NCBI GenBank assembly: GCA_964016885.1 | Contig: OZ024744.1 | Span: 112,964,001 to 113,028,000 of the forward strand | Direction of reading: 5' to 3' | DNA: 64,000 nucleotides | Origin: Eledone cirrhosa | Lineage: Eukaryota | In this document: positions 1-64,000 of the stretch, one piece after another | How positions within the stretch are numbered: position 1 is the stretch's first letter | Layout of the letters: every line of letters begins with the position of its first letter | Made by a program: the position numbers and the translations under genes | Notes under the pieces: model-generated | Seen by the model: only the letters and a program-made list of their open reading frames with translations | Database searches by the model: none | Told to the model about the DNA's origin: nothing

Positions 1-3000
1 TGACAGTAGTTATAAAGTAACTGTAATGACAGTAGCTATAAAGTAACTGTAATGACAGTAGCTATAAAGTAACTGTAATGACAGTAGCTATAGTGTAACT
101 GTAATGACAGTAGTTATAAAGTATCTGTAATGACTGTAACTATAAAGTAACTGTAATGACAGTAGCTATAGAGTAACTGTAATTACAATAGCTATAGAGT
201 AACTGTAATGACAGTAGCTATAAAGTAACTGTAATGACAGTAGCTATAGAGTAACTGTAATGACAGTAGCTATAAAGTAACTGTAATGACAGTATCTATA
301 AAGTAACTGTAATGACAGTAACTATAAAGTAACTGTAATGACAGTAGCTATAAAGTAACTGTAATGACAATAGCTATAGAGTAACTGTAATGACAGTAGC
401 TATAAAGTAACTGTAATGACAGTAGCTATAGTGTAACTGTAATGACAGTAGTTATAAAGTAACTGTAATGACAGTAGCTATAAAGTAACTGTAATGACAG
501 TAGCTATAGTGTAACTGTAATGACAGTAGTTATAAAGTAACTGTAATGACAGTAGATATAAAGTAACTGTAATGACAGTAGCTATAAAGTAACTGTAATG
601 ACAATAGCTATAAAGTAACTGTAATAACAGTAGCTATAAAGTAACTGTAATGACAGTAGCTATAAAGTAACTGTAATGACAGTAGCTATAGAGTAACTGT
701 AATGACAGTAGCTATAAAGTAACTGTAATGACAGTAGCTATAAAGTAACTGTAATGACAGTAGCTATAAAGTAACTGTAATGACAGTAGCTATAAAGTAA
801 CTGTAATGACAGTAGATATAAAGTAACTGTAATGACAGTAACTATAGAGTAACTGTAATGACAGTAGCTATAAAGTAACTATAATGACAGTAGCTATAAA
901 GTAACTGTAATGACAGTAGCTATAAAGTAAGTGTAATGACAGTAGCTATAAAGTAACTCTAATGACAGTAGCTATAAAGTAACTGTAATGACAGTAGCTA
1001 TAAAGTAACTGTAATGACAGTAGCTATAAAGTAACTGTAATGACAGTAACTATAAAGTAACTGTAATGACAGTAGCTATAAAGTAACTGTAATGACAGTA
1101 GCTATAAAGTAACTGTAATGACAGTAGCTATAAAGTAACTGTAATGACAGTAGATATAAAGTAACTGTAATGACAGTAGATATAAAGTAACTGTAATGAC
1201 AGTAGCTATAAAGTAACTGTAATGACAGTAGCTATAAAGTAACTGTAAAGACAGTAGATATAAAGTAACTGTAATGACAGTAGATATAAAGTAACTGTAA
1301 TGACAGTAGCTATAAAGTAACTGTAATGACAGTAGCTATAAAGTAACTGTAATGACAGTAGCTATAAAGTAACTGTAATGACAGTAGCTATAAAGTAACT
1401 GTAATGACAGTAGCTATAAAGTAACTGTAATGACAGTAGCTATAGAGTAACTGTAATGACAGTAGCTATAAAGTAACTGTAATGACAGTAGCTATAAAGT
1501 AACTGTAATGACAGTAGTTATAAAGTAACTGTAATGACAGTAGCTATAAAGTAACTGTAATGACAGTAGCTATAAAGTAACTGTAATGACAGTAGCTATA
1601 AAGTAACTGTAATGACAGTAGCTATAAAGTAACTGTAATGACAGTAGCTATAAAGTAACTGTAATGACAGTAGCTATAAAGTAACTGTAATGACAGTAGC
1701 TATAAAGTAACTGTAATGACAGTAGATATAAAGTAACTGTAATGACAGTAGCTATAAAGTAACTGTAATGACAGTAGCTATAAAGTAACTGTAATGACAG
1801 TAGCTATAGAGTAACTGTAATGACAGTAGCTATAAAGTAACTGTAATGACAGTAGCTATAGAGTAACTGTAATGACAGTAGCTATAAAGTAACTGTAATG
1901 ACAGTAGCTATAGTGTAACTGTAATGACAGTAGTTATAAAGTATCTGTAATGACTGTAACTATAAAGTAACTGTAATGACAGTAGCTATAGTGTAACTGT
2001 AATGACAGTAGTTATAAAGTAACTGTAATGACAGTAGCTATAAAGTAACTGTAATGACAGTAGCTATAAAGTAACTGTAATGACAGTAGCTATAGTGTAA
2101 CTGTAATGACAGTAGTTATAAAGTATCTGTAATGACTGTAACTATAAAGTAACTGTAATGACAGTAGCTATAGAGTAACTGTAATGACAATAGCTATAGA
2201 GTAACTGTAATGACAGTAGCTATAAAGTAACTGTAATGACAGTAGCTATAGAGTAACTGTAATGACAGTAGCTATAAAGTAACTGTAATGACAGTAGCTA
2301 TAAAGTAACTGTAATGACAGTAACTATAAAGTAACTGTAATGACAGTAGCTATAAAGTAACTGTAATGACAATAGCTATAGAGTAACTGTAATGACAGTA
2401 GCTATAAAGTAACTGTAATGACAGTAGCTATAGTGTAACTGTAATGACAGTAGTTATAAAGTAACTGTAATGACAGTAGCTATAAAGTAACTGTAATGAC
2501 AGTAGCTATAGTGTAACTGTAATGACAGTAGTTATAAAGTAACTGTAATGACAGTAGATATAAAGTAACTGTAATGACAGTAGCTATAAAGTAACTGTAA
2601 TGACAGTAGCTATAAAGTAACTGTAATAACAGTAGCTATAAAGTAACTGTAATGACAGTAGCTATAAAGTAACTGTAATGACAGTAGCTATAGAGTAACT
2701 GTAATGACAGTAGCTATAAAGTAACTGTAATGACAGTAGCTATAAAGTAACTGTAATGACAGTAGCTATAAAGTAACTGTAATGACAGTAGCTATAAAGT
2801 AACTGTAATGACAGTAGCTATAAAGTAACTGTAATGACAGTAGCTATAGTGTAACTGTAATGACAGTAGTTATAAAGTAACTGTAATGACAGTAGATATA
2901 AAGTAACTGTAATGACAGTAGCTATAAAGTAACTGTAATGACAGTAGCTATAAAGTAACTGTAATAACAGTAGCTATAAAGTAACTGTAATGACAGTAGT

Positions 3001-3738
3001 TATAAAGTAACTGTAATGACAGTAGCTATAAAGTAACTGTAATGACAGTAGCTATAAAGTAACTGTAATGACAGTAGCTATAAAGTAACTGTAATGACAG
3101 TAGCTATAAAGTAACTGTAATGACAGTAGTTATAAAGTAACTGTAATGACAGTAGCTATAAAGTAACTGTAATGACAGTAGCTATAAAGTAACTGTAATG
3201 ACAGTAGCTATAAAGTAACTGTAATGACAGTAGCTATAAAGTAACTGTAATGACAGTAGCTATAGTGTAGCTGTAATGACAGTAGTTATAAAGTAACTGT
3301 AATGACAGTAGCTATAAAGTAACTGTAATGACAGTAGCTATAGTGTAGCTGTAATGACAGTAGCTATAAAGTAACTGTAATGACAGTAGCTATAAAGTAA
3401 CTGTAATGACAGTAGCTATAAAGTAACTGTAATGACAGTAGCTATAGTGTAGCTGTAATGACAGTAGCTATAAAGTAACTGTAATGACAGTAGCTATAAA
3501 GTAACTGTAATGACAGTAGCTATAAAGTAACTGTAATGACAGTAGCTATAGTGTAGCTGTAATGACAGTAGCTATAAAGTAACTTTAATAACAGTAGCTA
3601 TAAAGTAGCTGTAATGACAGTAGCTATAAAGTAGCTGTAATGACAGTAGCTATAAAGTAACTGTAATGACAGTAGCTATAGTGTAGCTGTAATGACAGTA
3701 GCTATAAAGTAACTGTAATGACAGTAGCTATAAAATAA
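1..3738. repeat. 26-bp tandem satellite (TGACAGTAGCTATAAAGTAACTGTAA), about 143 copies, truncated by window start
   Basis: 26-bp period read directly. Confidence 0.98.
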
Positions 3739-4149
3739 CTTATAAAAATTGAGTGAAGACCTTTATAGATGGAAGAAGCACCACTTAGTTAAGGGACCTC
3801 TGACAACATCTTACTGTCTGAATTATGGAGCTGAATCAAACAGCTTTTGAAAAGAAAAATAAATTGTAAGTTCAAATCTTACCATGGTCAACTTTGTTTT
3901 TCATCCTTCTGGGGGTGATAAAATAAAGTACCAGTGAATCACTGGGGTTGATATAATAGATTTTCCCCTTTCTCCCAAATTGCTGGCCATGTTAGGGTTA
4001 GCCTTTTTGAAAAGGTGGTGGATTGGCAGAATCAGTGGAGCATCAGACAAAATACTTTGCAGTATTTCATATTATGGCCCTCAATGCTCTGCGTTTCATC
4101 CTTCCTGGTTTCATAAAATAAACTACCTGTCATATTCTCTCTTCTTCTC

Positions 4150-4320
4150 CTCGTCTGTCCACTTATTCCTGAAAGGGTCATGTGGTCAGAGTCCTCAAAC
4201 ACTCCCTCCAGTGGGTCCTGTCAGATGCAACCCTCTCCAACTGATCCAGCTGGATCCCCAAGTGAGACCAGCCGAGCTCATAGATGTTATCCAACCATCT
4301 TGCTCGGAGAACTGCCTGCT
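4150..4320 (-). mobile_element. 3' fragment of a second RTE-like LINE family (other copies ~31555-31745, ~57535-57700, ~63655-63834)
   Basis: Dispersed homologous copies. The 57.6 kb copy translates on the minus strand as RPRGRP..SW...ASDRTRWKG, typical of RTE ORF ends. Confidence 0.7.
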
Positions 4321-5947
4321 TGTGAAATTAACATGTAAGTGACTGACATGCTGACACATGCACTCTTAACATATGTCTCAGGGAGATTCAGTGTGACACA
4401 GTGTGTAACAAGGCTGATCTCTTGAATTAGAGATACAACCCAAGAATACATTGTGCCTGTTGATCTGAGAATTGACATCATGACCTTATGATTGTAATCC
4501 AAAGTCCCTATGCCACACACCTTCATCTTTATTATACATACCTACATATATACTAGCTTTCATATACACCCTTATAGTTTATATTTTCCAGCAATTTTTA
4601 TTCTATACATATATATTTGTCACATTCCCCATTCTGTTAGCTACTGACAAACATCCAAACCTAGATTACTAAACATATGTACGATAAACCCTGTCTTCTC
4701 ACACATTACATATGTTGTGAGAACATCACTTGGTTTAAACATAGCTGGGAATAGGGAGAAAGAGAGGGGGAGTGATAATGGGAGATAGAGGCAGAATCAA
4801 CCCTAGTATTTTACAGGTACTTTATTTATTGACCTTGAAAAGAAAAAAAGTTTACATTAGCAGGACTTAAACTGAACGAGTAAAGACCAAGAACAATCAC
4901 TCCATGTAATCTTCTAATGACTGTTAATTGGCAACCTTCATCTTGTATTATACATATTACTAAACAATATCTTTTGATTAAACATTTAATTCCACCTCAC
5001 TTATTCTCAACAAATGAGCTCTGACAAAAAACATATCTGACCTTAGGTTGGGGGAAATTAAATATTTTGTGGAGTTCAATTGTTAATCCCTTTCAAAGTA
5101 GGTCCCTTATGCCTCCACACATGTAGCCTACTGATCCTTTCATTGTTTGAAGCATGTCTGGACACTAGTGCTGTTGATCTACACATTAAAAACACCCAGT
5201 ACACACTGCAAAGTGGTTGGTGATAGGAAGGGCATCCATCCATAGAAAGCTTGCCAGACAAAGGATTGAGAGGACTGTTAAGTTGTGTTAAAGACATGAC
5301 ACTTCTCCTCTGTATTTGATACGACCATACACAAGGCCTGTCTGAGAGCTCAGTAACCCCACTTCAGTACTGACTTGGTTTATGTAAACCTGTCCAACCC
5401 TTGCTATATATGTGCATAGGAGTGTCATCATCATATATATATATATATATATATACACAGTTGTCCTCCAGTATTCACAGAGGTTACATTCCTGGAGCCC
5501 TCATGAAGAGTGAAAATCCACGAATATCAGACGTAGCCCATAAAAATGCCTATAAACATCAAAACATAACGTAAAATATAGGCTGGCTAATACGGTATAT
5601 TGTTATTAATAATGTAGTGTTAAAAAGCATGATAAAATATATATTGCCACGAAAAAAAAAAAGCATTAAAAAATCGTGGAAGATATCTACGATTCCTTGA
5701 ATATGAGGTGGTTTCCACAAATAATTATTAGTTAGGTTCTAAGGAAAATTCTGTGAATAACCGAGACCACGCATGCCAGGGTTTACACTGTGTATATATA
5801 ACCCATAGCCGATTATGTAATACTTATTAGCATTACCTAATTTTCATTTGAGTTAGCATCTTAAAGATACTAGCTTAGTTAACACATTGAGTGAGTGGGA
5901 AAAAGACCGAAGATCTTTGGTATTATCTGATAACTTTATCTCTGTAT

Positions 5948-5979
<32 letters not shown>

Positions 5980-5982
5980 AGT

Positions 5983-6370
5983 ATGTAGGAGGTGAGTTTT
6001 ATTGTAGTACAATAAAGCAATGCAGATATCGGATAAGAAGCACTCTACAGTTTGTAGGACTGGAGTATATATAATATATAAGATCAAAAGATGGTTAAAA
6101 GAGTTCCATGTATTTTATTATGCGCATTTCAAAAACAAACATCATCATGCAATAATATTTGTGTTTTCATCAGATAAAACAGGAGAACATGATATGAAGG
6201 TTAAAAAACACTTGTGGCACTATCCACAAGTGTTTTTTAGCCTTCATATCATGTTCTCCTGTTTTATCTGATGAAAACACAAATATTATTGCATGATGAT
6301 GTTTGCTTTTGAAATGCGCATAATAAAATACATGGAACTCCTTTAACCATCTTTTGATCTTATATTATAT
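5983..6370. mobile_element. (TA)n-flanked fold-back repeat; family copies at ~9305-9590 and ~24707-26225
   Basis: Near-identical AAAGATGGTTAAAAGAGTTCCATG... segment present in both orientations at each locus. Confidence 0.85.
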
Positions 6371-9077
6371 ATAAGTATGTATACGTACATATGTACGTAT
6401 ACATACTTATATTTAAGTAACAGCCGTACTAAGAGTGAGAAATGAAATTTCGTTTCATTTTTTCCGTTTATATATATACATATATATATTAGAGCGTGAG
6501 GTATTTTTTACAAAATGAAAAATAACCGAGGTGTCCTACACGAGTGAACGTGTAAAGAAAAAAAGATGAAATCGAAAATGCAACTGGAGTCTTATTTTTT
6601 TTTTAAATATATATATTTATTTGGTTCCTTTACCGGTTTCGCAGTTCTTCTGCTTTTCAAAAGTAGAGTTGAGATGGAGGGTCTGTGGTTTTTCTCACAT
6701 CTGGTTGGTCTCTGAATGTTACTTGTTTTATATGGAAACAGTGGCTCGAAATGCCAGGTTTTTAGAGAAGTAATTTGATTGGTTCGTCAATAATTATAAT
6801 AAATTTCGCGCCAGTTCACATTACAAAGTTCTTCAAACAGGTTGTTTTTTTTATATATGAGTGTTTGAATTTCATTTTACTTAAAAAAAGGGGTTCACAA
6901 AGGCTTTTTTTTAATAAACGTAATTTCATTGGTTATAAATAAAATTATGGCTGTCACGTGAACAAGTTTTCATTAAATTTCGGCGCCCTTATTTGGAAAT
7001 CCATTCTGTAGCCTTTTTAGAGAATTTTATGACAAGAAAAAGATAATGGTCAAGAGAAATTGGATGGGAGAATTGTTCTGGTTCAGTGAATATGGTTAGT
7101 TCGCTGGGGTGTCAGAATTCAGATTTTCTATTGAATAAAGAAAGTAAAGATATGTATGTTTATTTGTGTGCTTGTGTGTGTGTGTGTGTGTGTTTGAATT
7201 TCTTTTTACTTAAAAATAAGACTCCAGTTGCATTTTCGATTTCATCTTTTTTTCTTTATATATATATATATAAAGTTTAATAAGTAGTGGGACAGCTCTA
7301 TTTTATTATGAAATGACAAGATGATATATTACAATCAACAATTAGGGGGAGAAAATATATCCAAGGTAAACTCCACAGAGTAACGTCCAATAATTGCACT
7401 TATGTAACATCACAGAACATAAACATTGAATAATGAACCAATGGTATTGGTGGAATTACATTTTACATAAGTTGCACTAATAACAAATGACATTAATTAA
7501 AAGATAATACATACATTTGTTTTTAAAGTGAAAATATCTTTAAAATTGAAATGGTAAAGTTAAACAGAAAGGAAAAAAAAAAAATCCAAACGTCAAGAAA
7601 AACCAGTTGAAACTTAAAAAAGGCCCCATGAGTGAGATAATCGTACCATAATAATTATATTTCTGAAAACTACATAGAATTGTAAATATTAGCAAAATAT
7701 GGAAAACTAAACAAGAAATAGAAATTTATTTAAATTTTTTGAACAAGTAAAGGGAGATAACTTAGACATTTTGACTATGTGTACGTATAGACACTACTAA
7801 TAATTTTGGACATATAGATATTCACAAATATGAGTGTACACACACATATGTACATATAACATCATTATCGTTTAACGTCCATTTTGATGATATATATGTG
7901 TGTGTGTATACACACACACATATATGCTTCTTTTTTGTATTTGTTTTGCAAGATTTTGTATGTGAAAGTGTATGTTCAAACAGATATTATTATACTTTTG
8001 CCTTTCATCCTTACGGGGTCGATAAAATAAAGTACCAGTAATGCACTGGCTAATTGCTGGCCTTGTGCCTAAAGTAGAAACAATTATTATACTTTGGTAG
8101 GGTCATGCTGCCAATAAAAACACATGCATAAGTTGAGTTTCACTTCAATTTATTATTATTAGTTAAGTAATTGGTTTTTCCATCAGTTAGTTTAAAAACC
8201 AGTTGGTTGTTTAATTGACAGAGCTTTTTTCTCACATATTCTGTGACCTCTTCAGTAACTACTTTTGTTACTTTGTGTGACTTCTTTGTTCTGTTTTACA
8301 CCATCTTGTCTTTATGTACATATATATTTGTGTAGTCTGTACTAATCTTCTCTTCACCCCTCCTCATTTAGACTTAATACTCTGCCTACACCAGCTAAAT
8401 ATCCCATACACCTCGTCTATATATATACATATATACAGCCAGTAGGCATCTCTAACTAAATACACCCCTGTCCCACCACCCCATCCACACCGCCCCTTCA
8501 ATGTAAAGTTATGTTGGTGCCACAACATCCAGGCCGAAACAAATGAGATCGTGTAGACACAGTCCACGCTGTAATGTGGCCGTGTAGGCAACACGGTAAA
8601 AACCTCCCAGCCCCACACTGTAAATGTGGTTGGTGTTAGGAAGGGCATCGAGCTGTAGAAAACCCGCCAGACAGTCCTATGCGAGCAAGATAATCACTCT
8701 TGCCTCAAGTGGGAAAACCCCCGTCCAAACCCATGCAAGCGTGGAACACGGACGTTAAACGTTGATGATGATGTATATATATCTGTTCTTTTCCCACACA
8801 AACTATCATACAAACAGAAATATTTAATTCTCTGTTGCACAAATCATCTATTTTATATGGGACTTTTAGATAAATCGTTGAAACCACAGGCGGTCTAAAA
8901 GCTGACGAGAGTATTTAATGCTTATGTGATCTTCTCTCGTCCATTTTCTTCCCTTTCTCCTTTCTTCTTATCACTTCTCTGAGCCAACACACTTCTAGCC
9001 ACTGATTTCTATCCTTTGAGGTAAATTTTATGGGACACTATCAGCGGATGTAAATTGATGATGATGATATATATATG

Positions 9078-9156
<79 letters not shown>

Positions 9157-9250
9157 GTATCATCATCATCATCATGATCGTCGTTTAACGTCCATTTGCC
9201 ACGCTAGCATGGGTCTGGAGTATATATATATATTTATGTATGTATGTATG

Positions 9251-9310
<60 letters not shown>

Positions 9311-10304
9311 ATCAAAAGATGGTTAAAAGAGTTCCATGTATTTTATTATGCGCATTTCAAAAACAAATATCATCATGCAATAATATTTGTGTTTTCATCA
9401 GATAAAACAGGAGAACATGATATGAAGGTTAAAAAACACTTGTGGATAGTGCAGTTTTGAATCAACATATCTTTTAACCATCTTTTGATCTTATATATTA
9501 TGTATACTCCAGTCCTACAAACTGTAGAGTGCTTCTTATCCGATATCTGCATTGCTTTATTGTACTACAATAAAACTCACCTCCTACATATATATATAAT
9601 GAATGTAGAAAAGTAACACATGAGTTGATATATATGAAAACAAATAGTAGAAAGGCAAAAGATTTTTTTCAATAGAAAATGCTGAAGAGCTTCTTTCAGT
9701 ATAATATCAAAATATTTATTTATTTATAATAAAGAGGATATTTTTCCGCATTTAATAATGGCCCCTGTTTCAGCATTATATGAATTGTCTACTGTGGATA
9801 TGCATAATACGGTTAACTTCCATATTTATACAAATAATAAAAATAAAAAGTGGAAGAAAAATTATTAGTTTTTACATACATATTTTGAAAGGAGAGTTTA
9901 TATCTCTGTCCGTGTTTGTCCTTCGTTCTCTGTTAGCTGGCTGGCAGAAGATAGTAGCTGACAATGCATATAATGCTTAAACCAGAACCATTATTAAATG
10001 CAGTTACGTCCCTTTACGATCTGAGTTCAAATCCCGCCGAGGTTGACTTTGCCTTTCATCCTTACGGGGTCGATAAAATAAAGTACCAGTAATGCACTGG
10101 GTAATTGCTGGCCTTGTGCCTAAAGTAGAAACAATTATTAAATGCAGAAATATCCACCATATAAATAAATAAATGTTTTGATATTATACTGAAAGAATCT
10201 CTTCAGCATTTTCTACTAAAAAATCTTTTTCCTTTCTACTATTTGTTTATATATAAGCAGGGAAAAGCGGACGTAAAATGAAATGACGAAAAATTATGAT
10301 ATAT

Positions 10305-10650
10305 GGAGGCACATGGCTTAGTGGTTAGAGCATTGGCCTTGCAATCGAAAGGTTGTGAGTTCAATTCTCAGACCGGGTGATGTGTTGTTTACTTGAGCAA
10401 GACACTTTATTTAACATTGCTCCAGTTTACTCAGCTGTAGAAATGAGATGATAGGGACTGGGGTCCATATCATTCCACTGCAAAGTGGTCGTGGAGGTGC
10501 CATGACAAAAAAAGCACCCAGCACTCACTGTAAATGAGGTTGGTGTTAGGAAGGGCATCCAGCTGTAGAAATCAAGCCAGAATCAGTTCCCGTCCCACCC
10601 TTGCAAGCAGGGAAAAGTGGATGTAAAATGAAATGATGATGAAATGATGA
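10305..10650 (+). mobile_element. tRNA-derived SINE with RTE-LINE-derived 3' tail
   Basis: A box TGGCTTAGTGG and B box GAGTTCAATTC; 3' end matches the LINE end at 31355-31405. Confidence 0.8.
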
Positions 10651-11289
10651 TATATATATATATAGGAACGAGTAGGACCCCGACAGCTGGTTCCTTACCA
10701 CATTTCCTTCGTTATATATATATATAAATATATATATATTCTATTGTTATATCTGGGGATGGTCATGTTGTTAATATTGCCAATAACAACATACATACTA
10801 TTTGACTTTCACTTCAGTTTTATTATTATTTATTAATTAGTTCGTTGTCTTACAAAATTGTCGAACTTATTTTGTCACACATTCTTTGACTATTTGCTTT
10901 CCTCTGTTTCCTCTTCTTGCTGGTCTTTTGTTTACTCCATCTTGCCAAACACACACAGTGTATCCTCTACCTCACTAATACATCCATTCTACATCATACC
11001 ATGTATCGAGCTACTCTCATTTGTGGTCTTCCCAATTGCTATACAGCAAACACTGAGGAGTTTAACCCTTTAGCATTTACATCACTCTATATTTACTATT
11101 GTATTTTCACAGTGAACACTTTATTTCACATAATTATCTCACACAATATTGAATCTACGAGATTTTGATATTATTTATTTTGAGAACAATACCCTAAGAT
11201 AAGTATGAGCAGCCAGCTATGGCTGGTTTGAACAAAAGGAGATGAGAAAATTCTGGCCGGATACAGCTGGTTTAAATGCAAAAGTGTTA

Positions 11290-13215
11290 AAACTGGCACT
11301 CTGTGGGAGCTCTTACACACTGATGACCTAGTCCTTACAGCTGAATCCGTGGGAGAGTTAGAGGCAAAAGTTCAAGCATGGAAGAAGAACCTAGAGTTGA
11401 AAGGTCTAAAACTAAACTTAACGAGGTTAAAGTGCTAATAAGTGGGAAAGAGGACAGGAAGTTGATGCCATCAGGAAAATGTCCTTGTTCAATATATCAG
11501 AAAAGGGTGGAAGGAAATTCTATAATGTACACACAGTGTAATATAATAATAATAATGAAATATTGTGTGCAGTGCTCAGGTGCACTACAACTCATCAAAA
11601 AGTGTATGTATAGTACATAGGGTAATGTACAAATGTCAGGAAAATGAACAGTGCATGAGTCATGATATACACATGTGTGCATGTGTATGGAAGGGGTACA
11701 TCGGGTGTAGTTTTGGCGTATTTCGGGAAGCATATATAGACACACAAGAGATGTAGTGGGATTGCAGGTAGGCTAATGGAAAAGATAAACTTTGTATGTG
11801 ACAGATGGACAGGAGAAGTAAGCACTAGGAAAACACATGAAATAGATCCCTTCATCTGTCAGGAAGGCTCCTTAGAAGTTGTTAATAACTTGTGTTACTC
11901 AGGGGATCAAATTAGTAGTGGAGGAAGATGCTCTGATAGTGTGTTAGCCAGGATTAGAAGAAACTGGAAGAAGTTTAGAGAGCTAATACCTCTGTGGCGG
12001 AGGATAGTGTGATAGTGTGATAGCCAGGATTAGAACAGACTAGAAGTTTAGAGAGCTGATACCTCTGTGGAGGAGGATAGTGTGATAGCCAGTATTAGAA
12101 CAGACTGGAAGTTTAGAGAGCTGATACCTCTGTGGAGGAGGATAGTGTGATAGTGTGATAGCCAGTATTAGAACAGACTGGAAGTTTAGAGAGCTGATAC
12201 CTCTGTGGAGGGGGATAGTCTGATAGTGTGATAGCCAGGATTAGAACAGACTAGAAGTTTAGAGAGCTGATACCTCTGTGGATGGGGATAGTCTGATAGT
12301 GTGGTAGCCAGGATTAGAACAGACTAGAAGTTTAGAGAGCTGATACCTCTGTGGAGGGGGATAGTCTGATAGTGTGATAGCCAGGATTAGAACAGACTAG
12401 AAGTTTAGAGAGCTGATACCTCTGTGGAGGGGGATAGTCTGATAGTGTGGTAGCCAGGATTAGAACAGACTAGAAGTTTAGAGAGCTGATACCTCTGTGG
12501 AGGGGGATAGTCTGATAGTGTGATAGCCAGGATTAGAACAGACTAGAAGTTTAGAGAGCTGATACCTCTGTGGAGGGGGATAGTCTGATAGTGTGATAGC
12601 CAGGATTAGAAGAGGCTGGGAAGAAGTTTAGAGAGCTGATACCTCTGTGGAGGGGGGTAGTCTGATAGTGTGATAGCCAGGATTAGAACAGACTAGAAGT
12701 TTAGAGAGCTGATACCTCTGTGGAGGGGGATAGTCTGATAGTGTGATAGCCAGTATTAGAACAGACTAGAAGTTTAGAGAGCTGATACCGTTGCTGACAA
12801 GTAAGATCTCCTCTCTCTGAGTGAAGGGTAGACTGTATGTTGCCTGAGTGTGGCAATGCTACATGGCAGTGAAACATGGGTCTTGACTGCATAAGACTTG
12901 AGAAGGCTAGGAAGTAATGAAGTGAGTATACTCCAATGGATGTGTAATGTTAGTGTGCATGAACAATACAGCGTAAGTGAACTTAGATGTAGTGTGCAAA
13001 AGAGAAAACTGCACTGGTATAGACATGTGATGTGTATGGAAGATAGCAGCTGTATAAAGAAATGCAGAGCAATCCCAGTAGCTGTGACTCATGGGAGAGG
13101 TAGACCCAGGAAGACATGGGATGAGGTAGGGAAGAGCTTAAGAAACTAAGCCTCACAACTGAGATGACAAAGGATTGAGATGGCTGGCGCTATGTTGTGA
13201 TGATGAAGACCCGGC
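11290..13215 (+). mobile_element. Decayed RTE-clade LINE (3' half) with internal tandem expansion
   Basis: Fragmented frames: [42 protein letters not shown]. Confidence 0.88.
11930..12790. repeat. ~73-bp tandem array (~12 copies) inside the RTE LINE
   Basis: CCAGGATTAG recurs at 12308, 12381 and 12454. Confidence 0.95.
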
Positions 13216-13981
13216 CAGAAGTATACAATATAACCTGACTCATTCATGAGCCACTCCCTCCCACTAGTACCCCCCACCATTGCACCCTAGCGGCTATTCT
13301 CTCTACCCCTTGTTCATCCCCCCACCACCACCTCCATCCTTAGCCCCCTCACTACCTCCCTTGCCTGTCTCTCCACCACGACCCTCCCCCTCTCTATCGA
13401 CTATCTGTCTATATACTAATCAGCCACTCCTACCCTTTACTTATTGCCCTGCTAAATCCCCACATACACCTATAATTTCATACCTATCTTCCCCTACCCC
13501 CCTGAACAGAGAGGTCTCTACAGTTGGGTCAATGACCAACAACCTTTCTACTGATGATGTTACAAAAATGCACCTGGTACACTCTGATTGGTCACAGGAT
13601 TGGCACCCCACTGTAAAAACCATGCCTGAAAGTGTTGAAGGGGACCCTTTGTGTCAAATACACAACACCCTCTCTAGTGTTGGTGATCTACACGATAAAC
13701 ACACCCAGTACACATTGTAGTGGTTGGTGATAGGAAGGGTACCGAGTCATAGAAAGCTTGCCAAACATGGGGTTAGGAGGACCTTTTAGTTTGTGTCAAA
13801 AGACATGACAACCTCTGCACTCAATGTGACCAAATGTAAGCAGGATTCAGACCCGTCCTCGGGGCCTGTCTGGGAGGTCTGTAGCCCCACTTCAGTAATG
13901 ACTTGGTCTATGCACATCCATCCAACCCTTGCTATCAGGGAAACTGGATGTTATATAATTATGATGATAGTTAAGATATAT

Positions 13982-14018
<37 letters not shown>

Positions 14019-14640
14019 TAAATAAGACTGTTATTGCTCCAATCAGTCCACAAAACACTCAGCAAACACCCTAAACTGATGACTCCTGCACTCATGACTC
14101 CTGCTAAACCAACAAGTCATCTGCCCAGGGAAGAATGTTTTAAAACGACTCCACATAGTATTAAAATAATATTTAATTGAAGGGGATATATGACAGGACA
14201 GGCCTTAAGGAGTGCTAGAAAGAGCTCCAAGCAAGTCCTATTTAGACAAATTAGGAGTAGAAATATGTTAATTTTAAGAATTTCTATGGAATGAGAGATA
14301 TATATAACCGAGGCCAAACGATATTGATGAATGAAATCAAGGTCTTGGTATGCTTATTACCAAAATCAATAATTGGTGATTGACACTAATTATTGAGATT
14401 GAAGATTTGCATTCTATTTTGGTTTTTAGAAACAGATCTGTCTGTGGAATTGTCAGCCATTATACCATCTTAAAGTATGTATATTTATTTATATATTATT
14501 TGTTCTATATATATGTACAACATACTTAATGTTTCTCAATTGATATATCCTGTTATTTAAACTTTATTATTGATGCTCTGAACTGAAATTCATGGAACTT
14601 TGTACTGAGAAACATTGTTGAAATATATTTTATATGTATT

Positions 14641-15609
14641 AACTAGCTGAATTACCCGCGCCTTGCTGCGTTTCAGACATTTTTTTGTAAGAAAATGATG
14701 ATTGATTTTAAATCAGTGATATAATTTATGGAGAAAAACTCTGCATTTCAATATTTCTCAATGTAAAATGTAATGCATGAAAAATTGGAAAAATATTATT
14801 TTTTGTAATATATCAAATCAAAATTACATTATTAAATCTTATTCTTATTTTGTTTCTTGTAAATAATTTTTTTCAAAATATCAATTCAAAACTTTTGTGA
14901 CTAGGCATCATATCTTGTCATTTACCTATGGTTTAAATTTCATATAAAGCGAGGGGAAAACATTTTCAGTTGGGGTTTGTGCCTCCGAGGAACCCTAATA
15001 GGGGGGTTTAATCCCCCATTAGGGTGTCTTAATATTATTGAAATTTGCTGAAATTTTTTGACTAGGCATCATATCTTGTCATTTACTTATGTTTTAAATT
15101 TCATATAAATCAAAGAGAAAGAATTTTCAGCGGGGGTTTTGTACCCTTGGGGAACCAACTCTTTGATTAAAATGAAATATACATATCCAAGTACCCTGGG
15201 CAATGTAGTTTCAGAATATATATGTTTATGGGGGTCTATCTCCAAAACCATAGGAGGAGTTCGTGAAATCTTGTTCCATTTTTGGCTAAAACTTTCACTA
15301 TAGGGTGTCTGAATATTAATGAAATTTGCTGAAATTTTGTGAATAGGCATCATATGTTGTCATTTACCTATGGTTTAAATTTCATATAAATCGAAGGGAA
15401 AAGATTTTCAGCGGTGGTTTGAGCCCCTGGGGAACCCTTTGATTAAAATGAAATATACTTAAGAAATCAAATGGGCATGAGCCCCACACAAGAGTGTTAA
15501 GTTTCATCAAAATTGGTTTGGTAGTTTTTGAGTTTTAGGTTCACAAACAAATCCACAGACAAACACACACACACACACAGACAGAAATTGCCATTTATGT
15601 ATATAGATT
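14641..15609 (+). mobile_element. Non-autonomous Helitron/Helentron-like element with three internal repeats
   Basis: Starts ACTAGC..ACCCGCG..TTGC, has AAGTTTCATCAAAAT and a CA/CAGA microsatellite, ends TATATAGAT; TAGGCATCATAT...TTAAATTTCATATAAA block occurs three times. Confidence 0.6.
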
Positions 15610-16183
15610 AAACCTAATATATATTTATGTATATAGATTAAACCTAATATATATACATATGGAATAAAATTGTGTATAACATATGCAAACAAATTGGCAA
15701 AACCTCGTCAAAGGCAAAAACAAGCAGAAAATAAATCAAAATACTGAGGTTGTTTCAATATTTTGAGGAGGAGCGTAAACATTTTTTTAAAAGTACATAC
15801 CAATTTCTAAAAAAAAAAAATTTTCTATTTCTTCCTCTTCTCACTCTATCTTTCTATTTCATTTTTTATTTCTCATTCTATCTTCTAATAAAGGACTAGT
15901 GTCCGAAACATAGAAAAAACTCTTTTTCTATTATATCAAGTGTTAAACTAATATATTTCTTTATTGCACTGTGTTGTTTACTTTGCTGTTTCCATTTACT
16001 TTTTGCATATATATATATATCATCATCATCATCATCATCATTTTACGTCCACTTTTCTCTGCTTGCAAGGGTGGGACGGGTCCTATTCAGCACAGCATCT
16101 CTCCACTTGTCACGGCCCTTCGTCATCTCCACCGTGAGCTTCAGCCATATAGGTGCACTGTATACAATAATTTTCATTATTAT

Positions 16184-16261
<78 letters not shown>

Positions 16262-16397
16262 GTAATGTATATATATAGATATGTGTATATGTATGTATAT
16301 TTTTCTGTGTTTTATCAACTTTTATGTCTTCATTTGAATTAGCCGATAATAATATGTAAAATACAAAACTACTATTGTTTATAATGGTTCATTGTAG

Positions 16398-16517
16398 ATC
16401 TTAACTACTGTGGAACATATCAACCGTGTTTGAATGGAGGTATTTGCCAAAATACCAAACCTGATGAATATTCCTGCACTTGTCCTAAAGGATTTTCGGG
16501 AAGAAACTGTGAAATAG
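16398..16517 (+). CDS. JAG1: Jagged exon, EGF3 (120 bp): [40 protein letters not shown]
   Basis: attgtag|ATCTT...GAAATAG|gtatgt; phase 1-1; absent from the ORF track. Confidence 0.95.
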
Positions 16518-19500
16518 GTATGTTTTTCTTTCTCAACATGAAACCATCTGCAATGAAGGTGTGTGGCCTAAGGGTTAGGGTGTTCAACTCATAATCTTAA
16601 GGTTTTAGATTTGATTCCTTTGACTGGAGAGCAAGACACTTCATTTCATGTTGCTTTTCATGATAGGAGTGGGGCCGCTATCATAAAACACCCTATTGTG
16701 TGAGCTGTAACAACATGATATGACTGGGGTCCCTATCATTAATACATCCAACAAACCTCCTATGAGATACAACTTTGTAGGAGACCAGCTAAATTTACAT
16801 AGGTGTGAACCAACAACAACAAAATGATATGACTGGGATCCCTATCCTTAATACACCCAACAAGCCTCCCTAACCCTCTCAGACTGGGGACCCTCTGTCT
16901 AACTTTGCCCTCCATCCAGGCTCCTGATAAAATAATAAATAATTACATACACAATTCAAGAGTAATGAATACAGACAAACTAATAGAGAGAATCAAGACA
17001 AAGCACAGTAAATGTGTCTAGTCACCCTTCATCTAGATTTACATAATCTCCACCACCCCTATCAGTATTAGCTGTGTGAGGGTCACACTGAATTTGTTCA
17101 CCTGATTGACTACTTTCCTCACCTCTTTCACAAGTTCATTAACTCAGTCACTTTCATTGTCTGTGTAAGGGTGAACTTGTTGAAATTCTTGCTGAACTTT
17201 ATCCATAGAATAAATGTCATCAATAATTTTGTCAAGTGTAAAGAGCGTTGACCTTAATATCGGTATTGTTTATTTCCAGTTGATCGTGATTGTGCAGCTA
17301 ATCCATGTGAAAATGGCGGAACTTGTGTAGTAGGAGCAAATGGAGTGTCTTGTGTTTGCACTCCTGGATCGACTGGAACTTTTTGTGAAACTGGTATGGA
17401 ATATTGTATTATATGGACGTGTTTAGAAACAATGAGTGGAATAGGGGATTTGTGAGAGAAAATCCATGAAGTTATTGACTATAGATAAATAGTCTAAGTA
17501 ATGAGTTTATATAGTCTAGGGTATATATATAGTGTACTGTATACATAGTATAAGTATATGGGTATATATATAGTCTAGGGTATATATAGTGTAAATAATG
17601 GGTATGTATAGTGATAGGGCATATATATATAGTCTAGGGTATATATATATATAGTGTAGGGTATACATAGTATAAGTAAGGGTATATATATAGTCTAGGG
17701 TATATATAGTGTAAATAATGGGTATGTATAGTGATAGGGTATATATATATAGTCTAGGGTATATATATAGTGTACTGTATACATAGTATAAGTATATGGG
17801 TATATATATAGTCTAGGGTATATATAGTGTAAATAATGGGTATGTATAGTGATAGGGCATATATATAGTGTAGGGTATATATATAGTGTACTGTATACAT
17901 AGTATAAGTAAGGGTATATATATAGTGTAGGGTATATATATATATAGTGTAGGGTACACATAATTGTTTCTATTTTTGGCACAAGGCCAGTAAATACCCA
18001 GTACATTACTGGTACTTTATTTTATCGACCCCGTAAGGATGAAAGGCAAAGTTAACCTCGGCGAGATTTGAACTCAGAATGGCAAGGGCCGTAACTCTAT
18101 GCGTCAAAGCATGGCGTCCGACACCTCTACCGATAGGTATACATAGTGAAAGGGTATATATATAGTGTAGGGTGTATATAGTGATAGGGAGTATATAGTG
18201 TAGTGTATATATAGTGATAGGGTAGGGTAAATATAGTGATAGGGTATCTAAACTATAATAAAGTAAGGAGTGCAGGACTGCGTCCAGAATATAATTTTTA
18301 ATCCCGTTTGTAAAATAAGTTGGATTACTTTGAATAAATGAATAAATATTACATAATGTATCTACTAAATTTCGTTATTCTTGATTAAATATAAATAATT
18401 TTCTGGCTTATTTCAAGATTCACTTCTTTAAAATTTTCAAATGTCAACATTTCCAGTGGCGATCACTTAAATAAACATTCATATATTTCCGTCACTAATT
18501 TTCGCCTAATGCAGTTTATATATAATATCATCTTTTTTTATTGTATCATGGATTACGTTACTGATTACATAAGACAGTGTAACACAGTCTTCATTCAATT
18601 TCTGTGTATATTGTCAATTACGATTTTATTTGATGTATCATATCTACATGTATATATACTTGCGTATAATATCAATATACACACTACACATGCTAGCAGG
18701 AAACCACCCGAAGGTTTATATAGTGTAGGGTATATATAGTTATCGGGTATATATAGTCTAAGTAATGGGTATATATAGACTAGGGTATATAAAGTCTAAG
18801 TAACAATATATAAGCCCCCTTAATGGGAAAAAATGGACCTTAGCACCTATAAGTAAGGGTTAAGGTCCATTTAGTCAAAAAATTTTATGAAACTTCAATT
18901 TTCTCATAAATTTCAAATTTTGCTCATTTTTTCTAAATACACATCTGTTTGCTTACCTCTGCTTATCTATGTATAACTTTAAATAATGGAAGAAAATGTG
19001 ACGGATATTTTGATGTAATGGTTACATTCCTGTCTAGCAAGCATGAAGGTGTGGGTTCAAGTTCCACTGGTGCCAAAGTTAACTTAGGGGGCTTGTATAC
19101 CCTATTATTTAGACATTTTACTATAGTAAAGAAAAACTTGATGAAGCTTCTAACTTTCTCATATATATATATCATCATCATCATCATCATCATTTTACAT
19201 CCATTTTTCCTTGCTTGCAAGGGTTGGACGGGTCCTATTCAGCACAGAATCCTTCCACTTGTCACGGACTTTTGTCATCTCCACCATGAGCTTCAGCGAT
19301 CTGAGGTCTGCTCTCACCACCTCGGCCCATGTTTTTCATGGTCTACCTCTACTGTGTCTTCCTTCTGGGATTTCTTGGCACTTCTTTACCCAGCGGTCAT
19401 CCTCCATGCGCATCACATGCCCATACCATCTCAGCCTTCTCTCCTGCACACCACAACTTATCCCTCTTATACCCAGTTTCTTTCTCAACTCGTCTATTCT

Positions 19501-22500
19501 TGGTCGTCCATGCACATTGACATTGCACATCCAACGGAGCATGCTTGCCTCATTTCTCTCCAACTGTCGCATATCCTCTGCAGTTGCTGGCCATGTCTCA
19601 CTACCATGCAGCATCGCGCACCTCACACAGGCATCATATAACCATCCTTTCGTACGCAGGGAGAAACCCTTCTTTGTCAATAGAGGAGGCAGCACCCTAA
19701 ACTTCTTCCAACCCGTCCTTATTCTAGATACTATGGCCTCGGAACACCGCCCCCCACCCATGCTAATCTATCACCTAGGTAACAGAAGCTATCAACCACT
19801 TCAATAGAAGCTACCTGCATTTGAAAAATGTGTCTATCAATGCGACTTCTGTCAAATTTCCCTGTACATCTAGTGCATACGTAGTTTTCCCTACCAGTTC
19901 CCTACCAGTTCCTTTTCTGCATATCGAGCATAGCCATTTCCCTGACAGAATCAGAGTTTTGTCCTGTTTTCTACTCATCAACACTTTTGTCTTAGCTAGG
20001 TTCACTCACAGTCCTCTTGATTCCAACTGCTGTTTCCATAGCCAGAATTTATTCTCTAACTCCTCTACTGATTCTGCTATAAGAACCAGATCGTCAGCAT
20101 AGAGAAGTTCCCATGGACAGCCAGTCTTAAACTCCTCTGTTATGGCTTGGAGGACTACAATGAAAAAGAGTGGGCTGAGGACCGAACCCTGATGTACTCC
20201 TACTTGTATCTGGAATTCCTCACTAAACTCCATTCCTACCCTCACTTTACTGACAGCACCTCTGTACAAAGCTTGCACTGTCCTCACAAGCCATTCCTCA
20301 ACACCTAGTGACCACCAGATGACAAGAGGGTACCCTATCAAAGGCCTTCTCTAGGTTAACAAAAGCTAAGTATAGTGGCTTATTCTTCTCTAAGAACCTC
20401 TCTTGTAATTGTCTCACCAAGAAGAGGGCATCTGTTGTACTCTTCCCAGGCACAAAACCAAACTGCATCTCATCTAATTTGACCCTTTCTCTAATTAGTT
20501 GTGCTAATATCCTTTCTGCCACTTTCATAACCTGATCTATCAGTTTTATACCCCTATAATTGCTCCTCTCCAAAGCATCCCCTTTACCTTTGTAGCAATT
20601 TATGAGAATACTGCTGCACCAGTCTTTGGGTATGACACCACCATATATAGCCTGATTGATGATGCGTGCAACCAGTTTAGTTCCTACTTCTCCTGATCCA
20701 TTCAGCATCTGAGCAACTATTCCTGATGGTCCGGCAGCCTTACCATTTTTCATTTCCCTAATCGCCTCTTGGACCCTATATTCGTCAATCTCAATAGCTG
20801 GTCCCTCTGTTGGATCTACTGAGGGTAATTTCTCTCTCTCCCATTCGTTCTCCACATTCATCAGTCTCTCATAATGACATTACCAGGTCTCCTTTTTCTG
20901 ATCATTCGTGACACTAAGTACACCGGCATCATCCTGGACACATTTATCTCCAACAACATCCTGATTTGCACTAACACACTGCCTTGCAATGCGGAACACC
21001 ACACGTCTCTGATCGGCAAATCTCCTACTCTCTGCCTCCCTGCGTGCTAAGTAAACCTGACGTCTAGCTTCTCTCTTAGTGTCTCTATATCCTTCTCTAC
21101 TCCCACCCTTTTTCCAAGTATTCCATGCTAGTCTTTTGTCTCTAATGGCCTTATCTACTGTGCTGTTCCACCACCAGGTCACACTCTGTCTGGTTGGGAG
21201 CTCTGCTCCAGCCACAAGTCTCTTCAGTAGCCTGCAGTAAGTTATCACATGAGAAATTCCAGTTATCATCTATGTCATACGACTCTAAATCGTCTTTGTC
21301 ACCTTTTAACATCCATTTTCCACACAGGCATGAGTTAGACGAGTTGTCCTGTTGTGAGACAAGTCAAATCAGGTGACCGTGTCTTGCTCATACAGAACTG
21401 ATTTGGGCTTGGTTTCTACAGCTGGATACCCGTCCTAATGTCAGCCACACTTACAGTGAGTACTGGATGCTCATGTCAGTACAGAGTGTACTGGGTGTTT
21501 ATTTGTTGTATCACCAGCATGTGCATCTAACATGGTCGAGAGCTTTTAGTAATTCCAGTAGCATATACATGTGTGTGTGTATACACATGTCTGTGTGTAT
21601 ACACATGTCTGTGTGTATACATATGTCTGTGTGTATACACATGTCTGTGTGTATACACATGTCTGTGTGTATACACATGTCTGTGTGTATACACATGTCT
21701 GTGTGTATACACATGTCTGTGTATACACACAGAGTTTGGGCCCCAGAGTTTTATTGGTACTTTAAAGATCAAGCTGATCTTGGCAGTATTTTAAATCAGA
21801 ATGTAGAAAGTTGTAAATAAATACTGCACAGCATTGTCTGATGCTCTACTGATTCTGCCATGGTGGAATAAGGTACTGAAAGGAGGTGTTTGTTGATCGA
21901 TGTAGCTTACTTATCAATGGTAAAGAAAATGAGAAAATCGTAAAGTATGCAGACTTGAGAATAGATGTCAAGAGAATGTGGAATATGAAAGTAAGAGTGG
22001 TACCAATTGTAATTGGGTTGGTGACAGAAAACCGCCAGTAAAAGCTTGAAAGAATTGGAATCAGTCCCAGCAATTCAACATTGCAGAAAACAACACTTTT
22101 TCCACACTTGCATAGTTTAGATGGGTTGTCACGCTATGAAACAAGTCAGGTCAAGTGACCACATCTTGCTTATAGAGGATGGTAACGTGCTTATATAATT
22201 GAAGGAATAATAATAATAATAATAATGTAATTATCTTTTCCCCAGATATTGATGAATGTGCATCAAACCCATGCAGGAATAACGGTTGGTGTAAAAACCT
22301 AATAAATGGTTACAAATGCCATTGTGACCCTAGTTGGTATGGGTCCCACTGCCAACTGGATGCCAATGAGTGCAACGAGGGCACTTGTGTGAATGCAATC
22401 TCCTGTCGAAATCTTCAAGGTAGCTATGAATGTCAGTGCCAAGCAGGTTGGACAGGGAAAAACTGTGATATGAGTAAGTACACATTTTCAATAGGTCCAT

Positions 22501-22573
22501 TAACGAATATTAAAGTTTATAACTTTTACACTTCTCAGTGTATATATGTGTCTATATCTTTCTCTCTCCACCC

Positions 22574-22604
<31 letters not shown>

Positions 22605-23264
22605 AATGTGTCTGTGTACACAGACAAAGAAAATACATTTTTTTCCATTTCTTCCTTTTCTTACTTTCTTCTATTTCTCATTTAATCTTCTGATGAAGGA
22701 CTAATATCTGAAACATTAAGGCCCTTTTCCTTCTATATCAAGTGTTAAACTAATATATATTATCACTATACTGTATTGTTCTCTTGTGTTTTGACTTTTT
22801 GCATATACATATATCATCATCATCATTTTATGTCTGCTTTTCCATGCTTGCATAGGTTGGACAGGTCCTTCTCAGTAAAGCATCTCACCACTGGTCATGT
22901 TCCTTGGCTATCTCTACTGAAAGCTTCAGTTATTTGAGATAAGCTCTCACCACCTCTGCCAAGGTCTTCCTTGATTTACCTCTACTGTGGCTCCCTCCGC
23001 TGGGATTACTTGACATTTCTTCATCCAACAATTACCATCCACGTATATATATATATATATATACTCTCCCTTATTATATATATATATATATATATATATA
23101 GGAACGAGTAGGACCCGGACGGCTGAGCTCAAAACGTTTCGACGGGTTGAGCTCAGCCATTCCTATTACCCACTCTACTACCCTAAGTATTGAGTACTTT
23201 GGTGCATTATGATCCATCTGGTTCCTTACCACATTTCCTTCGTTATATATATATATATATATAA

Positions 23265-23346
<82 letters not shown>

Positions 23347-24385
23347 ATATATAGTAATAATAATAAATTTGAAGACTAAAATCCAAAGAGGGCTCGATAA
23401 GGATAAATATATATCAAATATATAAGAACCGTAGAGCAAATATTTATTAAAATAACATTACTACGACTTCTTTTATACCATAAACGTGGTCCTGTCTTTG
23501 CGTGTAATTGTTTTTCACCGCTCCTATTAATGACATATTATATTCGTTTTTTCCCGTTCTTTGCCAGGGAACGTTTCCACGAACCAAAGTATCGTCTTCC
23601 TGTCTTCCTCCGGTTGCAACGTTTTTTGAAATATCCACTTCTGCGTTTACAGATTGACTTTGTTAGTTTCAGAAGATCCCGTTCAGGGTGAAAGCAGCGA
23701 TTCTTTGCTTAAACTTTAATCTGTTATTTTAATAAATATATATATATATATATATATATATTCATTAGTTAAGCAAAACAAGACCACAAATTTCACAAGG
23801 GAGACATTATTTAAAGATTGTCAACATAGTTTTAGTTTAATGTAAGGAATGTAAATAATAATACTAATGATACTAATTGTTTCGCTACTCCATATAATGT
23901 TTCTGGATCAAATGATTATAAATCATTATTGATCTGGTTCAGTTGAAGATAATTAACTTAGGTAAAAATGGAGCAGTTCATCGGAACTTCAAAAGAGATA
24001 AAGATAATATTGATAAGGAATATAAATTAAGGTAAAAGAAGATGGTTACATGAATGTAATATTCCATATATTGGTATTTCACTATGGTGTCCTGGGTATG
24101 TCTATTGTCTGCCATAGGCGAACAATATTCTTCTGTCGAGGCTGCATTATGTGAGATCTGCCTAAGGGTAACAAGATGGCCGCCTAAGCACATATTTACC
24201 TTACTAATTAGAGGGTGGTTTTACATTGAGCACTTGCCTTTACGCTTTGGCTTCTAACTAATTCACCAATCTCTCTTCTCCTCTCCTATCTCTATCTCTC
24301 TCTTTAAGATTGGTTACTCTTGAACTATGTATATATATGTCTGAATTATTGTCGGCTTTTTGCTTACATTAATTTCTCTAATTTC

Positions 24386-24443
<58 letters not shown>

Positions 24444-26810
24444 CGAAGGAAATGTGGTAAGGAACCAGGTGGACCATAACGCACCAAAGTACTCAATACT
24501 TAGGGTAGTAGAGTGGGTAATAGGAACGAGTAGGACCCCGACGGCTGAGCTGAAGCCGTTTCGACGGCTAATTCTGGACTAAATTAGTCCAGAATTAGCC
24601 GTCGAAACGGGTTGAGCTCAGCCGTCGGGGTCCTACTCATTCCTATATATATATATATATATAAAATAATATATATATATATTATATATATATATAATAA
24701 TATATATGTAGGAGGTGAGTTTTATTGTAGTACAATAAAGCAATGCAGATATCGGATAAGAAGCACTCTACAGTTTGTAGGACTGGAGTATATATAATAT
24801 ATAAGAGCAAAAGATGGTTAAAAGAGTTCCATGTATTTTATTATGCGCATTTCAAAAACAAATATCATCATGCAATAATATTTGTGTTTTCATCAGATAA
24901 AACAGGAAGACATGATATGAAGATTAAAAAACACTTGTGGATAGTTCAGTTTTAAATCAACATATGAGAAGTAGTTTTAGATTGATGTGTGATATTGGGA
25001 AAAAAATATTTTATTTTAGTGGGGAGGGGGGGGGGAATAATAGATTCTATAATAAATAGACGCACTGACTTGTTTTCTATCTGCTTGCATAAATTCCACA
25101 AAACATTCCACAAAGTATACAGCTAATATCCAAAACTTTATCAATTTAGAATCTTTTTCTCAAAGGCACATACATATATATACACCTCTTTAAAAATATA
25201 CCCATCTTTCTACCTTATTTCAAAGTTTTTATTATACATTATATAATACTTGTTACTCATTCTATAATACTTGTTACTCATTCTATAATACTTGTTACTC
25301 ATTCTATATCGCTCCTATTTATCACTTCCCTTTCTTCTCTTTTAATGTCTAACCCCTAATCTGTACCTTTTCTCACTGTTGCCTAACATAGAATCAATTA
25401 TTACATAATACAATACATTCTTACTCTATATCACCTTGTAAAAATCCTTCGTAAACATAAACATTTTTTTGACGTTAGATTATTCATCCTCAATTCATTA
25501 TTCTTTTCTCCCTTTCATCTAACTCATTCATGGTCATCTCACAATATTTCCTTACTTAAATAACCTGTTGTTCCTTTTAATAATACATATCAACATTTTC
25601 TTTCCATCGCACATATTATTAAACCCTTAAATTTTATTCTTAATACATATTAACTTTTTCTTTCCATCGCACATATTATTAAACCCTTAAATATTATTCT
25701 TAATACATATTAACATTTTCTTTTTACATCGCACATATTATCAAACCCCTCAATATACAAACCTTAACTTTACATTAATTTTCTCTTCGTTAATTTTCAA
25801 ATTCTTTTAATTTATACATTATCTTCCAACGGTTTTCAACCTCTCTATGTAAAACAATATATCTTTCTCAGTTATAAAAGCTATCTCTCTCTCTCTATCA
25901 CCCATCTCTCCTCCTATCTCATCCTTCCTCATTATACTCCTCCCCCTCCACTTTTTATTCTCATCTCCTCCTCTTTTTCATCCTTCCCCCCCCCCCCTCA
26001 AAATAAAATCTTTTTTTCCCAATATCACACATCAATCTAAAACTACTTTTCATATGTTGATTTAAAACTGAACTATCCACAAGTGTTTTTTAACCTTCAT
26101 GTCATGTCTTCCTGTTTTATCTGATGAAAACACAAATGTTATTGCATGATGATATTTGTTTTTGAAATGCGCATAATAAAATACATGGAACTCATTTAAC
26201 TATCTTTTGCTCTTATATATTATAATAATATATATATATAAGTTTATCCTGGGTTCAATTGAGGGTAACCACAGTAAGTAAGGTACTCAGTACATAGCAG
26301 AGTATGAATATTTGATATAGAAATGGCTTCTATAGGACTAGAACTGTTTCATTTGGAAGAAATCATCAGGAAGCCATTTCTATATTATATATATATATAT
26401 ATATACGATATTAAACAAATGGAAACTATATTTATAAAACCATATTTATTTTATTATACATATTTCAGAGATACCATATTAAAAATATGGCACGCCTTCT
26501 TCAGATAAAATACAATATATAAGCAGTTTTATAAATAAATTTGACGTACCATAAATATTGTTCAACTTCCATTTAAAAAGTTGGTTTGGTAGTGAAATGT
26601 TTGTAAATATTTAGTGTTAAGCACAGTTAGAAAGAAAGACGGAGAGAAGGAATAAATGTATGTAAAGAAAAACAGAGAGAGATAGAGAGAGATATGGGAG
26701 AGAGAAATAGTGAGGGGGTGAAAAATGAGAGGCAAAACTTGTTGAGTGCTTTATATCAGTTATAAAATATTTACTCGTTGTAACCCAACAATTTTAAATA
26801 AAACTTTTGC

Positions 26811-26843
<33 letters not shown>

Positions 26844-29800
26844 AACTTAGGCAGAGAATATATATGCATAATGTATTTATGTATGGATGTGTGTGAATGT
26901 GTGTAATTATTTCTAAACTTCTGTGTTTATGTAGCTACATGTGGATGCATTTTTGTGGCTATGTGTGTGTGTGTGTTTACGTGATAGTGCAATTGTACTC
27001 ATGCAGTGGAGTCCCACATACTTTACTGTTTAAATACTTGATTATAAAAAGAGAAGCTTAAAACCCTTTAGTGTTCAAACCGGCCAGAATTCTCTACCTC
27101 TTTCTGTTGAAACTGGCTGTAACTGGTCGCTCAAACTGATGTTAAGGTATTGTTTTCAAAATAAATTCTTTCAAAACCTCATAGATTCGATATTATGTGA
27201 GGTAAAGCCTTTACCATTAAAATATAATAGTATATATAAAATAATTGTTTCTACTTTAGGCACAAGGCCAGCAATTACCCAGTGCATTACTGGTACTTTA
27301 TTTTTATCGACCCCGTAAGGATGAAAAGCAAAGTCAATGTCGGCGGGATTTGAACTCAGATCATAAAGGGACGTAACTATGCTGGAAAGCATGGCGTCCG
27401 ACCCTCTACCGATACTGCCAATCAACCGCCCTATATATATATATATAGGGTAGTATATATATATATATATGTAGTATATATAAAATAATGTGAATGCTAA
27501 AGGGTTAATTAATTAAATAATCTGTATTTCTAATTAAGATTTTTTTTTCTTGCTAAACTGAATCAGATATACCATTCTGTTCAACAAAACCAGAAGAACC
27601 TTGACATAGATGGGTCCCCACCATAACTGGAGCCAGCTGGCCTCAACCACAGTAATGGTAAACTGCCTGATGTGATAACCTTCCCATTCCAGGGAGATAA
27701 ATCCCTAATCTGGGACAATGTGCTGCGACACGTTCTCTACCCCCTAACCCTGAAACTTTAGCCACAAACCCGGGTACCACCACCGTCCACAGTGCAGAAG
27801 AGAGGAAAATAACTAAATACCAGGTCTTGTCTGACCACTCTCTTTTCATGCTGACCACCGTTGAGACCTCTGGTGTGCTTGGTCCCTGAGCTACTATTTT
27901 GACTCCACAAAATCAGGATGACAGCAGCCCATCTGGGGAGGTACGGTGGTTGAGGCAGCAGCAGAAGTCTCTGTCAATGCCTTCACCACTCTGTCTGCTG
28001 CCCACAGCTGAATCATACCATTCTTTTTTTTTTTTACTTATGTAATTATATGCAATTGAAATGTCGACTCTTTGACACATCTGTGCAAAGTGCAGTTTTG
28101 TATGGTAGTGAGACACGGGCAGTGGTTGCAGAGGACATGTAGTGCTACATGGTAGTGAGACACGGGCAGTGATTGCAGAGGACATTTGGTGCTACATGGT
28201 AGTGAGACATGGGCAGTGGTTGCAGAGGACATGTGGTGCTACATGGTAGTGAGACACGGGCAGTGGTTGCAGAGGACATGTAGTGCTACATGGTAGTGAG
28301 ACACGGGCAGTGGTTGCAGAGGACATGTGGTGCTACATGGTAGTGAGACATGGGCAGTGATTGCAGAGGACATGTAGTGCTACATGGTAGTGAGACATGG
28401 GCAGTGATTGCAGAGGACATGTGGTGCTACATGGTAGTGAGACATGGGCAGTGATTGCAGAGGACGTGGTGCTACATGGTAGTGAGACACGGGCAGTGGT
28501 TGCAGAGGACATGTAGTGCTACATGGTAGTGAGAGACGGGCAGTGATTGCAGAGGACATTTGGTGCTACATGGTAGTGAGACATGGGCAGTGGTTGCAGA
28601 GGACATGTGGTGCTACATGGTAGTGAGACATGGGCAGTGGTTGCAGAGGACATGTAGTGCTACATGGTAGTGAGACATGGGCAGTGGTTGCAGAGGACAT
28701 GTGGTGCTACATGGTAGTGAGACACGGGCAGTGATTGCAGAGGACATGTGGTGCTACATGGTAGTGAGACACGGGCAGTGGTTGCAGAGGACATGTAGTG
28801 CTACATGGTAGTGAGACACGGGCAGTGGTTGCAGGGGACATGTGGTGCTACATGGTAGTGAGACATGGGCAGTGATTGCAGAGGACATGTGGTGCTACAT
28901 GGTAGTGAGACACGGGCAGTGATTGCAGAGGACATGTGGTGCTACATGGTAGTGAGACATGGGCAGTGATTGCAGAGGACATGTGGTGCTACATGGTAGT
29001 GAGACACGGACAGTGATTGCAGGGTACATGTGGTGCTACATGGTAGTGAGACATGGGCAGTGATTGCAGAGGACGTGGTGCTACATGGTAGTGAGACACG
29101 GGCAGTGATTGCAGAGGACATGTGGTGCTACATGGTAGTGAGACATGGGCAGTGATTGCAGAGGACATGTGGTGCTACATGGTAGTGAGATATAGGCAGT
29201 GATTGCAGAGGACATGTAGTGCTACATGGTAGTGAGACACGGGCAGTGATTGCAGAGGACATGTGGTGCTACATGGTAGTGAGACACGGGCAGTGATTGC
29301 AGAGGACATGTAGTGCTACTTGGTAGTGAGATATGGGCAGTGATTACAGAGGACATGTGGTGCTACATGGTAGTGAGACACGGGCAGTGATTGCAGAGGA
29401 CATGTGGTGCTACATGGTAGTGAGACATGGGCAGTGATTGCAGAGGACATGTGGTGCTACATGGTAGTGAGACACGGACAGTGATTGCAGGGTACATGTG
29501 GTGCTACATGGTAGTGAGACATGGGCAGTGATTGCAGAGGACGTGGTGCTTACATGGTAGTGAGACATGGGCAGTGATTGCAGAGGACATGTGGTGCTAC
29601 ATGGTAGTGAGATATAGGCAGTGATTGCAGAGGACATGTAGTGCTACATGGTAGTGAGACACGGGCAGTGATTGCAGAGGACATGTGGTGCTACATGGTA
29701 GTGAGACACGGGCAGTGATTGCAGAGGACATGTAGTGCTACCTGGTAGTGAGATATGGGCAGTGATTACAGAGGACATGTGGTGCTACATGGTAGTGAGA

Positions 29801-32427
29801 CATGAGCAGTGATTGCAGAGGACATGTGGTGCTACATGGTAGTGAGACATGGGCAGTGATTGCAGAGGACATGTTAGTGAGATATGGGCAGTGATTGCAG
29901 AGGACATGTGGTGCTACATGGTAGTGAGACATGGGCAATGATTGCAGAGGACATATGGTGCTACATGGTAGTGAGACATGGGCAGTGGTTGCAGAGGACA
30001 TGTGGTGCTACATGGTAGTGAGACATGGGTAGTGATTGCAGTGGATGTGTGAAAGCTGGAGAGAAATGAAGTGAAAATGTTTTGTTGGATGTGCAATGTT
30101 AATGTGAGAGAATGGCAGAGCTTGGATGAACTGAGGGAGAAACAGGGTTTAAGAAGAATCAGATATAGGAGGGAAGACTGCATTGGAATGGACATGTGAT
30201 GTGCATGGATGATGATCACTGAGTGGAGAAGTTGTCAGAAAATTTTAGTTGAAGGGAATCGCAGTAGAAGAAGACCAAGAAAAACTTGGGTGGAAGTGGT
30301 GAGAGCTGATCTTAAATCAGTGCAACACACAGTGGAGATGAAAAAGGAATGCAGCAAGTGGAGAGATGTTGTACTGAGAAAGAAGGACCCGTCCAACCCA
30401 AGCTGGCTTGGAACAACATATGTAAAATGATGATGATGATGAAATAAATTCATTCTTCACAGCTGACACTAATAAAGCTAGGTTTTCATTTGTTTATATA
30501 CAAGTTCACTTTCTTTATCTTTTGTTAGTCTTTACATTAGATTACAAGTTTATCTTATTCGAATATACCAATATGGTTCCGCTGTGAGATGGATTCAGGA
30601 AAGCCAACTGGCCTGTCCCTCGACATAGTGTAGCCACACGGCATCCAATACCTGAACTGAAGGTCCGCTGTGTGAAGGGTTCGGCATGGCCAACTGCACT
30701 GTCCCTCTGCATACTGGTGCCATCTAGTCCCAGGCTCCCAAAATGTAGTTTTGTACTGAAAAGGGTTCAGCGCAGACAAATTGGCCTGTCACTTCTCATA
30801 GTGGTGTCATCCAGTATCGGGCCCCAAAACTATGGTTACACTGTGAGATGGGTTCAGCACAGCCAACTGCCCCTTCTCATAACAGAGCCATCCAGTTCCA
30901 CACTGATGATGATGATGATATACCAATGTAATCCAAGGCCGGTTGTATGATGCCTGTGTGAGGAGCGCGATGCTGCATGGTAGTGAGACATGGGCAGCAA
31001 CTGCAGAGGATATGCGACGGCTGGAGAGAAATGAGGCAAGCATGCTCCATTGGATGTGCAATGTCAATGTACGTGAACGACCGACCAAGAATGAGTTGAG
31101 AGAGAAACTGTGTCTGAGAGGGATAGAATGTAGCATGCGGGAGAGGAGACTGAGGTGGTATGGACATGTGATGCGCATGGAGGATGACCGATGGGTGAAG
31201 AAGTGCCAGGAAATGCCTGTTGAAGGAAGACATAGTAGAGGTAGACCACGAAAAACATGGGCGGAGGTGGTGAAAACAGACCTCAGATCGCTGAAGCTCA
31301 CGGTGGAGATGACGAAGGACCGTGATAAGTGGAGAGATGCTGTGCTGAATAAGACCCGTCCCACCCTTGCAAGTAGGGAAAAGTGGATGTAAAATGATGA
31401 TGATGAAACACCAATAATTATTTCAACTCTTCTCTTCCAGACATCAATAATTGTGTTGGCCAGTGTCAAAATGGTGCTACCTGTGTTGTGAGTTTTACTT
31501 CTTACACTACTACTTCTTCTTCTCCTCCTCCTCTTCTTGGGAGGGTCGTGGGGGAAGAATTCTCAAACACTCCTTCCAGTGGGTCCTGTCAGAAACAACC
31601 AGCTCCAACTGATTCGGTTGCATCCCCAAGCAAGGCCAGCCAAGCTCATGGATGTTATCCAACCATCTTGCTCAAGGTCTACCCCTGGGTCTCCTACCTG
31701 TTGGTTTTGCTCATAAAATCTGTCCAGCAATTCTTTTCTGTAATTAAGGTGCTGAAATATTTTCACTTTGGTGGTCAATATTACACCTGTTATACTTTGG
31801 TGGTGAATATTACACCTGTTTTACTTTGGAGGGGAATATTACACTGGTTTCACTTTGGAGGTGAATAATAACACCAGTTTCACTTTTGATGTATCATTCA
31901 TGTTTCCTATTGCTTTTGATATGTTTTGAATGAATATAGTTTCAAAATGGTAGCAATTTTGTAAAAAATCATGTAATGGAATTGTGAAACAAAAGCTATA
32001 CTCTAAATGACACTTAAAACATTTAAGATATCAAAATATTAAAACCTTATAAATATTTTCTACTTATAAGAATTTCAAAACTGTGACATCTAAACATAAT
32101 GTATTGATTAGCTGTTTTGGCTTATAAATGGGATTTGGATTTTTGCCCATTTCTCAGACATAATGTAGAGGGTTAGCTTATATTCGGTTTTAGGGGTCAG
32201 CTTATATTTGAGTATCATGCCTGGAGATGGTTTGGCTTTGCCAGGCTTAAAAGGCCCAAGAAACACTGTATACCAATATGCATCCCTACAATTCCATAAG
32301 GAGTTATGGGACCCTACCATATTTAAGTATGTACAGTAATTATGGAAAATGTTCATATTCCACAATATTTCAAGCAAGCTACAACGCTCTCATATATATT
32401 CATTATACATTAACATATCATATATGC

Positions 32428-32487
<60 letters not shown>

Positions 32488-35400
32488 CGTTTCTGAATTT
32501 GTTTAGCAAGATTCTTTATCTGAAATCTGTGTGTTGAAACCGATATTGTTATACTTTGGGAGGGTCATGTTGCCAATAAGAAACACACGCACCAGTTGCT
32601 TTCACTTCAATTTATTATATATTTATAAATTTATAAATTTACAAATTTACAAATTTACAAACTTATAAATTTCTGGTTGGTTGGTTGGTTCCACAACAGA
32701 AAGGAAAGGCACAGAAACAAAGGAAAGGAATCCCCAGTCACTGAAGAGGTCACAGAGTGTGTGACGAAAGGACTATGACTATATATAAACAACTATCTGG
32801 TTGTGGAACCAACCAACCAACCAGAAATTTATAAGTTTGTAAATTTATAAATTTATAAATATATAATAAATTGAAGTGAAAGCAACTGGTGCGTGTGTTT
32901 CTTATTGGCAACATGACCCTCCCAAAGTATAACAATATATATATATTGTTGTACATATGAAGGTCTACATCTTTAATGAAATTATTTGGGCTTGCTTTTC
33001 ACCAGGAGGTCCGTTTTCTGGGGGATAAAGTCCTTAGGACTATGTTAGGAGGTAAGTTTAATTGATAATATGAAAATAAAACAAGGAAAAAAAAATGATT
33101 CCCCACAAAAATTGGTGTGAGTGTCTTTCTATAAATTTACCAAAATATCTGTCTGTATAATGTTGTTGTTGTTGTTGTTGTTGTTTGCAGAACCTTGTAA
33201 ATGATTACCGCTGCCAGTGCCAAGCAGGATTTACAGGGCAGCACTGCGATTTATCTATAAATATGTGCCACAGCCTTCCTTGTCTAAATGGTGGGATATG
33301 TCATAACATTTATGACGGCTTCACATGTCAGTGTCCTTCTGGATATGTCGGTTTACAGTGTCAGGTATGACATTCACATTTACAAACTAAATATTCACAT
33401 TTTCTTCTTTATTTCTTTCTTTTTTCTAGTGATGGTTGTAGGGAGGTTGCTTTTATTATTTTTTTTTTTAATGTATAATCTTCCCTATTAATCAATCTTT
33501 TTGATGGTGGTGGTGGTGGTGTTATTGTTAGGGAGGTGGTGGTGGTGTTGTTTTTAGGGTGGTGGTGGTGGTGGTGGTGATGTTGTTGTGAGAGAGGTGG
33601 TAAAGGTGGTGGTGGTGGTGTCTGAGACATTCATCTAAGTATGTATGAAATCTGAGAATGTGATGGTAAGTAGCACAGAAGATAACAAGTGTACTTGGTT
33701 TGTTGAATATGTGGAAGAAAGAGCAGTCAGCTCCCCTCACAATCACGCTATCTTAAACAAGGAAAGATACATTGATTATTCAATATCCTGTTTTCAATTT
33801 TTATCCTCCCCCTTCACTGTAACTCTTACAATTTCCTCTATTTATCTATTTATTTATTCAATTTAAACGTCCGTATAGAGCTAGTAAGCCATGACAGACT
33901 AGGGGGAAGTATCTAGTACTTCTTACAGTTGAGAGACAAAAGCAAGATATACTGAGATAAGTGAATATAAAAATTAAAATAAAAGTGAAGGGAAACTGGA
34001 GGTAAAATAAGCATAAAAATGGATAAAGAAAAAATGGTAAACAAGAGAAGCTGTGAATCTGTTAATAACCTCCATATAGTGAAATATCTTGTTTATAGTT
34101 AACAGATCTTTTACAATATATTGTATCTTGGTAGAATTTTTATGATTGGCTTCAAGATGGCCTCTTTCTGATAATAATTTCGCATTGAAAAGAATAGTGG
34201 CAAAGAGTTTCTGGGCAGCCACCACAGGAACATAGAGGTGATTCTTCATGACCATTCATGATAAAATGTAATTCAATGGTATATATCCAGTTCTCGTCAA
34301 CATAGTCTCTTTTTTTTTTATTAACATTGCTCTATGTCTGATATAAATGTCAGATCTGGTTGAGAAAGTGGAGGATTGAAATTTGACAGCTTATCTCTAG
34401 ATTCTTCCTGAAACTTTTAAAAGTTAAAACTATTCCATTATCTGTTGCAGTATCGATAGAGGGTCGGACGCCATGCTTTGACGCATAGAGTTGCGGCCCT
34501 TGCCATTCTGAGTTCAAATCCCGCCGAGGTTAACTTTGCCTTTCATCCTTACGGGGTCGATAAAATAAAGTACCAGTAATGTACTGGGTAATTTCTGGCC
34601 TTGTGCCAATAGTAGAAACAATTATCTGTTAAAAAGTTATGGCTGTTTATGCGAGGGGCCTCTTCCAAAACTCATCTGAGCCTTCCTGCTATTTTACTTT
34701 AGCATATAGCAATAATTGTTTCTACTTTAGGCACAAGGCCAGCAATTACCAGTGCATTACTGGTACTTTATTTTATCGACCCCGTAAGGATGAAAGGCAA
34801 AGTCAACCTCGGCGGGATTTGAACTCAGATGGTAAAGGGACGTAACTATGCTGGAAAGCATGGCGTCCGACCCTCTACCGATACTGCCAATCCACCGCCC
34901 TATATAGCAATAATATAGCAATAGCAATAGCATATAGCAATAGCATATAACAATAATAAAGAATAATTGATAAATGTACCAGGGGAAGCAACTCTTCTAG
35001 GTTCGATAAACTATCAAATTTAGAGTGATGTATGGGGTTGGGAAGTGGAAGAGAGAGAGTGATGGACTAAATTGTAAATAACTTAAATAAGATTACCTGT
35101 AGACTCTACCTGTATATTCCCCCAATTCAGCAAAATGTTACAATGGGGCCACACTGGATTGTCCTTTATTCAATCAATGCAACAAAACTAGCTTTTCCTT
35201 GCCCGGTCTTCGCTTGGTCAACAGAGACGGTCAATAACTTCAACTCATTAATCCAGGGGGGTCACGTTGCTGTGACCCCACATCAACTTATTAATCCAGG
35301 GGGCTCATGTTGCTGTGACCCCACATCAACTCATTAATCCAGGGGGTCACGTTGCTATTACCCCACGTCAACTTATTAATCCAGGGGGGGTCACTTTGGT

Positions 35401-38075
35401 ATGACCCCACGTCAACTTATTAATCCAGGGGCGTCACGTTGGTATGACCCCACGTCAACTTATTAATCCAGGGGCGTCACGTTGGTATGACCCCACGTCA
35501 ACTCATTAATCCAGGGGGTCACTTTGGTATGACCCCACGTCAACTTATTAATCCAGGGGCGTCACGTTATGACCCCACGTCAACTTATTAATCCAGGGGG
35601 TCATGTTGCTGTGACCCTACGTCAACTCATTAATCCAGGGGGTCACTTTGGTATGACCCCACGTCAACTTATTAATCCAGGGGGTCACGTTGCTGTGACC
35701 CCACGTCAACTTATTAATCCAGGGGGGTCACTTTGGTATGACCCCATGTCAACTTATTAATCCAGGGGGATCACGTTGTTATGACCCCACGTCAACTTAT
35801 TAATCCAGGGGCGTCACGTTGTTATGACCCCACGTCAACTTATTAATCCAGGGGGGTCACGTTGCTATGACCCCACATCAACTCATTAATCCAGGGGGTC
35901 ACGTTGGTATGACCCCACGTCAACTTCACAAATAGCATCTTCTTTGTCATTTATAGTGTTTGGACAGCAACAAACATGATCAATATATTTTAGGTATTGG
36001 TTCCTGATCATAGTTCTGAGACTGTTGTTGTTGTTGTTGTTGTCTTTAGTTATATCAGGATTGTGTTCCATATAAGAAACAGCATGAAACACATGCTGCC
36101 ATTACCTTGATTCTTGTTGTCATGTTCGCTTTCTCATTTTAAATAGGTAAGATTTATCAGAAATTGATGGAAAAATATAACTATACAGATCTATCAAACC
36201 CCCTTCATCAGTATAAATGTAGTAAGGGCATATTGCATTTATGTATTTCTTTCTAACAAACGCGTTTGGAAATGGTGAACAGAATTTGAAATTTACGAGA
36301 CAGAAGCTTCAAGTTTTTTGTTTTTTAGTCTAAATAACAAGACATATAAATCCCCTTAATAGAAAAAAAGTTAACATTAGCACCAGTGGAACCTGAAACC
36401 ACTCCTTCATGCTTGCTGGACAGGAATACAACCATTACATCAAAGAGCCCATCATATTTTCTTCCATTGGCAGTATTGGTAGCACATCAGACACATTTCT
36501 TTGCAGTATAGAGAATGGCCCTTCATATTCTGATTTCAAATCTTGCCAATGTTAACTTTGCTTTTCATCCTTACTGGGATAATTGCTGGCCTTGTGCCAA
36601 AAGTTGAAACAATTATTTAACAACGAGAAATAAATAAATAAATGTGTATTGAGAAAAGATGAGTGGGAAAATGGTTTCCCTATTTATTGATATTTTTTTG
36701 TTATATCACCAAACATTGCTTCTTTCTATATCAATTTATTCTTAAATTCTGAATTGTTAAAAACCAACATGAATTTATATGGTATTATTTTATTTCTATC
36801 AACAGATTGCTATCAATTTGTGCCAACGAAACCCTTGCAGGTCTGGTTCTACATGTTACGATATGCGAGGAGATTTTTACTGCCATTGTCCATCTGGTTT
36901 CGAAGGAAAAACTTGTGAAAAACAGAAGAAAATATGTCCAAATGGTTCTTGTGATGGTTTGTATAAAGTTTGGCCATTTCTTCATATTAACATTATTTTC
37001 CATTCAGCTCATGTTTTTTTCTGTTTGGAAGGAGATTGAATTAAGTGTAAGAATTACACTGCTATTAACAGATATTGACCAGTGTATCATATCTGTTATT
37101 GACCCTTGTATCATATCTGTTATTGACCCTTGTATCATATCTGTTATTGACCCCTGTATCATATCTGTTATTGACCACTGTATTATATCTATTGTTAACA
37201 GTTATTGACCACTGTACCATATCTGTTCCGTCCAACCGAAGTAGTGGAGAGGTGCGTTCAATATCGTCAAACATCTGTGGTAAACATGGAATTTGTCGAG
37301 GCCAGCCTGGGAATGGTTTTACCTGTGAATGTCAGTCGGGTTACCATGGAAGATATTGCCACGAAAGTAAGAAAGTTTATAATTATTTGCTTTCTTTTTG
37401 TTACTGTATGTCCATTCTCTTACATACACATATACTGATAGATGCACAAAATCACACTACCACAAGATGGTTTGTGCACCTAAGGCAGCGTAGCACCGAG
37501 CCACACACACAGTTATGTCTATATATATATCCTAGAATTCTGTGATGCCAATGAAATGTCGATATGTCAAACAAACTTCAAAAAATCCAACAACAACCTG
37601 ACTACCTATAGATCAGGGGAACATTCTTATCAGAGGATGAGATAGATGGATGGTTGTACACATGAAAGCCTTCCCTAGATAGGAATGTACCTCCCAACAT
37701 AACTTAGTTGTCAGCGACCTCATTGTCAGAACTAGACGAACTTGGAAACAGAAGGCAACCTGGAGAAGAAAGATCTGGAAGCTGAAAGACCTCTCAGCCA
37801 GTAACATATCTTACTTGATGCCTATTACAGTAAAGAAGAACAGATAGAGACATTCAATGTAGAAGAGCACTGGGAGTTCCTAAAAAATAACTTACTAAAG
37901 GCGACAGATAAGATTTGTGGTTGGAGCAAGACCACAGGAAGAAGGAGAGTGACTTGGTGGTGGAACAATAAGGTAGATGAGGCAGTTAAGGCTAAGAGAC
38001 AGGCATGGAAAGAATGGAAGAACGGGGAAAGTAGGGTACATTACATAGAGACCAGGAGGGAAGCTAGCTGACAAG

Positions 38076-38106
<31 letters not shown>

Positions 38107-41100
38107 TCATTTTTTAATTTGTTTTGCGAGATTTCTTATCTGAAAATGTATGTTGAAACAGATATTGTTATATTTTGGTATGGTCATGTTGCCAATAAAA
38201 ACACATGCACCTGTTGGTTTTCACTTCAATTTATTACAAATTTCCGGTTGGTTGGTTGGATAACCGGATGGTTGTTTATATATTGTCAAAGCTCTTTCAT
38301 CACACATTCTGTGACCTCCTCAGTGACTAGGTTTTTATTTTGTGTCTCTCCTTTGTTCTGCCCTACACCATCTTGTTTTTGTAAATGTTACATTAAAAAG
38401 TTTAATCAAATATTTTTTTTAAAGTCTCTTCTCTTATTTTGTGTATTTTTGAGTATTGATATATTTGTTTGTTGAATACTCTATTTTGTATTTCTGTTTT
38501 CTCATTTCAGACATAAATGACTGCTTGCATGAGCCATGTCGTAACCAAGGCACATGCATTGATGGTGTCCAATCTTACCAGTGTGTTTGTGCCCCAGGAT
38601 GGGAAGGTAGAGAATGTAGCCGCAGTGAGTAACACATAAATTTCCAGATGAATTTTTATTTTAAAATATAGATTTATTGTTAAACCTATAGCAGTGGAAA
38701 CATCTGGTTTATGGGGTTCCTGAAGCACCTCCCTACTTACTGTCAGTGGGATAGAGAGGGGCATCCATTCAAGTGAGCACTTGAGAGTTGGAAAGGTAAC
38801 ACCATTCACAATTCTGTCCTCTGGGACTGAGAAAACATCTACTGATATTTTACAAATATGAGATGATAGTACATTAATTTAGTTTATCATATCAACCTCA
38901 CTACTGTTTTACTGGTGTCAGTCATTAGACTGTGGCCATACTGGGGCACTACCTTGATATAGTCTACCATATCAACCTCAGTACTGTTTTAATGGTGTCA
39001 GTCATTAGACTGTGGCCATACTGGGGCACCACCTTGATATAGTCTACCATATCAACCTCAGTACTGTTTTACTGGTGTCAGTCATTAGACTGTGGCCATA
39101 CTGGGGCACTACCTTGATATAGTCTACCATATCAACCTCAGTACTGTTTTACTGGTGTCAGTCATTAGACTGTGGCCATACTGGGGCACTACCTTGATAT
39201 AGTCTACCATATCAACCTCAGTACTGTTTTACTGGTGTCAGTCATTAGACTGTGGCCATACTGGGGCACTACCTTGATATAGTCTACCATATCAACCTCA
39301 GTACTGTTTTACTGGTGTCAGTCATTAGACTGTGGCCATACTGGGGCACTACCTTGATATAGTCTACCCTATCAACCTCACTACTGTTTTAATGGTGTCA
39401 GTCATTAGACTGTGGCCATACTGGGGCACTACCTTGATATAGTCTACCATATCAACCTCAGTACTGTTTTACTGGTGTCAGTCATTAGACTGTGGCCATA
39501 CTGGGGCACTACCTTGATATAGTCTACCATATCAACCTCACTACTGTTTTACTGGTGTCAGTCATTAGACTGTGGCCATACTGGGGCACTACCTTGATAT
39601 AGTCTACCATATCAACCTCACTACTGTTTTACTGGTGTCAGTCATTAGACTGTGGCCATACTGGGGCACTACCTTGATATAGTCTACCATATCAACCTCA
39701 CTACTGCTTTACTGGTGTCAGTCATTAGACTGTGGCCATACTGGGGCACCACCTTGATATAGTCTACCATATCAACCTCAGTACTGTTTTACTGGTGTCA
39801 GTCATTAGACTGTGGCCATACTGGGGCACTACCTTGATATAGTCTACCATATCAACCTCAGTACTGTTTTACTGGTGTCAGTCATTAGACTGTGGCCATA
39901 CTGGGGCACTACCTTGATATAGTCTACTATATCAACCTCACTACTGTTTTACTGGTGTCAGTCATTAGACTGTGGCCATACTGGGGCACTACCTTGATAT
40001 AGTCTACCATATCAACCTCAGTACTGTTTTACTGGTGTCAGTCATTAGACTGTGGCCATACTGGGGCACTACCTTGATATAGTCTACCATATCAACCTCA
40101 CTACTGTTTTACTGGTGTCAGTCATTAGACTATGGCCATACTGGGGCACTACCTTGATATAGTCTACCATATCAACCTCAGTACTGTTTTACTGGTGTCA
40201 GTCATTAGACTGTGGCCATACTGGGGCACTACCTTGATATAGTCTACCATATCAACCTCAGTACTGTTTTACTGGTGTCAGTCATTAGACTGTGGCCATA
40301 CTGGGGCACCACCTTGATATAGTCTACCATATCAACCTCAGTACTGTTTTACTGGTGTCAGTCATTAGACTGTGGCCATACTGGGGCACTACCTTGATAT
40401 AGTCTACCATATCAACCTCACTACTGTTTTACTGGTGTCAGTCATTAGACTGTGGCCATACTGGGGCACTACCTTGATATAGTCTACTATATCAACCTCA
40501 GTACTGTTTTACTGGTGTCAGTCATTAGACTGTGGCCATACTGGGGCACTACCTTGATATAGTCTACCATATCAACCTCACTACTGTTTTACTGGTGTCA
40601 GTCATTAGACTGTGGCCATACTGGGGCACCACCTTGATATAGTCTACCATATCAACCTCAGTACTGTTTTAATGGTGTCAGTCATTAGACTGTGGCCACA
40701 CTGGGGCACTACCTTGATATAGTCTACCATATCAACCTCAGTACTGTTTTACTGGTGTCAGTCATTAGACTGTGGCCATACTGGGGCACTACCTTGATAT
40801 AGTCTACCATATCAACCTCAGTACTGTTTTACTGGTGTCAGTCATTAGACTGTGGCCATACTGGGGCACTACCTTGATATAGTCTACCATATCAACCTCA
40901 GTACTGTTTTACTGGTGTCAGTCATTAGACTGTGGCCATACTGGGGCACTACCTTGATATAGTCTACCATATCAACCTCAGTACTGTTTTACTGGTGTCA
41001 GTCATTAGACTGTGGCCATACTGGGGCACTACCTTGATATAGTCTACCATATCAACCTCACTACTGTTTTACTGGTGTCAGTCATTAGACTGTGGCCATA

Positions 41101-44100
41101 CTGGGGCACTACCTTGATATAGTCTACCATATCAGCCTCAGTACTGTTTTACTGGTGTCAGTCATTAGACTGTGGCCATACTGGGGCACTACCTTGATAT
41201 AGTCTACCATATCAACCTCAGTACTGTTTTACTGGTGTTAGTCATTAGACTGTGGCCATACTGGGGCACTACCTTGATATAGTCTACCATATCAACCTCA
41301 GTACTGTTTTACTGGTGTCAGTCATTAGACTGTGGCCATACTGGGGCACTACCTTGATATAGTCTACCATATCAACCTCACTACTCTTTTACTGGTGTCA
41401 GTCATTAGACTGTGGCCATACTGGGGCACTACCTTGATATAGTCTACCATATCAACCTCAGTACTGTTTTACTGGTGTCAGTCATTAGACTGTGGCCATA
41501 CTGGGGCACCACCTTGATATAGTCTACCATATCAACCTCAGTACTGTTTTACTGGTGTCAGTCATTAGACTGTGGCCATACTGGGGCACTACCTTGATAT
41601 AGTCTACCATATCAACCTCAGTACTGTTTTACTGGTGTCAGTCATTAGACTGTGGCCATACTGGGGCACTACCTTGATATAGTCTACCATATCAACCTCA
41701 GTACTGTTTTACTGGTGTCAGTCATTAGACTGTGGCCATACTGGGGCACTACCTTGATATAGTCTACCATATCAACCTCAGTACTGTTTTACTGGTGTCA
41801 GTCATTAGACTGTGGCCATACTGGGGCACTACCTTGATATAGTCTACCCTATCAACCTCACTACTGTTTTAATGGTGTCAGTCATTAGACTGTGGCCATA
41901 CTGGGGCACTACCTTGATATAGTCTACCATATCAACCTCAGTACTGTTTTACTGGTGTCAGTCATTAGACTGTGGCCATACTGGGGCACTACCTTGATAT
42001 AGTCTACCATATCAACCTCACTACTGTTTTACTGGTGTCAGTCATTAGACTGTGGCCATACTGGGGCACTACCTTGATATAGTCTACCATATCAACCTCA
42101 CTACTGTTTTACTGGTGTCAGTCATTAGACTGTGGCCATACTGGGGCACTACCTTGATATAGTCTACCATATCAACCTCACTACTGCTTTACTGGTGTCA
42201 GTCATTAGACTGTGGCCATACTGGGGCACCACCTTGATATAGTCTACCATATCAACCTCAGTACTGTTTTACTGGTGTCAGTCATTAGACTGTGGCCATA
42301 CTGGGGCACTACCTTGATATAGTCTACCATATCAACCTCAGTACTGTTTTACTGGTGTCAGTCATTAGACTGTGGCCATACTGGGGCACTACCTTGATAT
42401 AGTCTACTATATCAACCTCACTACTGTTTTACTGGTGTCAGTCATTAGACTGTGGCCATACTGGGGCACTACCTTGATATAGTCTACCATATCAACCTCA
42501 GTACTGTTTTACTGGTGTCAGTCATTAGACTGTGGCCATACTGGGGCACTACCTTGATATAGTCTACCATATCAACCTCACTACTGTTTTACTGGTGTCA
42601 GTCATTAGACTATGGCCATACTGGGGCACTACCTTGATATAGTCTACCATATCAACCTCAGTACTGTTTTACTGGTGTCAGTCATTAGACTGTGGCCATA
42701 CTGGGGCACTACCTTGATATAGTCTACCATATCAACCTCAGTACTGTTTTACTGGTGTCAGTCATTAGACTGTGGCCATACTGGGGCACCACCTTGATAT
42801 AGTCTACCATATCAACCTCAGTACTGTTTTACTGGTGTCAGTCATTAGACTGTGGCCATACTGGGGCACTACCTTGATATAGTCTACCATATCAACCTCA
42901 CTACTGTTTTACTGGTGTCAGTCATTAGACTGTGGCCATACTGGGGCACTACCTTGATATAGTCTACTATATCAACCTCAGTACTGTTTTACTGGTGTCA
43001 GTCATTAGACTGTGGCCATACTGGGGCACTACCTTGATATAGTCTACCATATCAACCTCACTACTGTTTTACTGGTGTCAGTCATTAGACTGTGGCCATA
43101 CTGGGGCACCACCTTGATATAGTCTACCATATCAACCTCAGTACTGTTTTAATGGTGTCAGTCATTAGACTGTGGCCACACTGGGGCACTACCTTGATAT
43201 AGTCTACCATATCAACCTCAGTACTGTTTTACTGGTGTCAGTCATTAGACTGTGGCCATACTGGGGCACTACCTTGATATAGTCTACCATATCAACCTCA
43301 GTACTGTTTTACTGGTGTCAGTCATTAGACTGTGGCCATACTGGGGCACTACCTTGATATAGTCTACCATATCAACCTCAGTACTGTTTTACTGGTGTCA
43401 GTCATTAGACTGTGGCCATACTGGGGCACTACCTTGATATAGTCTACCATATCAACCTCAGTACTGTTTTACTGGTGTCAGTCATTAGACTGTGGCCATA
43501 CTGGGGCACTACCTTGATATAGTCTACCATATCAACCTCACTACTGTTTTACTGGTGTCAGTCATTAGACTGTGGCCATACTGGGGCACTACCTTGATAT
43601 AGTCTACCATATCAGCCTCAGTACTGTTTTACTGGTGTCAGTCATTAGACTGTGGCCATACTGGGGCACTACCTTGATATAGTCTACCATATCAACCTCA
43701 GTACTGTTTTACTGGTGTTAGTCATTAGACTGTGGCCATACTGGGGCACTACCTTGATATAGTCTACCATATCAACCTCAGTACTGTTTTACTGGTGTCA
43801 GTCATTAGACTGTGGCCATACTGGGGCACTACCTTGATATAGTCTACCATATCAACCTCACTACTCTTTTACTGGTGTCAGTCATTAGACTGTGGCCATA
43901 CTGGGGCACTACCTTGATATAGTCTACCATATCAACCTCAGTACTGTTTTACTGGTGTCAGTCATTAGACTGTGGCCATACTGGGGCACTACCTTCATAT
44001 AGTCTACCATATCAACCTCAGTACTGTTTTACTGGTGTCAGTCAATAGACTGTGGCCATACTGGGGCACTACCTTGATATAGTCTACCATATCAACCTCA

Positions 44101-47100
44101 GTACTGTTTTACTGGTGTCAGTCATTAGATTGTGGCCATACTGGGGCACTACCTTGATATAGTCTACCATATCAACCTCACTACTGTTTTACTGGTGTCA
44201 GTCATTAGACTGTGGCCATACTGGGGCACTACCTTGATATAGTCTACCATATCAACCTCAGTACTGTTTTACTGGTGTCAGTCATTAGACTGTGGCCATA
44301 CTGGGGCACTACCTTGATATAGTCTACCATATCAACCTCAGTACTGTTTTACTGGTGTCAGTCATTAGATTGTGGCCATACTGGGGCACTACCTTGATAT
44401 AGTCTACCATATCAACCTCACTACTGTTTTACTGGTGTCAGTCATTAGACTGTGGCCATACTGGGGCACTACCTTGATATAGTCTACCATATCAACCTCA
44501 CTACTGTTTTACTGGTGTCAGTCATTAGACTGTGGCCATACTGGGGCACTACCTTGATATAGTCTACCATATCAACCTCAGTACTGTTTTACTGGTGTCA
44601 GTCATTAGATTGTGGCCATACTGGGGCACCACCTTGATATAGTCTACCATATCAACCTCAGTACTGTTTTACTGGTGTCAGTCATTAGACTGTGGCCATA
44701 CTGGGGCACTACCTTGATATAGTCTACCATATCAACCTCAGTACTGTTTTACTGTTGTCAGTCATTAGACTGTGCCCATACTGGGGCACTACCTTGATAT
44801 AGTCTACCATATCAACCTCAGTACTGTTTTACTGGTGTCAGTCATTAGACTGTGGCCATACTGGGGCACTACCTTGATATAGTCTACCATATCAACCTCA
44901 GTACTGTTTTTTTACTGGTGTCAGTAAATATACATATTTATGTTTAATATAAAGAATAGTGGGCCCATCTGAAGAGATGTTATAAAATAGGGTGACGACC
45001 CTCAAAGATGGAAAAAGACGTTACCATTGTCCGCTATGAGGAATATCTATATATAACAAGATCCTGCACAGTTTCCATCTACCAAATTCTATTTCGAAAG
45101 CATTTGTCAACCATGTGTAGAAGAAAGTTTCCCAAAATGCCACACAGTGGGACTGAGCCAGAAACCAGTTGGTTGTGAAGCAAACTGTTTAACACACAGT
45201 GGGACTGAGCCAGAAACCAGTTGGTTGTGAAGCAAACTGTTTAATACACAGCGGGACTGAGCCAAAAACCAGTTGGTTGTGAAGCAAACTGTTTAACACA
45301 CAGCGGGACTGAGCCAAAAACCAGTTGGTTGTGAAGCAAACTGTTTAACACACAGCAGGACTAAGCCAAAAACCAGTTGGTTGTGAAGCAAACTGTTTAA
45401 CACACAGCGGGACTGAGCCAGAAACCAGTTGGTTGTGAAGCAAACTGTTTAACACACAGCGGGACTGAGCCAAAAACCAGTTGGTTGTGAAGCAAACTGT
45501 TTAACACACAGCGGGACTGAGCCAAAAACCAGTTGGTTGTGAAGCAAACTGTTTAACACACAGCGGGACTGAGCCAAAAACCAGTTGGTTGTGAAGCAAA
45601 CTGTTTAACACACAGTGGGACTGAGCCAAAAACCAGTTGGTTGTGAAGCAAACTGTTTAACACACAGCGGGACTGAGCCCAAAACCAGTTGGTTGTGAAG
45701 CAAACTGTTTAACACACAGTGGGACTGAGCCAAAAACCAGTTGGTTGTGAAGCAAACTGTTTAACACACAGTGGGACTGAGCCAAAAACCAGTTGGTTGT
45801 GAAGCAAACTGTTTAACACACAGCAGGACTAAGCCAAAAACCAGTTGGTTGTGAAGCAAACTGTTTAACACACAGCGGGACTGAGCCAAAAACCAGTTGG
45901 TTGTGAAGCAAACTGTTTAACACACAGCGGGACTGAGCCCAAAACCAGTTGGTTGTGAAGCAAACTGTTTAACACACAGCGGGACTGAGCCAAAAACCAG
46001 TTGGTTGTGAAGCAAACTGTTTAACACACAGCGGGACTGAGCCAAAAACCAGTTGGTTGTGAAGCAAACTGTTTAACACACAGCGGGACTGAGCCAAAAA
46101 CCAGTTGGTTGTGAAGCAAACTGTTTAACACACAGCGGGACTGAGCCAAAAACCAGTTGGTTGTGAAGCAAACTGTTTAACACACAGCGGGACTGAGCCA
46201 AAAACCAGTTGGTTGTGAAGCAAACTGTTTAACACACAGCAGGACTAAGCCAAAAACCAGTTGGTTGTGAAGCAAACTGTTTAACACACAGCGGGACTGA
46301 GCCAAAAACCAGTTGGTTGTGAAGCAAACTGTTTAACACACAGTGGGACTGAGCCAAAAACCAGTTGGTTGTGAAGCAAACTGTTTAACACACAGTGGGA
46401 CTGAGCCAAAAACCAGTTGGTTGTGAAGCAAACTGTTTAACACACAGTGGGACTGAGCCAAAAACCAGTTGGTTGTGAAGCAAACTGTTTAACACACAGT
46501 GGGACTGAGCCAAAAACCAGTTGGTTGTGAAGCAAACTGTTTAACACACAGTGGGACTGAGCCAAAAACCAGTTGGTTGTGAAGCAAACTGTTTAACACA
46601 CAGCAGGACTAAGCCAAAAACCAGTTGGTTGTGAAGCAAACTGTTTAACACACAGCGGGACTGAGCCAAAAACCAGTTGGTTGTGAAGCAAACTGTTTAA
46701 CACACAGCGGGACTGAGCCAAAAACCAGTTGGTTGTGAAGCAAACTGTTTAACACACAGTGGGACTGAGCCAAAAACCAGTTGGTTGTGAAGCAAACTGT
46801 TTAACACACAGTGGGACTGAGCCAAAAACCAGTTGGTTGTGAAGCAAACTGTTTAACACACAGTGGGACTGAGCCAAAAACCAGTTGGTTGTGAAGCAAA
46901 CTGTTTAACACACAGTGGGACTGAGCCAAAAACCAGTTGGTTGTGAAGCAAACTGTTTAACACACAGTGGGACTGAGCCAAAAACCAGTTGGTTGTGAAG
47001 CAAACTGTTTAACACACAGCAGGACTAAGCCAAAAACCAGTTGGTTGTGAAGCAAACTGTTTAACACACAGCGGGACTGAGCCAAAAACCAGTTGGTTGT

Positions 47101-50100
47101 GAAGCAAACTGTTTAACACACAGCGGGACTGAGCCAAAAACCAGTTGGTTGTGAAGCAAACTGTTTAACACACAGTGGGACTGAGCCAAAAACCAGTTGG
47201 TTGTGAAGCAAACTGTTTAACACACAGTGGGACTGAGCCAAAAACCAGTTGGTTGTGAAGCAAACTGTTTAACACACAGTGGGACTGAGCCAAAAACCAG
47301 TTGGTTGTGAAGCAAACTGTTTAACACACAGTGGGACTGAGCCAAAAACCAGTTGGTTGTGAAGCAAACTGTTTAACACACAGTGGGACTGAGCCAAAAA
47401 CCAGTTGGTTGTGAAGCAAACTGTTTAACACACAGCAGGACTAAGCCAAAAACCAGTTGGTTGTGAAGCAAACTGTTTAACACACAGCGGGACTGAGCCA
47501 AAAACCAGTTGGTTGTGAAGCAAACTGTTTAACACACAGCGGGACTGAGCCAAAAACCAGTTGGTTGTGAAGCAAACTGTTTAACACACAGTGGGACTGA
47601 GCCAAAAACCAGTTGGTTGTGAAGCAAACTGTTTAACACACAGTGGGACTGAGCCAAAAACCAGTTGGTTGTGAAGCAAACTGTTTAACACACAGTGGGA
47701 CTGAGCCAAAAACCAGTTGGTTGTGAAGCAAACTGTTTAACACACAGTGGGACTGAGCCAAAAACCAGTTGGTTGTGAAGCAAACTGTTTAACACACAGT
47801 GGGACTGAGCCAAAAACCAGTTGGTTGTGAAGCAAACTGTTTAACACACAGCAGGACTAAGCCAAAAACCAGTTGGTTGTGAAGCAAACTGTTTAACACA
47901 CAGCGGGACTGAGCCAAAAACCAGTTGGTTGTGAAGCAAACTGTTTAACACACAGCGGGACTGAGCCAAAAACCAGTTGGTTGTGAAGCAAACTGTTTAA
48001 CACACAGTGGGACTGAGCCAAAAACCAGTTGGTTGTGAAGCAAACTGTTTAACACACAGTGGGACTGAGCCAAAAACCAGTTGGTTGTGAAGCAAACTGT
48101 TTAACACACAGCAGGACTAAGCCAAAAACCAGTTGGTTGTGAAGCAAACTGTTTAACACACAGCGGGACTGAGCCAAAAACCAGTTGGTTGTGAAGCAAA
48201 CTGTTTAACACACAGCGGGACTGAGCCCAAAACCAGTTGGTTGTGAAGCAAACTGTTTAACACACAGCAGGACTAAGCCAAAAACCAGTTGGTTGTGAAG
48301 CAAACTGTTTAACACACAGCGGGACTGAGCCAAAAACCAGTTGGTTGTGAAGCAAACTGTTTAACACACAGCAGGACTAAGCCAAAAACCAGTTGGTTGT
48401 GAAGCAAACTGTTTAACACACAGCGGGACTGAGCCAAAAACCAGTTGGTTGTGAAGCAAACTGTTTAACACACAGCGGGACTGAGCCCAAAACCAGTTGG
48501 TTGTGAAGCAAACTGTTTAACACACAGTGGGACTGAGCCAAAAACCAGTTGGTTGTGAAGCAAACTGTTTAACACACAGCGGGACTGAGCCCAAAACCAG
48601 TTGGTTGTGAAGCAAACTGTTTAACACACAGTGGGACTGAGCCAAAAACCAGTTGGTTGTGAAGCAAACTGTTTAACACACAGTGGGACTGAGCCAAAAA
48701 CCAGTTGGTTGTGAAGCAAACTGTTTAACACACAGCAGGACTAAGCCAAAAACCAGTTGGTTGTGAAGCAAACTGTTTAACACACAGCGGGACTGAGCCA
48801 AAAACCAGTTGGTTGTGAAGCAAACTGTTTAACACACAGCGGGACTGAGCCCAAAACCAGTTGGTTGTGAAGCAAACTGTTTAACACACAGCGGGACTGA
48901 GCCAAAAACCAGTTGGTTGTGAAGCAAACTGTTTAACACACAGCGGGACTGAGCCAAAAACCAGTTGGTTGTGAAGCAAACTGTTTAACACACAGTGGGA
49001 CTGAGCCAAAAACCAGTTGGTTGTGAAGCAAACTGTTTAACACACAGTGGGACTGAGCCAAAAACCAGTTGGTTGTGAAGCAAACTGTTTAACACACAGC
49101 AGGACTAAGCCAAAAACCAGTTGGTTGTGAAGCAAACTGTTTAACACACAGCGGGACTGAGCCAAAAACCAGTTGGTTGTGAAGCAAACTGTTTAACACA
49201 CAGCGGGACTGAGCCCAAAACCAGTTGGTTGTGAAGCAAACTGTTTAACACACAGCAGGACTAAGCCAAAAACCAGTTGGTTGTGAAGCAAACTGTTTAA
49301 CACACAGCGGGACTGAGCCAAAAACCAGTTGGTTGTGAAGCAAACTGTTTAACACACAGCAGGACTAAGCCAAAAACCAGTTGGTTGTGAAGCAAACTGT
49401 TTAACACACAGCGGGACTGAGCCAAAAACCAGTTGGTTGTGAAGCAAACTGTTTAACACACAGCGGGACTGAGCCCAAAACCAGTTGGTTGTGAAGCAAA
49501 CTGTTTAACACACAGTGGGACTGAGCCAAAAACCAGTTGGTTGTGAAGCAAACTGTTTAACACACAGTGGGACTGAGCCAAAAACCAGTTGGTTGTGAAG
49601 CAAACTGTTTAACACACAGCAGGACTAAGCCAAAAACCAGTTGGTTGTGAAGCAAACTGTTTAACACACAGCGGGACTGAGCCAAAAACCAGTTGGTTGT
49701 GAAGCAAACTGTTTAACACACAGCGGGACTGAGCCCAAAACCAGTTGGTTGTGAAGCAAACTGTTTAACACACAGCGGGACTGAGCCAAAAACCAGTTGG
49801 TTGTGAAGCAAACTGTTTAACACACAGCGGGACTGAGCCAAAAACCAGTTGGTTGTGAAGCAAACTGTTTAACACACAGCGGGACTGAGCCAAAAACCAG
49901 TTGGTTGTGAAGCAAACTGTTTAAACACACAGCGGGACTGAGCCAAAAACCAGTTGGTTGTGAAGCAAACTGTTTAACACACAGCGGGACTGAGCCAAAA
50001 ACCATTTGGTTGTGAAGCAAACTGTTTAAACACACAGCGGGACTGAGCCAAAAACCAGTTGGTTGTGAAGCAAACTGTTTAACACACAGCGGGACTGAGC

Positions 50101-53100
50101 CAAAAACCATTTGGTTGTGAAGCAAACTGTTTAAACACACAGCGGGACTGAGCCAAAAACCAGTTGGTTGTGAAGCAAACTGTTTAACACACAGCGGGAC
50201 TGAGCCAAAAACCATTTGGTTGTGAAGCAAACTGTTTAAACACACAGCGGGACTGAGCCAAAAACCAGTTGGTTGTGAAGCAAACTGTTTAAACACACAG
50301 CGGGACTGAGCCAAAAACCAGTTGGTTGTGAAGCAAACTGTTTAAACACACAGCGGGACTGAGCCAAAAACCAGTTGGTTGTGAAGCAAACTGTTTAACA
50401 CACAGCGGGACTGAGCCAAAAACCAGTTGGTTGTGAAGCAAACTGTTTAAACACAGCGGGACTGAGCCAAAAACCAGTTGGTTGTGAAGCAAACTGTTTA
50501 AACACACAGCGGGACTGAGCCAAAAACCAGTTGGTTGTGAAGCAAACTGTTTAACACTCAGCCATCATCATCATCTGCTTTTCCATCCTTGCAAATTTTT
50601 AAAAAAATGTATTTGTTATAATGTTTTATTATTTTAACATATGAATGTTGAATTGTTTCAGATATAAACGAGTGTAGTGGAAAGCCTTGTCAAAACCATG
50701 GCACGTGTATTGACAGACTCGATGGCTTCAGGTGTTTGTGTCCTGAAGGATGGAAAGGAAAAACCTGCAATTCAAGTAAGGGATCATAGTTAATTCTCAT
50801 CATTTTATTGGCTTAATTAACTTTATAAGTTTAACTAATCGGATTAGTTTAGGGATTAATTGACAGCTATAACTGTTGATTGTCCAGCCATAATATATAT
50901 CTACTCTCTACAACTGTATATACTCATATATAAGCTGAGACATATGAGACATATATAAATATTATAAAGAGTCAGAGTGGTGGGACTAGCAGCTGACAGG
51001 TATGTGACAAAAAGAGAGGTGAATATTACACCTGTTTCACTTTGGAGGGGAATATTACACCTGTTTCACTTTGGAAGGGAATATTACACCTGTTATACTT
51101 TGGTGGTCAATATTACACCTGTTTCACTTTGGAGGTGAATATTACACCTGTTTCACTTTGGAGGGGAATATTACACCTGTTTCACTTTGGAGGGGAATAT
51201 TACACCTGTTATACTTTGGTGGTCAATATTACACCTGTTTCACTTTGGAGGGGAATATTACACCTGTTTCACTTTGGAGGGGAATATTACACCTGTTATA
51301 CTTTGGTGGTGAATATTACACCTGTTTCACTTTGGAGGTGAATATTACACCTGTTATACTTTGGAGGGGAATATTACACCTGTTTCACTTTGGAGGTCAA
51401 TATTACACCTGTTTCACTTTGGAGGGGAATATTACACCTGTTTCACTTTGGAGGGGAATATTACACCTGTTTCACTTTGGAGGTCAATATTACACCTGTT
51501 TCACTTTGGAGGGGAATATTACACCTGTTTCACTTTGGAGGGGAATATAACACCTGTTTCACTTTGGAGGTCAATATTACACCTGTTATACTTTGGAGGT
51601 CAATATTACACCTGTTATACTTTGGTGGTCAATATTACACCTGTTATACTTTGGTGGTCAATATTACACCTGTTATACTTTGGAGGGGAATATTACACCT
51701 GTTTCACTTTGGAGGTCAATATTACACCTGTTTCACTTTGGAGGTGAATATTACACCTGTTTCACTTTGGAGGTGAATATTACACCTGTTTCACTTTGGA
51801 GGTGAATATTACACCTGTTTCACTTTGGTGGTCAATATTACACCTGTTATACTTTGGTGGTCAATATTACACATGTTTCACTTTGGAGGTCAATATTACA
51901 CCTGTTTCATTTTGGAGGTCAATATTACACCTGTTTCACTTTGGAGGTCAATATTACACCTGTTTCACTTTGGAGGGGAATATTACACCTGTTTCACTTT
52001 GGAGGTCAATATTAGACCTGTTTCACTTTGGAGGGGAATATTACACCTGTTTCACTTTGGAGGTCAATATTAGACCTGTTTCACTTTGGAGGGGAATATT
52101 ACACCTGTTTCACTTTGGAGGTCAATATTAGACCTGTTTCACTTTGGAGGGGAATCTTACATTGGTTTCACTTTTGATCTGAAATTCGTTTTTCTGATTG
52201 TTTTTTTAAATATGTTTTGAATGCTAGACTTTGAAATATTTTACTATCAGTACATCCATACATAGGTTTATATCTTTCTCAATATTTTAGTTGAAAAAAG
52301 ATATATTGTCAGAGTTATTATGAAGTACCTCAGTCTTGTAAGATGTATTGTAATGGTGACTCTAATTTCATTTCATCCCCTTCAAACACTCCCATAGTTT
52401 GGGACAACTTCTACATCCATTATTAGCAGAGAAAATAGCCAGAAAATTATGATGAAAATATTTGATATGGAGCAAATGTTTTGTTTACAGTTTTAAAATT
52501 ATGTTCAATTTTTTTTTTCCTTTTGTTTTTGAATGACAATTTTTTTTCTTCTAACCAGAAGTCGACCAATGTGATCCTTTCACATGTTCCAATGGAGGAA
52601 GTTGTCAGGATCTGGGAACATCATTTCAATGTCTTTGTCCAGATGGATTCTATGGAGATGCCTGTCAATTAGGTGAGAGATACCTGTTAATTACATAATA
52701 TCAACCTATCAATTAAGTGAGATGTACCTGTCACTTGTGGGAGATGTACCTGTCACTTGTGGGAGGTGTACCTGTCACTTGTGGGAGATGTACCCGTCAC
52801 TTGTGGGAGGTGTACCTGTCACTTGTGGGAGATGTACCTGTCACTTGTGGAAGATGTACCTGTCACTTGTGGGAGGTGTACCTGTCACTTGTGGGAGGTG
52901 TACCTGTCACTTGTGGAAGGTGTACCTGTCACTTGTGGGAGGTGTACCTGTCACTTGTGGGAGGTGTACCTGTCACTTGTGGGAGATGTACCTGTCACTT
53001 GTGGGAGATGTACCTGTCACTTGTGAGAGATGTACCTGTCACTTGTGGGAGATGTACCTGTCACTTGTGGGAGGTGTACCTGTCACTTGTGGGAGATGTA

Positions 53101-56100
53101 CCCGTCACTTGTGGGAGGTGTACCTGTCACTTGTGGGAGATGTACCTGTCACTTGTGGAAGATGTACCTGTCACTTGTGGGAGGTGTACCTGTCACTTGT
53201 GGGAGGTGTACCTGTCACTTGTGGAAGGTGTACCTGTCACTTGTGGGAGGTGTACCTGTCACTTGTGGGAGATGTACCTGTCACTTGTGGGAGGTGTACC
53301 TGTCACTTGTGGGAGGTGTACCTGTCACTTGTGGGAGGTGTACCTGTCACTTGTGGGAGGTGTACCTGTCACTTGTGGGAGGTGTACCTGTCACTTGTGG
53401 GAGGTGTACCCGTCACTTGTGGGAGATGTACCTGTCACTTGTGGGAGATGTACCTGTCACTTGTGAGAGATGTACCTCTCACTTGTGGGAGGTGTACCTG
53501 TCACTTGTGGGAGGTGTACCTGTCACTTGTGGGAGGTGTACCTGTCACTTGTGGGAGGTGTACCTGTCACTTGTGGGAGGTGTACCTGTCACTTGTGGGA
53601 GATGTACCTTTCACTTGTGGGAGATGTAACTGTCACTTGTGGGAGATGTACCTGTCACTTGTGGGAGGTGTACCTGTCACTTGTGGGAGATGTACCTGTC
53701 AATTATGGGAGATATCATAATCATAGTACTACAATCAGTGTCACAGTTGTGTGAGGGAGGGCGTCCAGCCATAGAAACCATATCTAAAAATAAGGGTTTG
53801 TGGAACCCTTTAGATGTATTGAGGTCATTACAGCCTCCCTAGTGTTGGTGAACTACATTATAAACACATGCAGTATACTCTAAAGTTGTTGGTGATAGGA
53901 AGGGCATCCAGCCATAAAAAACCTGCCAAAGGGATTGGAAGACCCTTTAGTTGTGTCAAAGACATGGCAAACTCCCTTGTGCTGGTGCCACAATAAAATG
54001 CACTCAGTAGAACGCGAGACCATATGTGTGATGCAGACCGCTGGACTGTGGGGGGGGGGGGTTAGCAGCCCCGCTTCAGTACTGTGAAAACTCCAACCCT
54101 TGCTTAAAGGGAAAGAGGACATTAAATGATGTTGTTCTTAAAAAATATCCTTATATTTTCTTTCAAAGCTTCCTGGCATAGTTGTGATTCCAACCCCTGT
54201 CAGAATGAAGGAACTTGTGTCAATTCAGGTGACAGCTTCACCTGCTTATGTAAAGAGGGATTTGAAGGTGATGTATGCGAGACAAACATTAATGATTGCA
54301 AACCATTTCCTTGGTAACTATTACCTGTCTTTCTGTCTTTCTACTCATATAAGATGTTGCTGTTATTTTCTCTTTAGGTACAGAAGCACCCGAAACCACC
54401 CCTGGTTCTATGATACAAAACTGTTTGTTTTAAATTGTTTATATTTATCTAAAAACCTTCCATCATTATTTTATGAACCTTTGTTAAGTTATGTTCCAAA
54501 CATCAATAATGAGAAAGTTTTGATGAGAAAATATTACTAAATCCCTTCCAATTACAGTGTAACACAATTTTTGTCCTTGGGTAGCAACTATTATTTTTTA
54601 TTTGCTTATGCCTAGAAAGTATGAAAAATGGCTAATATTTCCTTAACACTTTGCTTTTATGACCATGATAATATTTCTAGATTTACCTAATCCCATTGGG
54701 AAAACTGCCAAATGTGAACATTCTTGTTCAAGTAAAATTGGAATAAAATGATATACGATTCAAAAAGTATCATTTATTTATTCTAGGATTTTACAAAAAA
54801 CTTAGAAGTGAGTGGGTTTTCGGGATTTACACTTAAGCTGCATACTGCTTTCACGAATCAGTCCCCATATATAGTCGCCCATCATGTTATGATATCCCAG
54901 TGAAAGCGCTCACCTTGCTCTTCAGAGTATGCTCCCATGTTACCCTTCAGTTTATGAAGATAAGTGGCAAGGATATGTACTTTGAGGGATATCCTGCAAA
55001 CCATTTTTCTGAAGTTCTTCACTAGGGTCTCTGCAAGCTCCACATAATTTTCGACCTTGCGATTCTCCAGAAAACCCCGAACCACTGCAACAAAGCTTTT
55101 TCATGCTGCCTCCTCTGTCTTAGTGAACTTCTTGGGGAATTCCTTGAACTCCATGATCTTCATGATTTGTGGTCTGATAAAGACACTGGTTTTCACTTTT
55201 GTCTCAGACAGCTTTGGGAAGAAGTCTCAAAGGTACTTCATGCCTGCCGACTCCTTATCTAGAGCTGTGACAAACTGTTTCACAAGGCGCAAAATGAAGT
55301 GGTGGGAATAATATCTTCCGAGAATCAACCAGTGACTGTCCAAATCACAAAATCAAAGTTACAGGAGAATAATAGTCTTTTCCTGTGTTTTCTAGGCAGT
55401 AAATAACACTTATTGACCAAAGACAAAAAAAAAAGAGTAAAACTTTTGTTACATAGTGTTATTGATGAAATTCAAAATAATTTGATAATCAGTTTTTCAT
55501 TAGAAATATGATGATGAAAGGGTAAATTACATATACCAATTGTTATTTCTATTGTTGTTGGATTGGTAGAACCAGTAGAGCATTGAACAACATTCTTTGC
55601 TGTATTTAGTAATGACTTTCTTCATTGAGTTCAAATACTGCCGAGGTCAACTTTACCTTTCATCATTCAGGAGTTGATAAAATAAAGTACCAGTAACACA
55701 CTGAGGTTGATTTAATCGACTTTCCCCTCCCCCACAAATTGCTATCCTTGTGCCTATAGTAGAAACCATTATTATTCAGTATTGGTAGAGGGTCGGACGC
55801 CATGCTTTGACGCATAGAGTTACGGCCCTTGCCATTCTGAGTTCAAATCCCGCCGAGGTTAACTTTGCCTTTCATCCTTACGGGGGTCGATAACATAAAG
55901 TACCAGTAATACACTGGGATAATTGCTGGCCTTGTGCCTAACGTAGAAACAATTATTTTTATGAATTTGATATCTCAGTCATTGATGTTATTTAACCAAA
56001 AAATGTTCCCAAATGAACATCAAGTCGCTACCCGCTGCCTCAGATATTCAGGACATATCTCGGAGTCCTTGCTGTTCCCAGTAGGCATGCCTTTTGAACT

Positions 56101-59100
56101 GTTCCAAAAAAGGGGCCTGTACTAATGTTCTTTAACCAGTCTTGGAAGCCCTTTGAGACAGTACCTAGTGTTCCTCTGATGATGGGGACCACCTTGATCT
56201 CATGATAGTCCCAAATATTTTTCAGTTCCCACTAGATTTTGGTACCAGTTAATTTTCTCCTTTTCTTGTACTCTTGTGTCAATTTTTATTATTATTATTA
56301 TTGTTGTTGTTGTTGTTGTTGTTTCAGTTATAATGGTGGTCAATGTATCGATGGCGTAAACTGGTACTTGTGTGAATGTAGCAAAGGTTTTGATGGACCA
56401 AACTGCAGAATAAGTAAGTGATTTAGTTCTAACACTTTACAGAGTGAACTGGGTATATTTTATGACACTAGCACTACCACTTTACAGAGTGAACTGGGTA
56501 TAATTTATGACTCTAGCACTACCACTTTACAGAGTGTACTGGGTGTATTTTACTATGGCACCAACACTACCACTTTACAGAGTGTACTGGCTGTATTTGA
56601 TCATGACACCTGCACTACCACTTTACAGAGTGTACTGGGTGTATTATATCATGACACCAACACTACCACTTTACAGAGTGTACTGGCTGTATTTGATCAT
56701 GACACCTGCACTACCATTTTACAGAGTGTACTGGGTGTATTTTATCATGGCACCAACACTACCACTTTACAGAGTGTACTGGGTGTATTTTATGACACTA
56801 GCACTACCACTTTACAGAGTGTACTGGGTGTATTTTACCATGGCACCAACACTACCACTTTACAGAGTGTACTGGGTGTATTTTATGACACTAGCACTAC
56901 CACTTTACAGAGTGTACTGGGTGTATTTTACCATGGCACCAACACTACCACTTTACAGAGTGTACTGGGTGTATTTTATGACACTAGCACTACCACTTTA
57001 CAGAGTGTACTGGGTGTATTTTATGACACTAGCACTACCACTTTACAGAGTGTACTGGGTGTATTTTACCATGGCACCAACACTACCACTTTACAGAGTG
57101 AACTGGGTATATTTTATGACACTAGCACTACCACTTTACAGAGTGTACTGGGTGTATTTTATGACACTAGCACTACCACTTTACAGAGTGTACTGGGTGT
57201 ATTTTACCATGGCACCAACACTACCACTTTACAGAGTGTACTGGGTGTATTTGATCATGACACCAGCACTACCACTTTACAGAGTGTACTGGGTGTATTT
57301 TACCATGGCACCAACACTACCACTTTACAGAGTGTACTGGGTGTATTTTACCATGGCACCAACACTACCACTTTACAGAGTGTACTGGGTGTATTTTATG
57401 ACACCAGCACTACCACTTTACAGAGTGTACTCGGTGTATTTTACCATGGCACCAACACTACCACTTTACAGAGTGTACTGGGTGTATTTGATCATGATAC
57501 CTGCACTACCACTTTACAGTGGTGGTGGTGGTGCTGTTCTCAAACACCCCTTCCAGCGGGTCCTGTCAGAAGCAACCATCTCTAACTGTTCCAGCTGGAT
57601 CCCCAAGCAAGACCAACTTAGCTCATGGATGTTCTCAAACCAACTTGTTCAGGGTCTACCTCTGGGTCTCTTGCTAGTTGGTTTTGTCCAGCGATTCTTT
57701 CCTGAGACATTCTAACCACATGTCATAGTATCACAGCTGTGATCTCTCAATTCAGAGATTCTTTCCTGAGACATTCTAACCACATGTCCATAGTATCAGA
57801 GCTGTGATCTCTCAATTCAGAGATTCTTTCCCGAGACATTCTAACTACATGTCTGTAGTATCACAGCTGTGATCTCTCAATTCAGAGATTCTTTCCTGAG
57901 ACATTCTAACCACATGTACATAGTATCAGAGTTGTGATCTCTCAATTCAGAGATTCTTTCCTCAGATATTATAACCACATGTACATAGTATCAGAGCTGT
58001 GATCTCTCAATTCAGAGATTCTTTCCTGAGACATTCTAACTACATGTACATAGTATCAGAGCTGTGATCTCTCAATTCAGAGATTCTTTCCTGAGACATT
58101 CTAACCACATGTACATAGTATCAGAGCTGTGATCTCTCAATTCAGAGATTCTTTCCTCAGATATTATAACCACATGTACATAGTATCAGAGCTGTGATCT
58201 CTCAATTCAGAGATTCTTTCCTGAGACATTCTAACTACATGTACATAGTATCAGAGCTGTGATCTCTCAATTCAGAGATTCTTTCCTGAGACATTCTAAC
58301 CACATGTCATAGTATCAGAGCTGTGATCTCTCAATTCAGAGATTCTTTCCTGTGATACACACATACATCCACACACACACTCACATTGACTCACACACGC
58401 ACACACTCACACATATTAAACATAGCACAACATCCCACGCTGTTTATTAAAGCTATCAATGTTTTCCAAATTTCAGATATACAAGAATGCACTTCAAATC
58501 CTTGTGCTTTTGGCAGTACTTGCATTGATGACATTGCTAGTTATAAGTGTATTTGTCCACCAGGAAGAACTGGAGAGCAATGTGAAAATGGTTAGTCATT
58601 TCTAGAAATTTATTAACCATTGTTTTAATTTATTTTAATTCCTTGATTTTTTTTTAATACGTCAAACATTCTAAAACGAATGTTCAATAAGTAATGAGGA
58701 CATTTCCAGAGAGACATTATTTATTCTCATAAGCTTACAAAACTTTCTCTACTTCAAAATAAGGACTTTTCACACGTACACACTTGCACAGGCCTTGTCC
58801 CAACTCATGGAAGACTCCCTCCCAGTTCTGTTTCTACAGTACCATCAGGACACTCACCAGTACCTCCTTCAGCTCCTATGTTGACTTGAATCTGATTCCC
58901 ATGTGGCTGTCTTTCATGTGTGGGAACAGGAAGAAGTCACAAGGAACCAAGTCAGGTCGTTAAGGTGGGTGTGGTACCACTTTCATCCCCTTGTTGGTCA
59001 TCCAAGTGGTCATTCAGCATTAACTTGTGACATGGAGTACTATATGGAGATGGTGTAGGACAGAACAAAGAAGAGACACAAAATAACAAGTTAGTCTCTG

Positions 59101-62100
59101 AGGAGATCACAGAATGTGTGACGAAAGAGCTTTAACAATAAATAAACAACCATCCCATTATTAAACCAACCAACTGGAAATTTATAATATGAGTGAAAAC
59201 CACCAGGTGTGTGTGTGTTTTTATTGGCAGCATGACCCTCCCAAAGTATAACAATATCTGTTTCAACACATGTGTTCAGATAAGAAATTTTGCAAAACAA
59301 ATTCATAACCCCAGTAGCAGTGAGTAGGGAGGTGGTCTGGAGACCAAGAACACCAGAAGTCTCCACTGTTACAGGTTTAACAAGACAGTCCACTTCATGT
59401 GGCTCACTCCTGTAGGTAGCCAACACCACCCCAGTAGCAGTGAGTAGGGAGGTGGTTTGGAGAACAAGAACACCATAAGTCTCTACTGTTACAGGTTTAA
59501 CAAGACAGTCCACTTCATGTGACTCGCTCCTGTAGGTAGCCAACACCACCCCAGTAGCAGTGAGTAGGGAGGTGGTCTGGAGACCAAGAACACCAGAAGT
59601 CTCCACTGTTACAGGTTTAACAAGACAGTCCACTTCATGTGACTCACTCCTGTAGGTAGCCAACACCACCCCAGTAGCAGTGAGTGGGGAGGTGGTCTGG
59701 AGACCAAGAACACCAGAAGTCTACACTGTTACAGGTTTAACAAGACAGTCCACTTCATGTGGCTCACTCCTGTAGGTAGCCAACACCACCCCAGTAGCAG
59801 TGAGTAGGGAGGTGGTCTGGAGACCAAGAACACCAGAAGTCTCCACTGTTAGAGGTTTAACAAGACAGTCCACTTCATGTGACTCACTCCTGTAGGTAGC
59901 CAACACCACCCCAGTAGCAGTGAGTAGGGAGGTGGTCTGGAGACTAAGAACACCAGAAGTCTCCACTGTTACAGGTTTAACAAGACAGTCCACTTCATGT
60001 GACTCACTCCTGTAGGTAGCCAACACCACCCCAGTAACAGTGAGTAGGGAGGTGGTCTGGAGACCAAGAACACCAGAAGTCTCTACTGTTACAGGTTTAA
60101 CAAGACAGTCCACTTCATGTGGCTCACTCCTGTAGGTAGCCAACACCACCCCAGTAGCAGTGAGTAGGGAGGTGGTCTGGAGACCAAGAACACCAGAAGT
60201 CTCTACTGTTACAGGTTTAACAAGACAGTCCACTTCATGTGGCTCACTCCTGTAGGTAGCCAACACCACCCCAGTAGCAGTGAGTAGGGAGGTGGTCTGG
60301 AGACCAAGAACACCAGAAGTCTCCACTGTTACAGGTTTAACAAGACAGTCCACTTCATGTGGCTCACTCCTGTAGGTAGCCAACACCACCCCAGTAGCAG
60401 TGAGTAGGGAGGTGGTCTGGAGACCAAGAACACCAGAAGTCTCCACTGTTACAGGTTTAACAAGACAGTCCACTTCATGTGACTCACTCCTGTAGGTAGC
60501 CAACACCACCCCAGTAGCAGTGAGTAGGGAGGTGGTCTGGAGACCAAGAACACCAGAAGTCTCTACTGTTACAGGTTTAACAAGACAGTCCACTTCATGT
60601 GACTCACTCCTGTAGGTAGCCAACACCACCCCAGTAGCAGTGAGTAGGGAGGTGGTCTGGAGACCAAGAACACCAGAAGTCTCCACTGTTACAGGTTTAA
60701 CAAGACAGTCCACTTCATGTGGCTCACTCCTGTAGGTAGCCAACACCACCCCAGTAGCAGCGACTAGGGAGGTGGTCTGGAGACCAAGAACACCAGAAGT
60801 CTCCACTGTTACAGGTTTAACAAGACAGTCCACTTCATGTGACTCACTCCTGTAGGTAGCCAACACAACCCCAGTAGCAGTGAGTAGGGAGGTGGTCTGG
60901 TGACCAAGAACACCAGAAGTCTACACTGTTACAGGTTTAACAAGACAGTCCACTTCATGTGGCTCACTCCTGTAGGTAGCCAACACCACCCCAGTAGCAG
61001 TGAGTAGGGAGGTGGTCTGGAGACCAAGAACACCAGAAGTCTCCACTGTTACAGGTTTAACAAGACAGTCCACTTCATGTGGCTCACTCCTGTAGGTAGC
61101 CAACACCACCCCAGTAGCAGCGACTAGGGAGGTGGTCTGGAGACCAAGAACACCAGAAGTCTCCACTGTTACAGGTTTAACAAGACAGTCCACTTCATGT
61201 GGTTACTCCTGTAGGTAGCCAACACCACCCCAGTAGCAGTGAGTAGGGAGGTGGTCTGGAGACCAAGAACACCAGAAGTCTCTACTGTTACAGGTTTAAC
61301 AAGACAGTCCACTTCATGTGACTCACTCCTGTAGGTAGCCAACACCACCCCAGTAGCAGTGAGTAGGGAGGTGGTCTGGAGACCAAGAACACCAGAAGTC
61401 TTCATGGTTACAGGTTTAACAAGACAGTCCACTTCATGTGGCTCACTCCTGTAGGTAGCCAACACCACCCCAGTAGCAGTGAGTAGGGAGGTGGTCTGGA
61501 GACCAAGAACACCAGAAGTCTCCACTGTTACAGGTTTAACAAGACAGTCCACTTCATGTGGCTCACTCCTGTAGGTAGCCAACACCACCCCAGTAGCAGC
61601 GACTAGGGAGGTGGTCTGGAGACCAAGAACACCAGAAGTCTCCACTGTTACACCTTTGACCACAAACCTATGAAGAGCGACCAATCCATTTGTGTGTTTC
61701 CACTTGCCCCTCTAACATTCTCCCACTTATCTTTATGTCTTTTACCTCTTCTCATCTTTTCAACACTCTACTTTTATTGGTGTTGTATCTAACAAAATTG
61801 ACCAAATCCTTTTTGTTGTTGTCCTTAACAAATATTCCAGCTATTAGTGATTCTAATACTCCACTTAGGTTAATTGGTTTAGTTATATTATGTTTGGAGA
61901 GGGTCATGTTGTCCTAAAATAGTAAAACACACTCACTGTTTGGTTTGGTTTTTTCTGATTCAACTGGAACATGTCTTTAATTTCTCTTTGTCTCAATCTC
62001 CATTTCAGTCAACTTTCCTGCTTTGATCCTTCTTTCTTAATCCTTTCTTCCTCATACTGCTTTGATTCTCCTCTGATCCTTCCTCTCTTGATTCTTCTTC

Positions 62101-63421
62101 CTTGATCCTTCTTTCTTAATCCTTTCTTCCTCATACTGCTTTGATTCTCCTCTGATCCCTCCTCTCTTGATTCTTCTTCCTTGATCCTTCTTTCTTAATC
62201 CTTTCTGCCTCATACTGCTTTGATTCTCCTTTGATCCTTCCTCTCTTGATTCTTCTTCCTTGATCCTTCTTTCTTAATCCTTTCTTCCTCATACTGCTTT
62301 GATTCTCCTCTGATCCTTCCTCTCTTGATTCTTCTTCCTTGATCCTTCTTTCTTAATCCTTTCTTCCTCATACTGCTTTGATTCTCCTCTGATCCTTCCT
62401 CTCTTGATTCTTCTTCCTTGATCCTTCTTTCTTAATCCTTTCTTCCTCATACTGCTTTGATTCTCCTCTGATCCTTCCTCTCTTGATTCTTCTTCCTTGA
62501 TCCTTCTTTCTTAATCCTTTCTTCCTCATACTGCTTTGATTCTCCTCTGATCCTTCCTCTCTTGATTCTTCTTCCTTGATCCTTCTTTCTTAATCCTTTC
62601 TTCCTCATACTGCTTTGATTCTCCTCTGATCCTTCCTCTCTTGATTCTTCTTCCTTGATCCTTCTTTCTTAATCCTTTCTTCTTCATACTGCTTTGATTC
62701 TCCTTCCCCGATCCTTCCTTCTCCATCCTTCCTTCCCTCATTCTTGATCCTAACATTTGTTCTGAGTTACTAGAATTTGTTCTCATTAGAATTTCAACTT
62801 CTCTGTCTTTTTGTAAGAGTTACCATATTTTTGGTGCCAAACTCAACCTTTAATTCAATATAACATTTTATAACTCATTTCTTTGTTTTTATTTATTTTT
62901 TACAGTTATTGGACATTTTCCTTCTCCTAATTCCTGTATTTTTAAGCAACATATCTACCCCGACAAAAGTGGATGGCATCACGAGTGTAATTCTTGTCAC
63001 TGTAACAATGGTCACATTTATTGTACGAAGGTAAGGAGTTTATGATAAAGGTTTGATAAGAAGATTTAGGGGGTGGGGTGGAGGTGTTATTGTTTCGTTT
63101 TTGTTGTTACTTTTGTCAATATTTATTATGATGAGGTTGTTTTTACATTTGAAGGTTTGGTGTGGACCCAAAAATTGCTTGAGTCATCCAAATGTGTCTG
63201 AGCCTGTGGATATATGTGCACGTGACGAAACTTGTGTTGTTAAAACAATGCAAACATGCTTTACACCACCCTGTTTGCCCTGGGGTCATTGTAAACATAT
63301 ATCCAGAATAGAAGATTCTGCTCCCAGAGATATACAAACCAACTGTATACCAAATGAAGCAAAAATCAGCAATAACTGTGCAAAGATCAGCCTTCTCTTT
63401 GATAAATCTCAGATGCCGAAA
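16398..63421 (+). CDS. JAG1: Jagged/Serrate-family Notch ligand, partial spliced CDS (15 exons; EGF3-16, vWFC, juxtamembrane region); 5' and 3' exons outside window
   Basis: Hand-spliced exons with GT-AG ends and consistent phases give a stop-free frame of about 692 codons. It contains [15 protein letters not shown] (Jagged EGF3), the interrupted EGF10 (VIDHCTISV...[10 protein letters not shown]), [17 protein letters not shown], and v[23 protein letters not shown]. This architecture fits Jagged/Serrate rather than Delta or Notch. Confidence 0.95.
17280..17393 (+). CDS. JAG1: Jagged exon, EGF4 (114 bp): [38 protein letters not shown]
   Basis: tttccag|TTGAT...GAAACTG|gtatgg; six-Cys EGF; phase 1-1. 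Confidence 0.93.
17505..17958. repeat. TA-rich complex minisatellite (TAGGGTATATATATAGT variants), interrupted by a SINE
   Basis: Read directly; the motif resumes at ~18140-18250. Confidence 0.85.
17960..18135 (-). mobile_element. tRNA-derived SINE (~180 bp family; also ~8000-8087, 10015-10140, 27240-27430, 34447-34625, 34712-34900, 36480-36615, 55560-55770, 55778-55957)
   Basis: B box GAGTTCAAATCC(C), shared body TTTGCCTTTCATCCTTACGGGGTCGATAAAATAAAGTACCAGT, tail GAAACAATTAT. Confidence 0.88.
18812..19093. mobile_element. MITE-like element with terminal inverted repeats
   Basis: AAGCCCCCT...AGGGGGCTT termini with subterminal TAGCACC/GGTGCCA; partial inverted copy at ~36350-36468. Confidence 0.55.
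19170..21270 (-). mobile_element. RTE-clade LINE reverse transcriptase pseudogene (5'-truncated, frameshifted)
   Basis: Consecutive minus frames: [62 protein letters not shown]; (GAT)n tail. Confidence 0.95.
21568..21730. repeat. 18-bp minisatellite (GTCTGTGTGTATACACAT), ~9 copies
   Basis: Read directly. Confidence 0.95.
21880..22100 (+). mobile_element. Fragment of R4/Dong-like LINE restriction-like endonuclease region
   Basis: Translates [32 protein letters not shown] (EKxxKYxDL...W...VVPxVIG motif). Confidence 0.7.
22246..22473 (+). CDS. JAG1: Jagged exon, EGF5-6 (228 bp): [16 protein letters not shown]...[41 protein letters not shown]
   Basis: ttttccccag|ATATT...GATATGA|gtaagt; calcium-binding EGF consensus. 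Confidence 0.95.
24707..26225. mobile_element. ~1.5 kb element with long (~250 bp) inverted terminal arms, within (TA)n
   Basis: ~24800-25035 is the reverse complement of ~25985-26220. Confidence 0.8.
27620..27895 (+). mobile_element. Fossil CRE-like non-LTR retrotransposon restriction-like endonuclease domain
   Basis: [30 protein letters not shown] / CDTFS / AEERKITKY...[10 protein letters not shown], matching the RPD...WD...KxxKY...FxPxxxETxG pattern. Confidence 0.7.
28102..30045. repeat. 47-bp tandem array (~41 copies) inside an RTE LINE 3' fragment spanning ~28065-30441
   Basis: GTGCTAC at 28142 and 28189; LINE sequence resumes after the array and ends in (GAT)n. Confidence 0.96.
30939..31406 (+). 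mobile_element. Young 5'-truncated RTE LINE 3' end
   Basis: Open 149-aa frame ([31 protein letters not shown]) followed by (GAT)n; same family as 19170-21270. Confidence 0.93.
31441..31487 (+). CDS. JAG1: Jagged 47-bp micro-exon, first half of EGF7: [16 protein letters not shown]
   Basis: tctcttccag|ACATC...TGTGTT|gtgagt; phase 1-0, exactly what is needed to join the flanking exons. Confidence 0.92.
32485..32938. mobile_element. Fold-back copy of a dispersed Penelope/retrozyme-like repeat (other copies ~7935-8340, 10740-10900, 38115-38390, 59055-59303, 61880-62010)
   Basis: ~150-bp inverted arms; shared GGTCATGTTGCCAATAA...TTTCACTTCAATTTATT block. Confidence 0.75.
32736..32780 (+). ncRNA. 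Putative minimal type-I hammerhead ribozyme in a dispersed repeat
   Basis: AGTCA-CTGAAGA-G-GTCACA(GAGTG)TGTGAC-GAAA-GGAC-TA-TGACT: stem I AGTCA/TGACT, core CUGANGA and GAAA, NUH = CUA. Confidence 0.6.
33191..33364 (+). CDS. JAG1: Jagged exon, EGF7 second half + EGF8 (174 bp): [10 protein letters not shown]...GYVGLQCQ
   Basis: tttgcag|AACCTT...TGTCAG|gtatga; phase 0-0. Confidence 0.95.
35237..35925. repeat. ~42-bp tandem array (~16 copies) with internal hairpin GGGGTCAC..GTGACCCC
   Basis: Read directly. Confidence 0.95.
36806..36956 (+). CDS. JAG1: Jagged exon, EGF9 + start of interrupted EGF10 (151 bp): [11 protein letters not shown]...[10 protein letters not shown]
   Basis: tcaacag|ATTGCT...TGTGATG|gtttgt; phase 0-1. 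Confidence 0.92.
37072..37192. repeat. 24-bp tandem repeat (5 copies) resembling the first 24 nt of the downstream exon
   Basis: GTTATTGACCCTTGTATCATATCT versus exon start GTTATTGACCACTGTACCATATCT. Confidence 0.93.
37202..37366 (+). CDS. JAG1: Jagged exon, EGF10 with Jagged/Serrate-specific insertion (165 bp): [32 protein letters not shown]...YCHE
   Basis: gttaacag|TTATT...CACGAAA|gtaaga; phase 1-1. Confidence 0.93.
37550..38075 (+). mobile_element. Decayed RTE LINE endonuclease-RT linker fragment
   Basis: [24 protein letters not shown], homologous to [24 protein letters not shown] in the 21 kb copy. Confidence 0.8.
38511..38624 (+). CDS. JAG1: Jagged exon, EGF11 (114 bp): [38 protein letters not shown]
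   Basis: catttcag|ACATA...CCGCA|gtgagt. Confidence 0.95.
38887..44925. repeat. 80-bp tandem satellite, ~75 copies
   Basis: Exact 80-bp period with no indels until the end. Confidence 0.98.
45141..50562. repeat. 52-bp tandem satellite, ~104 copies
   Basis: CACACAG at 45141, 45193 and onward. Confidence 0.98.
50662..50775 (+). CDS. JAG1: Jagged exon, EGF12 (114 bp): [38 protein letters not shown]
   Basis: gtttcag|ATATA...ATTCAA|gtaagg. Confidence 0.95.
51015..52175. repeat. 29-bp minisatellite (GGAGGGGAATATTACACCTGTTTCACTTT), ~40 copies; short sister array at ~31755-31890
   Basis: Read directly. Confidence 0.97.
52559..52672 (+). CDS. JAG1: Jagged exon, EGF13 (114 bp): [38 protein letters not shown]
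   Basis: polypyrimidine tract, ctaaccag|AAGTC...CAATTAG|gtgaga. Confidence 0.94.
   Translation, partial: KSTNVILSHVPMEEVVRIWEHHFNVFVQMDSMEMPVN
52718..53712. repeat. 22-bp minisatellite (GAGATGTACCTGTCACTTGTGG), ~45 copies
   Basis: Read directly. Confidence 0.97.
54169..54313 (+). CDS. JAG1: Jagged exon, EGF14 + start of EGF15 (145 bp): [11 protein letters not shown]...NINDCKPFP(C)
   Basis: tttcaaag|CTTCC...CCTTG|gtaact; phase 1-2. Confidence 0.93.
54553..55458 (-). mobile_element. Internally deleted DNA transposon fossil, probably Chapaev3/CMC-like
   Basis: Minus frame FLENRK..NY...SLKVHIL...[15 protein letters not shown]; imperfect TIRs TACAGTGTAACA / TGTTACATAGTG. Superfamily assignment is from recalled motif similarity. 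Confidence 0.65.
56020..56270 (-). mobile_element. R4/Dong-like LINE C-terminal fragment
   Basis: Minus frame [12 protein letters not shown]...[17 protein letters not shown]. Confidence 0.65.
56328..56413 (+). CDS. JAG1: Jagged exon, rest of EGF15 (86 bp): (C)[28 protein letters not shown]
   Basis: (gtt)n tttcag|TTATA...GAATAA|gtaagt; phase 2-1. Confidence 0.95.
56433..57519. repeat. 45/48-bp minisatellite, ~23 copies
   Basis: CACTACCACTTTACAGAGTGTACTGGGTGTATTTTA core; both unit lengths are multiples of 3. Confidence 0.96.
57692..58351. repeat. 65-bp tandem array (~10 copies); same unit again at 63870-64000
   Basis: GAGATT at 57885 and 57950. Confidence 0.95.
58477..58590 (+). CDS. JAG1: Jagged exon, EGF16 (114 bp): [38 protein letters not shown]
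   Basis: tttcag|ATATA...AAAATG|gttagt. Confidence 0.95.
58760..59030 (-). mobile_element. Mariner transposase fossil fragment
   Basis: Minus strand [20 protein letters not shown], a decayed HPPYSPDLAPCDFFLF motif. Confidence 0.8.
59308..61652. repeat. 120-bp tandem satellite, ~19.5 copies
   Basis: 120-bp period; 40-aa repeat frame on the minus strand. Confidence 0.97.
62017..62705. repeat. 79-bp pyrimidine-rich tandem array, ~8.5 copies
   Basis: CATACTGC at 62053 and 62132. Confidence 0.95.
62906..63030 (+). CDS. JAG1: Jagged exon, vWFC first part (125 bp): [42 protein letters not shown]
   Basis: ttttacag|TTATT...ACGAAG|gtaagg; W-x3-C-x2-C-x-C-x2-G-x3-C vWFC motif. Confidence 0.94.
63155..63421 (+). 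CDS. JAG1: Jagged exon, vWFC second part + juxtamembrane region (267 bp): VWCGPKNCL...[15 protein letters not shown]
   Basis: tttgaag|GTTTGG...CCGAAA|gtaagt; CFTPPC and [10 protein letters not shown] motifs. Confidence 0.93.
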
Positions 63422-63467
63422 GTAAGTTGTAATATAATTTACTTATATATTAACATTCCCTCTGCCT

Positions 63468-63546
<79 letters not shown>
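63468..63546. repeat. (CAT)n microsatellite, probably an expanded minus-strand RTE/SINE tail
   Basis: Followed by TTTTACGTC, as in other RTE 3' ends in this window. Confidence 0.85.
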
Positions 63547-63547
<1 letters not shown>

Positions 63548-64000
63548 TTTACGTCTTATATAAATACATACTATGAAGAAGAAAGCTTGATGTGGTTATT
63601 ACTGGCACTATATATAGACATCTATTACTGAATGTCTTCTTCTTCACTTATTCCTTGGAAAGTTGCCCCAAATATTCCCTCCAGCAGGTCCTGTCTGAAG
63701 CAACTGACTCCAAATGATCCGGCCTGATCCCCAAGCGAGACCAGCCAAGCTCATGGATATTATCCAACCATCTTGCTCGGGATCTACTCCTGGGTCTCCT
63801 GCTGGTTGGTTTGCTCGTAAAATCTGTCCAGCAACTCTGATACTACAGACATGTGGTTAGAATGTCTAAACATTCTAACCACATGTACATAGTATCAGAG
63901 CTGTGATCTCTCAATTCAGAGATTCTTTCCTGAGACATTCTAACCACATGTCATAGTATCAGAGCTGTGATCTCTCAATACAGAGATTCTTTCCTGAGAC

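Follow-up and report, generated by a model that had tools for sequence, protein, structure and literature searches.

Results

Tandem arrays in a Jagged-like gene

The window, a stretch of 64,000 bp of Eledone cirrhosa DNA (contig OZ024744.1 of GCA_964016885.1), carries a Jagged/Serrate-like gene (16399..63423) on the forward strand, to which all coordinates below refer. Fifteen exons were read by eye, with EGF repeats and a cysteine-rich region, and the gene continues past these bounds. By Tandem Repeats Finder (TRF), tandem repeats make up 44.1% of the window and 46.7% of the part from 11930 to 64000; homogeneous arrays (period at least 15, at least four copies, at least 85% match, at least 200 bp) amount to 39.8%, matching the share of about 40% estimated in the initial annotation of this DNA. 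Every array that it named is present, units match one another at 89-98%, and their sources are mostly pieces of RTE-type LINEs, SINE-like elements and exon edges, in line with its reading of LINE, SINE and exon-boundary segments. Arrays account for 48.7% of Jagged intron length, 17.6% in single-locus arrays and 29.8% in shared ones. The claim that array amplification is a main driver of intron growth thus stands in so far as arrays form the main part of intron length in this one gene, as a regional property of chromosome ends.

The 73-, 47-, 65-, 52-, 48-, 43-, 120- and 80-bp units each correspond to an internal segment of a dispersed element that is single-copy elsewhere (for 73, 47 and 65 bp, RTE-type LINEs; for 52 and 48 bp, SINE-like repeats); no match to a dispersed-element segment was found for the 26- and 79-bp units. 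In a wider survey, six of 16 distinct arrays (period at least 20, one TA-type row excluded) had matches among non-array repeats of other fetched loci, and a seventh had one at its own locus; the reference comprised 0.64 Mb only, and a transposable element (TE) origin of most arrays is therefore not established genome-wide.

The host sequence had been reported to enter on one side of the arrays and often to resume on the other. This is true on both sides of the 73-, 47- and 43-bp arrays and the second 65-bp array, the left stretch of the 47-bp array being only about 35 nt. The 52-bp array has host continuity on the left, and the head of its SINE-like element stops a few bases past the array; the first 65-bp, the 120-bp and the long 29-bp arrays have host on a single side, and the 80-, 48- and 79-bp arrays on neither. 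Direct or native internal repeats, TGTG, CAG and AACTT among them, lie at the breakpoints of the 47-, 98-, 65-, 52-, 43-, 48- and 120-bp arrays (a direct reading, without a chance control); the 73-bp breakpoint repeat is only about 2 nt, and inverted pieces of the unit occur at two array junctions. Amplification had been described as independent of sequence. Births instead coincide with short direct or native internal repeats, one LINE site having given both 47- and 98-bp arrays, which makes them sequence-dependent.

Arrays confined to one locus

The arrays divide into single-locus ones (22, 24, 43, 52 and 79 bp; 7.9 kb in total) and families that are also found elsewhere (29, 47, 48, 65, 73, 80 and 120 bp; 14.4 kb). 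Birth in place, proposed for most arrays, is supported for the 22-, 24- and 52-bp units, and also for the 43- and 79-bp arrays, which were absent from the initial annotation; the 22-, 24-, 43- and 52-bp arrays adjoin their source as well. As an account of most arrays it is not confirmed: five of the eight units then noted (47, 48, 65, 73 and 120 bp) form arrays at other loci.

Two of the single-locus arrays resemble exon edges. The 24-bp array (37073..37190) repeats the opening bases of the exon at 37202, and its position is upstream of the acceptor that is used; its unit matches the exon start at 21 of 24 positions, a fit equalled by 0 of 1999 background windows. The 22-bp array (52719..53711) resembles the exon end and splice donor at about 52656-52677 (16 of 22 positions; 9 of 1999 background windows do as well). 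Both arrays are spliced out. In contigs from a second organism (X5), the exon at 37202 is covered without a readable array junction, and at the 22-bp array there is a single short unrelated match; RAD runs (X6) gave nothing informative on orthologous empty sites. The X4 contigs, part of the evidence for the Jagged-like gene, behave as spliced, although no RNA dataset was listed.

The 43-bp array (35240..35926) is spanned at both edges by one single-copy host (L113); the idea that it is a widespread element-borne repeat was discarded. The 52-bp array (45141..50562) lies at the head of a SINE-like element, set between CACAC-AG repeats, and the 79-bp array (62023..62704) is built of pyrimidine-rich 14-bp subunits. 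At the left edge of the window lies the end (1..3740) of a 14.5-kb array of 26-bp units, which interrupts an RTE copy on the far left. All 291 genome matches of this unit fall inside this one array; no seed was found for it, and the flanking LINE does not run into the array.

Array families shared between loci

The 73-bp array (11918..12789, 12 copies) lies within a decayed RTE-type LINE copy (11300..13250) and is common to three other C28 loci. We take the host LINE to be of the RTE clade from motifs that we associate with it (YGSETW and RPRKTW, both seen in copies), an assignment by motif rather than by tree; related copies contain RVT_1. A twin of the array 325 kb away (L016) shares about 107 identical flanking bases. 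Next to the array, the two loci agree at 30 of 30 aligned bases on the left and 77 of 77 on the right, after which similarity falls to background; six single-copy controls never reached a full bin.

The first 65-bp array (57689..58352) belongs to an RTE-derived satellite found genome-wide and has host on the left only. The second (63832..64000) follows a fragment of its unit in inverted orientation (63832-63867) and extends 892 bp beyond the window, where the host LINE resumes. The 65-bp junction has 16,325 exact matches genome-wide. Units are 95-100% identical between loci (mean 98.5%, 45 pairs) and flanks average 78% (14 left and 10 right alignable pairs). At two diagnostic sites, both A in the unit majority, all 12 stretches (10 arrays) have this state vs 0 of 19 single-copy hosts, these being the ungapped ones among 30 fetched. 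None of 30 hosts chosen by entry sequence on C1 (0-48 Mb) contains the array, and landing on any one copy is therefore rare.

The 47-bp array (28102..30045), in an RTE copy, belongs to a distal family found genome-wide; it has a TGTG repeat at its breakpoint and a junction state that is missing from single-copy hosts. Among 30 copies chosen by the host entry motif, this "GA" state is present in seven of seven arrays vs 0 of 21 single-copy hosts (p = 8e-7), although in one of the seven GA is confined to a single junction of 29, and for one array the entry itself shows it. Arrayed copies of the host LINE subfamily on C1-C4 number 0 of 12 in the interior and 7 of 12 in distal positions (p = 0.005, with a 50-Mb cut-off for "distal" chosen after the data were seen), from which we conclude that the parent element is single-copy at this site. 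A 47-bp duplication already present in the parent element was rejected on the 12 of 12 single-copy interior copies. We had considered replacement of whole units in this family, but at 18 loci chosen by the junction only, the free 28 nt of the unit are about as alike (median 86%, mean 80.5%) as the flanks (82%), and what we now propose is import of the junction state only. Within 47-bp dimers the copies are unlike at several positions, about 6 of 47 in L224.

The 120-bp array (59308..61652) has a unit identical to those of a twin 24 kb downstream (L040) and of a locus on C282 (L041), so that three identical units stand in three different flanks. The unit corresponds to a dispersed element that natively contains an imperfect internal repeat of about 122 bp. 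Separate expansions of this element, with periods of 108, 112, 120 and 122 at 72-83% identity, indicate that repeated local birth happens. Pfam returned no family at a useful level for the 120- and 43-bp hosts. For the 65-, 73- and 120-bp units together, identity between loci is 95-100%, a figure inflated by the choice of comparison loci (for the 65-, 73-, 80-, 120- and 48-bp units, the top 40 or so candidates by similarity to the window unit), and their hosts are about 78% alike (65 and 73 bp) or unalignable (120 bp). Near-identical units thus lie at distant loci inside older, more diverged seeds for 65, 73 and 120 bp, and in part for 47 bp.

The 80-bp array (38880..44925), which the initial annotation left unnamed, is the largest in the range (6 kb); its family is dispersed and of SINE-like origin, its unit is 99-100% identical over nine stretches, and no host adjoins it here. 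The 45/48-bp array (56429..57519), cut from a SINE-like element that has a native repeat of about 48 bp, belongs to a genome-wide family. Arrays of both units start and end at varying phases in unrelated flanks. Recurrence of a unit in unrelated flanks had been named as evidence against local birth, and it is found for these two; the 65-, 73-, 47- and 120-bp units show it in modified form, in that they sit in different old copies of one host. The 29-bp arrays (31761..31886 and, with 40 copies, 51016..52174) are an internal repeat of a dispersed element, expanded in the second case. At all ten fetched loci the repeat has 3-20 copies inside the same flanks (the query contained the array); an element-borne status fits this repeat and fails for the 47- and 65-bp hosts.

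Arrays gather near the ends of chromosomes, with a density of 31-100% of 10-kb samples on distal C28, and close relatives of the shared units cluster within a few Mb. The text of a paper bearing on whether C28 might be the Z chromosome makes no reference to jagged.

Discussion

We consider it probable that the arrays are minisatellites derived from LINE, SINE-like and exon-edge pieces, about one third of their DNA local only and likely born in place, and the rest multi-locus and likely copied in, often into the matching position of old copies of the parent LINE. The non-unique array DNA was probably copied from other chromosome-end sites. The sequence pattern of the 65-, 73-, 120- and 47-bp families points towards arrays having been transferred into LINE copies homologous to the donor site, with ectopic conversion or template switching as the likely route. 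Copying into old copies of the parent retrotransposon means that an array that looks born in place can mislead.

The breakpoint repeats suggest that an array would be born when slippage or repair duplicates either a segment bounded by a short direct repeat or an imperfect internal repeat native to the element. As the observed pattern suggests, spread may then follow from repair: where an old LINE copy breaks, a paralogue that bears an array could serve as template, through ectopic gene conversion or template switching, and the host would then seem to enter and resume in phase. The 80- and 48-bp families are found in unrelated sequence as well, possibly through extrachromosomal circles. Unequal exchange and conversion could lengthen and homogenise arrays, and their clustering at chromosome ends presumably stems from higher recombination there. 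A bolder form of the model, satellite homing, seems to us as apt to be wrong as right: a minisatellite is born once in a LINE, thousands of decayed LINE copies serve as landing pads, ectopic repair between chromosome ends builds megabase totals, every new array gives the impression of a birth on the spot, and parallel families inflate introns without transposition.

It is unlikely, in our judgement, that all arrays instead arose locally, in recurrent births at microhomology hot spots, with shared units reflecting the same breakpoints and our selection of similar matches. The TGTG, CAG and AACTT breakpoint repeats, the 47- and 98-bp products of one site and the independent periods in the 120-bp element are what it expects, as is the junction-chosen 47-bp set, in which the unit hardly exceeds its flanks in likeness; hot spots in human TEs are described by Ahmed and Liang (PMC3389668). 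It leaves unexplained, however, the identical flanking tracts of the 73-bp twin, diagnostic letters that single-copy hosts lack, 120- and 80-bp units that are identical although their flanks are unrelated, and close relatives lying within a few Mb of one another. Carriage of arrays by a retrotransposing element or an old segmental duplication, followed by homogenisation between loci, suits the 29-bp repeat (3-20 copies in the same flanks at 10 of 10 fetched loci) and the internally different 47-bp dimers (about 6 of 47 in L224), but we find it more doubtful still: in the 47-bp host subfamily none of the 12 interior copies is arrayed, the 65-bp array is in 0 of 30 hosts, and flanks are equally alike in array hosts (78%) and single-copy hosts (78%).

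Spread mainly by excised circles or rolling-circle concatemers, re-inserting under the guidance of homology where present, is distinguished from our preferred account of copying from other loci solely by the donor, and the two may operate together. As the main route it appears improbable: the varied phases and unrelated flanks of the 80- and 48-bp arrays accord with it, and circles are among the two routes that PMC7403614 proposes for Rsp-like satellites, but the stretch of roughly 107 flanking bases in which the 73-bp twin is identical would not travel with a circle made of units only. We give very little credence to arrays inflated or invented by assembly: run contigs (probably from the source sample) show no difference from the window where they reach into the 43-, 24- and 22-bp junctions, units contain locus-private variants, and summed depth over the 22-bp unit is about 160 vs 3.2 in the flank, near the value for 45 copies, although this is a weak measure.

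The preferred account, birth at one site followed by copying into others, has partial precedents. TE-derived minisatellites (Ahmed and Liang 2012, PMC3389668; review PMC9659126) are described as having units internal to SINEs and LINEs, direct repeats at some breakpoints and hot spots within elements, all as here, and the direct-repeat model of Haber and Louis is cited for them; arrays are treated there as starting at or after each insertion or riding along with transposition. Here, in contrast, one unit recurs in different old hosts with letters that the hosts lack, and arrays reach kilobases, with more than 1 Mb in total. The Rsp-like satellite of Drosophila, which spread into 1.688 arrays (Sproul et al. 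2020, PMC7403614), is likewise a young satellite that moves along a chromosome with an older abundant repeat as its homology seed, with interlocus conversion, template switching or circles proposed as routes. In our case the seed is the satellite's own parent retrotransposon rather than another satellite, no hybrid junction is needed, local birth is mimicked, and several unrelated families are involved in one gene. In maize, the CRM1TR/CRM4TR arrays are also retrotransposon-derived and shaped by gene conversion, their second locus arising perhaps from conversion into CRM1 sequence (Sharma et al. 2013, PMC3648361). Those are LTR-derived, centromeric, confined to two loci and reported to be homogenised locally; ours derive from non-LTR elements, occupy many distal loci and are backed by the evidence of flanking tracts and diagnostic letters. 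Searches by title and abstract opening, with subscription papers largely out of reach, found no account of such arrays in octopus and none of conversion into retrotransposon copies.

Human minisatellites cluster in subtelomeric regions and are, like the arrays described here, concentrated near chromosome ends; array density here is far above theirs.

The origin of a satellite unit and the birthplace of an array, merged in surveys of TE overlap, are told apart here. Should arrays be able to enter homologous TE copies, tallies of separate births and of "hot spots" would come out too high. Host and donor letters can be separated at single bases, so the route to new loci is testable, and these families offer a direct test of how satellites arrive there. 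At this locus, near a chromosome end, tandem DNA occupies about half of the introns of a developmental gene, and two of its arrays consist of splice-site sequence and are yet removed by splicing.

Array content and origin of the units

About 40% of the window had been assigned to tandem arrays from the sequence alone, and this figure stands: TRF covers 44.1% and homogeneous long arrays 39.8%, and 21,883 of 44,923 intron bases lie in arrays. The accompanying observation, that the units are pieces of the sequence in which they sit, is confirmed in part, and its interpretation as amplification in place is partly supported. The 73-, 47- and 65-bp units come from the interior of LINEs, which we take to be RTE-type from motifs regarded as typical of that clade and from RVT_1 matches in related copies; at other loci, copies holding the segment once (single-copy hosts) continue past the array edges. 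The 52- and 48-bp units have matches in SINE-like repeats, 'SINE' being a label that we presume. The 24-bp unit agrees with an exon start at 21 of 24 positions (equally good background windows, 0 of 1999) and the 22-bp unit with an exon end at 16 of 22 (9 of 1999).

The window also holds younger RTE-type copies with RVT_1 matches and long open stretches (19181-21300, minus strand; 30931-31406, plus strand), and palindromic or inverted non-autonomous elements, often bordered by TA runs and present in several near-identical copies (6066-6373, 24793-26224, 32543-32938 and 23098-24710). A compound TA-rich array (57-59/116 bp) directly follows an exon at 17508-17944. In the 52-bp array (45141-50562), variant units return at intervals of 416 bp (8 units), which gives the array a higher-order repeat structure.

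Local birth and imported arrays

Birth in place, proposed across 11930-64000, is supported for arrays confined to one locus, which sum to 7,902 bp, but not for shared arrays (29, 47, 48, 65, 73, 80 and 120 bp), which sum to 14,378 bp. Local and whole-genome pattern counts coincide for the 22-bp (44/44), 52-bp (95/95) and 26-bp (291/291) arrays, and all nine genome matches of the 79-bp unit lie inside the window. The 43-bp query gave, besides the window, one further candidate, a single-copy host crossing both array edges; the 24-bp query found only weak matches elsewhere (71-76%). Single-copy exon edges are the source of the 22- and 24-bp arrays. We conclude that the single-locus arrays in this interval are good in-situ births. 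Repeated local birth is also real in the 120-bp element, because it has expanded separately with periods of 108, 112, 120 and 122 bp (72-83% identity). The process does not appear to be independent of sequence, as had been proposed, since births seem to fall on short direct or native internal repeats: TGTG lies at the breakpoints where a single LINE site has yielded both a 47- and a 98-bp product, CAG at 65-bp, CACAC-AG at 52-bp and AACTT at 43-bp breakpoints, and native imperfect internal repeats are the source of the 48- and 120-bp units.

On the test proposed beforehand, local birth is refuted for the 80- and 48-bp arrays, as their units occur at multiple loci whose flanks are mostly unrelated; 80-bp flank pairs align in 2 of 36 cases on the left and 6 of 36 on the right, none involving the window. 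The 80-bp unit recurs at six more sites on the window's contig, C28, and on contigs C20 and C673 among the matches listed (39 of 534 candidates scored), and it fills ~140 kb at G000:C28:116.33-116.47 Mb. The 48- and 29-bp arrays occur on many contigs, and at all 10 loci fetched for the 29-bp repeat it sits inside the same element. The 120-bp unit, which recurs in a twin array 24 kb downstream and in another on contig C282, is identical at the three places, where flanks do not align. The 73-bp array has three more C28 sites, and exact junction matches number 931 genome-wide for the 47-bp array (control, 0) and 16,325 for the 65-bp array, 8 of them inside the window.

The 65-bp family looks at first sight like local birth, the host LINE resuming at the matching position in 8 of 9 arrays with a visible end. 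Its units are, however, 95-100% identical (10 stretches) against a mean of 78% for the aligned flanks, which are as alike as flanks among single-copy hosts, and none of 30 C1 hosts picked by entry motif carries the array. Both diagnostic A letters are absent from all 19 ungapped single-copy hosts and are the majority in 12 of 12 array stretches (10 arrays), a test weakened by the choice of these arrays by similarity. At L016, the twin of the 73-bp array, the bases adjoining the array are identical to the window (30/30 left, 77/77 right) and those beyond are 70-90% identical; six single-copy controls give 17-29 of 28-30 in comparable bins, gapped bins aside. This is the signature expected of a conversion tract. 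The second 65-bp array begins with an inverted piece of its unit and the 120-bp twin ends in one, a trace to be expected of template switching.

A less biased test was made for the 47-bp family with 30 copies picked by host entry motif from 48 matches in all. The GA junction state occurs in 7/7 arrays and 0/21 single hosts (p=8e-7), and G is the majority at the first site in 6/7 arrays against 1/21 hosts. On contigs C1-C4, 12/12 copies lying >50 Mb from an end hold the segment once, and 7/12 nearer ones are arrayed (p=0.005), with the cut-off set post hoc on data already seen; among the first 100 matches listed, all 21 junction loci on C1-C3 lie <=32 Mb from an end. Host and imported sequence appear to be mixed in this family as a mosaic, not a clean replacement, because across 18 loci picked by junction the remainder of the unit is hardly more alike (median 86%) than the flanks (82% over the alignable 80 of 153 flank pairs).

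Parent LINE copies thus probably receive arrays, which would mimic local birth. Judging from the parts of these papers available to us, TE-derived minisatellites and direct-repeat birth (PMC9659126, PMC3389668) and homology-seeded satellite spread (PMC7403614) are already known, and conversion into a copy of the parent element has been suggested for one maize locus (PMC3648361). New here is base-level evidence for such receipt, from several families in one gene.

Related duplications were seen elsewhere. A 98-bp duplication from the same RTE start site as the 47-bp unit forms local clusters (L214, L215/L152, L216 and L153, C2 395.5-402.9 Mb; C26 6.29 and 7.15 Mb), and L215 and L216 have unusual letters in common. 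The 65-bp unit's host LINE carries a 123-bp duplication at two loci 1 Mb apart (L242 and L244, C1 17.1 and 18.1 Mb), and locus L078 has the same period. The 65-bp unit itself extends over ~50 kb at G000:C28:114.23-114.28 Mb, the host LINE continuing at both ends.

Regional context and assembly

The window (C28:112,964,001-113,028,000) lies 23.5 Mb from the end of C28 (136.5 Mb) in a 3.0-Gb genome and is typical of its chromosomal region in array density. Among 10-kb samples of C28, coverage by homogeneous arrays is 31-100% at 6/6 positions at 101-135 Mb and 0-13% at 12/13 positions at 10-94 Mb; on C1 it is 0% at 10/12 positions at 70-400 Mb and 49-100% in 4/8 samples from the ends. Locus L196 (C1 280 Mb) has 227-bp GC-rich arrays in regularly spaced blocks. 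Contigs of sequencing run X1, probably the source sample of the assembly, are identical to the window into three array junctions; their matches reach the junctions, spanning no long array.

C28 is numbered after the 22-Mb C27, and its place last in the contig order suggests a putative sex chromosome, in which case Jagged would be sex-linked; the accessible text of PMC10925132 does not mention jagged.

The Jagged gene

Fifteen exons, read by eye within 16399-63423, encode EGF repeats; for the last, identity is 94% with an Octopus bimaculoides protein carrying Jagged-type domains and 75% with an Argonauta jagged-1b-like protein. Both exon-edge arrays are intronic, because a contig of run X4, which behaves as spliced, joins 36956 to 37202 across the 24-bp array (37073-37190) and skips the intron with the 22-bp array. 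This sole spliced contig uses the acceptor downstream of the 24-bp array. Upstream of that array, within 37066-37202, lies a copy of the acceptor context, TTAACAG, which, if used, would add five in-frame 8-residue repeats followed by a frameshift.
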